This document shows positions 1-64,000 of a DNA stretch of 64,000 bases, piece by piece. The stretch spans positions 1 through 64,000 of IMG/VR virus record IMGVR_UViG_3300005330_000015, one strand, 5' to 3'. The stretch comes from a virus (lineage: Duplodnaviria; Caudoviricetes). Under the pieces are notes generated by a model. It had not been told where the DNA came from. It saw only the letters and a list, made by a program, of their open reading frames with translations, and did no database searches. The position numbers were made by a program, and so were the translations under genes. Position 1 is the stretch's first letter, and every line of letters begins with the position of its first letter.

Positions 1-181
1 TTCGCCGATGAGATATGGGTTAGCCTTCGTGTGCGAGGCGCCAGTCCACTGAACGTACCCGACCATGCACCTGTTCTCATGCTTCTTCGTGCGCAGGCAC
101 ACCTGAGCGATCGAGCCGTACGTGCCACGTTGCGCCCATCGTCTGCGAGCCTCAGTCCACGCTTGGTACTTCGTCATGACG

Positions 182-463
182 TCACCTCTGCCGCTCTCTT
201 GACGATCTAACGCGTCCCCATCTTGCCAACGGCGTCAACGGAGTAACGGCATCGAACTCCACAAACTCCGACCGTTTGAACGAGTTCGGACGCCGCCTGC
301 TCGGTGCCGACAAGCAAGGCTTGTTGACCACGAACGTCTGCTTGGCGCCGCACGCCGGGCACACGTGCTCCCAGACGCCGTTCTCGTAGACCATCATGTT
401 AGGCGGGTTGTGCTCGGGATGCCGACACACGCGCGGCAGGTCTGCGATCTTGCGGGTCGGCAT
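182..463 (-). CDS. Small phage protein with Cys/His motif (CRHPEH...CPAC)
   Basis: ATG at 463 follows the stop of 466-582; probable zinc-binding motif. Confidence 0.6.
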   Translation of the reverse strand: MPTRKIADLPRVCRHPEHNPPNMMVYENGVWEHVCPACGAKQTFVVNKPCLSAPSRRRPNSFKRSEFVEFDAVTPLTPLARWGRVRSSRERQR

Positions 464-465
464 GG

Positions 466-582
466 CTAATCTTCTCCCTTCTTGCTCCACGGTATCACGC
501 GAACGACCGCGCCGACGATCACAGAAGCCAGGGCGAATGTCAGGATCGGGTGGTCGCCTGCGAACTTATAGAACTCGCTCAT
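466..582 (-). CDS. 38-aa single-TM peptide (MSEFYKFAGDHPILTFALASVIVGAVVRVIPWSKKGED)
   Basis: Read from the sequence (below ORF-track cutoff); ATG 6 nt after -10 TACGGT (589-594, minus strand). Confidence 0.6.
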   Translation of the reverse strand: MSEFYKFAGDHPILTFALASVIVGAVVRVIPWSKKGED

Positions 583-588
583 GCCGGA

Positions 589-633
589 ACCGTACCACGA
601 GCATGTTGACATCGTCAACTTTCTGGTTACTAT
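589..633. promoter_or_regulatory. Divergent promoter pair built on palindrome GTTGAC-ATC-GTCAAC (605-619)
   Basis: Plus: TTGACA-16-TACTAT-6-ATG(640). Minus: TTGACG-18-TACGGT-6-ATG(582). Confidence 0.75.
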
Positions 634-639
634 CAGACC

Positions 640-1032
640 ATGACCACACCGAACTCGGCCCTGTACGACGAGCTTGTCCTCACAGTGCAGCGATGCATCG
701 AGCGCGCTGAAGATCGATTACAGAAATTCGCGCTCGACCTTCAAGAGAGCGCGTTCTCCGCGATGGAGTGGTCACACGCGGCATTCGAGGCCGCTACTCA
801 TGCTGCCGTCTATCGGCAATTGATGCGCGAGCTCCGTGCTGAGCAGCCCGAGACCGAGACCGAGACCGAAAGCGATCGCGTGTCGCGGCTAACGCGACGA
901 TGCCAAAGAGAAGTCAACCAGCGCGTCAGATCTCCGGTGAGATCGACCAGCCCAACCGCTGTTCTTGCTAACCAGGAGCTCGTGGCGGCATGGGGTTCGG
1001 CGCTGCAACTGCTCATGGAGAGCGGCCTGTGA
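640..1032 (+). CDS. Hypothetical protein
   Basis: Leaderless promoter geometry; GTGA overlap with next ORF. Confidence 0.75.
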   Translation: MTTPNSALYDELVLTVQRCIERAEDRLQKFALDLQESAFSAMEWSHAAFEAATHAAVYRQLMRELRAEQPETETETESDRVSRLTRRCQREVNQRVRSPVRSTSPTAVLANQELVAAWGSALQLLMESGL

Positions 1033-1310
1033 GTAAGCGCAAGCGCCCCGTCGTGTGCTCCGCGAATCAGCGCGACCACATCGTCGCCGTGGTTGCTGAG
1101 CCGGCGAGCGGACCCGGGTGGGCCAACACGCCGCTATGGGTCATCATGCAGGACTCCAACGGAAACCTCCGACGCGGGTGCCTGCAACCGGATGAGCAGA
1201 GCAATGGCATCCGTGTTCTTTACGCAACCGCGGCTGCCGTGCATGGAGCACTCGTGCGGGAGGTCGAAGCGTTGACGAAGACGCGTAAGCCGATCAAGAG
1301 AACCCCATGA
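1029..1310 (+). CDS. Hypothetical protein
   Basis: GTG overlapping the upstream stop; protein-like composition. Confidence 0.7.
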   Translation: MSKRKRPVVCSANQRDHIVAVVAEPASGPGWANTPLWVIMQDSNGNLRRGCLQPDEQSNGIRVLYATAAAVHGALVREVEALTKTRKPIKRTP

Positions 1311-1316
1311 TGGATG

Positions 1317-1715
1317 CTACGTTACGGCGACGATATACGTCGCGCCGACTGGGTCCCTGACCACGGCCTGCTTGCCACCGGCATCCGCGGCGATGATGAA
1401 GTCCTTGCCCTTGCCCTCGATTGTCACATGGTCCGTGGGGAGCGGCACCACTCCGACCGGCAACGTCGCGCCAAGAATCAGGATCTGCGCGTCAGTGTCC
1501 TGCAGGAGCGACGCGGGCAATGCAAGCTGTGTCTCGCTTATCACCATCGCGCGGCACTTGAATGCCTGAGTCGTCGGATTCGTACCGCCGCTGAGGTTCC
1601 CAGGCTGGCGGATGCCAGGCGTGTATCTGGTTAGAACCGCAGGCTTGAAGCCGACTGTCGCGCCGTTCTGTCCCGAGAAGCCCTTGGCGATTGCCTTGGC
1701 GATATTGATAGCCAT
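1317..1715 (-). CDS. Putative head-closure / head-tail joining protein
   Basis: 132 aa from MAINIAKAIAKG; beta-rich with ...P.PTDHVTI...RDPVGATY C-terminus; lies downstream of the connector gene as in siphophage neck modules. Confidence 0.6.
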   Translation of the reverse strand: MAINIAKAIAKGFSGQNGATVGFKPAVLTRYTPGIRQPGNLSGGTNPTTQAFKCRAMVISETQLALPASLLQDTDAQILILGATLPVGVVPLPTDHVTIEGKGKDFIIAADAGGKQAVVRDPVGATYIVAVT

Positions 1716-1764
1716 GCCAGTAGCATTATCTGCTATGATGCATGGGTCGATAACCGCTAATGAT

Positions 1765-1998
1765 TCATGCAGATTGGTAGGATGCCGCGAAGATGTCCGG
1801 CTTGCATGGATAGAAGTGCACTCCGTCCGGCTCAGGTAGGATCCAGTCGCCGGCCACGATATAGCACCGCTGATCGTGAACGGTGACAACATACGGCGTG
1901 TCGTCCTCCGGCCTTCTGAATATTTCGGTTGGATCGGGACCTTCTCCTGTGAACTGCTCTGCCTCGATGACGACTGGTTTCTTGCGGAATTTTGCCAT
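1765..1998 (-). CDS. Conserved phage protein (KFRKKPVVIEA...GDWI...YPCKPDIF, PGDYG-like family)
   Basis: Recognisable motif set; AGGAG RBS. Confidence 0.85.
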   Translation of the reverse strand: MAKFRKKPVVIEAEQFTGEGPDPTEIFRRPEDDTPYVVTVHDQRCYIVAGDWILPEPDGVHFYPCKPDIFAASYQSA

Positions 1999-2068
1999 CT
2001 GTCACTCCTATCGTAGCCACGCCATCGGTACAAGTGCGCCGATGTTTACATGCCGCTTACGGCGCACA

Positions 2069-3970
2069 CTATGCGCGCACCGAGGTCGCGGCAGCGGCAG
2101 CAAACGAACCGTCGCCAGAACGCCCGCCAGTTGTGCGTTCCTGCTTCTTGGCGCGGTCGCGCCACCACGCCAAAAACTGACGCGCGCACCATGCGCAGGT
2201 AGAATCACAGAACTGAGTAGACATGGCCGTAGCTTACCGCAGTGTGGTCGCGGTAGAGCCAACTTGCTTGAGCCCAACCCCTGCATCCGCTAGACGCTTA
2301 GCCTGCCGCGGGAACATCTGTCCGAAGAGCGCAAGCATGTCTTCTACGCGGCCAGTCCAGAGATCGTTGTGGACGATGAAGCACGAGTTGCACGCTCCTC
2401 GCTCGTCGCCTTGCGTACGGTCCCACCACGCAGCGATAGTGCATTCTCCGACCGTGTGAACGAGGAACTCGCCTTGCGGACACTCATCGCTCGCGCGTTC
2501 GATCTCATAGCGCTGTTGCCACGAGTCACCGCCAAGCCTCGCCCACACGATACGATCCGCCGGCTCGGGGAACGGTAGCGGTGGATAGTAGCGATCGCGC
2601 AGCCTACGCGGCGCGAGTCCGCCGTCGAGGTACGGCGCCTCGTAGATGCTTCCGGTAGGCCGAAGCGGGCACGGGATCATGTCGCGTCCACTACGACCGC
2701 TGATATCGCGGAGGCAATGGCCGGGCTGACCCAAGCAGCCATGCCACCACACTTTCGGCGTGCTCATTCGAGCTCCATCGATGGCATATCCTGTGCTAAT
2801 GGCACGTCGAAAGCGGGATATTCGTCATCGAGACGCGCATCCCGCACCGCGTCGATCAATGCGCAGAGCGCATGAGCGCCATCCTTGGCGTGCACACGAA
2901 TAGCGTGTTCGCGAAGATTCTCTCGAACCTCTTCGCCATCGATATCGGATGCAAGGTTATAATGTCCGATCCATGCGTCAAAAACGGCGTCAGCATCAAA
3001 AAACGCGCCGTGGACTCGCTGCGCAAGTCGTCCGCATGCGAAGCACGGGCGCCAGCATGGTTCGGTCAACGCACGACGTTCCTCTGCCCGCTTGACCTCA
3101 GCCGCCGCATCGGCGATCTGCGCGCGCGTCGCGCGAACCATCGCTGATACTGCAGTGACGAGGTCTTCTTGCTCAGCAACGCTTCGCGCCTTGAACCAGC
3201 GGAAACGCTTGGTCAGCATGGCTCGCATGGCGACGCGTAGGTCGTCGAACTCACTCATCGGAACAACCTCAACCATGGCCGACGAGCTACCGTGGCGAAC
3301 GGCAGGCGCGTTGCCGGTTCCGGCAACCGATGTCCATCGACATCGACCTCCACCTCCACGCCGACTTCCTTGCCATCGATCCACACGCGCGAGACGTCCT
3401 GGCGAACCGAGCGCTCGCCGGGGTACGTTATGCCGTCGATCGTGACGGATGCCACGCTCACGGCTTCGCCTTATCGAGGTAGTCCACGAGCTCGCGCGCA
3501 GCTCGGCGCAGCGGCGCGTTTAGGCGCCATGCCTCACGACGTTGTTCTTCGCTCAGCGCGTGCACTCTAGCAGTCTCTGGTGCGAGTTTTTGAGCAAACT
3601 CGTGTTCTAGTTGCCTTCGCTGTCGGTCGTTCATCTCTTACCTCCTTGTTTTGTGTCTGCGGCAATGGCCGCGGCATAGCGTTTCGCACCAGCCGCTTCG
3701 GCGCGTTGCATAATGCGACGGAGCCGTGCTTCTTTGGCGAGCTCGTCACGCTCGGCCTTGCACATGGCGTCGGTTGCCTGTTTGACGGTCATCGCGACCT
3801 CATGATGATGTCATAGTGTTTATCGTACACAAATGCGATGGTGGAACGCCCACGATGTCCACGTGATCTTCGCTTAGTTCGCTCGGGAACTCCGCGCATT
3901 CATCGGCAAACGAGCGTCGCACCAGCCGCACGCCGAACCACTGTAGGACAGCAAAATTTAGTAGCCCAAG
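2069..3970 (-). other. Run of small hypothetical CDSs (2069-2224, 2234-2767, 2764-3258, 3255-3461 and 2-3 more)
   Basis: Tightly packed, overlapping start/stop codons. Confidence 0.65.
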
Positions 3971-3974
3971 CAAG

Positions 3975-4718
3975 TTACACGGCACGGCCGAACCACACTG
4001 TCCGAATGTCTTCGAGAGACATACCTGATGAAATCAGCCTAGCCGTACGTTCATCGCTCAGCCGGAACTTCGCCGCAAAATCACGAATCTCATCCACACG
4101 TTGTAGTTCGATGTCGTCGGTTGCGCGTTCAGGCGCAGCCGCAAACCCAGCCGCGTTTTTCTCTGCATTTCGCTCGCGCCAGGCATCGAGGGACTTGGCG
4201 AGCACGCGCTGCACCTCGCGCGCCTCTTCGTCGTCCGCAGATGCCCCAGCTGCCGCTGCAAGAACGAGCGTGCACACGCCAACACCGCCAAGCTCCTGTC
4301 GTATATCACCGACCGGACGCCCAAACACGAAGTCTACGAGCTCGTGCGCCATCTTAGCGGAGCACCCCGCCGCCTGGTACGCCTCGATGGCTTCCTCGAG
4401 CAAGCGGATACCACGCTGCGCGATGGTCGTGCCGACCTCGCCAAAGGCGGCCCGCGCCCATGCGAAGACCTCAGCCTGACGCGAGTCGCGCTCGCTCACC
4501 GCAGTAGGCGGCAAGCATGGTGCCCATGAGCCCGGCCACTCGTCGGCCACGAAGATGCCTCCGTTATGCCCTAGGATGTCGCAGTGTGCATCGCGGTAGA
4601 TCTCCAGGATAAGCACATGCGGCTTTCGGCCATCGTCTGGGATCCGCCACCACTCCTTGCAGATCTCGACCTCCGCAAACGTCGGCCGCTCCCTGCGGAT
4701 TCCCGGCTTGACACTCAT
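3975..4718 (-). CDS. Protein with MazG-like NTP pyrophosphohydrolase domain
   Basis: WARAAFG...RLLEEAIE...QELGGV acidic helical motifs of the all-alpha NTP-PPase fold. Confidence 0.6.
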   Translation of the reverse strand: MSVKPGIRRERPTFAEVEICKEWWRIPDDGRKPHVLILEIYRDAHCDILGHNGGIFVADEWPGSWAPCLPPTAVSERDSRQAEVFAWARAAFGEVGTTIAQRGIRLLEEAIEAYQAAGCSAKMAHELVDFVFGRPVGDIRQELGGVGVCTLVLAAAAGASADDEEAREVQRVLAKSLDAWRERNAEKNAAGFAAAPERATDDIELQRVDEIRDFAAKFRLSDERTARLISSGMSLEDIRTVWFGRAV

Positions 4719-7030
4719 CGGCGCCTCGACATTGGCACCATGGTGGCCGGCATGTGACCGCGCACCGATTCTGCGAGCTTCGTCACGCCTTCGCGCATCT
4801 CCTTGACCGTGAGCCGATTGCGCGGCTCGTACTCGCGGATCGGGTCGTCGTCAAACGCCGCTTCGAGGTGCGCGTCGTTAGTCGGGTCGCAGTCGGCGCA
4901 AACCTTGACCATCGCTCCGTGGCGCCCGAGCGGGCGATCGAACACATCATCGGCCTCGTGGCCGCCTTCGGCGCACCACGGGCGATGCTTCTTCGTGCCG
5001 GGGATCTCGCTCACGTTCGCTCCTTGACGCCCATGGCCCGGCGCAGGGTGTTGCCAAGCGCCTTGGCCATCTCTGGCAGGTACGGCGCCGCAGGTGCGCC
5101 GCGCTTGTCAATGATGACATCCAGTGCGCGGATGATGTGACTCACAGCCCCCGCCACGACCGGCATGGTCGCGCCGGCCGATTCAGCGAGCTCGGTCACC
5201 GCTGCTAGAGCGACGCGTTGCTGCTCCTCATCGCGCAACCTGCGCAGGTCAACGCCCGTGCGATATCGGTCGCCGGTGCCCCAGCACGAGTCACATACGT
5301 CGCGCTCGCTCTTTGTTGTACCCATGCCGCCGCGCCAGGTTGCACCGCTGCTATACGTAGCGATACCGAGACCCTGACACCGCAGGCAGGGATCCTCGAC
5401 GCCGCGATAGCGGCGCAGCAAACGCATGAACGCGTCAGCTGGCATCTCCGGTGCGACACCAAATCGGTTCCTCCGTCCTGCTGGCACCGCTTCCCGCCAT
5501 TCGATGATCTCCCAGGATTCGTAATCCTGCTCCTTGGCGAGGAGCGTCACGTGGTCTGGATCGTCCCACTGATGCACCCGGATCTCCTCCGCGATCTCAT
5601 CTGGGCTGGTCCAGTTCGTCGCACGCAACCACACCCGGCCCTCGAAACTCTTACCGTCGCCTACGACGCCATGGTCAACGCGCTTCCATGGCGCGGGCAG
5701 GTCATCGGAACACGTGCCATTGTCGTCGATCGGCTCCCCGCCGCAATCAGCGAGCGCCACATAGTTGTTGACGCGGCTCACGATGTCACACGCTTACGGA
5801 GCACGGCGATTCGCGTGAGGTCTTCCCGTGCTAGCCCGCCTGGCTTCATGCCTGGATCTACCGCCAAGCACCAACCTTCCCACGCCTCGAGCGCCTCATT
5901 GGCCACCGCACTAGCGGCCTCGCGTTCAGCACGCGCATCAATAAGCTCGCCGTCCACCGGCCGCTCGTACCGATCAAGCATCTTCGCCCGTGCCGTTGGC
6001 GATCCACAGCGCTGCGCCATGACCGCGATGTGCGAGTATAGCAGGTGCGGTTTATAGTCGTACGTTTCAGCGCGTGCGATGAGTTCGCGCACGTCCTGAT
6101 TTTGAGCAGGAATGCCCTTGAGCTTCCTGATCTCATCCAGCACCGAGCTCCACGTGATCGGGCTATCGCCGCATGCGAAGTCTGTGCGCCATCCCAACGC
6201 GAGCGCGGCTTCGTTCAGCATCTCCGTCGGTGTCTTGTTCAGGACGAGCGCTATAGCATCCGCCTGGCTGAGCTCCCGGCGAGGCTTCGCTTCGCACGTC
6301 GCCTCGAGCGCTTCGGCGCGGGCAATGTCTTCTGGCGTCTCACGCCTCTGATAGGCGCCTTCGACATACTCAAGTAGCGCCACCACGAGCGCATGCATGT
6401 CCACGGCAAACGATCCGACGGCCTTCGACTGCCCAGAGATCAGCACGGCACGTTTAAGAACGTTGCGCGCTGCCTCTTCGCGCTCCCAAGTAGGCGAGAC
6501 GTCCTGTGGTTCGTCGCTCATGGCCGCACCTTCCTGAGCGCTACCGCATACTCTGACATACGCCGCGCGAGCTTCATGTCTTCCATGTGCGATATCGAGC
6601 GCTGTTCGTCCGTCGGGCTAGCATTCGGGTTTAGTATCGAACATGGCCATCGCGCAGCCGATGCGGCGTCCTCCTGATCGCGCAGAGCCAGCGCCGCGGC
6701 AACGATCTCGAGCAACACGGGAACCGCTGACGGGACAGCTGGATGATCTGCGCCAACTTGCGTGACAAGCTGCTGAAGAGCAGCGATGCTTGGCCGGTCG
6801 CGTGGATGGTCATCGCTCATGGACTCCGCCAGGACATTGATGCGCTTACGCATCGCCCTGTCCGAGATACGCCGCCGTTTGATCTCGGCAATCATCGCGG
6901 CAGCCTGGACGTGCAGATGAAATCTCGTCTCGGCAAGAGTATCGGCACAGAACTCAGACTTCGGCGCTGGATGCGCCATGAGTTCGCGCTCCAGATTATC
7001 CAACGCGATGTCAGTCAAATCGCTGGCCAT
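4715..7030 (-). other. Four hypothetical CDSs (4715-5014, 5011-5781 with CxxCxGxG zinc repeats, 5778-6521, 6518-7030)
   Basis: Chain of 4-nt overlaps. Confidence 0.75.
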
Positions 7031-7051
7031 GGCATCGCCGCCCGTGATGAG

Positions 7052-7065
7052 GTTGACACTGTCAT
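7052..7065. promoter_or_regulatory. Near-perfect palindrome GTTGAC-ACT-GTCAT
   Basis: At the connector stop codon, upstream of 6518-7030. Confidence 0.55.
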
Positions 7066-7661
7066 ACCGGCCATATTACATCGCGCGGCACAGAATGGAA
7101 GCGGCAAACGCCGGTTGCGAAGCCTCCGACGCCTTTTTGTGCGCCGGCCCCCGCGAGCCAGCGCCCGATCAGCCGGTCAATCACCGTGGGCAGCGCGGTC
7201 GCGTTGCCGTCTGCCACGGACTGGGGCCGGAAGAACGAGATGGACGCCGGACCGGCACCCAAGCTCGCGACGTTGCTGCCGGTGTCAACGTTTGTCACCA
7301 CATCGGGGTCGGCACAGATCAGCGCGGCCATTTCGGCCGCGGCCTCGTTGACCTGCAGAGGCACGTTGGTGGCATCGAGCGCGGCCCCGTTAGCGTCGGT
7401 AAGCCCGGAGCGCGGAAACGCGAGCGTGGTTGGCGTGCCGCCGGCCAGACCGGTCGCGATCCCCTGCCAGAAGTACGAATCGATATAGCGCGTTGCGTCA
7501 ATGAGCGCGCGTTTCTGCGCGTCGGGGTCGGATGCGAGCGCACGAAACGCCTGCGCCGCGGCGCTGGATGAGCTGTTGAGATAGCGGCTGACGAAAGCGA
7601 GGCCGGCGTAGACCTCGAAGCCAGTGGTGTCTCCAGTAACGAGCTCGATGAAGATGGCCAT
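7062..7661 (-). CDS. Head-tail connector (family often annotated DnaT-like ssDNA-binding)
   Basis: Y...SRYL, KRALIDATRYID, LAFPR, VP..V.EAAAEMA motifs; start moved to MAIFIEL, 5 nt after TGaTAGGAT. Confidence 0.8.
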   Translation of the reverse strand: MAIFIELVTGDTTGFEVYAGLAFVSRYLNSSSSAAAQAFRALASDPDAQKRALIDATRYIDSYFWQGIATGLAGGTPTTLAFPRSGLTDANGAALDATNVPLQVNEAAAEMAALICADPDVVTNVDTGSNVASLGAGPASISFFRPQSVADGNATALPTVIDRLIGRWLAGAGAQKGVGGFATGVCRFHSVPRDVIWPV

Positions 7662-7672
7662 GACGCATCCTA

Positions 7673-9165
7673 TCATTGGCGCGATTGTTCGCGAGCCTTG
7701 CGTTCGGCGACCTCGGTTTCAGTCCATCCGCACGACGGGCACTGATCGTAGTCGCGATCGCGCTTGGTCACGCTGTTCTTTGGCCAGTCATCAAACGCGT
7801 GTGTGCACTCATCGTCCGGGCACGGCTCGTCTTCACGATAGTCCTCGCGCTTCACAGCTTACCCTGGTCCAGCATGCGCAGGTACTCGCGGTTCGACTCG
7901 TCGAAGCAGTAGCCCCACGCGCGCTCAACGGCGCCCATCGTGATCCGCGCGACCTCGATCGTGCAGCGTTGCTTGCCGTCGTTGCCAAGCCAGCGCTCGA
8001 TGCGCCGGACCTCGCCGTCGCGCCATTCACCTGCGCGCTCGGAAAAGTAACGCACGCGCTGCCCAAGGTCGAAGCGCGCCCACCAGTCGGTCGTTTTCAT
8101 GGTGCCTCCATGCGCAGCTCGTTGAGCGCGCCTACGTACGTCCGCACATTGCGCGCGCTGACCTTTGAAGCGAAGTCTGCAACAATCTCCTCGGCATCCG
8201 CTCGCGTTTCCATCAGCGACCTTCCTCTGTCTCGTTCACGCACCTCGACAAGACCGAACCAACTCATCTCCACCAGGGTCTTGATGCTGGGCTGCCAGCC
8301 AAGCTGCTCATACGCGACGAACTGCAAAGCCAGCGTCCGGAGCTCGTGCATCTGCGCGCGCCCAACCGTCATCGGATCGATCATGCGCTCGACCGCGCGC
8401 CAATCCATCGCGCTACGCGGCTTACGGCCAAACAGAACGACGTGGTGCGCGAGCTCGTGGTACACGAAGTTGGAATCTCCGGCCTGGCGCCCGGCTTCAG
8501 AAAGCTTGGCGTTATGCTTGGCGACCGCTCGTTCGCATCTATCGCAAACAATAGACCATCGCTCGCGACGCTGCGCCAGCGGATCACGGCATGTCTCGCA
8601 GTGCTGGTCGCCGATCGCCGAGTCGCCGACCTGCATTATGGCCGAGTCCTGCCTTGATTCGCCGCGTCTTCAGTTGCCAACATCCTGACGGCTATCTTTC
8701 GCTCCTTCATGCGCATCTTGAACTCCTCGCGCGAGATGTTCTCGTACTTCTTCCAGGTCACATCGGACTTAGCTGCCTGGTATGAGAGCTCGCACGGCGC
8801 GAATACGGCGATCCTGCGTTTGAGCTTTACGTGCACATCTTGATGCCGGCCGCCGGCCGCGAGCACGTATGCCGCCACGATCCCCCTTGTCCCCGGCTGG
8901 ATGCCGTCATGGCGCGGAGCTAACACCACCTTGCAGACCACGCGTTCCCCGGCCGCGAACACGCCAAGCGGGTGGCCGGACGAGCAACGCTGGCACGGGA
9001 TCATCCGGCTTCTTTCGTCAGATAGTAGCAACGCCAGCAGTGCTCGCAGTTGTCTCGCGGCCTGCGATCGGGACGCTGCGTTGGATGCCTGGGGCACCGC
9101 GGCAGCGTGCCTTGACGCGCTCGTATGCGGTCGATCGCGGCCTGGGCTTCAGCGTATCGGTTCAC
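7673..9165 (-). other. Small hypothetical CDSs (7673-7855, 7852-8100, 8097-8636, 8636-9004, 9001-9165), several Cys-rich
   Basis: Overlapping junctions. Confidence 0.7.
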
Positions 9166-9415
9166 CGAGCTCTCCTTTCTCACGGCTCGCCATCGGCCAT
9201 GAGATTCGCATCGCAGCCAGAGCACCAGTCGTTCCCGAACCGTGCCCGGTTGCGCCGACCAGCGCGTCCGCCACGCCGTTGCGTGCGCTAGATCGCTGCC
9301 ACTCAGGTGCATCATCCCACGATGTCTGTGAAACATCTCCGATGGCTAGACAGTAGGCACGGTTGGCTTCGTGGGCGGCACGAGCACACGCCTCGATAAC
9401 ATCTCGTTCGTTCAT
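9149..9415 (-). pseudogene. N-terminal half of a phage RyR-domain-like protein, apparently truncated
   Basis: ARAAHEANRAYC..IGD.SQ.SWDDAPEWQ present; the expected C-terminal SHE.W...GW.YG...HPC.VP part is absent. Confidence 0.55.
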
Positions 9416-9424
9416 CGGCTACAT

Positions 9425-9460
9425 GTTGACATCGTCAGTGCCACAACGCAAGCTCAAGGC
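9425..9460 (+). promoter_or_regulatory. Palindrome variant GTTGAC-ATC-GTCAG with promoter
   Basis: TTGACA(9426)-17-CAAGCT-6-ATG(9461). Confidence 0.6.
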
Positions 9461-9918
9461 ATGCAGATCACACATCTACCTTGTTTGAGGCCGCTTTGAG
9501 CCAGCGTGAGCAATGGACGCTTGAGACCGTCATGCTTGAGCGTAAGCTTGTCGGTATCGCCGAGTCCCGCTACATGAGCGTGCTGGCTCTCGCACGAGAA
9601 ATGCAAGCGAGCACGGATGACCCATTGCGGCATGCGCAGCTCGACCAAATCATCGCGGTGCGCTCGCCAGTTCACCTCGGCGAATCAGAGGATCGTTGCA
9701 GCAACCTGTGCGACGAGGAGTCAGCACACGATTTCTCGAACATCGACCTCGATCGCGTCACATGGACCGACGATGGATCGTGGATCGACGAGGTCACCTG
9801 CGTCGAGTGCCTGCGCCTCGCCATCAAGATCGGACACGACGCCCAGCAGCGTCTCGACGCTATCCTCGCTTCATCTTCAGTTCACAGCGACGCGACGGCA
9901 GCCTCGAACGAGGGCTGA
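9461..9918 (+). pseudogene. Hypothetical protein, probable frameshift near 9479-9481
   Basis: The promoter-defined ATG 9461 gives only 12 aa; the long ORF (LFEAALSQ...) is in the adjacent frame. Confidence 0.45.
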
Positions 9919-10475
9919 TCGGCGCTGTTAATCGCGCAGCACGCTGTCTCCAAGACCCGGCAGTCAGCCCGCCGGCAATAGAGCGTCCGCCCCATGCTAT
10001 CGCGGGCAACCGCCGGCTCGGCCCACCAGCAATCGCGGCATCCCCACCCATCGGGGTTGGTCGTCTCGGCGTACGCCGCGCCTTCAGGCGGGAGCGCGTG
10101 GATTCGCATCTCGGCGTCCCCCGCGCACTGGTCTTCCCAATGCGAGCAGCTACCACCGACCGGGTTGATCGCGGGAATCTTCAGAAGAAGGCAACGACCG
10201 ACGTCCACCATGTTGCAACGCCCGCAGTTGTACCGGCCGGTTGGGTCGTACGTGCGCGACCGGCCGACCCATGGATCGGCGTACGCGAAGTGGTTGGCCC
10301 AGAATTCCCTGCGCAGCTTCTCGTACTCCTCGCGGATTGTTCCGACATCTGGCGGTTGGATGCTGAGGCCGTTCTCGTCGAGGTTGGGTTCGATGATGCG
10401 GCGAACCAGAGAGCGCGCGTCACCCTGAGTGGGCGGTTGCTGGCTCTTGGTGATAAAGGTGACCGTTACGCTCAT
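9882..10475 (-). CDS. Cys-rich protein with two HiPIP-like Fe-S motifs
   Basis: Y..CxxC-x7-C-x14-CxxW and AAY..CxxC-x17-C-x11-CC. Confidence 0.55.
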   Translation of the reverse strand: MSVTVTFITKSQQPPTQGDARSLVRRIIEPNLDENGLSIQPPDVGTIREEYEKLRREFWANHFAYADPWVGRSRTYDPTGRYNCGRCNMVDVGRCLLLKIPAINPVGGSCSHWEDQCAGDAEMRIHALPPEGAAYAETTNPDGWGCRDCWWAEPAVARDSMGRTLYCRRADCRVLETACCAINSADQPSFEAAVASL

Positions 10476-10526
10476 ATATTATCCAATCTGTTTCTCCGGT
10501 ACATGTTCGCGCGTACCGGAGAAACC

Positions 10527-12164
10527 TCAACGTAGGCCAAGCCAGCGCCGTTTCGCGGGCTTCACGTTTGGTCGCGCGTTGACGTTGCCGGCCTGTCCTG
10601 GTCGTGCGGCAGCGGGGGCATCGGGCGTTGGCGTGACGCCGGATGGCTTGACTGGAGCGCCGGCTGGAGGCCCAGACGGCAGTCCTTGTCCTGGCAGTGG
10701 TTCACCATTAGGCCCTAGCCTAACCTCCATGCCACGCGGCAAATAGAGTTCGGTCTCGTCTTCCTCCGGTGCATCCGGCAGATCGAGTCGCGAACGCATG
10801 ACGTTAATCGCCTTATCCTTGGGGTTGAGCGCGGCCTGTGCCATGGTCATCAGCGTTCGCGCTGCATCAAGCACCGCGCCGGTGATGACCGGGTCGCACG
10901 TGATGAGCGGCGTGTCGGTCTCCGGATCGAGCCCGTTGAGTGCGATGAGCCGCGTTGCGACATCCCGGCGCATGTCGTCGGCGAGGTCGGTCAGCGCGCT
11001 GTTGACCAGCTTGCCGGCCATCGCGGTCTTGTCCTCGTGCATCGCATCCGAGCCCGAGCCGACGTCACCTAATAGCATCCACTCGGAGGCCATGATGCGC
11101 GCAATGTCGCGGGTCTCGCGCGCGATGGCCGCACCAACTTCGGCCTGTCCGGTACCGCCGCCGGAGACGAGCTCGAAGTCCCACTCGCGCGCGCCGCTTG
11201 GCGCCTGCGCGGTGTCCTTGTTCTCATACATCCGGCTGTCGAGCGCCAATCCCTGTTCGGGGTTCTTGTTTTTGAACGACAGGAACTCCTGGATAAATCC
11301 GGCCTTATCGTGGACATATGCCTTGATGTCCGCATCCGTCTTCGCTCCTGCCGCCTTGGCGTCGGCCATGAGACGCGAGAACGGCACGCGAGCTAGCGGG
11401 ATCCCGCGGAGCTCGGTCTGGAATCCGATTAGCTCCCACTTCCGGTACAGCTCGAGCACGCGCGCCGACTCGGCCGCGGCACGCAGCATCCCGATGCCCT
11501 CCGGGCCTCCTCCGATCACGTTGCTCACGCTGTACCAGAGGCGTTCGCGCGGGATGTACGGCGTCGCTCCTGTGCGCGAGAGCTGTTGCACGCCCTTCCA
11601 CTCGCTCTGCTCGTCGGGCTTATTCCATCTCCAGATGGTCCACTGCGGACGGTGCAGCAGGTCAGCGGCGATCACCATCCCATCGCTGCGGCGCCGGATA
11701 ACGAGCTCATGTAGCGAGAAGCCGCGGAACTTTTTTCCGAACAGCTGGCGCCGCACCGATGAGCGCCACGGCTCGGACATCTGCGCCTCGAACAACCCTT
11801 CGGTGACGACGTCGACCGCACGTTGTCCGGCCTTGGCACTAGCGCGCGGATTGGGCGAGGCCCGCCACTTTGCCGAGCCGCCAAGCTCGGTCCAGAAGTT
11901 GATCGCGGCCGGCACGATGGCGCATCCGAAGATGATATTGTCCTGCGTGACATACTTCTCGACGCCGATCAGCTTCTGATCGCGCTCACCGTAGAAAACG
12001 AACCCGCCATAGGTCGTCACGCCGTCAGAGCCGGCTACCTTTGTCGGCCCCGGCACAGGTCCGGGCGTGAATCCGCCTCCAGCGCCAGGCACCGGCGGCG
12101 CGACCTTGGCCACCTCGTCAATAGGCGCTGCTGCGTCGGAACGTCGAGACCATGGCCATCGCAC
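10527..12164 (-). CDS. Portal protein (DUF935 / Mu gp29-like)
   Basis: 545 aa; GFSLHE, GPEGIGMLR, Pro-rich tail; downstream of terL on the same strand. Confidence 0.85.
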   Translation of the reverse strand: MRWPWSRRSDAAAPIDEVAKVAPPVPGAGGGFTPGPVPGPTKVAGSDGVTTYGGFVFYGERDQKLIGVEKYVTQDNIIFGCAIVPAAINFWTELGGSAKWRASPNPRASAKAGQRAVDVVTEGLFEAQMSEPWRSSVRRQLFGKKFRGFSLHELVIRRRSDGMVIAADLLHRPQWTIWRWNKPDEQSEWKGVQQLSRTGATPYIPRERLWYSVSNVIGGGPEGIGMLRAAAESARVLELYRKWELIGFQTELRGIPLARVPFSRLMADAKAAGAKTDADIKAYVHDKAGFIQEFLSFKNKNPEQGLALDSRMYENKDTAQAPSGAREWDFELVSGGGTGQAEVGAAIARETRDIARIMASEWMLLGDVGSGSDAMHEDKTAMAGKLVNSALTDLADDMRRDVATRLIALNGLDPETDTPLITCDPVITGAVLDAARTLMTMAQAALNPKDKAINVMRSRLDLPDAPEEDETELYLPRGMEVRLGPNGEPLPGQGLPSGPPAGAPVKPSGVTPTPDAPAAARPGQAGNVNARPNVKPAKRRWLGLR

Positions 12165-12193
12165 GCCCTACCGTCGCGTGTTGACGCGGTCGG
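12165..12193 (-). promoter_or_regulatory. Portal upstream motif CGCGTCAACACGCGACGGT-N5-GTG
   Basis: 17/19 match to the terL upstream motif at identical spacing. Confidence 0.55.
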
Positions 12194-12264
12194 GGCGAGA
12201 CATGATCATATCCTACGGTGTTTTCTTGCGCATCCTACACGCTAACCTGTTAGCCTCCGACCAC

Positions 12265-12675
12265 ATGGCAACCAAACTTGAGACTGCCCTCGCCAGGGCG
12301 CAGAACGACATCCCGGAATGCGTCGCATCGGGCTGCGTCGACATGTCGACCGGACTTTTGATCGGCGTGAAGACCACCGACTCGCACCCCAGCGACGTCC
12401 TGGACCTAGTCGCAGCGGCGACGGCTGACATGTTCCAAGGCCCGAGTGTCTCAACCATCGAGCAGATGTTTCGGCGCGTGCGAGGCGTGCCCGAGGATGG
12501 GTCGCACTACTTCCGCGAGATCATCGCGCTCAGCACGAACCTACTGCACGTGTTCCTTCGCATGCCGCGTAAGACGGACCATGCTGTGGTGTTCGTCTGC
12601 CGAGTCTCAGCCAACCTTGGCATGGTGACCGCCAAGGCTCGCATGGCCGTTACCGCGATCGAGGCCGCCCTGTAA
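12265..12675 (+). CDS. Roadblock/LC7-like protein
   Basis: 136 aa; IPEC.A.G.VDM.TG.L, FREII..S.NLLH.F, ANLGMV pattern; start at ATG 12265. Confidence 0.75.
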   Translation: MATKLETALARAQNDIPECVASGCVDMSTGLLIGVKTTDSHPSDVLDLVAAATADMFQGPSVSTIEQMFRRVRGVPEDGSHYFREIIALSTNLLHVFLRMPRKTDHAVVFVCRVSANLGMVTAKARMAVTAIEAAL

Positions 12676-12676
12676 C

Positions 12677-12862
12677 GTGACCAAGCTAGCGAGCGATGCC
12701 GAGCGGGCTGTCGCCGCACTGGTCGCAGCCGAGCTCGCCCGCCACCTTCGCTTGCCGGTCACGCGGGCGAGGCTCCGCACGGAGTGCCCGGACATCGAGC
12801 CGGCCGTGATCAACACGGTGATCGACCGGTATATCGCCATCCTTGCGCGGAAATCTTCGTGA
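12677..12862 (+). CDS. Small hypothetical protein
   Basis: Starts 1 nt after the roadblock stop. Confidence 0.5.
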   Translation: MTKLASDAERAVAALVAAELARHLRLPVTRARLRTECPDIEPAVINTVIDRYIAILARKSS

Positions 12863-12932
12863 TGCCTGCCGGGATCGAACCAGCGACGCGCGGGATGTAA
12901 ACCCGCTGCTCTACCGACTGAGCTAAGGCATC
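12860..12932 (-). tRNA. tRNA-Val (anticodon UAC), CCA not encoded
   Basis: GATGCCT/AGGCATC acceptor stem, GCTC/GAGC D stem, GCGGG-TTTACAT-CCCGC anticodon arm, TTCGATC T loop, discriminator A. Confidence 0.95.
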
Positions 12933-15900
12933 ATCATTGGCGGGCGATCTCGCTCCCACTTTTCGCGCCGCATGCGTAACTCGAACGCCCGCGCCGTGTC
13001 GCCACACGCCTCGGCAAGCGACTCTCCGACGCGGTACGCGCCAATGATCCAGGCACGGCAGTGTGGTAGGCCGGGGCACCCACCGATGCCAAGGTGATAC
13101 TCCGAGCACCAGTCATCCTCGTGCTGATGCATGGCAGGCACAGGGACCACGCGGCAGGCAAGCGGTCGCGTCGGTGAATGGAGAAGTTCGAACGCAACCG
13201 TATCCCTATCGCGTTCAAGGAACTGCATGTGGCGTTGGGCACAGTCACATGGGCGCTCGATCATTTCACGATCCTGATGTTAGGAGGAAGCGCCTTGGCC
13301 GTCGGTGGCGCTTCGACGATCCGCATATCAAGGGCCTCGTCGATGATCGCGTGGTACCTGATCTCATCAAGCCAGCGTCGGCTGCCGGTCGCTAACCAGC
13401 CAGCGTACCGCCGTGTGCCCTTGCCCTCTTCGTACCATTCGAGCTCGACGAGAGCCTCGCGCGCGCCGAATAGCCGCGCTAACCACGACGGCACGAGTCT
13501 CACCGTTGCGCGATCTCCATCGTGCTGAACTAGCACCGCCCTCATGCTTCCCACTTAGGAACGATGGCTAACCCGGTCTGCTCCTGCGTCGTCGCGCGCA
13601 TGCGCTGGAAGCAATCATCGCATAGGATGCGGCGCCAGATTACAACGCCTTCGCGTCGCACGGTCACCGGGCTGCCAAACGCACCGCACGCGCATCGTTC
13701 GTGTCCGATCATAAGACCTCCGATTCTCGGGCAATTGCCTCGTTAATCGCTGCCGCGAGCACATCCTCAGAAGGCCCGGGATCGGATAGATGCCGATGCG
13801 CGGCCTGTCCAATAAGACGCCACGTGGTAACGAACGCCTCCCATCCATCATCCATATACGTCAACGTCTTCGAGTAGGTCGTCGATGGCAACACTCACGG
13901 GAGCCTCAATGGCTTGCGCACACCGCCCAGCCACCGCCATAGCGGGCCCGCGGACATCCCGTCGCGAAACCCTTTCCACCACGCTTTCCCGCGCGTCATC
14001 GGAGCGGGCGCACACTCGTCGCACACTGTGATTCCATCACGCTCATGCTCGAGCGCGAGCGTCGATCCGTCGGTGAACCAGAACAGCACCATGTTAACGG
14101 CACGCGCATCGACACGGGCCACGGTCTTGCCCTCGAAGTCGCTAGGTTTGATGTCTCGGTGGCTCACATGATCCCCTATTGGCTAGAGTTGATTTGATTC
14201 CACGGTATAGCTGGAGCTTCATGTACTCGCGCAGCTCGATAAAGTCGCCTGCCGCTGTCGCCGCCGCTACCTCGATAAGCACATCGATCGCCGCGATGAT
14301 GACCGCGGCCGGCCGAACGGCTGCCACCTTTGCGATGTCAACCTGCACCGCTGCTATCTGCCGGCGCGTATCGTCGCTCATCGACGCACACACTTGAGGG
14401 CCTTAAGATACCGCCGGCATGCCGCACTATGCGCCTTGTCAGCCTTAGTGATCGCATTATAGTCGCGATGTTCACGCGGCTTCGCGATCAGTTTCGTGAG
14501 CGCCTTGTCGGTGTCGTGATACGCGATGGCAGCTACCGCAATCTCAAGCAGCCCCGGAGCCCACTCATGGACGAACGTCTGTGCACATGGATTACATAGC
14601 GCAGTCGGCTCCATGCCTATCGGAATTACGAACGGCTCGCGACAACACGCGCACACTGGACCGTCATCGACTAGTTCATCGCGCGAAGGAGCAATCGTCA
14701 TGCGCGTCAGCGCGGTTAAGCTTAGCGCGTCGCTCACGGGCGCACCTTGGCCAGCGCAGCATGGTAGGCGAGCGCCGCGCGCAGCGCTGAACAGTTATCG
14801 TCGCAGCGCGACTCGCCATCGCAGTCACATGCCGTCGACTGCTCGGCCAGCGCTGCCGCGGCGATCTCCAGGAGAATAGGTGCCGCGTTCCGAAGATCAA
14901 CAACACCATGCCCATCCTCTGGACGGTTGCGTGCACCGAGCAACAACACCTCGACCTCATCGAGGCTGTTGTCCGTACTATCGATCCAACCACGCGATTC
15001 ATAGCGCCACGGACCAACCGTCAGATCGCGCTCGACTTGCTGCAGTTCTGAGATGCTGAACTTATCGTCGCTCATAGTCTCGCTCTTCCTCGCCATGCAC
15101 GGGGCACGCGGAATCGCCTACCTCTTGGTGACACGCGCATCCGTATTCTCTCATCTCGTCTTCACCATACCAGCAACCTCAAGCAGAGCGCTAGCCTCAG
15201 CTTCGCCTCGTTTCATGCCGCCATCGAACTCGCGCATCGCAGCCCGCTCGATGAATAGCTCGAGCACATCGTGAAACGCTCGGCCCGTGTGCTTGGCGAT
15301 GGCCACGAGCTTATCGCGTCTGGCCGTAGTCATCCGCGTCACGCCTAGGCTCCCATCATACTCGATGTAGTGCCAGACCGCGCCGCATTGGCACGGTAGC
15401 GCTTGGACCGAAGATGGTGCGCGTCGACATGGATGCTTGTCACCATCACAGAGCATGACGTCGTCCAGGGAAGGCGCTCGTTGTTTGCCGCAGCCCGGAG
15501 TAGCTGCCCCGGCGGACCACAGACGCCAGGCAACGAACGCCCTCTCTGCACCACGTCATGGCCTGCGGACCTTAAGGCGACGCCAGTACGTCGCGGTGCG
15601 GTCTTCACTAGCAAGTCGCTGATGTCCATCATTGCCGCGATCTTGGTTAATCACCCAGCCATGGCCGTATGGCTCCGGGGTATCTTCCCCGTACGTGGTG
15701 ACGTATTCGAAATCTGGGTGCTCACAAATTCTGTGTAACCGTCGCTGCGATACCCCAGTCGTATTATGCTTCTCCGGTACATGCGCGGATGGACCGGAGG
15801 ATGCCGCGAGCGCCAAGTACATTTCCGCGAACTTTAGCGCGCGGTCGTCGCTCACGTCCGCAAGGCGCGTGACCGTATTTAGGAGCGCTGTAAGCGCCCT

Positions 15901-16356
15901 GTCTATAGTGTTCATAGATTCGCTCGGCTCATAGTGGATTTTCCGGCCCATCTAGACGCCATCCGGCTTGGGTTGCGATGCCCTGAAATCCATCGTCGGC
16001 TCGAGACGATCGATGACATCCTTGAGCGCGGCCTCGTATGCGAACCCCATCGTGCCCTGCAGCGCTTTGACATGCCGGATGCACGCGGCCACGCCCGCCC
16101 GCCAGCCTTCAGTGCGCGCGAGTAGCTTAGTATCCAGCTCAAACATCTGCTCGAACACCTGATGCTGCGTATCTGCTCGATTCAATGGGTGCTCGTCGTT
16201 CCAATCAACCTCACGCGTCTCCGTCGAGAATACCTGCGGCATCAGACAACGGTTCGGGTAGCGCTGGCCTTCAAGCACAGACTTGACGCCATTGGCGCCA
16301 AGATCGTCGTGATCAACCGCGAATAACACTACCTTATGAACCTTCGCCTTACTCAT
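12923..16356 (-). other. Run of about 10 small hypothetical CDSs, including Ead/Ea22-like 14734-15096
   Basis: Packed minus-strand ORFs; 14734-15096 has the T.GPW...LRNAAPILL pattern. Confidence 0.65.
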
Positions 16357-16528
16357 CTTGCTCTCCTTCGTCGGCATCGCACGCTCGGTCGAGCAACCGC
16401 ACACCAACCACGCCAACAAGGAACGCCGCACACATTCCGCAGACCCACCCCGCGACCGTGTTAGGCAGCGCGCTAACTGCGTAGCCGGCCGCGAACACCC
16501 CAATGAAGACCATGCCACGCCTGTCTAT

Positions 16529-17122
16529 CTACGCCGATGCCCCATCGTTGTCAGGGGTTTGCTCCGCCGAGCAGTCCTCGCACGGACCATCGAACATGAG
16601 TGCATGTCTTCCGTCGTCGCAGGTGAGCTGAGAGCCCGCCTGCAGATCGAACCCGGCAGCTTCCTCTGCCGTTGCCTGAGCAACATCGTTAACCACAACG
16701 TGAGTATGGCCGGTATCGCGGCCTGTCGAGGCATCCGCGCGCGCTATTAACGTGACACCACTTCCTCCACCACCGCCACCTTCGAGCCTGAGAAGTCGCG
16801 CGCGGAGAGCATCGCGCTCGGCCGTGAGCTCGGCGATGCGCGCGTTGGCCTCGCCCATGAGTCGCGCATGCTCGGGATACATGGTTATGGCGCGGCGCGT
16901 GAAATCGGACACCGTCCACTTGACGCCCGTTGCCTTATACTCAGCGGCGACGCCGGACTTGATGACCGCAAGGTCATGCTCGGAGGCGCGGAACTGCACC
17001 GTCTGGCGAGGCTCCGCTGACGCAGTTGACTTGGGTTGTTTCGTTACTCTCATCTGCTGTGCCTTCGGATTCGGCAGGCGCGGCTGCCGTGCCCTCTTAG
17101 TCCTCATGCTGGTACGTTTCAT
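16529..17122 (-). CDS. Protein with ribbon-helix-helix-like DNA-binding domain plus coiled coil
   Basis: TVQFRASEHDLAVIK...TVSDFTRRAI. Confidence 0.6.
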   Translation of the reverse strand: MKRTSMRTKRARQPRLPNPKAQQMRVTKQPKSTASAEPRQTVQFRASEHDLAVIKSGVAAEYKATGVKWTVSDFTRRAITMYPEHARLMGEANARIAELTAERDALRARLLRLEGGGGGGSGVTLIARADASTGRDTGHTHVVVNDVAQATAEEAAGFDLQAGSQLTCDDGRHALMFDGPCEDCSAEQTPDNDGASA

Positions 17123-17128
17123 GCCTGC

Positions 17129-17158
17129 ACGATGGCCGATTATGATGACCGTGTCAAC
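17129..17158 (-). promoter_or_regulatory. Palindrome variant GTTGAC-ACG-GTCAT with promoter
   Basis: TTGACA-17-CATCGT-6-ATG(17122). Confidence 0.7.
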
Positions 17159-17164
17159 TCATGG

Positions 17165-17431
17165 TTACGGCGCCTCTGGCCCGCCAGACCATGGCTCGGT
17201 GTTGCGTGCTTGGTTGCACCGTCGATGCGCAAGCTGAAGGTTGTCGATATGGTCGGTGCCGCCTCGCGATTTTGGGACCCTGTGGTCGATGGTCACCGCA
17301 TCCGGATCGGTGCCTGGATCGGCGCTTCTCTTCATGGGGTAACAGCAGATGGCGCACGTCAACCCATAGCGTCGGATCAGAGCACGGCGAAGCGCCCAGC
17401 TCGAATTCCGTTTACGCTTTCGTCGCCGCAT
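17165..17431 (-). CDS. HNH endonuclease
   Basis: CAIC, TIDHRVPKSRGG, NLQLAHRRCN. Confidence 0.9.
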   Translation of the reverse strand: MRRRKRKRNSSWALRRALIRRYGLTCAICCYPMKRSADPGTDPDAVTIDHRVPKSRGGTDHIDNLQLAHRRCNQARNTEPWSGGPEAP

Positions 17432-18238
17432 AGCTAGCGTCCCGCAACGCAGCCGACCGACGAGTCAGTGCCGCATGCCGCGCACGCGAGCTCATGCTGA
17501 CCGTGATGATCCTGCCAAATCTTCTCCCACTCATCAGGCGCGCTCGCAGCTCGTGCGGAGGCCTCGGCGACAAGGAACGCCTCCTGAGCGTCGATGAAAG
17601 CCTTCAGCTGCGGAAGGAAAGCGCCCGTATGCGGGGCCGGCGTCTTGAACTGACGCAACTGCTTGCGTAGGCGCTTGGCTAACGAGAGCACGAACTCGCC
17701 GGGCATTTGATGCGCGAGCAGCTTGACCGGTGGCGCTGGATACAGTGGTTGGATCGGTAGCGCACCGGAGCGTTGCAAGTTAGCGACGTGCTCGGCCATG
17801 CCACGTGCCTTACGCCGGTCCGCATCGGACTTCGCCTTCCGCGCCTCGTCGATGTTGAGCCGCTTGATCCACTCATTTACGTTGCGCAACTCGGCGACAA
17901 CTCCTTCGCGCCGCTTGCCGGCCGGCGTGTCGAGTGGCGCCTGGCCGATGGTGTTAAGCGCGGCGATCAGTTCAAGGCGACGTGCGGTGAGTGCCTCCTT
18001 GGTCATGACAGCCTCCTGAGATGAGCGATCTCTTCGTCGATTTCTTGCGTCGTCAGCACGAGGTCGTCCCATGTCCCGCGCGCCTTGCGAATCTCGGCGG
18101 TCATGCGCAGCACCTGACGCGCGTGCGGCATGTCGTCCACAACGCGGTCGATCAGCACGCGCACGGCCTGCAGTTCGAGCATGGCGATTTCTCGCTGTGT
18201 GAGGGGAGCGTTAGCGAGCGCTGCAAGCTCAAGTTCGG

Positions 18239-19150
18239 TCACGACGTACGTCCGATCTGGGCGCGCAGCCATTCCTTGAACAGCGCCGCAGTTCGCTTGC
18301 CGATGGCAGCGGTGGCATCCCGGCTTTCTACCACCTCGCCGGCCGCCTCACGGTAGACGTCGACAACCATCGCCTTGATGACGTGCGGCGTATGCTTCAT
18401 GTCGAGCTTGATGAACCCGACGTGCATCCCTGATGGATCAAGCGAAGGCAGCAGCTTATCCATGATGTGAGCGAGCCGCATCGGCGTGACCCACTCTTGC
18501 GCTATTGCCTGCGCCTCTGCAAGCACCGCGAGCTTTTCGGGATCCACCACCTTCTGCGGTGTGGCGCGCTCGGAGAAAGCGTCGCACTTGTGCTTGGCGA
18601 TGATACGGTCACCGTTATTGAGCGTGACCTCGATCAGCGGTCGAAGCACAACGCCTTCGCGCACCTTATCATCGCCGCATCCACGACGCATTGCGACAAT
18701 GCTAGGTGCATCGCGCTCTCGGTCGAGCTCCATTATATCGGTTGACGTCTCGACGTACGGCACAAACTCGATACCAAGCCCAGTGGCAACCTGTTCCGCA
18801 TCACGAACCGATAGCCAGTGGTCGCCGATCTTGACGTCAAAGGCGATGAAGCGCAGTTCGTCACCATAGACCGCGCGCATGCCTTGCTGCTTGCCGCCGT
18901 ATGCCTCGCCGTAGACCGTGACCTTCGCATGGCCAAGGGCCGCGAGTCGCTCTTTGAGCGTGTCGGCATCGAACAGCGAGACGAACCGCTCATGGTTTTC
19001 TCCGCCCGCGAAGAAGATGAGCTGAGGGTTGCGGTCGGCGCGAAACGAGACGTGCGCGCTGGTTCCGTGCACCTTCTCGAGCGCGAAGCACCGGCGGAAC
19101 ATCAGGACCGTCTGGTTCCTGTACAGGTTGTCGATGGAAATATATCCCAC
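18239..19150 (-). CDS. RNA ligase (Rnl2-like nucleotidyltransferase)
   Basis: Motifs EKVHG, YGEAYG, FIAFDV, EGVVLR, IAKHK; true start probably GTG 19150 (MGYISIDNLY). Confidence 0.85.
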   Translation of the reverse strand: MGYISIDNLYRNQTVLMFRRCFALEKVHGTSAHVSFRADRNPQLIFFAGGENHERFVSLFDADTLKERLAALGHAKVTVYGEAYGGKQQGMRAVYGDELRFIAFDVKIGDHWLSVRDAEQVATGLGIEFVPYVETSTDIMELDRERDAPSIVAMRRGCGDDKVREGVVLRPLIEVTLNNGDRIIAKHKCDAFSERATPQKVVDPEKLAVLAEAQAIAQEWVTPMRLAHIMDKLLPSLDPSGMHVGFIKLDMKHTPHVIKAMVVDVYREAAGEVVESRDATAAIGKRTAALFKEWLRAQIGRTS

Positions 19151-19156
19151 GCCACG

Positions 19157-19224
19157 ACCATACGACATCGCGTTGACCATGTCAACACGCTTGACTTCCA
19201 CCGAGACGTGAGCAAGATGGACGG
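19157..19224. promoter_or_regulatory. Divergent promoters around palindrome GTTGAC-CAT-GTCAAC (19172-19186)
   Basis: Minus: TTGACA-17-TATGGT-6-GTG(19150). Plus: TTGACT(19191)-16-CAAGAT-6-ATG(19225). Confidence 0.8.
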
Positions 19225-20173
19225 ATGAGGATCCTGTTCAGGCGACCTAATGGCGAAGTCGTCGAGGTGGTATGCGACCGCTTCCGTCTCGTATGCGGCA
19301 AGGACCGCTTCGAGCTTCGCGAAGAGGGTGAAGGTCTTTCCGTCCGTCTCGAGGAGCACGACGAGAAGCTGGGAACCGACCTCGCCGTGTTCCCCGTGAC
19401 CGGTAACGGCGTTCGCCTGACGGGAGGCGCGCGGTGACGCTCGACGTCGAGGATATCGCGAGTCTGCAAAGCAGCAGCGACGCGTTGTTCGCTACCGCGC
19501 GTGCCGGCACCATGCTCGCTAGCTTGTGCCGAGGCGCCATCCGTGGTTGTGACTCAACCACCGACCCAGGCGATCGCGTCAAGGCGATGCTTGCGAAGTT
19601 ATTGGAGATGGCAGGTTTCGAGACTACCGTAGACATCGCCGGTCCGATCATCGAAAACGCCATGCCATGCGCACGGCTATGTGAAGGATCGCTAGATGAC
19701 CGTCTTCGTGCGTGGCGCAATACGCAACCAGATATAGAACACTGCAGAGTGATCTACGATAGACATTCGCTTGGGATGGACCATGGCGACGAAACCGGTG
19801 CTATCGGAGGCGGAGAGACGCCAGAAGAGATGCGAGCCGCGGCTCGCGAGCTCCATACGCTAGCCTCATGGTTCGAGGTGAAGCCACGATGATCGATCGC
19901 GCCAAGCTCAAGCTCCGCAAGACCGACGTCAAACCGGTCACGTTCTGCCGTAACTGTGGCGACCGGTTCGATGCGAAAGAACGGCCTTGCCCAAGGCCGG
20001 CGGCGCCACTCGACCGCTGGCTCAAGGACTGCGGGCGCGGTGGCCACATATTCAACGTCATCGTGAAGCCGTGGGAGCGCTTCTCGCCAGTCGCGTGCGA
20101 CCTCTGCGATAGCATCGCGGTCTGGCGCCATCCCGACGGAGGTTATCGATGCCGGAAGTGTCCACGGCCATGA
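19225..20173 (+). other. Three hypothetical CDSs (19225-19437, 19434-19892, 19889-20173)
   Basis: 4-nt overlaps. Confidence 0.75.
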
Positions 20174-20397
20174 GCGACCTTCGCATCATCTTCCTAGACA
20201 TCGACGGCGTGCTCAACAACCCAGGCACGTACGCACCAACTGCACCTTGGCGTGGTGAGCTTGACAGAATCATCCGTGTTCCCATCGCTCCGGAATGCAT
20301 GCAGCGTCTCAACACGCTCACGGATGCTACCGGCGCAAAGGTCGTCATCAGCTCATCATGGCGTAGCGCATGGCCAACGCCGCGATCCGAACTGTGA
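20170..20397 (+). pseudogene. Truncated HAD phosphatase (Swiss-Army-Knife RNA-repair type)
   Basis: IIFLDIDGVLN and VVISSSWR present; ends at 75 aa without the later HAD motifs. Confidence 0.7.
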
Positions 20398-20457
20398 CCG
20401 TTGCCGCCGGCAGGAGTGCGGCAGACTCGCCTGGCAACATTGGACCGTCAGACTATT

Positions 20458-20493
20458 GTTGACAACGTCAACGTGATGCCGCATAATAGCTGC
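20458..20493 (+). promoter_or_regulatory. Palindrome GTTGAC-AAC-GTCAAC with promoter
   Basis: TTGACA-17-CATAAT-6-ATG(20494). Confidence 0.8.
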
Positions 20494-20862
20494 ATGCCCG
20501 ACAAGTTATCGAACGGTGACCGCGTTGTTTATCGAGCATTTGGTCGCTCGCGGCATGGCGTGATCAAACGGCTTGCCAAAGTCAGCGTTATCATCGCGTT
20601 CGATAACGGGGGCGATGAACGCGTAAATCTGGCACAGGTAGAACCTGAAACTATTGACGACGTCCGCGAACGCGATGCCAAAGTAGCGATAAAGGCATGG
20701 TGCGACGCTAGGCCAGAGCGTCACCATATCACTGTCAAAACTGACTGGCTTGGCAAGATCAACGGCGTCTCAGTCGACGCGAAGACCGCCGATGAGATGC
20801 GCGAGGCATCCGCCGAGCTGCTTGCGTTCGCGGCATGGTTCGAGAATAAGCCGGTCGTCTGA
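20494..20862 (+). CDS. SH3-like-barrel hypothetical protein, paralogue of 32535-32873
   Basis: GDRVV...DERV.L....ET.DDV..R and T..EMR.A...L...A.WFE.KP. Confidence 0.75.
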   Translation: MPDKLSNGDRVVYRAFGRSRHGVIKRLAKVSVIIAFDNGGDERVNLAQVEPETIDDVRERDAKVAIKAWCDARPERHHITVKTDWLGKINGVSVDAKTADEMREASAELLAFAAWFENKPVV

Positions 20863-21278
20863 CGCGTGACCTTCAGTAGATCTCGGCATATCGGAGCCAG
20901 ACCAAATGAAAACCACCTCCAACATTGAGGCCAGCCTCACCGCCATCCTTCCACCAGACGACGCTCCATTGCGCTGCCCGCGCTGCGGTCGCATTCCAGA
21001 GCTGCACGAGACCGCGCATCTCTCGTGGTTCGAGTGCCGCAAGTGGTTCGGCTTGCAGATCTGCACGAAGGGACCCGAGGTCTTCGAGGGCCGCCAAGAA
21101 GGTCAGTGGTCGCGAAGGTCCGCGGCATACGCGTGGAACCGGGTGATCATGCGGCACACGAACAGGAGACGCCGATGACGGCTTCCCGCGTTCGCGTGCT
21201 AAAGCCTGCACCGACGTTATGCCGTGAGGCCGACGCGCTGGTTGCTGCTAGTTGGGACGGCAAACAGGAGAAGTGGAC

Positions 21279-21635
21279 ATGAAACCTCGCAGGCAGTGTG
21301 CGAAGTGCCCATGGAAGGTGAGCACAAACCCGCATGACATTCCGTGGTACGACGTCAGGGCTCACGTTGACCTAGCGAAGACAATCGCAGAACCCGGTGA
21401 CCTTCGACCATCATGCGGTGGTATGGAGGTTATGACGTGCCACGAGACCACCGACAAGAAACCGCTACATTGCGTTGGATGGCTAGCCAATCAGCTCGGG
21501 CCCGGTAATAATCTCGCGCTCCGGTTGCGCGCGATCATTGGCGACATCGATGCTAACGTTCAGACGGTCGGACCGCAGCATCAGCGATTCGAAGACACCT
21601 TGCCGCGGTCGGCTAGAAAGCTAGGCGTGCGATGA
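21279..21635 (+). CDS. Cys/His protein (DUF6283-like)
   Basis: QCAKCPW, MTCHET, HCVGWL. Confidence 0.6.
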   Translation: MKPRRQCAKCPWKVSTNPHDIPWYDVRAHVDLAKTIAEPGDLRPSCGGMEVMTCHETTDKKPLHCVGWLANQLGPGNNLALRLRAIIGDIDANVQTVGPQHQRFEDTLPRSARKLGVR

Positions 21636-22129
21636 GGCCGCTCGAGCGACTGGCACGGCTTTGTCGGCGGTGGGGCGGCGAACTTCGCATGCTCACGTCG
21701 GAAGAATTCTCCGAACAGAGACGGCTACCAGGACGCTCCACGCACCCGGACTGGTTCCACGCCATCGATATCAAGGCTGGGCTCATCTTAGCTGACGCCG
21801 AGCATGCCAACGCTGGCACCGTGATTCACGAGATGGGGCACGTCTTTCTAAAGGAAGGTCACCCTTCATCGACCTCTGAACCCGATTGGCTTGGCTGGGA
21901 AATCGTCATGGCGCGGCAGAACAGATGCTACCGCGCTTGGGCGCTGCAAAATAATGATTACATCGTCCCATATGGCGACACCGACATCGAATGGAACCGG
22001 GCATCGCCTAACCAACTGCGTAGCATTATCTCCTCGAGTATTGCGCGAAGCACTGAGCTAGGCCTCATCGATGCGAACGGGCGGCCACGTTGCACGCGTA
22101 CATTCACTAAGCAACCGAGGCCAACGTGA
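21632..22129 (+). CDS. Putative HExxH metallopeptidase (ImmA/IrrE-like)
   Basis: VIHEMGH. Confidence 0.45.
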   Translation: MRPLERLARLCRRWGGELRMLTSEEFSEQRRLPGRSTHPDWFHAIDIKAGLILADAEHANAGTVIHEMGHVFLKEGHPSSTSEPDWLGWEIVMARQNRCYRAWALQNNDYIVPYGDTDIEWNRASPNQLRSIISSSIARSTELGLIDANGRPRCTRTFTKQPRPT

Positions 22130-22320
22130 ACGATGGTGCAAAACGAACCGAGCGCATCGTTGTGCGCGTATCTCCGTCTATGCTTCAGCGAGTAGCGGCG
22201 CTCGCGAGCTCATCCGATCGTCGCGTCGCCGACTGGGCCTACCTGGTTCTCAAGCGTGAGGTTGAGCATATAGAAGCGAAGATGACACGAAAACATAGCG
22301 GGCGATCGCGCGCTGGTTAG
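22126..22320 (+). CDS. Ribbon-helix-helix protein
   Basis: RTERIVVRVSPSMLQRVAALA...VADWAYLVL. Confidence 0.7.
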   Translation: MNDGAKRTERIVVRVSPSMLQRVAALASSSDRRVADWAYLVLKREVEHIEAKMTRKHSGRSRAG

Positions 22321-23080
22321 TTGACCGGAGGTTAAGCATTGAGCAGCTCATCTAATCTTCCCATATTACCTCAGCCGTGGATGCCTCAAGTTGGCGAGAC
22401 GTTCGAGGCGAGGATGCGCGACGACTCCCGCTGGTACCGGCTTGTATGGCTCGGCTTCAATTCACCGACGCCATGGCTTTGTTCGGCTCGAAGCGACGAC
22501 CCGAGCGGTCCGTATCCATACAGCGAGATCGTCGAGATTCGACCGTTGAGCGCACCATGAAGTTAACGATCACCATCACCGACGCCGAAGAGAATGCCAA
22601 ACGCGCCACGACGCGGGCGGCACGAGATTACAACGACCAGTTCCGCGCTCGGGCTAAGTAACCGGCTCGCCGGCCATGACGTTGCCGCGAGCGAAGCTCT
22701 CCCGTTGGCGCTCGCGTTGCTCAGAGGTCATCTCGGGCGCGTCGGCCAGCATGGCTCGGACCTCCGCGTTGCGCTCGGCCTGTTTATCCGATACACCGCC
22801 GAATGTGCCGGAGAAAGCCGTATCCGACGCGAGCGCGATGCCGTGCATGTCGACGACCTCAGCTCCGTCCTCGTGATGCAAAGCGTGGCCATATCCGGCG
22901 GCAAGCAACTTATCGCGGATCTCGGCGTATGCGGCCGGCGATACCTCTAGCACAACGTAGGTTCGGCTCATCGACGACACCGTATCACTTTACCACCGAC
23001 ACGAGCACGCCAGCCGAGAAGCCGTAGCTTGCGAGCGGAGGCGGTGGCGTCGCCATCATCGCCGCATGATGGCAGACCGT

Positions 23081-23095
23081 CTTGACGTCGTCAAC
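23081..23095. promoter_or_regulatory. Palindrome CTTGAC-GTC-GTCAAC
   Basis: 1 nt past the terL stop; minus-strand TTGACG-17-CATCAT-6-ATG. Confidence 0.7.
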
Positions 23096-23096
23096 G

Positions 23097-24872
23097 CTAG
23101 CTCAGATCCATCACGAACCCGCCGAACGATGGCGTGTGCGTCGGCTCCGCAACAACCGCGGCGAACGCCCTACTGATCGCGTCAACGATGTCATCGTGCT
23201 CACCGTACGGGAAGTCCACGAGCTCGTTCAGCGCTTCCTCCCACCCTGGGTGACGCACGATGACGAAGTTGTGGCTCTGCGCCTGCCCGCTGACCGGTTT
23301 TGCGCGCACGACCTTATCTTTGACCTCGGGCGACGACGTCACGAACCGGCCGGCGGTGCACTCGCGCCGGATGTAGTCCGCGTAGTTCTTGCCAGTTCCG
23401 GGGTCCTCTGGGATAGACCAGTCGATGTCGCGCTCGTCCTTTGAATGCTGGTCGCGGATGAACTGTTCGAGGTCGCCAGGCGAGCCTCGCTTGGTCGCCG
23501 TGTGCCACAAGTAGAACTTGCGCGGCGCGTTCGTGCCTCGGGCCACTCGCGCGCTCGCACTGGGGTCGCTCTTGCGCGACTTGCCGCCGCCCCCGAAGTC
23601 CCAACCGCGCTTGCCGCGTGGCACGTCAGCCGGCACGTCATGTGGATCGATCAGCGTGCCTAGCTCCGGTGTGAACCACTCGGCCTTGAACCAGGCGCCT
23701 GACACATCGATGGGCCACTGATCGAGCTGTGCTGCTACCGCATCAGTGCCACCCTCGAGCGTCATCGTCGCTTCGAGGTCAGCGACCATCTTCTCGTGCA
23801 TCCGTATGGGATCCGCGAGCTGGCCGAACTCCGTGCGTGGATCTTTGTAGCCAATGCTCGAGCCGCGCCAGTGCTCGCTCTTTCGTGCTGGATGCTCCGC
23901 GCCCTTGTAACGCATCTCGATGAGCAGGTGCTCGTAGCCGAGGATGGGGTTCTTGATGATCACGCCCGAGATGTCGTGCTTGTGCACGCGCTGCATGATC
24001 CCGACCGTCGCGCTCGCGATGACCGGGCGGGGATCCTGCGGGTCCGGATCGAGCCCCATGCCGTGCACCGCGCGAACCCAGTACGGTACCTTGACCTTGT
24101 GCTCGAGCCCGCCGGAGCGAATGCGCGTCGGCAGCGTCCGCGTAAACCATCGCATCGCTTTCGTGAGCGCAGCTTCCGAATCAGCATCCTTGACAGGGTG
24201 GGGGTCGTCAAAAATCAGTCGGTCAGCGCGGAACCCCGTCCCCTTGCCTTGGATCGATGAGCTGCGGCGCCACCCGGCATGGTTATTCTTGAAAAAGCTC
24301 TTGGCATCGCTGCGCCGATCGATGCGGAATCGGTCGCCCCAGTAACGCTGAAAAATCTCACTCGCGATGAGCGTCCGTGACTCTTCGTTCTGCGTCTCGA
24401 CTAGCTCATCGCTATATGACCACGACATGAATCGGAGGTCAGGACGGTTACGCGGTCCCCATTCCCAGATCGGCCAGCAGACATTGGCGATGCGCGACTT
24501 CGTAGAGCCAGGCGGAACGTTGATCAGGAGCTTGGTTAGCCGGCCATCGCTCACGGCCTCCAGGTGCTCGCAGATCGCCTCCTGTACCCACGTCCGCACG
24601 AATGGCGTGCCCGGATCGAGCACTGGCCACATGAGCTCGACGAAATCAATGAGGTGCGCCTCGGCCCGCCGCTTCGCGTTGCGGATGACCACGACCTTGG
24701 GCCGTGCTAGTAGGAACGCGGTGGGCAACGAGACGGTGTGGCAGGTCTGGTCAAAGATCGCGCGCGGCTCAACCGGCACGCCGGCCGCGGACGCCGTGGC
24801 GCCGAGCATGGCCACTACCAGCGCCAGCGCGGCGTGTTTAGGTGCGTTGACGTTGTACTGAGCTAACGACAC
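23097..24872 (-). CDS. terL: Terminase large subunit
   Basis: Walker A-like INVPPGSTKS, Walker B LIFDDP, GWDFG, C-terminal HDDIVDA; start inferred at GTG 24872. Confidence 0.95.
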   Translation of the reverse strand: MSLAQYNVNAPKHAALALVVAMLGATASAAGVPVEPRAIFDQTCHTVSLPTAFLLARPKVVVIRNAKRRAEAHLIDFVELMWPVLDPGTPFVRTWVQEAICEHLEAVSDGRLTKLLINVPPGSTKSRIANVCWPIWEWGPRNRPDLRFMSWSYSDELVETQNEESRTLIASEIFQRYWGDRFRIDRRSDAKSFFKNNHAGWRRSSSIQGKGTGFRADRLIFDDPHPVKDADSEAALTKAMRWFTRTLPTRIRSGGLEHKVKVPYWVRAVHGMGLDPDPQDPRPVIASATVGIMQRVHKHDISGVIIKNPILGYEHLLIEMRYKGAEHPARKSEHWRGSSIGYKDPRTEFGQLADPIRMHEKMVADLEATMTLEGGTDAVAAQLDQWPIDVSGAWFKAEWFTPELGTLIDPHDVPADVPRGKRGWDFGGGGKSRKSDPSASARVARGTNAPRKFYLWHTATKRGSPGDLEQFIRDQHSKDERDIDWSIPEDPGTGKNYADYIRRECTAGRFVTSSPEVKDKVVRAKPVSGQAQSHNFVIVRHPGWEEALNELVDFPYGEHDDIVDAISRAFAAVVAEPTHTPSFGGFVMDLS

Positions 24873-24896
24873 GACTAATCGTCGCGCGTTGACACG
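24873..24896 (-). promoter_or_regulatory. terL upstream motif CGTGTCAACGCGCGACGAT-N5-GTG
   Basis: Matches the portal upstream motif. Confidence 0.55.
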
Positions 24897-24903
24897 TGCG
24901 GGT

Positions 24904-25863
24904 CTACCTGGGGTCGCGCCAGCCGTAGCCGTATGCAAGCGCGTCAACGCGATCGTCTGGCGAATCCGGAATCGCTTCAACATCATCCCAGCGCGTCAGA
25001 ATTATGCGAGATGGGTCATCTAGCCTATTCGCTCGCTCGAACTCACGCTGAGCGACGCGCTGCGCGTAAGTTACGCCTGAACCCAACCGGCCGTCCTCCA
25101 AAGGTCGCAGACGCTGGCTAACGCTCAGATACTCGAGACGTTGCGGATCCCTTGGCGTACCGTTGCGCCACCCCTGGCCGTTCAGCTCGGCCCCATCAAT
25201 CGTGGGACGCTGCCCAGGCCACGCATCCTTGAGCGCGCGCCCTGCGAACGCTGCCTCGTGGTCCCATGCGCATGCCACCGTATTGTTTGCGAGCACCGTG
25301 ACACGATCACCAACGCGTAGTCCGCGATCCTTGAACCAGCTAACGTCTCGCTCACCCCACACGCGCCACGCCAACAGGCGCACGAGTGGGTCGCTATCGA
25401 TGCCGCCGCGCTGCATGGTGGCGAGTACCTTGCGCCAGCTGGCCCGCTCGTCCGGGCTCGACGCTGACTCCGCGACCGGCATGCGCCACTTCCGTTCGGA
25501 CTTGACGACGAACTTGAGCATCCTGTGTTCACCCAAAACGGCTCGCGCGCTGACGTCGACGACATCTCCCAGCATATAGCGTAGCGACGACGACAGCTCA
25601 CAACGGATGAGAATGTCGGTTTCGCGTTGCGTCAACCGCCGCCCGTCGCCACACTGGTCGCCCCACCATGTGCCCGGCCGTGTTGCTTCGCGCACAGCCG
25701 CCCGCTCCTCATCCGTCCGTGCCAGCACCATAACCTCATCCACCAGCATCGCCTCCAACCGAGCGCGGACCTCGGGCTCCGTATCGCCACGCTCCTCGCG
25801 ATGGTCGTGAAGCACCGCACGCGTCGCGAGGATGCCTGGCGTCATCGTCGGAACTTCGGTCAC
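24904..25863 (-). CDS. Hypothetical protein, paralogue of 44109-45068
   Basis: Shared blocks EVRARLEAMLVDEV.VLARTDEERAAVRE and QRGGIDSDPLVRLLAWR.WGERD. Confidence 0.8.
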   Translation of the reverse strand: MTEVPTMTPGILATRAVLHDHREERGDTEPEVRARLEAMLVDEVMVLARTDEERAAVREATRPGTWWGDQCGDGRRLTQRETDILIRCELSSSLRYMLGDVVDVSARAVLGEHRMLKFVVKSERKWRMPVAESASSPDERASWRKVLATMQRGGIDSDPLVRLLAWRVWGERDVSWFKDRGLRVGDRVTVLANNTVACAWDHEAAFAGRALKDAWPGQRPTIDGAELNGQGWRNGTPRDPQRLEYLSVSQRLRPLEDGRLGSGVTYAQRVAQREFERANRLDDPSRIILTRWDDVEAIPDSPDDRVDALAYGYGWRDPR

Positions 25864-27311
25864 GTCAACTCCATGGCCGCGAACCGCTGCTCCGCTTCGT
25901 CATTCCCTCCCCGCTCGTACCATATGCGTTCAATGTGCAGTGCCATCCCAAGTCCATCAGCGATGCGTTGCCAGCTTGCGACACACCAGTCGCAAGCCAG
26001 GAGCTGACCGGTCACCCAATGCACGCGATGAGTCGCCGACTGCAAGCAGAATACCGTTTGGCACTTCGGACCGAGCACGAGGAGACCATCGTCAAAGTTT
26101 GCAAGGCACATCGCGTACCACATCGTGATGCAGGTCGGCGGTTCAAGCATGATCGTCTCCCTTCTCTCCTGCCAGCACGCGATCAAGCGCTACATCGGCC
26201 TCAGCGCGCAAATCATATGGACGCGATCCATAGCGCCCGCTCGGTGGCGGCAGTTTCGCGCGGGCATCGCCGCGTAGTCGCGACCGAAGCGCTTTCAGCT
26301 TCTTTATTTCAGCAGCAAGGTCGCGTTGCTCCTTGCGGAGGTGCTCTAGCGAATAGCAGAAGTGGCGCTCGTGATGCGCGTACTGGCGCAACACGACGAT
26401 CGGGTCGAGCTTGGTTCCGCACGCCTGGCACTCGACACGCGGCTCGTCGTCGAATACATACACCGCGTTAGGATGCCCGCATCCCGGACCATGCTCACCC
26501 TTCTTGATCTTCAAGGAAGGCTCCTGGCGACCTTTGTTTTCGACCTCTAGCTGCATGACACGGATACGCAGCTGCTTGAGCTCGCGCCTCCACGCGACCT
26601 CATCACCTTCGACTGGCGAAACGTCGCTTGGATGCGGAACAGTGAACTTCATCGCGCCGACCGCTCGTTTTTTACAACGGGCGCCTCAACCATCATCGGC
26701 GATGCGACCTCCCAACGCCCATCCGGCAGCAGCCCCATGACAATAGTTAGCTCGTGCGTTGCGGCACAGCGGTAGTGAGAATCAGCGTGCTGCGGCGTCG
26801 CCTTGCTATCGTAAGGCACTGCTGTTCGTCCTGTGTGCTCGACATTAAGTGCCTGCATCGCGCGTTTTCGTTCTTCCGGCGTAGCGTGAAATGCGAAGAC
26901 ATGGTCGACGACGACTAGATAGCGGTCCACGATGGCCTGCTCAGCGGCTTCTGCGCGCGCCAAGGCGGCGTCGCGCTCGGCGATCAACCGCATCTCACGC
27001 GCGGTATAGCCGGACGTCATCCGCCTACCAGAACGCGGACGTACCGCGCCCCCTCCGGCAACTTCGTGATGTCGATCTCGAACGTCCAGCCGTTATCGTC
27101 ATCCAGTTGCATGCAGCTTTCATGATCCGACCCGTCGTAATCATTACCGAGATCGATGAGTGTCCCGGTCGGATCCGGCGCTTCGCCACCGAAGAAGTCG
27201 CGCAATTCTTTTGGCACAGGAATGCCAGCTGTCTCGCACGCCTTCCATGTCTGCGCCTTTCGCTTATAGTTCTCGTCCGCCGGCTTCACGGCGTAGATAT
27301 GCATGCTCATG
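25860..27311 (-). other. Four hypothetical CDSs
   Basis: Overlapping junctions; CxxC motifs. Confidence 0.7.
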
Positions 27312-27312
27312 C

Positions 27313-27660
27313 TCACGACGCACGCTCCGCTATAACGGTCATAGCCGCGGCCTTCCATGCCTCGGCGCGCGTCTTACCCGATCCCAGCGGGACCTCGTTG
27401 GTCATCCTGTTCGCGCCCCGAGTGATGTGAAAGGTTTGCGTCTGGCGAACGCACTTTGGCCGACAGGTCGCCGTCGGATACCTAGCGCGCACGATGACCA
27501 ACGCGTCCTCGAAGGTCATACGCGGACGCGGCACGACCAGCTCAACGCACGCAGCTTCGACCAACGCGGCCATGCTAACGCCTCGATCGTACGAAGCAGC
27601 AACCATGCGCTCGTAGACCTCGCCGGACACCGACACGCTGTACTTGTGCTTTGATGGCAT
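27313..27660 (-). CDS. Ribbon-helix-helix domain protein
   Basis: KYSVSVSGEVYERMVAAS..RGVSMAALVEAA; start 6 nt after -10 CATCAT. Confidence 0.7.
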   Translation of the reverse strand: MPSKHKYSVSVSGEVYERMVAASYDRGVSMAALVEAACVELVVPRPRMTFEDALVIVRARYPTATCRPKCVRQTQTFHITRGANRMTNEVPLGSGKTRAEAWKAAAMTVIAERAS

Positions 27661-27681
27661 GCTAGTATGATGCATGTTTGC

Positions 27682-27696
27682 GTTGACGATGTCAAA
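27682..27696. promoter_or_regulatory. Palindrome GTTGAC-GAT-GTCAAA
   Basis: Minus-strand TTGACA-17-CATCAT-6-ATG(27660). Confidence 0.75.
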
Positions 27697-27970
27697 CGGC
27701 ACGGTCGGATGACGGGCTTCGCATGCTCATCGCCGGGCTGCACCGCGCGGTTCGTTGGCGCACGCGACCGAGTTACGTTGTTCGATGCCGTGGTGGCACA
27801 TCGAGAGGGATGGAGGATCGTCGATATCCGTCGCGATGCACCGCTCAGATGGACGACGTTTCTGTGCCCGTTCCACAACGATTCGAATGTGAACTGATGA
27901 GGGTCCACCCACGCTACCGGTACTACCGGTAGCCGTCGCATCGTTTCATGCTCGAATCGTACGCGTACCA

Positions 27971-27984
27971 TTGACGATGTCAAC
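27971..27984. promoter_or_regulatory. Palindrome TTGAC-GAT-GTCAAC
   Basis: Upstream of GTG 28007; minus-strand TTGACA-16-TACGAT also present. Confidence 0.7.
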
Positions 27985-28006
27985 GGTAATTGCTACGACT
28001 TATGTC

Positions 28007-28816
28007 GTGCCTAAGCAACGACCAAAAAGGACTGCGAGCGATCGCCTACGAGAGATTGAGCGTATGGAACGTCGTGTGGCCCGCAGCGAGAAGACCGCCG
28101 CGCTTCTTCAACGACAACTTAGACGCGCCCGTATCCGCGTTGAAACAGGGGCGTCTCACCTCTGCTTGCATTGCGACGGTCCGCATCGGACGAAGTTCTG
28201 TCCGAAAATCCCGCCGTCTCAGGCTAACGCCAAGCCATCCCGATCCGAACAGGCGGCTCGGCTCGCGCATGCTGAGCATATCTCACTGCATGAGGCCGCG
28301 GATCGGTTCGGGATCACGCACCAAGCTGTGTCGCAGATCTGGCGAAAGATGTTCCCGAACGAACTACGAGGACGTGGTACCAGGGCAGACCATGTAGCTC
28401 ACGCGACCGTGGTGGAAATGGTTCGGTTAGGCACTCCGCTCGCTAATATCGCAGAAGCGACCGGGTACGTTGACGCGACCGTATATAAGCTCGCCCGCGA
28501 CAATGGCCTTGCAGCAAGCACCGACCCGAGCAGAGCTCGAGCATTCCAGTCGGCGATCGCAGCAGTGAAGGCAGGAGCAAGTATAGGCGAGGCCGCTGCC
28601 GACCACGGCGTCTCATGGGGGCGGTTATCTGAGCGGTGCCGGGAACTCGGCGTCGCCGCCACGGCCACGTCAAAGGGGCGCAACGGACGCGCGGTGGCAG
28701 CTGCCGGGTTGGTGCTTACGGATGGCATCTCGGTCGCCGATGCCGCGCGCCGCATGCGCTGTTCTCCGCCAGCAGTCAGCGTGGCGCTCGCGCGGATGCG
28801 CAGAATGACACGATGA
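28007..28816 (+). CDS. Multi-HTH DNA-binding protein with CxxC..H..C knuckle
   Basis: Four HTH-like repeats (SLHEAADRFGI, PLANIAEATGY, SIGEAAADHGV, SVADAARRMRC). Confidence 0.75.
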   Translation: MPKQRPKRTASDRLREIERMERRVARSEKTAALLQRQLRRARIRVETGASHLCLHCDGPHRTKFCPKIPPSQANAKPSRSEQAARLAHAEHISLHEAADRFGITHQAVSQIWRKMFPNELRGRGTRADHVAHATVVEMVRLGTPLANIAEATGYVDATVYKLARDNGLAASTDPSRARAFQSAIAAVKAGASIGEAAADHGVSWGRLSERCRELGVAATATSKGRNGRAVAAAGLVLTDGISVADAARRMRCSPPAVSVALARMRRMTR

Positions 28817-28819
28817 AGA

Positions 28820-29386
28820 CTACCTACCATCCTTGAGACGATCGATCGCCTCGCGAAGCTTGCGCTTGTTCGCCTTTAGCTCGTCGATCTCCGAGCGCTG
28901 TGCAGCAATCGTAGCCTGTTGCTGAGCGATGACCGCGTCGCGCTCTCCGCATGCCGACGCGACGGCGCGGTCTACCGCGTTTCGTGTCACGGCGGCATCG
29001 CGCTCTGGCGCGGTCGTGCGAGCTGCCGTGCGTAACTCGGCTTTCATCCGCTCAATTTCCCTTGTCGCCTCGGCAAGACGCTCCTCGGCCTTTTGTCGCC
29101 CCGCAGCTTGCTGTTTCAGCCACGCATTGCGGCCACGTGGGCTATCAAGCATGATGAGCTCTCCGACGAACACAGAGAGGTCCGGCGCGGTAACAGCAAC
29201 GTGGTCGATGAGCTTGTGCCTAAGCTTGATCCGCTCGTCGACGCTCGCATCGAACTCTTCCTTCGCAACGAAGACGCCCTCCGCAGCCGAGGCACCGAGC
29301 GTTGACATTGTTGCCTTGGGCACCTTGTTAAGGTGCTTGTAAAACGCGCGGTCCGCGAAGCTCATCGTTGAGATGATGCCACACAA
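28820..29386 (-). CDS. Coiled-coil hypothetical protein
   Basis: Heptad-rich C-terminus. Confidence 0.65.
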   Translation of the reverse strand: MCGIISTMSFADRAFYKHLNKVPKATMSTLGASAAEGVFVAKEEFDASVDERIKLRHKLIDHVAVTAPDLSVFVGELIMLDSPRGRNAWLKQQAAGRQKAEERLAEATREIERMKAELRTAARTTAPERDAAVTRNAVDRAVASACGERDAVIAQQQATIAAQRSEIDELKANKRKLREAIDRLKDGR

Positions 29387-29402
29387 CTAGCTAGCAACGC
29401 TA

Positions 29403-29852
29403 CTAGCGTCTCGCTCCGAACGGCGACGCGCCAGCAGCCACGCACGCGGCCACCATACTCTTGCTACGTCCCGTCAGCATGCACAGCTCCCTGACCGTCA
29501 ACATAACGCCATACACGTCGACACGTTTCACCATGCGCTCCAGCTTGCTCCCGGCCTTGCGCACGCGTCTGGCGCGATCACGTGCAAGGTCTACGCTAAT
29601 CCCGAGCCTATACGCTACCTCCTGCACCGTGCCGGCCGAGTTCCATGCCGCGACGAACTCGTCATGATCGAACTTCGGCCGGTTGTGCGGCATCGCCTTG
29701 AGCTTGACGCCTTGCTTCTTCAGTCGTTGCTGCAGGCACCACGCGTTCTCAAGCGAGATCCCAAGCGTGGTCGCGCAAACCACAGCATTCGGAGAGGCGT
29801 TCCAGGTCTCGGCGAAGCGCGGCGGCAGTAGTATGGGCGGACCGTTGCTCAT
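29403..29852 (-). CDS. HTH-repeat protein
   Basis: F...WN.....A..LGIS repeated; VYG..LTV.E tail. Confidence 0.7.
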   Translation of the reverse strand: MSNGPPILLPPRFAETWNASPNAVVCATTLGISLENAWCLQQRLKKQGVKLKAMPHNRPKFDHDEFVAAWNSAGTVQEVAYRLGISVDLARDRARRVRKAGSKLERMVKRVDVYGVMLTVRELCMLTGRSKSMVAACVAAGASPFGARR

Positions 29853-29856
29853 GTAC

Positions 29857-30270
29857 TTAGCTACCTGTATATCTGCCACTTGATACCAGGTGCTGCCTTG
29901 CAATGGTAGTCCTACCTCCGACTGTCGCGCGTGGTATTTTCGCGTTACCCTGGAGTGGATTACCTGAAATAATACTCCTATTCTGGAGGCGCCAGCTACG
30001 TATGCAGTCCTTAGAGTATCCGGTCATTTCTGATATTTCCGCAACCGTCAGGAGGACACCATAAACGTTGAGTCTCATTGTGCTATTATTTGGTTGCCTT
30101 AAACTACGTAATTCATATCCATATAGCCTAAAATGTGACGCAATGGCGTTCGCCTTTTCGCGAGAGATCTTGTATCGAATAGCCAACTGCTTAGTTGAGG
30201 TCGCGCCGTTCCACACGTCCACAAAACCACGTCTAAGCCACTTTCTTAAAACCCTAGGCAGCGATTTCAC
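29857..30270 (-). CDS. HTH protein, AT-richer paralogue of 29403-29852
   Basis: FVDVWN...LAIRYKIS; NVYGVLLTVAEI. Confidence 0.65.
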   Translation of the reverse strand: MKSLPRVLRKWLRRGFVDVWNGATSTKQLAIRYKISREKANAIASHFRLYGYELRSLRQPNNSTMRLNVYGVLLTVAEISEMTGYSKDCIRSWRLQNRSIISGNPLQGNAKIPRATVGGRTTIARQHLVSSGRYTGS

Positions 30271-31639
30271 GCATCACCTTGTCGACCCACCCTTGGGGCG
30301 CACCCTTCTCTGCTGCCACCTTCTCCACTCGCGCCCGCAACGCGAGGTACTGCGCCCGCGTGGCTTCCTCTAGCTGCGCCTCGGCCTCATCGCGTTCTCG
30401 TCTCGCCTTGGCCTCACGACATTCAGCGCCGCACTCCGGACACGACAGCGACGCAGCGGGGATCTTCGTCAGGCACGCATCGCACATCGTCCACGGTGGC
30501 TCACCCGAACCAGCGCGCTTCGTCTCAGTCAAGGACCACTCGATGTCGTCGCCCGGCCAGATGCCGAACCGCGGCGCGTTGTTGCCGTGGTCGATGACGA
30601 TGGGACGTGAACCAACGCGCGGGCGCATACCGCGGCCGACCACCTGCAGGTACCGCGTACGGCTGCGGAACGGACGTGCAAGCACGACCGCGCCGAGCGC
30701 GGGCAAGTCCCATCCCTCGCTCAGGACGTCGAAGTTGCAGATGACCTCGATGTCGCCCTTCGCGAACTCCTCGAGCATCGCTTCGCGTTCGAGCGGCGGC
30801 ACCTCGGCATCGAGATGCGCGGCCTTCACGCCCTTGCGCTTGAACGCTGCGGCGAGCTTGCGGCTGTGCGCCACGCTGCCGGCAAAGACCGCCTTGCGCA
30901 CGCCAGGCGCGATGCGAAGCGTTTCGCTCACAACCGAGCCGAGCAAGAACTTGCTATCGACCGCACGCGCCAGGTCGGCCGGCGCGTAGTCGCCGTTCGA
31001 GACACGTGTACCCTTGAGCCGCTCTGCCAGCTTGGCCACGACATCGGCGCGCGCGCCGAACCAGCGCGGGTCGGCGAGGTAGTCGTCGCGCTGGAGCTCG
31101 CTGGGTAGCGCGATAACGAACAGATGCCGGAACACGTCGCTAAGACCCTTGCCATCGGCGCGCTCGGGCGTCGCGGTCAGCCCAAGCACGCGCGCACGTG
31201 GATACTGTCGCAATATCGCCTGATATGACTCGGCCATGACGCGGTGCGCCTCGTCAACTACGATCAGGTCAACGTTGCCATCGAACGGCCTATGCACGAG
31301 CGTCTGCACGCTCGCGACCTGGACGCGTGCCGTAGTGTCGGCACGATGCGACCCATGCATGCGCTCCTCCTGCGCCATGATGATCCCGGCGTCGACGCCG
31401 CTCGCGCGAAGCGCCTTGTACGCCTGGTCGGCGAGCTCGTAACGGTGCACGACGAACAGAACGCGCCACGACTTCATCAACGTCAACAACATCGACGCGA
31501 TGACGGTCTTGCCGCACCCAGTCGGGCCAACCGCTAGCACGCACTCGTGAGCGGTCAGCAGGATCCGCAACTCCTTGACCGCACGCGTCTCGTACGGGCG
31601 AGGCTGCCACATCGTACGCTTGGGTTCTTTCTTGGCCAT
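30254..31639 (-). CDS. SF2 DEAH helicase with C-terminal zinc finger (RadD/YejH-like)
   Basis: GPTGCGKT, VDEAH, LTATP, QVVGRGMR, CxxC...CxxC. Confidence 0.95.
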   Translation of the reverse strand: MAKKEPKRTMWQPRPYETRAVKELRILLTAHECVLAVGPTGCGKTVIASMLLTLMKSWRVLFVVHRYELADQAYKALRASGVDAGIIMAQEERMHGSHRADTTARVQVASVQTLVHRPFDGNVDLIVVDEAHRVMAESYQAILRQYPRARVLGLTATPERADGKGLSDVFRHLFVIALPSELQRDDYLADPRWFGARADVVAKLAERLKGTRVSNGDYAPADLARAVDSKFLLGSVVSETLRIAPGVRKAVFAGSVAHSRKLAAAFKRKGVKAAHLDAEVPPLEREAMLEEFAKGDIEVICNFDVLSEGWDLPALGAVVLARPFRSRTRYLQVVGRGMRPRVGSRPIVIDHGNNAPRFGIWPGDDIEWSLTETKRAGSGEPPWTMCDACLTKIPAASLSCPECGAECREAKARRERDEAEAQLEEATRAQYLALRARVEKVAAEKGAPQGWVDKVMREIAA

Positions 31640-31662
31640 GCCGCCGTACGATAACGGATTCG

Positions 31663-31677
31663 CTTGACAACGTCAAC
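31663..31677. promoter_or_regulatory. Palindrome CTTGAC-AAC-GTCAAC
   Basis: Minus-strand TTGACG-17-TATCGT-8-ATG(31639). Confidence 0.75.
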
Positions 31678-31805
31678 ATTACAACGCTACATGCCATGGC
31701 CCTAGCAGAATGCGGCTATGAGCCGGGCGGTAGCGGAGCGGATCGGGGCGATGGAGGGCGCGGCGAGGAAGGGGCCGGAGCAGGTGAACTAGATCAGGTG
31801 GTTGC

Positions 31806-31859
31806 GATTCGTCTGGCGATTGTTCTTGCATTCGTCTGACGAATGGGTAGATTGTAGGC
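31806..31859 (+). promoter_or_regulatory. Promoter TTGCAT-16-TAGATT-6-ATG with operator-like palindrome CATTCGTC-T-GACGAATG (31829-31845)
   Basis: Perfect 8-bp inverted repeat across the spacer; degenerate copy at 31806-31822. Confidence 0.65.
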
Positions 31860-32098
31860 ATGAAGACGATGACGGTCACGCAGGCGCTGAAGGCCAAGAA
31901 GTCGGAACTCGAGGCGCTCCTCGCTAACCACAGAGTGCGCCAGTACCCGAGCCTGTACGCCGGACATGAGGAGGATGCGCTCATCTTCGTGCACAACTGT
32001 CTTGGCACCACTCGCCGCGACCTCCTCCTTTCCGTCTCGGTGTCCGGGCTGGTGATGGCCGACCACGGCGGGATCGCCGAGCCCGGTTGGCAGGACCG

Positions 32099-32281
32099 AT
32101 GAGCCGCCTTCCCCGCGGCGGCGAGGCCGCCGGAAAGGTCACGATCCGGGTGACCGCTGCCGAGCGCACCGACTGGAAGCGAGCAGCAGACAAGTTCGGG
32201 CACCCGACGATCAGCGCCGCGGTCGTCGCGGTGATGAATGCGTGGGCGCGGCGGGTGCTGCTAGGAGGCAAGGGACGATGA
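32099..32281 (+). CDS. Ribbon-helix-helix (MobC/CopG-like) protein
   Basis: KVTIRVTAAERTDWKRAA...TISAAV. Confidence 0.7.
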   Translation: MSRLPRGGEAAGKVTIRVTAAERTDWKRAADKFGHPTISAAVVAVMNAWARRVLLGGKGR

Positions 32282-34171
32282 ACTCCGACCAGTCAGAAGC
32301 GAATGCGCTGCGCGCCGTGAAGCGCGAGCGCCGCGAGCTGCGCGCCCACCTGCGCAACCTGACCTCAGTAGTCACGCGTGCGCTCGCGGATATCGACGCC
32401 GAGATGCGGACCCCGTCGACCGCTGATCGTGGCAAGCGAATCGCGCAGATCTGCAATAGGCTGCAGCTCGCCAACGATATGGCCAAGCGGTTCGGGCTGT
32501 CGCGGCGTCGGCCGGCGAAGCCGAGGGGATCGCGATGAAGACGGCGTCCAAGTACGAGCGAGGCGATCGCGTGGTCAGCATCGCTAGCTGGAGCCGCCGG
32601 ACGGCAGGTACCGTTTCGCGCGCTGGACGCGGCGTATCCGTAATGGTCCGCTGGGACGGCGGAAATAATGACGAGCGCGTTTTTCTGAACAACATCCGCA
32701 TTGAGACACCTGATGATGTCGCCAAGCGCGAGCACGAAGCAGCGTTGCGCGCGAAGACGCCCGCCGAGATGCGCCAGGCAGCCGATGACCTCAGCGCGCT
32801 CGCGGACTGGTTTGAAGCGCGACCCGCGGTGGTTGTTGTCGCGCTGGAGTGCGGACTGGGAGCGCTGCCGTGACCGACGATCGCGAAACGGCACGGCTAC
32901 GCGCCCTTGTCGAGCGCCCGGTGCGCTGCACGTTTTGGGGCAGCTCGTACGTCATCACCCCGCGGTTGATCGCCGAGAGGTTCGGAGACGGCAAGTGCCT
33001 CTTGTGCGTGGAGCCGATGGCAACGCGGCCAAACTACTTCGTGGTCCGTGTCGACTCCATGCTCAGATACCCAGGCGATCCGTGGCCGGATAACTCGCAG
33101 GTCTCGTTCATTGAACGTGTGATGTGCGCCGCCGAAGAGGAGTACGGCTACCATGGCGACGAGGATGAACGCGACAGCGACGGCAACGAGACGCGCGACT
33201 TCCCGGTTACCAACTGGGGCATAGGATGCGCGTGGGGGACACCATTCCCTGTCGCTGAATGGAAACCGGCGCCGCCGCTCGTGCTGTGGCATAGACGCGA
33301 CGCATCGTCCGGTCGATGGCACCTGCCCAGCCAAGGCGACACCAGCCGAGAGCTGCGCCGGCCGAGCGGTTCACGTCTGAACAAGCACGGCGAAGCGCTA
33401 CCACCCGAGAGCACGCGGTGCGTGATGTGCTCGCGCGCAGCGTGGCGCGTATGGAGGATCCCGTGATGACCGCCATGACCGCACGCGACCTGCGAGCTCT
33501 GGCGCAGCTGATCGACGCCGGCCGCGTGGTCGTGGTGCGGCACGAGAACCTGCTGGGCGTGCTCAGGCCGGAGATCGACGCTCGCAACAAGGCGCAAGGA
33601 GGCAAGGAACGATGAGCGACGACAGAAATAAAGTTTCCCGCTTCAACCTGCAACCGACAGCGAGCTTTCCGGAGATCGCCCCGCAGCGCGAGGAGTACAC
33701 CAACGACCGCGCATACGATCGAGCCTGCGTCGAGTACGCGAACGAGTGGCGAGCAACGTACGTCTGCGCCGGGTGTCCCGATGTCGCATGCCCGCAGTGC
33801 GGAGCTGAAGGTGTACCGATCGACGATGTTGTGGACGAGAAGCGATGGAGCGAGCAGTGGTGACCGCACACCTGACCGACCACGAGATCAACTGGTGCTA
33901 CACGCTGCCGGACGATCGCATCGCAGCGCTTCCGCTCGTGAGCACCCACGACGAACCGCAAGTCGCTCCGCAGGAGTACGAGTGCGGCTGCGTAACTATA
34001 ACGCGGATCACCGATTGCGACTACCGGCGCGGAGAGCGACCGTTCGAGATGCGGCTCGCCAAAGCCTGCGGGACCGGAGCGTGCGAGCTTGCCCAGAACC
34101 GCGCGGAAGGTGTCCCGCAAGTGTCCTCGGTTCACCTCCCACCTGCGCAGCATCCGAAGATTCACAAATGA

Positions 34172-34279
34172 TTTCCAGAGGAGCCACCCAGATTTGAACT
34201 TGGTAATGGTGGTCACGCGCCGAAGTCGTGGGATAGCAATCCGTGGGTGTTTGCGATCACTTTTCGGAGGATCCAATGA
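34172..34279 (+). pseudogene. Startless C-terminal remnant of an ASCH-like phage protein
   Basis: SWDSNPWVFAITF motif, in frame after the TGA at 34169-34171. Confidence 0.5.
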
Positions 34280-34665
34280 AGCCAGTCGATCAAAGCACTT
34301 TTGGTTTTCCCGGCGGAAACTGCTTCTCAGCGTGCGTAGCGTCGATGCTAGAAATCCCGCTTGCCGACGTTCCATATTTCATGGCCGATGACCGATGGTT
34401 CGAGAAATTCAAGCGCTGGCTTGAGCAGCGGGGATTCTGGGCGGTGTGCTTCAAGCTCGACGGCGACTGGCTGCCTGATGGGTTACACATCCTGTCCGGA
34501 AAGAGCCCGCGCGATCCAGAAAACCCAGATGCACTGCACAGCGTGGTGGCGCGCGGAAACGCAATCGTCCACGACCCACATCCGAGCCGGTCCGGTCTGT
34601 TATCGCGCGATGACGTCGTGCTGCTGATCCCGCACGACCCAGCGCAGATCGGAGCACGGTCATGA
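34276..34665 (+). CDS. Putative papain-fold (C39-like) peptidase
   Basis: GNCFSACVAS, LHSVV, HDPHP (Cys-His-Asp). Confidence 0.55.
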   Translation: MKPVDQSTFGFPGGNCFSACVASMLEIPLADVPYFMADDRWFEKFKRWLEQRGFWAVCFKLDGDWLPDGLHILSGKSPRDPENPDALHSVVARGNAIVHDPHPSRSGLLSRDDVVLLIPHDPAQIGARS

Positions 34666-37600
34666 CCATCGCCCGCTCAACGTCACGCCTTCCACATGTA
34701 CAGCGTATTCCTCGAACTTTGTCCGTCACACGCACTGCCACATCCGACATTCTTGAAGCAAAGGAACCCCTATATGAGCAATCACAGCAGCGATTCAGAC
34801 CCGGCGCCAGATCCGCTCCTCCACAAGATGCTGGAGGATATCGGCCAACCTATCGGAAAAACAGGCCAGTATCCGCGCGGTCGGCTGACGCCCACCGATG
34901 AAGGCGGGATCCGGATGGCGGTCGGCTCCAGGGACGGCGTTGTCGTGCTGGACTTCGGAACGCCGGTCGCCTGGCTCGGTCTTCCACCGAGCGAGGCACG
35001 CCAGCTCGCTGCATCGTTGATGAAGCACGCCGATACGATCGACGGCGGCGACCCGACCATCTTCGAGACCATGGCGCGTGCGCGGCGAGGCAAAGGACGA
35101 TGACCAGACCGGTCACAGTGGATACCGGAGGCCCGGATGATGTGTTTCCCGGCGCGAGCCTAACGTGGCTTCACATGCCGCGCGGAGGCTACGGCTACAC
35201 GATACCGGTTGATGCCAAGGTGATATCACATAGTCGCAGCCCACGTACGTTCGTGACAATTGAGGTCACCACACGGCGAGGCGACAAGGTGCGGCGCCGT
35301 GTCGATGCAAACAACCTGCGCTGGAGAAGCCGATGAAAGATGACCTGACCTCTGCCATGTGGCATGTGCTGGTCTGTATCTCCCAAGGCGCGAGCGGCAT
35401 CGACGTGCGCGGCGGGATCTCTAGCACGACTAGGACGCTGGAGCGCCGTGGTCTGATTCACGCGCCGGGACGGTGGCTGCGCTTCGAGCTGACCGAGCGC
35501 GGTAAGGACCTGATCGGTGGGAAGACGCTGACCCCGGTTCGGTTCGTCAAGCTGGCCGTGCCCGTCACGTCGGCGCTCGGCAAGGCGCTCGCGGCGAACG
35601 ACAGGGCTGAGCGGAAATCCGCGGCGGAAGCGCGCGGCATGAAAGGACGATGATGAGCCCAGAAACCGAACTTGCCATTGCGTTCATCGCTGGGGCTGCG
35701 TGGGCTAGCCATAGACCTCGGTCCCACGACGAGATGCGCTCGTTCTCCGACGAGTACGCGCGGGTACATGTCGCCAAAGCGATCGAGCGTGGGGTCACCA
35801 TCACGGTGACGTCGTACCTAGCCGAGGTCGACGACATCCTGCAGAGCAAACGATGAACGACACGCCCATCCTCATCTGCCGCCACTGCGGAGACTCTTTT
35901 CACGGGCCCGTGCGCGATTGCCCGTCGCCTGACGCCGGCCGCGAGCCGTACAAGGACTCCGGGCGCGGAGGCCACAGGTTCGACCCGCCGGCTACTGAGC
36001 CGCGCGCGCCGATGTCGCCGGATCGCCTACAGGAAATCCGCGCGATGGCAGCGCTGGGCCATCCCGCGACGGCCAACACGCTCGCCGGCATCACCCCGAG
36101 CACGCTCGGAAGCGCGCTGACTGAACTGCTCGCCGAGTACGACGCACTGGAGGCCGAGCGCAAACGGCTAGGGCGCTGCATTCTCGAGGACGCTGCCGTG
36201 GACGGCGTAAAGGTGTTCTCGCGCGAGCAGATCGATCGGATCATGGGCGCAGAACAGGCGCAGGTTGCCGCACCAACCGCCGAAGCCATGAAGTGCATCG
36301 CGTGGTGCCCCGAAGATGGCGATGAGAGCACGGCTCGCGAGTACGTCGGAACGACGCCCGGCGAAGTAGCCGAGCAGCACGCAGAGCTCGTGTACTACGA
36401 GCAGGGCACGCAGCGCGAGTGCTACGAGGTCCGCGTGCGAGCCACCAAGGCTGACCTGGTGCGCGAGTGGGATGTCGTCGTCGACGTGCAGATCGAGGTG
36501 TCGTTCTCTGGCGAGTTTGTCTTTCCGCGCTCGACGAGCGCGAAGTCGGTTGAGCCGTCGCAGCAAACGGAGCCAGCGCCATGAGCAAGACCATCGCCAC
36601 TGTTGGGATCTTCCTGACCGAAGATGAGCGCCGCCACCTGACTAACCTGTGCAACGAACTCGAGGCGAGCGAGGAAGCCGCGCTGCGGTGCAACGAGGGG
36701 GAAGAAGCGCAGACCAGGGCAGCGGAGCAGGCTGCGCTCCGCAAGCTGATGCTCTTGCCGGCCAAGGACTCCGATGTTGAAGCCGGGGATGCTGACCGCG
36801 AACCTGGCATCCTCGGCGCCTGCCAGGACCTCCACATGTTGGCCACCGTCAGCGCTGACGGCATGCCGGATAGTGATAGCCTTCGACTGGAGGTCTATCT
36901 GCAGCGAAGGCTTGACGGGTGGGCGAAACACGCGCCGATCACGGCGCTGCACGGGATCTACGATGAGACGATCCGCATGCTGGTCACGGTGACGCTCGCC
37001 GAATGGCGAGCATGCCCATGGCATCCGCGGGCGTCGAGAGCTATCCCGGCGGCGCTAGGAGAGAACCGACCGTGACCTTCTGCACCGAGAACACGCTCGT
37101 CCTGTTCAACTTCTCGTCCGACGATGAGACGTTCCGATCGCAACTGCTATCGGCAATTATCGCTGGCAAGTGCCCTGACTTTGAACGCTCATTTGGCGGC
37201 AGCGGCAGAAGCTACGCGGCGCTGTGGAAGCCAGAACACGCTGACGCGGTGCGCGCATGGGCGCAATCGGTTGGGGCGCTCGCCGGGCGCCCCAAGGAGC
37301 TGACGTGAGAGACGTTGCAAAGTCGTGGTCACAGCTCGAAGCCATCGCTCATCGCAGTGACCTAACCCTGCTTTGCTCCCCCGGCGGTGTCTCAATCTGC
37401 GATGGCATCTACTCGCTTCTCACCATCACAAGTGGAACCGACGACACCATCGCAGACGCCGATCTGGATGCGGTTATCCGTGTTGCGCTTGAGCCGGCGC
37501 TCGTTCGGTTGTCGTCGATCATCACCAGGTACGACAACCGATGAGCTCCGCGTTCCACCGCGCGGTAGCGCTCGACACCCGCATCAGCGTGGCGCTCTCC

Positions 37601-38144
37601 GAGCTGAGCGTCGGGATGCGGATCGATCCGCGGCTGGCCGCGCGGCTCGGCATCGACGCCGAGCTCGACCAGGTCGTGGCGACGCTTCGGCGTCACCTCG
37701 ACACGATCAGGGCCGAGCTGAACCGCATGACCGACGACCCGTATCCGCAGCAACCAGGCGAGAAAGGACCGACGACATGAGCGCGAAGCTCCGCACCCCA
37801 TGGCAAACGAAACGTTTACGCCGCCCGGCGGCATCCGTTACCGTTCTCATACTCGAGGAGCACGCCGGTAAATGGCGCCCGGTGGTCGAGCGCCACTCGA
37901 ACTGCCGCGGTACCGACCCGCACGATGGATGCGTGGTGATGCAGCGCTTCGTCGGTCCGGATGCCGCGTCGCGAAGCGAAGCAGAACGTTGGGCGCGCAG
38001 CGCAGAGGTCACGACCAAACCGAGGACCGTGCAATGAGCTCATCCAGCAAGCGAGGACCGCTCAGCAACCCCCGCCACCGGCGCAACGTCGCCACCGAGG
38101 CGTGCGATTTCTGCGGCGCCAAGGCTGGCAATCCATGCCGACGG

Positions 38145-38534
38145 CTACGGCTGCAATGGAACTTCGCCATCGGTAGCTACAAGCCGGTGATCGGCAGCCG
38201 GGTGCGCAAGGTCATAAGCAGCCGTGCGCACCGCTGGACTCAGGTCAGTAGTGACCAATCGTTGAAGCTCAGCAATAACTGCGGCATCAACGTGGTGCGC
38301 TAGTCCATAGATAGCGCCTTCGCGGACGACTGGATCTGGGTGCTGTAGCAATCCGAGAAGGATCGGCATGACTTCCTTGGAGTCGCTGATACGACCGGCG
38401 ATTTCGGCAGCAAAAGTCAAATCCGAAATAGGTATCCCAGGTGAAAGCATCAGCCGTAGTAGCTGATTTGGATGCTCAAGAGCCAGATACTCTAATATTT
38501 CCTCGCAGAGCTGCCCATGGGTCTCTTCGTTCAT
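38145..38534 (-). CDS. HEAT-repeat protein
   Basis: LLGLLQHPDPVVREGAIYGL; DLSPAVRTAA. Confidence 0.75.
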   Translation of the reverse strand: MNEETHGQLCEEILEYLALEHPNQLLRLMLSPGIPISDLTFAAEIAGRISDSKEVMPILLGLLQHPDPVVREGAIYGLAHHVDAAVIAELQRLVTTDLSPAVRTAAYDLAHPAADHRLVATDGEVPLQP

Positions 38535-38542
38535 TGTGGCTC

Positions 38543-39169
38543 CTAGTTCTTGTCAGCATCGTCGATCGCGCTCTCCAGCTCCTCGTCAGGCACGTTCACT
38601 CCTAACGGTGCCTCGAGCTCCTTAAATACGCCGCGCTCCTCGGCCTCGGCAAGGAGCTCCATGCCCTTCAGGAAGGCTGCCAGAATATCAGGCGGCAGCA
38701 CGGTTTCGAGCTTCGCAAGCACGAGGTCAACCTTGAGCTCGACGTCGATGCCGATGGAGCCGGTGTGCGTGACCTTGAGCTCGCGAGGCGCCGCTGCTCC
38801 GGTTAGGCGCGCGATCTCCTTGCTAGCTTGGATCACGCGTCCACGAAGCGCGGCGGTGCCCTGGTAGTCCTTGTTCTTTGCCGCATCGCGCGCCAGCTCC
38901 TCGGTCTGGTCGGCCACACGAGCCAGCCGGATCGCCTCCTGCTCACGCACGGCAACCAGGTCGGTGAACTCTAGCCCAATGAGCTTGCGTGCCGCAGCGA
39001 TGTCCTGCTGGGCCGTCGAGAAGTGCACCCCGAACCGGTTGACGATGGCCCTCTCCGTCTTCGAGTAGGTCCACTTGCGAAGGCACTTGGCCGCGAACTC
39101 GATTCTCGCCGGATCACGGGTTAGCCGATTACCCTTGGCACTGAGGACAGTTACGCGCTTTGACGCCAT
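38543..39169 (-). CDS. terS: Terminase small subunit (putative)
   Basis: N-terminal HTH, helical core, IARLTGAAAPRELKVTHTG tail typical of TerS. Confidence 0.65.
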   Translation of the reverse strand: MASKRVTVLSAKGNRLTRDPARIEFAAKCLRKWTYSKTERAIVNRFGVHFSTAQQDIAAARKLIGLEFTDLVAVREQEAIRLARVADQTEELARDAAKNKDYQGTAALRGRVIQASKEIARLTGAAAPRELKVTHTGSIGIDVELKVDLVLAKLETVLPPDILAAFLKGMELLAEAEERGVFKELEAPLGVNVPDEELESAIDDADKN

Positions 39170-39265
39170 ACGTCACCGGTCATGTCCGGAGCATCGATCC
39201 CGCATGTCGCGGATCATGGCTTCGAAAATCGAAGCATATACCTCTGCCGGATCGTTCACTGAGAC

Positions 39266-39294
39266 ATGATGGCACATCTGCTTGACGCTGTCAC
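39266..39294 (-). promoter_or_regulatory. Palindrome variant CTTGAC-GCT-GTCAC (39281-39294) upstream of terS
   Basis: GTGACA-17-CATCAT-6-GTG(39259), giving a 28-aa ORF that ends 3 nt before terS. Confidence 0.55.
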
Positions 39295-39464
39295 CTCGCT
39301 CGTGCGGACCAGGTTGCTCGTGTATGACACGCGGGAGTAGACGCAGGTCTAGGCCAAGCAGGTCACGTTGGTAGCCTGCCAGCCCAGTCGGGCGTCCTCG
39401 CGATGCGCATCGCTCGTAACCGTGCCGAATACGTTCGGGTAACGTCATAACCTCCCACATTCGT

Positions 39465-39521
39465 AGTGTCGACGTCGGTGTCGACGTTACCGACGACAAC
39501 TCGTGCACATGATGAGCACAT
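39465..39521. repeat. 57-bp dispersed repeat, copy 1
   Basis: 53/57 identical to 44053-44109. Confidence 0.9.
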
Positions 39522-39816
39522 CTTGTGCTCACGAGCCACTGCAGCGTTCAGTTGGCCTTGCGCGCTCGCCTGGTCGCTTCCTGCTCGATTGCCGCCCTAT
39601 GCTCCTCGCTCATCCACAGGTTAGGTACGCACCAGGGATCCGCTCCGGACTCTCTGATCTTGGCCATCGCCCACTCGATGTACCGTTGACGTTCAACCAC
39701 AGGTAGCTCGTTGAACATCTGATCGCGGAACACCACGAACCAGACCGCGTTCCAGTTATCGCCATGCTCGATCGCGCTGTGGATGCGCGCGGTGAGTTCC
39801 TTGATATCGTCAGCGG

Positions 39817-40486
39817 TCATGGCCTGACTCCGTGCTCTCGGATCCAGCGTTGCACATCATCCGCCACCTGCAGATACTCGGCACTCGGTGACATGTCACG
39901 TTCCTGGCCCGGCATATAGGCGGCCCAGATCCGGTCACGCAGCGCCTTGGGAAGCCTCCCCCAGTGTAGACGACATCCCCACATCGCAGGCGGAACCTGC
40001 GTTTCACAGCCCGGCCAGTGACAGTGATGCGCCCGCGTTTGGCGCTATCGCTTGACGTAGGCACGCTTTTCCGAGGTCGGCACGTGGACCACGGCCGCCT
40101 TGGTCTCAGCGCCAAGGCCGGAACCGTGCCGCGCGCGGACAGCCGCGAGCCGTTCAGCCGCCGCTCCGGGCACCGGAGAGCCGGGGTCGCGCACCGAAAG
40201 CATCTCCATAAACTCGCGCAACGTGGCGCGGTCACCGTCATGCGTTACCGAACGAAGCAACGCCTCGTTCTCGGCGCTCAGCTGTGGTCTCACGCCTTGC
40301 AGCCAAGCCACCGAGCAACCGAACGTGACCGCCATCACCTGGAGCTGTTCCTCGTTTCGGTGTCACCGTGCCATGCTCGATGCCGGTCACCCATTCGACG
40401 GTTACACCTAGCAAGCGCGCCGCTTGACCTCGACTCAGACCTGCTTGTTCGCGCGTCCATCGAACACGATCGCCGGACGCCGTCAT
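39817..40486 (-). pseudogene. XRE-HTH protein plus HHCHWPGC zinc domain, with frameshift and in-frame TAG
   Basis: Extra A at 40355-40357 splits the HTH; TAG at 40045-40047 precedes RQTRAHHCHWPGC. Confidence 0.7.
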
Positions 40487-41808
40487 GGCTTCCACCTGAT
40501 GACCATCGTGAATTCATCCGGATCTGACGGCGTGCATTCAGATCCGCAAAATCCTCGCTCCCACTGGAAGCTAATATCGGTCGTGCCAAGTAGCACGGTC
40601 AACGCCGCAAGCTTGTCGTATGTCAGTGACGCAGCCGACTCGCCGTGCATCTCTACGTACGCATCATCATTAGGTCCGTCTTCATTGTCACGCGCCACGA
40701 TTGCCACGGCGTTGAACCGTATGCCAACAGCGCGCAGCGCTCCGATTACCCTCTCCTCGACGTTTGACTGCCTGCTCATGGCTTCAACTTCCCCAACGCT
40801 GCGCGATGCGCCGCCCTCGTTGCCCGTGCCGCCTCGAGCAACGGCATGAAACTATCGTCGACCAGCCCATCACAGCGCGGCTTCCATTGCTCAAAGGCAA
40901 TTAACGCCTCATCGGCGGCCACAGCCGTGCGCGCCACCTCAAGCAGTATAGGCACCCAATACGACGGCCAGAGCTCCGCGTTGGCCTCGGCGTACTCGAT
41001 TCCATGTCGCGGGTTCACAGCTTGCTCTACAGGACGATGGGCGTCGCCAATCACGGTGCCTCCTTTTGCAAATCCTCATCGATACCGTTCACGATGGTCA
41101 CGCAGTCACGATGATCGAGATCGCCAGGCTCCACCATCTTGCGAACATGCATCAGTCGATCGCGCAGCATCTCCCGAAGCTCGTGACTCGTCTTACCGCC
41201 GGGCCTAACAAGTTCGACGTAGGCACGCTCGAACGGCGGCACTAGACCGACGAGTTCGACCTTTACGTAGTTCTTGGCTTGCTTCGCGTCAGCCAAGCCC
41301 AGAAGTGTCTGCGCCATCGCATGCACCGTGTCATCTACGGCCCGCGCGTGCTCGACCAGCGCGATCGTCTCCGCATCGACGCCAGCCTCAACAAGGGCAT
41401 CGCTTACGACCTGCCATTGCAGGACGCGCTTAGCATCGCGAAGGCTCATCGCGTCATCCTTGCCCAGATCTCATGTAGCTGGCACTCGTTGAGGACAATA
41501 CCGCGAGGCCACCAGTTATCGCCCTCACTATGGTGAAACTCCTCGTCGCTCGGGTGAGGATCCGGCGCGATGCTGAACGCTGGCAACCCAGATCCGCCAT
41601 CGAGCATGACAAACACGCTGTGAATCAACCCCTCCATGCGCCACCGTATCTCCCCAACCCGCCTGATCTCGGACGCGAACTCCGGCATCGTCAGGTCGGT
41701 GGTGCACCAGTAGTTGACCAACGATCGTACGTAGCCTAGCACGCACGAACGCATCTCCTCGACAGTCATCGCGCGCGGTTCATCGTTCGCTTCGATCTCG
41801 TCACTCAT
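40483..41808 (-). other. Four hypothetical CDSs
   Basis: 4-nt overlaps. Confidence 0.7.
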
Positions 41809-42275
41809 TCAGCAAGCATCGCATGCAGAAATGACGACGTCAACGCCTGGATTCCAGGCTCCTTGCTTTCGCGCGGCCCGGCGACGTTCACCGTGACGAC
41901 CTCATAGCTCTCCAGCCAGTCCAGCAGGCTCCGCCGTGCCTGATTAGTTGCCACGCCCAGGTGCTCGACGCGATACGGCTTACGAAGGCGTTGGCACAAC
42001 TCATAGGTGAGCTTGGTCCCGCCAGACAGCCGCTTGTTCCATACCATGATCAGCGTCGCATCGGAGGTGCAGATGTTCGCCTCGGTGCGTGCAGGCCATC
42101 CAGCAATCGTGCACTCGACCATGCCGGCGCGGAACCACTCCGGGATGACACCGTCCTCCGCGCGCCAACCCTTTGGTGCCGTGCCACCACGTTCCAGCTT
42201 CAACGCATGGGCCGCGAGTAGTCCGCCACGATCCACGCCCGTCTGACCGCCCGAGATGATGCGGCGAAGGATCAC
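41805..42275 (-). CDS. SLOG-superfamily protein (putative molybdenum carrier family)
   Basis: IISGGQTGVDRG, RTEAN...SDATL, GGT.LT, NVAGPRES. Confidence 0.9.
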   Translation of the reverse strand: MILRRIISGGQTGVDRGGLLAAHALKLERGGTAPKGWRAEDGVIPEWFRAGMVECTIAGWPARTEANICTSDATLIMVWNKRLSGGTKLTYELCQRLRKPYRVEHLGVATNQARRSLLDWLESYEVVTVNVAGPRESKEPGIQALTSSFLHAMLAE

Positions 42276-52326: not shown

Positions 52327-54065
52327 TGTCAGCCGGAACGATCACCATCGAAGGCGGTATGTTTCGCGTCACGTGCGCGCCTCACGTCGCCATTAAGCTC
52401 CAACGCGTCTTCGCGGGATCGCACCGCATCGGGGCTGGCAAGTTCGCCGTCAAGGCGACGGCTGCCGCTGCTCACGAACTCGAGTGGTTCCGGAAACGCT
52501 ACCCGCTCGACGTCGATTCGTCTGTCATGCGCGACTACCACAACCTCGTGGCGCATGAGGAGCGCCGGCAAGCAACAATCGCAGAGGTCGGACGCGAAGG
52601 CTACGAGCCGCGACAGTTCGTGCTTGCTGAGCCGGCCCGGGAGTACCAGCGCGTGGCAGCCGACCTCGCTCTCAGAACTCGAGGGCTCCTAGTCGCGGAT
52701 GATGTTGGAACTGGAAAGACCTACACCGCGATCTGTACATTGACAGACGCCGGATCACTGCCCGCAGTTATAGTCACAATGACTCACCTGCCAGGCCAGT
52801 GGAAAGCGCAGCTCAATCGGTTCGCGCCCGCGCTGCGTGTCCACATCATCAAGACGGGGCAGGCGTACCGATTCGACAAGCCGCGCTTCGAGCTTGTCGA
52901 CGGCAAGCGCCGTAAGGTTTCCTATGTACCTGATGTAGTGATCTTGAACTACCACAAGCTCGTCGGTTGGTGCGATCAGCTGGCTGGCTTCGTTCGGTCT
53001 ATCGTGTTTGACGAGGTACAAGAATTGCGTCACGACGGAACTAATAAGTACAACGCCGCAAAGGCGCTAGCGGACGCCTGCGATCTACGCATCGCATTAT
53101 CCGCGACGCCTGTGTATAACCTGGGCGACGAGATCTGGCCGATCCTCAACGTAGTTGCACCGGACATCCTCGGTGGGAAGGAAGAATTTCTTCGCGAATG
53201 GTGCGTCGTCGACGGCCAGAAACACCGCGTGCGCGAGCCGGCCGCGCTTGGTACCTATCTTCGATCGACTGGCGTGATGATTCGCAGGACGCGCAAGGAG
53301 GTCGGCCGCGAACTTCCCGGACTTACCGTCGTCCGTCTACCAGTCGAGGTCGATCCTGGTCGCATCAACGAGGCCGTTCGATCAGTCGCCGAGCTGGCTA
53401 GCCGCGTGCTCGCGCGCACCGGCACCAACTTCGAGCTCATGAAGTGGTCCGGCGAGATCGACTGGCGCATGCGGCAGGCAACCGGCATCGGCAAGGCCGC
53501 TGCGGTCGTTGACCACGTCAGGTTGCTAGTTGAGGCTGGTGAGCGCGTCCTGCTTGGAGGGTGGCATCACGAAGTGTATTCGCTCTGGTGCTCGGCGTTC
53601 GATCGTCATGGGGTGACGTGGGCGAAGTACACAGGCGAGGAATCCGACGCAGATAAGACCGAGAGCGTGCGGCGCTTCTTGGCCGGCGATGCCTCTGTGT
53701 TGATCATGTCCCTGCGCTCTGGTGCAGGTCTCGACGGTCTACAGTCGGTATGCCACACCGTGGTGATTGGAGAGCTCGACTGGTCACCTAAGGTACACGA
53801 GCAGTTCATCGGACGCCCGTACAGGGACGGCCAGACCGAGACTGTGACCGCCTACTACTGCGTCGCCGATGAGGGCTCCGATCCCGTCATCGCTGATGTG
53901 CTCGGTATCAAGGACGCGCAATCGACCGGCATCGTCGATCCGGATGCCGCTGCGGCTCCGATGCTTGCTGGTTCGCAGACCGACACCATCCGCAAGCTGG
54001 CCGCTGACGTGCTGGCTCGTGCCGGGATCTCGCACCACACGCAGCCACTGGAGCTTGTTTTGTGA
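52326..54065 (+). CDS. SNF2-family helicase
   Basis: ADDVGTGKT, FDEVQ, LSATP, Q.IGR.YRDGQ. Confidence 0.92.
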   Translation: MSAGTITIEGGMFRVTCAPHVAIKLQRVFAGSHRIGAGKFAVKATAAAAHELEWFRKRYPLDVDSSVMRDYHNLVAHEERRQATIAEVGREGYEPRQFVLAEPAREYQRVAADLALRTRGLLVADDVGTGKTYTAICTLTDAGSLPAVIVTMTHLPGQWKAQLNRFAPALRVHIIKTGQAYRFDKPRFELVDGKRRKVSYVPDVVILNYHKLVGWCDQLAGFVRSIVFDEVQELRHDGTNKYNAAKALADACDLRIALSATPVYNLGDEIWPILNVVAPDILGGKEEFLREWCVVDGQKHRVREPAALGTYLRSTGVMIRRTRKEVGRELPGLTVVRLPVEVDPGRINEAVRSVAELASRVLARTGTNFELMKWSGEIDWRMRQATGIGKAAAVVDHVRLLVEAGERVLLGGWHHEVYSLWCSAFDRHGVTWAKYTGEESDADKTESVRRFLAGDASVLIMSLRSGAGLDGLQSVCHTVVIGELDWSPKVHEQFIGRPYRDGQTETVTAYYCVADEGSDPVIADVLGIKDAQSTGIVDPDAAAAPMLAGSQTDTIRKLAADVLARAGISHHTQPLELVL

Positions 54066-54478
54066 AGTGCATCAAGTGCGGCTACGACGCTAATCAGTTC
54101 GTGACCGCGTCATGGTCGTTCGTGCTCGAACGCGAGCCCAAGTCACTCAACGCGCGCGTCGTAAACGTGGGCGCGAGCCGCTGGCGCTACGCAAAGGACC
54201 GCGACGCGTGGTCATGGCTCATCCGCGCGGCTCGACTTGAGCAACGGATCCCGCCGGCTCACGGCAAGCGCCGCATGACGTTGACGCGCATCTACGCGAA
54301 CGGTCAACGCGCAATCGATAAGGACAATCTTTCTGGTGGGATGAAAGGTTTGGTCGATGCGATCGTGCGCGAAAGGCTCATCCACGACGACGGCCCGGCT
54401 TGGCTTGAGCTCCATCACGCGCAGGAGCCAGGAGCCATCCGCTCGGTTCGCGTACTTATCGAAGATCTATCGCCATAG
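54062..54478 (+). CDS. RusA-like Holliday junction resolvase
   Basis: DKDNL...K.LVDA....LIHDD. Confidence 0.75.
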   Translation: MKCIKCGYDANQFVTASWSFVLEREPKSLNARVVNVGASRWRYAKDRDAWSWLIRAARLEQRIPPAHGKRRMTLTRIYANGQRAIDKDNLSGGMKGLVDAIVRERLIHDDGPAWLELHHAQEPGAIRSVRVLIEDLSP

Positions 54479-54763
54479 ACGGCCCACGATGCCTGATCAC
54501 CACCGCCGATGCCTCGCCAATCCGGATTCGCAACACCGTCGACGATCACCGGAGGTCGTGCGTGGGCGCGCGATCATGCTGGATCTCGGGAGCACGGTCG
54601 TGCAAGATATAAAAATCCAGCAGGCAGCAGGCCCACTGGATCCATCTTCCCGGCGCGGAGATGAGGGCGCACCAGAGATGTCCATCCATACCACATCCCT
54701 AAGACAGTTGACACCCCAGGCACGCACGATGTGTGCCGTTGACACCGGCAGCGAGGGCTCTCC

Positions 54764-55237
54764 ATGAGCGCTCAGCCCAGACGCTTGAGCTTCAAGCAAC
54801 CCGATCCCCCATCGGTTCTGCGACGTGTCGAGGTACAGGTTAGACCACCTCCAGCGCCGGCCAAGAAGATCGCGACCAACGCGAATCAAAGCACAGCGTT
54901 CGAGCCTAAGAACTGCTGCATGCAATGGCAGCGGCAGCTCAAGGAGCAGAAGAAGGTTCGCAAGGCGCGCGAGGCCGAGAAGCGGGCGCGCAAAAAGCAG
55001 GCTGCACGCGAGGCCAGGGACGAAGTACTTTCTCGGCTGCCGCATGGCTCACACTACGAAACGAGCTACGACGCGGCGAGCAAGACATGGAGCGGAGTAC
55101 TCGTCACGACGGTACGCGATGAGCGCGCGACGTTTTCAGCTACGCACACCGGCCTATTCAAGCTCTTGGCCAAGCTCGACGGGATGTATCGCGACGCGGT
55201 CGGGGCAGTTGCAACTACGACGGCGGACGTCACGTAA
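54764..55237 (+). CDS. Hypothetical protein
   Basis: Abuts the HNH gene. Confidence 0.7.
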   Translation: MSAQPRRLSFKQPDPPSVLRRVEVQVRPPPAPAKKIATNANQSTAFEPKNCCMQWQRQLKEQKKVRKAREAEKRARKKQAAREARDEVLSRLPHGSHYETSYDAASKTWSGVLVTTVRDERATFSATHTGLFKLLAKLDGMYRDAVGAVATTTADVT

Positions 55238-56018
55238 ATGGCGCGCAAACGCAAGAGCCTTCCGGTTTCGCTCCGGTTCGAAGTTTTCAAGCGCGACTCA
55301 TTCACTTGCCAATACTGCGGACGGCGTGCGCCTGATGTCGTGCTTGAGCTCGAGCACATCAACCCAGTCAGCAAGGGTGGTAGCGACGAGCTCCTGAATC
55401 TCATAACGTCGTGCTGGCAGTGCAATAGTGGCAAGGGCGATCGCCTACTCTCCGATGATGCCGTATTGGTTAGACAGCACGCGCAACTAGCCGAGTTGCA
55501 AGAACGGCGAGCCCAGCTTGATATGCTTCTGAAATGGCGAGATGGCAACGCTGACCTCGTCTCACAGCAGGTCGAAGCATTTTGCGAGCAATGGAAGAAG
55601 GTCGTTCCAGGATGGACCATCAATGAGTCCGGGAAGCCCGATGTCGTTCGTCTCATCAAGAAGCATGGCATCGCTCGCGTTCTCGAGGCACTCGATGGAG
55701 CTGCGGCATACAAACTCCGGCTGTCATCGGGCGTAATAGACGCCGACGTCGTCGAGGGCATTTTTGGCCTCGTATTCATCATGGCTGAGCCCGACGACGT
55801 TCAGAGACTATACCGACTACGCGCACGCATCCGCCGAACCTGGAATTACGTACACGATGGGATCTGCATCACCTTACTCCGCCGCGTGCTCGTCGCTGGC
55901 GTCAGCATTGCTCAGATCGAGAGCGAATGCTCTCGCATGATGGCCGAGCGCAGCACGAGCTTTCGCTGGTGGCAGACGCAGATAGAAATATGGCTCGCCG
56001 ACCTCGCCGAGGGGCAAC

Positions 56019-56026
<8 letters not shown>
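55238..56026 (+). CDS. HNH endonuclease
   Basis: RFEVFKRD.FTCQYCG, EHINPVSKGG, NLITSC..CN.GK. Confidence 0.9.
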
Positions 56027-57148
<1,122 letters not shown>

Positions 57149-57152
<4 letters not shown>

Positions 57153-57724
57153 CGCCAAGCGAACGAAAGAAAATCCAAGCCGTCTTGATGGCTGCTTTCC
57201 CAAACTCGCCGTTTACCGACGAGCTTTGGGAGCGCGTCATCGGCGATCTCGACTACACGCTCGTCGGCGCGGCCATCGACCGGCATGTTGCGACCAACAA
57301 GTGGCCGCCGACGCCGGCGGAGATTCGCGAAGCTGCACTTGCGTTGGTAATCGGCGAGACGCGAGCTGGAGGATCGGCGTGGGGCGATGCCGTTAAGGCG
57401 ATCAAGCGTTACGGATATATGCGAACGCCTGGCGTTGACTTCACGTTCGATGATCCACTGGTCGCAGAAACTGTGTCGGCCATGGTGTGGCTCGATCTCT
57501 GCTCGTCAGAAAACCAGGTCGCCGATCGCGCGCGGTTTACCGAGCTCTACGACCACCTCGCCGCGACACGACGACGATCGCAGCTCAGCGAGGGACTACC
57601 GGCCGTCAAGGAACTCCGTGCTGCGCAGGCCCGGCAATCTCTCTCTACCGGCAAGGCGATATCATTCGCCGAGGTCTCAGCGAACTTGATGAAACGCATA
57701 TCCGGCCCCGGCGGTGAGCCGTGA
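57149..57724 (+). CDS. Replicative helicase loader/inhibitor (G39P-like)
   Basis: W...IGDLDY, KWPPTPAEIRE, AWG....AI..YG, RARF..Y. Confidence 0.8.
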
Positions 57725-58911
57725 CGCGTGACTTGACCGAGTTCATGCACGCCGAGCTCGCGCGCAACGCTGGCATCGTGCTCGATGCACCTATCAACGA
57801 GCTGGCCCATCATGTCGTGCATGAAGAGTTGGAGCTTCCGGTTGACCGAGATCTCGTGAGGAAGATCCTTCGCGCGCAAGGCGCACCCGATGACGACCTA
57901 GAATGGTTGACAATGTCATGTCCGAGCCTGCAGGATGCCGAAATGTATCGACCTCCCCCGCGCTATGCATGGTGCATCGAATGTAACGGCGTTCAGCCCT
58001 CGGACGTCAATGGGTGTATTCCATGTATGAGCTCGGTAGAATGAGCAAGCTTGACGACATCATGGCGTCGCGCGATCTCCGCACGTACGAGACGTTCGAG
58101 CTCACCGGAGAGCAATTCGAGGCTCGACTTGAGGCCGTTATGATCGCGCTCTCCGAGCTCGAGGGCGAGCCGAGGTTGCCGCGATGACACGACGCTCGCT
58201 CGTCACGTCGAGTCGCGAGACCGCTGCGCGCGCGGTCGTTGTTCGTCTCAACCCAAAGCGCAGATCGCTTGGGACGGCGCCGCCCGTCTACGTGACCGAC
58301 GGCATCGAGATCCCGAAGCGTAAGCGCCGCATACTCCTGGATATCTGTCCGGATACACTGACGGTTCTGCTTCGATGCGTGCGAGGAGAGCTCGATAATG
58401 CAAGTGCCGACGGAGAATTGGTCGAGCGCCTCTTGATTAAGGCGCTTGAGGGCTCGCGATGAGCCGGTTCCTTCCAGCTGACCCGTTTTATCGATCGCTA
58501 GCCGAGGCTGAATCGCGGGAACGCATCGAGCGGCTTGTCGCATTGGACCGCGAGCGGTACGCGCGACAGATGGCAGCGAGGCCACTACCGGTGATGAGGA
58601 CGATGGACGATGAACCGCTTCCAATCCTTCTGGTGGTATCAGGTTCGCAGCTGGCGTCGGCTGTTCGCGATCCGACGCAAGACCGTCGTGCTCCACGCGC
58701 CGATCGAATCTAGCCACCCATCCTCGCTATGCCTCTGCCTCGGCTTCGCGCCGAACCACCAGGCGGCGATCAACATCGACCATCAACCGGAATGCCCATG
58801 GCTCTCCGCGATGTGCAAGAGCTGCGGCGGTACTGGTTGGTGTCACCATTGTAGCGGTGATGGCTGCGAACCTAGAGGCCAACAGGCCGTGCCCATTCTA
58901 GCGGATTAGTA

Positions 58912-59589
58912 ATGAAGACATATTACGACGACGGGATCGCTAAGATCTACCTCGGTGACTGCGCCGAGATCGCACCAACGCTCGGCCACTTTGACCTGCT
59001 CTGCACGGACCCGCCGTATGGGATCGGGGCTACCCGCAAGGCAGCGAACCGCGGGCGAGTCCGCAAGGGGGTTGGGGTTGTCGCGTTCAATTACGAGCCA
59101 TCCGAGTGGGATGACGCTCCGCCAAGCGACGCGCTTCTAGCTGACCTTCGATCGCACGCAACACGGCAATGCATTTTCGGCGGAAATTACTTCGCTCTAC
59201 CGCCGTCCAGTTGCTGGCTAGTTTGGGACAAGGAGAACGGTGTCAGCGATTTCGCCGACGCTGAGCTTGCTTGGACTAATTACGACGCGGCCGTACGGCT
59301 AAAGCGACACCGCTGGTCTGGCTATTTACAGGCCGATATGGCTCGTAAGGAGGAGCGTGTCCATCCCACCCAGAAACCGCTTGCCGTGATGTCTTGGGTG
59401 ATCGGACTGTGCCCGGAGAAGCCGTCATCCGTGTTCGATCCGTTCATGGGCTCGGGCACTACTTTACGTGCTTGCAAAGACCTCGGGATCCGGTGCGTTG
59501 GCATCGAACGCGAGGAGAAGTACTGCGAGATCGCAGCGCGTCGACTCGGACAGTGCGTTTTGTCATTCGATGGTGCAGTGCTAAAGTGA
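58912..59589 (+). CDS. DNA N6A/N4C methyltransferase (beta class)
   Basis: TDPPYG, HPTQKP, DPFMGSGTT. Confidence 0.95.
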   Translation: MKTYYDDGIAKIYLGDCAEIAPTLGHFDLLCTDPPYGIGATRKAANRGRVRKGVGVVAFNYEPSEWDDAPPSDALLADLRSHATRQCIFGGNYFALPPSSCWLVWDKENGVSDFADAELAWTNYDAAVRLKRHRWSGYLQADMARKEERVHPTQKPLAVMSWVIGLCPEKPSSVFDPFMGSGTTLRACKDLGIRCVGIEREEKYCEIAARRLGQCVLSFDGAVLK

Positions 59590-59845
59590 CAACGTTAGAT
59601 CTCGAGATTCGGTGGAGTAAGCGCGAACGTGCACTACTTTACGCTGGCTGCAAGGCGACCGGCGGCATGCTCTCGCATTTTCTTGAAGGCGTGAAGCTCA
59701 TCGATGCGTACGGCTTGCGCGATGGCCTGGCTGCAAAGCTGCATTATAAGAACGCTAGCGACGAGCGCACGCTTGCACAGGAACTTGACGCGCGCGGTTA
59801 CGACCTGACCACGTTACGTTTTTCGATCCGCAAGAAAGTTACGCC

Positions 59846-60184
59846 ATGACGAACATCCAGTTGGATCTCGAAGACCTCGAACGCAAGGCACGTGCTGCAT
59901 TTACTGGGCCATGGACCGCTGCAAACTCGAATCCATCGGATTACTGCGCAGTCCTCTACGACGACAACACCGGAGATATGTACGAAGTATGCGACGATTG
60001 CACGCCAGTGACCGCGTCGCACATCGCGGCGAATAGTCCGCCGGTGACGCTTGCGCTCATCGCACGCATTCGCCGCCTCGAAGAGGAGCTCGCTCGCGCC
60101 GCTGGCATCGCTCGGGCGCATGGCGAGAACGCGTACGCCGAGGACTTCATGCACGTCGCACAGGATCGCGAGATTTTACCGTGA
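59846..60184 (+). CDS. Ead/Ea22-like protein
   Basis: GPW...HIAANSPPVTLALIARIR. Confidence 0.75.
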   Translation: MTNIQLDLEDLERKARAAFTGPWTAANSNPSDYCAVLYDDNTGDMYEVCDDCTPVTASHIAANSPPVTLALIARIRRLEEELARAAGIARAHGENAYAEDFMHVAQDREILP

Positions 60185-60693
60185 CTAATTACTCAAGCCT
60201 TTCGCTAGTCGCTGACAACATATTCATCGTCAACGAACAATGTCTCTGCCGTCGCACCTCCGAATGGTGCGGCGAGTGTTTTGATGGCGAGCGTGCAGGC
60301 GGATATGTCGACCTCAATCCCGTTCTTCACGGCATCGCGACCACCGCAGCTCTCGTGCTCGCGTTTCGCCTTGGTGACGCGTACGGATGGGACATGGCCA
60401 ACGACGAAGACCAGACCACCGATGCGTGGCGACCGAACTCAGAAGGGCGAGCGATATGACGCTAGCCACTTGCGAGCACTGCAATTGCCGAGGCCGGCGC
60501 GCTCTAACGGCTCTTGAGCAGACAGCGTTAGACGCCGTGCGGCTGACGTGGAGGACGACCGCGGATGTATTGCGGGCGATCCCTGGTAGAACCGTCCACG
60601 TGGAACAGCACTTCTTAACCGCTTGACCGACCTCCAACGGCTGGGCCTGATCCAGCGAGCGACCGACAACAAAGAACACCTCTGGAGACGAAT

Positions 60694-61875
60694 ATGAAGC
60701 AACCAGCCGCCATCGTAGAAGACCAGCGCGACCATCACGCCCGCACAGTGCGCGCCGCCCAGCGTTCCCTGACCGCATCGCAACAGCAGGAAGCCAAGGC
60801 ATCGGAGCAGCACAACAAGGCCCGCGAGAGCCTCGACGACGCACGGCAGAAGACCGCGCATGCGCGCATGGAGCTTGGCCGAGCGCTCGCCGCTGCGAGG
60901 AAGATGTTCCCTCGCTCTGGCGTCAACGCGAAGGGCTGGACCGAGTTCCTGGCCGAGATCGGCATGGATCCCGACGTGGCCGACGTGGCGATGAAGTACG
61001 CCGCGCACATCGACGACGACCCGGCTTTCTCCGGTACATCCGAGGATGCACCGGAAGAACGACGCCTACCCACGCTGCGCGAAGCCGGCCTCGACTCGCG
61101 ACCACGTGCTAGCGAACGTACGCGCGAAGACAAGCGCGACGACCAGGACGAGGAGAAGCCCGAACGCTCGACGACGGCCGCGACATCACGCGCTATACCG
61201 ATGTCCGAGACCGAGCTACTAGACGCGCTGTCCATCGCCACACCACAAATCCGTGCGCGCGTCATCCGCGCTACAAAAATCAAGATGCTTGATGACGGCG
61301 ACAAGAAACGCGACGGCTGGTGCACGAGCGACAAGTGGGCACAAGCCATTGGGCCTATCGACCTCGATCCGTTCTGCGGCCCTTACTCGATGATCGCTGC
61401 GGCGATCAAGTGCATGCGCGAGAATGACGGTGACGGGTTCGGTGGTGGGCAGCCTGGCATGATCCCCGGCTCGTACCTCGTCGGCACGAGCCTTGGCTGC
61501 GAGGCCGAGCGCGGCTTGGCCACCAAGGAGACCTTGGTCTTCTTGCGCCCACCGAGCAACCTGGTGCTCGATGCTGTCGCGCATTACGGCCATACCCGGT
61601 TCGTCGCCGTGCTTCCCTGGGCGCCCTATGCCGAGTGGTTCGAGCGCCTATGGCCGCTCTGCGAGGTCGTGTGCCATCCGCTCGAGCGCATTGGGTTAAT
61701 GCCGCCGCCTGACGTGTCGGATCCCGAGTTTCACGATCCGCACCCCCACGCGCTGTTCTACCGGCGCGCGTCGGATGTGACCGACGCGGTGCGAGAGCTC
61801 TGCATCGTCATCACCGTGGACCATGGACGTTCCGATCCGACGAGGATGCAGCAGACGTTGCGACTCGTGAAGTAG
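60694..61875 (+). CDS. DUF3102-like domain fused to a degenerate phage Dam-like methyltransferase
   Basis: ELG..L..A....W..FL N-terminus; DGWCT, DLDP; RPPS at the NPPY position. Confidence 0.6.
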   Translation: MKQPAAIVEDQRDHHARTVRAAQRSLTASQQQEAKASEQHNKARESLDDARQKTAHARMELGRALAAARKMFPRSGVNAKGWTEFLAEIGMDPDVADVAMKYAAHIDDDPAFSGTSEDAPEERRLPTLREAGLDSRPRASERTREDKRDDQDEEKPERSTTAATSRAIPMSETELLDALSIATPQIRARVIRATKIKMLDDGDKKRDGWCTSDKWAQAIGPIDLDPFCGPYSMIAAAIKCMRENDGDGFGGGQPGMIPGSYLVGTSLGCEAERGLATKETLVFLRPPSNLVLDAVAHYGHTRFVAVLPWAPYAEWFERLWPLCEVVCHPLERIGLMPPPDVSDPEFHDPHPHALFYRRASDVTDAVRELCIVITVDHGRSDPTRMQQTLRLVK

Positions 61876-61887
61876 GCGACGAATTGC

Positions 61888-61916
61888 GTTGACACCGTCA
61901 ACGCGTGCGATATGAT
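61888..61916 (+). promoter_or_regulatory. Palindrome GTTGAC-ACC-GTCAAC with promoter
   Basis: TTGACA-16-TATGAT-9-ATG(61926). Confidence 0.8.
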
Positions 61917-61925
61917 AGGTGCGTC

Positions 61926-62681
61926 ATGAATAAACGCGAGTTTATTGCGAGGCTGCGGTGGTTTGCCTATAACCAGGGTGGCGGGCTCGAAGACGAATAT
62001 GGGCATCCAGACTACGCGCCATCACGAGGCGAGACAACTCTCGCCGCAATGTTCGCGACGTGGCTCGATGGATCCGTTCCGGACGGGGATGACTACCGAC
62101 AGTGGGTGCTCGACGTTCCGAAGTACGTCGTTGAGGCATACGCCGACTTCTCCGCCGATCCAAAATTGGAAGCCGAGCGGCTCGCTTACCGCACGGAGAC
62201 GGGGTGTGATATCCCGGATCTCGTCGATGCGCACGCGGGTGGCCTCCATCGCACGCTGGTCGCGCACAGCGTATGCCGACTGCTTCCGCTGCTCGCTAAG
62301 GCACCCTGGCTCAAAGCCATGCTGGAGTCGACGCTGGGCGCACAGATGGCGGTGATCGACCACGCGTGGCGCCGCTTCGTGCGTGTCGCCTATCGCAAGT
62401 TGATGCCGCGCATCAAGGCCGAGCGCCACCACGGCAACGCCGGCATGTTCGGCACCACCAAACTGATGACCTTCGACTGCGCCGGCCGCGTGATGTTCAC
62501 ATTTCAGCGAGACTCGGGTCAGATCACTTACGTCGCCGACGCGAGTGACATGTATGGTAACCGCTCGGGGCCGAACGCACCGGGCGCGCCGTATGCAGAA
62601 TGCGTCGCGATGATCGAGGACGTCATTGCTCACTGGGACATCGACAAGCTGCAGCCCAGCGACGCCGTGGAGATCGGATGA
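61926..62681 (+). CDS. Hypothetical protein
   Basis: Start MNKREFIARL after the promoter. Confidence 0.75.
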   Translation: MNKREFIARLRWFAYNQGGGLEDEYGHPDYAPSRGETTLAAMFATWLDGSVPDGDDYRQWVLDVPKYVVEAYADFSADPKLEAERLAYRTETGCDIPDLVDAHAGGLHRTLVAHSVCRLLPLLAKAPWLKAMLESTLGAQMAVIDHAWRRFVRVAYRKLMPRIKAERHHGNAGMFGTTKLMTFDCAGRVMFTFQRDSGQITYVADASDMYGNRSGPNAPGAPYAECVAMIEDVIAHWDIDKLQPSDAVEIG

Positions 62682-62987
62682 TCATCGCTATCACGTCAAC
62701 GTCTGCTGTGTCGAGCACTGAGGAAGCGCCATGACAACCAAGATCAAGCTCACCGACCCAAAGCAGCTCGATTGGGAAGCTGCGCAGAATGCAGCTTCCG
62801 AGATTGTGAAGATCTGCCAGAACGCCGGGTTCACCGCGCCAGAAGATCTTGAAGTTCATCATGGCCATGTCGTCCGCGTGTGCGAACAGTTGAACACGAT
62901 CGTGGCCGCGCTCTGCCTCCAAGGCCCGGGTAGTGCTCCGTGACCAGTCGACTTAGCGCGCACAAGAAAAGAAGGCCGGAGAAATAA

Positions 62988-64000
62988 ATGAACATCGACC
63001 TCGATAAGATCGAAGCTTACGCGCGTAGCGCAGACGGCACAGGCGACCCAGCCTTGCTCGCGCTCGTGCGTGACGTGCGAGCTGGCGATGCTTCCGCAAA
63101 GCTCACGCTCGAGCATCGGCTTGCGGTGATGCACCTGTCCGGCGACGGCGTACTGCTAGCTACACATCCGATCCGCGAGCGCGCGCTAGCGTATGCTGAA
63201 CGCGAAGGCGTGGCGCAAAGCATGGACCGTCGCATCCGCGAAGCTTACGTTGCCGGCGCAAAGGAGACTACGGTGGAGCTTGGTGCTCGTACGCGCGAGC
63301 TCGAGGAAGTAACTACCAAGCGCGATGAGCTCGCTTTGCAGAATTCGGCCCTCATGGGAGAGGTCGCAAGAGCGTTGGATCGAATCGAGCAATCCGATCG
63401 TAGTTGGCGCGAAGCCGACGCCCAGTGTGAACGCCTTGCCGCTGAGAAGCTTTCTCTGACCTCGCAGCTTGCGGCGACGCGGAGCATGCATAGCGGACGG
63501 GAAGTGGAGGATCTTCGTCGGCAGCTACATGCGCTTCTCGCTATCAATGCGAAGCTAGAGGCCGACGCCGCGCAGCGCATACGGATGAGCCCAACAACTG
63601 ACGAGATCGCCACGCTACGGGAACGCAACGCCGAGCTGGAATCAGACCTCGCGAAGCTGAGCGCGCACACAAACGACGTCAGCGGTCGCCTCGTTGCAAT
63701 GACTGACGTCGCAGCGAAGTCCTCTACCGAGGCGAGCGCGGCCCTCGAGAGAGAGGGGCGCACCAACGCCGCACTCCGCGAGGCCTATGCTCGAATCGAG
63801 TGGCTCATCGGCGACGCCATAAACCATGACCGAACGCCTAGACGTGTTGCGACGCCTATCGCGAGCGGTATGGCGCCAGATCAGATCGCCGACCGTATTC
63901 GCATAGCACGTAAGGGACCCACGTGGAATGGACTCGAGCACCCGTTCGCCGTGGCCCTTGTGGCGCTGGCCGATCTCGTGATCGATGCGATGGTGTGCGA
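62988..64000 (+). CDS. Coiled-coil protein, truncated by the window end (not in the ORF track)
   Basis: GGAGA RBS, ATG 62988, open frame read by hand to the window end. Confidence 0.75.
   Translation, partial: MNIDLDKIEAYARSADGTGDPALLALVRDVRAGDASAKLTLEHRLAVMHLSGDGVLLATHPIRERALAYAEREGVAQSMDRRIREAYVAGAKETTVELGARTRELEEVTTKRDELALQNSALMGEVARALDRIEQSDRSWREADAQCERLAAEKLSLTSQLAATRSMHSGREVEDLRRQLHALLAINAKLEADAAQRIRMSPTTDEIATLRERNAELESDLAKLSAHTNDVSGRLVAMTDVAAKSSTEASAALEREGRTNAALREAYARIEWLIGDAINHDRTPRRVATPIASGMAPDQIADRIRIARKGPTWNGLEHPFAVALVALADLVIDAMVC

Follow-up and report, generated by a model that had tools for sequence, protein, structure and literature searches.

Regulons built from dispersed operators are already known in a few phage groups, among them those with stoperators and those with the Cluster O repeats. 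Stoperators are asymmetric sites of 13-14 bp at which a monomer binds, and their orientation serves to block elongation within operons. In Cluster A mycobacteriophages (L5 and Bxb1 repressors), one repressor acts on many short dispersed sites, and one stoperator overlaps an early promoter (PMC9283540, PMC6550527). The element analysed here, a TTGAC-N3-GTCAA palindrome repeated through a 119-kb soil phage, is instead a perfect dyad at the -35 position, which implies a block of initiation by a dimer. Cluster O mycobacteriophages carry tens of copies of a 17-bp repeat, 5'-TGTTCGGNNNCCGAACA, whose inverted repeats lie 3 bp apart (PMC4351075). These repeats, reported within one cluster, are mostly intergenic or at the 5' ends of genes and were mapped separately from the predicted SigA promoters (PMC4351075). 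Our element resembles them in its invariant arms exactly 3 bp apart, in the dispersal of its copies through the genome and in their mostly intergenic or 5'-end positions. However, its half-site is 5-6 bp rather than 7 bp and of another sequence, the repeat is the -35 itself, and copies occur in phages that are unrelated to one another as well as at repressor loci of bacteria.

TetR acts at tetO, a 15-bp dyad found at divergent repressor and target promoters. The phage element is likewise a 15-bp palindrome overlapping promoter elements, with the same sequence standing beside TetR_N plus TetR_C_33 genes in many bacteria, but the phages described here carry no TetR gene and have many more operators per length. 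Spo0A boxes in phi29 and NtcA sites in cyanophages are host-factor sites in phage promoters, through which a host regulator links phage development to host state, as a host TetR would here; Spo0A and NtcA are global regulators with many host targets, whereas the TetR candidate is a local regulator and a predicted one only. CopG, a small RHH dimer, represses initiation at Pcr of pMV158 by binding a pseudo-symmetric 13-bp element that includes the -35; Pcr is one autoregulated promoter on a plasmid, in contrast to the dispersed regulon and putative RHH proteins considered here. The PeSL of T4-type phages combines a terminator hairpin with a promoter and is a proposed recombination substrate. Our elements are also repeated regulatory modules bordering small gene blocks, but each arm of the dyad is only 5-6 bp long, and the dyad is situated within the promoter and lacks terminator features.

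The palindrome and its predicted promoters

The window, the whole 64,000-nt stretch of DNA that was analysed, contains eight perfect copies of TTGAC-N3-GTCAA (606, 19173, 20459, 23082, 27683, 27971, 31664 and 61889), exactly where the preliminary description had placed them, versus 0.07 expected from shuffled sequence. Enrichment over a shuffled background, one of the checks it had proposed, was found: eight copies were never reached in 100 shuffles. All six of its one-mismatch copies (7053, 9426, 17145, 39282, 45085 and 57907) are present, and three more (41831, 50787 and 53509) had escaped its list. With up to one mismatch allowed, the window holds 17 sites versus 1.2 expected. The whole record (G000, 119,072 bp) has 13 perfect copies, compared with one for the reversed-pattern control. 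The N3 spacing is strict, with these 13 copies versus 0-1 for the other spacings from N0 to N12, and TTGAC-N3-GTCAA is the most frequent 5-Nx-5 palindrome of G000. When leaderless starts are applied, 12 of the 13 perfect copies are non-coding, in a genome that is 86% coding.

The proposal that the palindrome doubles as the -35 box is borne out by the promoter geometry at the perfect copies. Each is the -35 of a predicted sigma70-type promoter: every perfect copy has a -10 located 16-18 nt from its -35 arm in at least one orientation, and the predicted layout (TTGAC followed by A or G, a 16-18 nt spacer, TAnnnT, 6-10 nt, ATG or GTG) is present at 13/13 perfect copies in G000. The same -35 and -10 at 16-18 nt occur in G001, G002, G003, G005 and G007, which are other phage records with the motif. 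Copies had been said to lie just before start codons, and the placement is in fact stricter, with ATG or GTG 6-10 nt past the -10 at every perfect copy (by our rough estimate, ~15% of random sites would show this) and in frame with a called gene at most of them. The mRNAs are thus predicted to be leaderless or nearly so. Of some 20 credible TTGAC-type promoters in G000, about 15 have the second arm. Some one-mismatch copies (7053, 45085, 50787 and 53509) are intragenic or lack a -10. The sites of the window are as follows.

580..642, both strands: predicted bidirectional promoter; perfect palindrome 606-618 is the -35 common to two back-to-back leaderless promoters, TTGACA-16-TACTAT-6-ATG at 640 (plus) and TTGACG-18-TACGGT-6-ATG at 582 (minus), with 58 bp between the start codons
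9426..9438, no strand: one-mismatch copy in the divergent gap 9416-9480
17120..17157, minus: predicted promoter; one-mismatch copy 17145-17157; TTGACA-17-CATCGT-6-ATG at 17122, opening the gene of a 197-aa protein with an RHH-like segment
19148..19185, minus: predicted RNA ligase promoter; perfect palindrome 19173-19185; TTGACA-17-TATGGT-6-GTG at 19150, the gene start
20459..20496, plus: predicted promoter; perfect palindrome 20459-20471; TTGACA-17-CATAAT-6-ATG at 20494
23057..23094, minus: predicted promoter; perfect palindrome 23082-23094; TTGACG-17-CATCAT-6-ATG at 23059, opening a 24-codon ORF that continues into the start region of the following gene (called start 22980)
27658..27695, minus: predicted promoter; perfect palindrome 27683-27695; TTGACA-17-CATCAT-6-ATG at 27660, opening the first gene in the minus-strand block of which terL is the last
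27947..28009, both strands: predicted promoter(s); perfect palindrome 27971-27983, same sequence as the 27683 copy; plus, TTGACG-17-TACGAC-7-GTG at 28007 (4xHTH protein); minus geometry, TACGAT-6-ATG at 27949, opening only an 8-codon ORF
31637..31698, both strands: predicted promoter(s); perfect palindrome 31664-31676 with divergent blocks either side; minus, TTGACG-17-TATCGT-8-ATG at 31639 (helicase); plus, ATG at 31696 with a poor -10
39257..39294, minus: predicted promoter; one-mismatch copy 39282-39294; GTGACA-17-CATCAT-6-GTG at 39259, predicted to start a short ORF (~29 codons, by eye) ahead of gene 38543-39169
41806..41843, minus: predicted promoter; one-mismatch copy 41831-41843, inside the upstream gene at its 3' end; TTGACG-17-GATGCT-6-ATG at 41808
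61889..61928, plus: predicted promoter; perfect palindrome 61889-61901; TTGACA-16-TATGAT-9-ATG at 61926

The copy at 9426 ends 10 nt from the ATG at 9415 and is more likely an operator near the start site than a -35. Some copies had been described as abutting the stops of core genes, which holds for terL (23097-24986, minus strand), whose stop is 2 nt from the 23082 copy. The 61889 copy lies 13 nt past the stop of 60694-61875, but the "connector" label of that gene finds no support in Pfam or PHROG.

Recurrence in phages and at bacterial TetR loci

The element, first described as genome-wide in this phage, is not private to it, as at least five unrelated phage lineages and bacterial TetR loci also carry copies. 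The phage lineages, of 45 to 70% GC and with essentially no proteins in common, have the same composite element in 3-15 copies. The regulator may thus be a host protein or a type of small phage protein that is widely shared. Across five orthologous promoter pairs of the diverged relatives G003 and G007, both arms are identical at 50/50 positions, while identity in the same pairs is 46% in the upstream flank, 73% in the centre, 67% in the spacer and 77% in the -10. The arm that is not the -35 is therefore invariant as well, and dyad symmetry is kept beyond the needs of RNA polymerase; RNA polymerase is not known to contact positions -28 to -23, where the second arm lies. Selection on both arms is as predicted for the operator of one dimeric regulator. 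The symmetric flanks are constant within a lineage, G...C in G000, G002, G003, G005 and G007 and GC...GC in G001, as is also predicted if the binder is a dimer. The entire spacer is conserved in G001 as well. The multi-lineage recurrence, the arm conservation between diverged relatives and the match to bacterial TetR loci are new.

Bacterial chromosomes from many phyla contain the 15-bp form GTTGAC-N3-GTCAAC, and 28 of the 49 hits (~13 hits are expected by chance, by our own estimate at equal base frequencies) stand beside a divergent TetR-family gene. These 28 lie within 160 bp of a TetR_N plus TetR_C_33 gene, all from a single subfamily (E 1e-40 to 1e-80), and the putative phage operator is identical in sequence to the dyad at these loci. 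The bacterial dyads sit in divergent intergenic regions between repressor and target, and another copy often covers the start codon, a placement that points to operator behaviour. Unforced second copies at these loci have the G...C flanks too, and the target promoters have the same -35, -10 and leaderless layout as the phage promoters. The dyad occurs 1-4 times per 4-8 Mb bacterial chromosome, compared with 3-15 times in 34-164 kb of phage DNA. Genome-wide it is at background frequency in bacteria, and it is concentrated at repressor loci, not at strong housekeeping promoters.

Candidate regulators and alternative readings

Judged from sequence, the palindrome is probably the putative operator of a dimeric repressor, fused to the -35 and defining one dispersed regulon. 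Each copy would be a composite promoter-operator, in which one arm, usually read TTGACA, would serve as the -35 hexamer for the host primary sigma70-type RNA polymerase and the dyad as a whole, 13-15 bp long with the sequence (G)TTGAC-N3-GTCAA(C) and centred near -29, would be the site for a dimeric DNA-binding protein. The bound dimer would cover the -35 and keep out sigma region 4, so that some 15 dispersed transcription units would be under common control by a single protein. Protein binding, repression and the identity of the binder are what we infer. The units include a helicase, an RNA ligase and many small genes, and this gene content, the sole basis for assigning a class, suggests early or middle expression. 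The earlier proposal of one repressor with a dispersed regulon stands as far as about 15 small units are headed by the palindrome and both arms are under selection, but the labels given to its candidates mostly lack support. The following genes of the window bear on the choice of binder.

27313..27660, minus: candidate binder, 115 aa, RHH-like N-terminus; first gene behind a perfect palindrome
28007..28816, plus: candidate binder, 269 aa, Zn-knuckle plus four HTH units in tandem; first gene behind a perfect palindrome
50566..50842, plus: XRE-type (HTH_3) gene, contrast case; own promoter TTGACA-N10-TGTCA, without the N3 palindrome

A small phage-encoded binder is the favoured candidate, at a little short of an even chance; in G000 it could be one of the RHH-like proteins (starts at 27660 and 17122) or the 4xHTH protein (start at 28007), all of them encoded by the first gene behind a palindrome. 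An RHH-like gene is also the first directly behind a palindrome in G003 and G007. The four proteins labelled RHH have no Pfam hit even at E<=1. A beta-strand and two helices can be made out by eye, and, although the structure models are of low confidence, the AlphaFold model of one of the proteins (27313-27660, pLDDT 47.5) has the beta-alpha-alpha order (E7-12, H13-26, H30-40). The XRE gene, placed at 50603 in the preliminary description, does encode a real HTH_3 protein but is a poor regulator candidate, since the N3 palindrome is missing from its own promoter. No phage protein family is common to all motif-bearing lineages, so a phage-encoded binder would imply convergence on one site by several proteins that are unrelated, or whose relationship escapes detection.

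The binder may instead be a host TetR-family repressor (TetR_N plus TetR_C_33), which would have to be present in the phages' actual hosts, an attribution that we consider possible but doubtful. The phages would then put a host operator on their early promoters, so that transcription is gated by a host small-molecule sensor, or, alternatively, replicating phage DNA would titrate the repressor away. The association with one TetR subfamily, the shared promoter layout and the rarity of the dyad in chromosomes fit this explanation, as does the identity of site, spacing and flanks among unrelated phages. So does the lack of a cognate TetR in all eight phage records with 3-15 copies (five of them at least 90% complete): six-frame translations of G000-G003 have no TetR_N or TetR_C_33 match at E<=1 and a best E of ~1 with the subfamily HMM, G005-G008 have no TetR_N match, and a pattern-based scan of IMG/VR viruses found no encoded member of the subfamily. 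However, 13-15 operators per phage genome would outnumber a low-abundance local repressor, and a large, apparently virulent phage has no obvious gain from repression of its early promoters at entry. The same dyad pair is moreover found ahead of sufBC operons, in genomes without this TetR, so the site is not exclusive to one regulator family, and the GC...GC flank variant of G001 is not enriched in 401 Bacillota genomes. It is unlikely that several unrelated soil phage lineages independently installed a host TetR operator on their early leaderless -35s.

The promoter-palindrome might also be a mobile cassette or recombination site for the gain of accessory blocks, which would be compatible with an operator but is improbable. 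Alignable blocks of G003 and G007 often start 10-30 nt upstream of a palindrome, and to this extent the suggestion that it is a unit of acquisition is weakly upheld; such upstream divergence is expected of any intergenic region, however, and 5/6 G003 sites are orthologous in G007, which makes them look inherited rather than shuffled and not markers of gene gain or loss. One G003 copy, at 8794, has no counterpart among the perfect copies of G007, and five G000 promoters at 71-94 kb have a common extended GATGTACAGT -10 region that suggests within-genome copying. On the other side, L001, the only near relative of G000 by terL, lacks the element altogether, also after terL. G002 and G006 are too similar for a breakpoint comparison. 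Very improbable, finally, is a dyad without a dedicated binder, as an intrinsic promoter feature that gives a symmetric -35 for bidirectional polymerase loading or an extended strong-promoter consensus. The 606 palindrome does serve two well-formed divergent leaderless promoters, with similar symmetry at 27971, 31664 and 19173, but most copies are unidirectional, the other side having no credible promoter in 15/15 G001 copies and most of those in G000. The whole-spacer conservation of G001 resembles families of strong early promoters, yet known polymerase contacts do not account for the second arm, and bacterial dyads concentrate at repressor loci.

Implications

The element is distinctive in that the putative operator is fused exactly to the -35 of predicted leaderless promoters, is common to phages of 45 to 70% GC without shared genes, and matches exactly what is presumed to be the operator of a TetR subfamily, as yet uncharacterised, that occurs across bacterial phyla. 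It gives a ready promoter map for an otherwise unannotatable 119-kb phage, and a predicted operator for a large TetR subfamily that could serve regulon prediction and biosensor design. If the host-repressor explanation is true, a host small-molecule sensor would decide whether infection proceeds, or phage operators would soak up the repressor and derepress the host regulon; in either case the regulation of phage and host would be coupled in a new way, via a local, ligand-responsive repressor. The question raised is whether phages borrow a host ligand-sensing repressor for timing or whether unrelated small phage repressors converge on a -35-based dyad.

Palindrome copies and promoter anatomy in G000

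The window covers bases 1-64000 of the soil phage record G000, which spans 119,072 bp, has a GC content of 61.8%, is 100% complete according to CheckV, and carries ~225 genes as called with an iterated codon-usage model (86% coding, with frequent 4-bp overlaps). Within the window, the palindrome TTGAC-N3-GTCAA (GTTGACAACGTCAAC in its probe form) is present as eight perfect copies (TTGACNNNGTCAA), compared to 0.07 expected from dinucleotide-preserving shuffles, and sites with at most one mismatch number 17 against an expected 1.2. These counts bear out the enrichment over background anticipated in a preliminary description of the sequence, whose eight perfect coordinates are all exact and whose six one-mismatch copies are all present; 41831, 50787, and 53509 are additional. 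The whole record holds 13 perfect copies, and the reversed-pattern control gives 1. N3 is the only enriched spacing (13 copies; 0 to 1 at each other spacing from N0 to N12), the everted arrangement occurs 0 to 1 times, and direct repeats occur 0 to 1 times at all spacings but one (N10, two copies). TTGAC-N3-GTCAA is also the commonest 5-Nx-5 palindrome of G000, above the GC-rich ones, and 12 of the 13 perfect copies are noncoding once leaderless starts are adopted.

Copies of the palindrome in G000, by start coordinate
606, 19173, 20459, 23082, 27683, 27971, 31664, 61889: perfect, in the window
67820, 72253, 73872, 93704, 112404: perfect, past the window
17145, 39282, 41831, 9426: one mismatch, with promoter geometry or at a start site
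7053, 45085, 50787, 53509, 57907: one mismatch, intragenic or without a -10 element, possibly chance matches

Promoters at three perfect copies
606: TTGACA-16-TACTAT-6-ATG
73872: TTGACA-17-TACAGT-7-ATG
31664, minus strand: TTGACG-17-TATCGT-8-ATG, helicase gene

In at least one orientation, every perfect copy reads as TTGACA or TTGACG, a spacer of 16 to 18 nt, TAnnnT or CATnnT, and an ATG or GTG 6 to 10 nt farther on, in agreement with the earlier proposal that one arm serves as a -35 element just before a start codon. That start codon is mostly the in-frame start of a called gene. Since the available space is too short for a Shine-Dalgarno sequence, transcripts from these promoters would be leaderless or nearly so; Shine-Dalgarno-like sequences and translational coupling are visible at internal genes of G000. 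The productive strand carries TTGACA in 10 perfect copies and TTGACG in 3, and the center is therefore asymmetric (mostly A-n-C) between perfect arms. The second arm is present in ~15 of ~20 credible TTGAC-type promoters; those lacking it include the promoters at 71477 and at 50566, which precedes an XRE gene and has TTGACA-N10-TGTCA instead. A single palindrome at 606 feeds two divergent promoters, both well formed, whose start codons are separated by 58 bp. The sites at 27971, 31664, and 19173 are symmetric in the same way but weaker on one side.

Among the genes behind the palindromes are those for an RNA ligase and a helicase, together with many small open reading frames (ORFs). No palindrome lies directly upstream of the start codons of terL (23097-24986) or the portal gene (10527-12164), and one lies 2 nt past the terL stop. 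A 19-nt upstream element said to be common to these two genes was not recovered: a crude check of the 160 nt preceding each start codon used found no shared exact word of at least 9 nt. Five promoters (71495, 72271, 73891, 75774, and 93722 in G000) have a common extended -10 region, GATGTACAGT, which suggests promoter copying inside G000; three carry a perfect palindrome, one has an arm with two mismatches, and one has none.

Other features of the G000 DNA
10494-10521 and 50462-50489 (window), 94572-94600 and 112321-112348 (G000): four intergenic copies of a conserved hairpin, CTCCGGTAC-N10-11-GTACCGGAG
39468-39489 and 44056-44077 (window): exact 22-nt repeat GTCGACGTCGGTGTCGACGTTA within a similar stretch of ~55 nt
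71459, 78316, 92959, 92970 (G000), plus strand only: four intergenic copies of the direct repeat CGCTACCCCA, in tandem at 92959/92970
12859-12932, minus strand: tRNA-Val (anticodon TAC), the sole tRNA of the window
24987-25859: 873 bp upstream of terL, inside a minus-strand operon, with no gene by codon-usage calls

The hairpin may serve as a terminator or in RNA processing. One copy closely follows the portal-side block, another occupies the divergent gap ahead of the XRE gene, and a third is ~70 nt upstream of the palindrome at 112404. Both copies of GTCGACGTCGGTGTCGACGTTA fall in intergenic gaps of a minus-strand block and are followed by ...GCACATSATGAGCACA, giving the look of a second repeated regulatory element. 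The stretch at 24987-25859 may contain a missed gene, e.g., for the small terminase subunit.

Recurrence in other phages

G000 has no close relative among cultured phages by megablast, and its TerL is at most 33% identical to theirs. The sole IMG/VR relative, L001 (TerL 64%), lacks the motif. An IMG/VR scan for the palindrome with a -10 element and an ATG returned, among the matches listed, mostly single chance matches; multicopy viral contigs came out on counting the bare palindrome per locus. A stricter 20-base pattern matched only six viral contigs, all six of them multicopy.

Palindrome counts over whole records of other IMG/VR phages (reversed control, 0 in each)
G001: 164 kb, GC 45%, terminal repeats, 15 copies, all in 80.7-97.7 kb
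G002: 58.9 kb, GC 65%, terminal repeats, 7 copies
G003: 33.8 kb, GC 70%, fragment, 6 copies
G005: 39 kb, GC 64%, terminal repeats, 4 copies
G006: 38.5 kb, GC 66%, 65% complete, 3 copies
G007: 46.5 kb, GC 69%, 40% complete, 5 copies
G008: 58.9 kb, 91% complete, 6 copies

These phages have a common layout of TTGACA-nn-GTCAA, a 17-nt spacer, TAnnnT, and usually an ATG 6 to 7 nt on, with leadered examples also in G003, G005, and G007. The palindrome flanks are symmetric in each lineage, as G...C in G000, G002, G003, G005, and G007 and as GC...GC in G001. ORF-level BLASTP places G002 and G006 in one lineage and G003 and G007 in another, and finds almost nothing in common at the protein level among G000, G001, G002, G003, and G005; G008 was grouped with G002 solely by near-identical size and common pattern matches. 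The TerL of G002 has no match among cultured phages, and that of G003 reaches just 34% identity to SPO1-like phages. In G001, the 80.7-97.7 kb region (loci L089, L120, and L158) carries 15 near-identical promoters, GC-TTGACAnnGTCAA-GCrGAAAGGn-TAtAmT, each followed by one small gene of 52 to 139 aa, and looks like a host-takeover early-gene cluster.

G003 and G007 are ~75% identical and syntenic, and five of the six G003 palindromes occupy orthologous positions in G007. Both arms are identical at 50/50 positions, compared with 46% identity in the upstream 40 nt, 73% in the center, 67% in the spacer, 77% in the -10 element, and 51% downstream. The second arm is thus selected as strongly as the -35 element, which points to a symmetric binder. 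We consider it probable that the palindrome is a composite promoter-operator, in which RNA polymerase would read one arm as the -35 element and a dimeric protein on the whole dyad, centered near -29, would occlude it. Some 15 dispersed, mostly leaderless transcription units are predicted to switch together in this way.

The closest published analog is the Cluster O mycobacteriophage repeat, a 7-N3-7 element with 34 copies that was mapped apart from SigA promoters (PMC4351075). Stoperators are asymmetric sites to which a monomer binds (PMC9283540). The G000 element differs from both in that it is fused to the -35 element, is tied to leaderless starts, and recurs both at TetR loci of bacteria and in phages unrelated to one another.

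Candidate binders in the phage genomes

Six-frame searches at an E value of ≤1 found neither PF00440 (TetR_N) nor PF13305 (TetR_C_33) in G000 to G003 and no PF00440 in G005 to G008. BLASTP clustering of all ORFs yielded no protein family common to all seven phages. In G000, the identical palindromes at 27683 and 27971 flank a small locus of regulatory appearance. Its minus promoter leads to a 115-aa protein (27313-27660) whose N terminus reads as a beta-strand and two helices (E7-12, H13-26, and H30-40 in a model at pLDDT 47.5), and its plus promoter leads to a 269-aa protein (28007-28816) that combines a Zn-knuckle with four helix-turn-helix units in tandem. A ribbon-helix-helix (RHH)-like pattern can be seen by eye in three further proteins (16529-17122, 22126-22320, and 32099-32281). 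The RHH proteins of the preliminary description have the beta-alpha-alpha look, by eye or in a low-confidence model, and have no Pfam hit. One palindrome promoter in both G003 and G007 leads to a 74- to 81-aa protein with a similar pattern, which jackhmmer did not link to the G000 proteins; from the 32099 protein, jackhmmer retrieved one paralog within G000 and nothing else. With pLDDT values of 47.5 and 58.8 and atlas scores below 0.8, the candidate-binder models serve as leads only. The XRE protein at 50603, also put forward as a binder, is genuinely of the HTH_3 type, but there is no N3 dyad in its own promoter. That promoter (50566-50602) contains TTGACA-N10-TGTCA, with a GTCAAC...TTGAC pair upstream, and its inverted repeat is probably a separate operator for the XRE regulator.

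The dyad at bacterial TetR loci

We scanned 185,579 species-representative bacterial genomes for GTTGACANCGTCAAC-N8-10-TANNNT-N5-8-ATG and obtained 49 matches across many phyla, against a chance expectation that we roughly estimate at ~13 for equal base frequencies. Many of these loci have a second palindrome over the start codon, and the proteins therefore begin MVN..., MST..., or MLTVST.... The seven neighbors tested are TetR_N + TetR_C_33 proteins of 184 to 205 aa, and a hidden Markov model (HMM) built from them places such a TetR within 160 bp of the palindrome, mostly within 30 bp, in 28/49 loci (E values of 1e-40 to 1e-80). The taxa include Mycolicibacterium, Microbacterium, Rathayibacter, Paenarthrobacter, Paenibacillus, Chloroflexota, Acidobacteriota, Planctomycetota, and Gamma- and Betaproteobacteria. 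In "MVN" target genomes without an adjacent TetR, the TetR is encoded elsewhere. The 15-bp dyad, GTTGAC-N3-GTCAAC, occurs only 1 to 4 times per 4 to 8 Mb in five such genomes, almost always at the loci first found, and so behaves as a predicted operator of this TetR subfamily; the 13-bp form is at background frequency in bacteria. In 401 Bacillota genomes, the G001-type GC...GC flank variant showed no enrichment (3 matches versus 10 for the reversed control). For the subfamily, NCBIfam gave no equivalog above cutoff and PDB only generic TetR folds. Literature searches returned nothing useful on TetR_C_33 operators and only primers for the palindrome in several spellings.

The link between the dyad and TetR_C_33 is not exclusive, as the dyad also precedes sufBC operons. 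At L167, L180, and L192, in an Omnitrophota metagenome-assembled genome and two uncultured bacteria, sufB-sufC is preceded by a pair of TTGAC-N3-GTCAA dyads 28 bp apart. Because no TetR_C_33 regulator was found in two of these three genomes (E ≤ 1e-20), the paired dyads may be an unrecognized suf operon operator.

What would bind the phage dyad can be weighed against these results. A small phage-encoded repressor is the ordinary expectation and has somewhat under an even chance of being correct; the candidate genes are placed as for autoregulation, but unrelated proteins of at least five lineages would need one common site. A host TetR would account for the identity of the site across lineages and for its match with bacterial operators. 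We nevertheless regard it as less likely than a phage repressor, given an unfavorable stoichiometry and no evident gain for the phage. The phages themselves gave no sign of such a protein: the subfamily HMM reached a best E value of ~1 on G000 to G003, and a pattern-based IMG/VR scan derived from the alignment of these TetR proteins retrieved no relative from viruses.

The idea that the promoter-palindrome is a unit by which accessory blocks were acquired draws weak support from the copying of GATGTACAGT promoters, is countered by the orthologous sites of G003 and G007 (5/6), and seems improbable. That the symmetry merely makes a bidirectional or extra-strong promoter, with no binder, is quite improbable, as it fits only a few sites. 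The promoter-operator reading, with a dimeric binder, is the one that we favor.

A conserved pairing of a TetR_C_33 regulator with a leaderless gene of ~287 to 301 aa is seen at L166, L169, L174 to L176, L179, L185, L187, and L194. It spans Mycobacteriaceae, Microbacteriaceae, and Jatrophihabitantaceae, with GTTGAC-N3-GTCAAC at the -35 position. Only in L176, the Mycolicibacterium neoaurum locus with its TetR_C_33 gene at 5055-5642, does Pfam identify the target as a short-chain dehydrogenase; the others have the same N-terminal sequence. GTTGAC-N3-GTCAAC at the TetR_C_33 loci is thus a predicted operator for an unstudied actinobacterial regulon.
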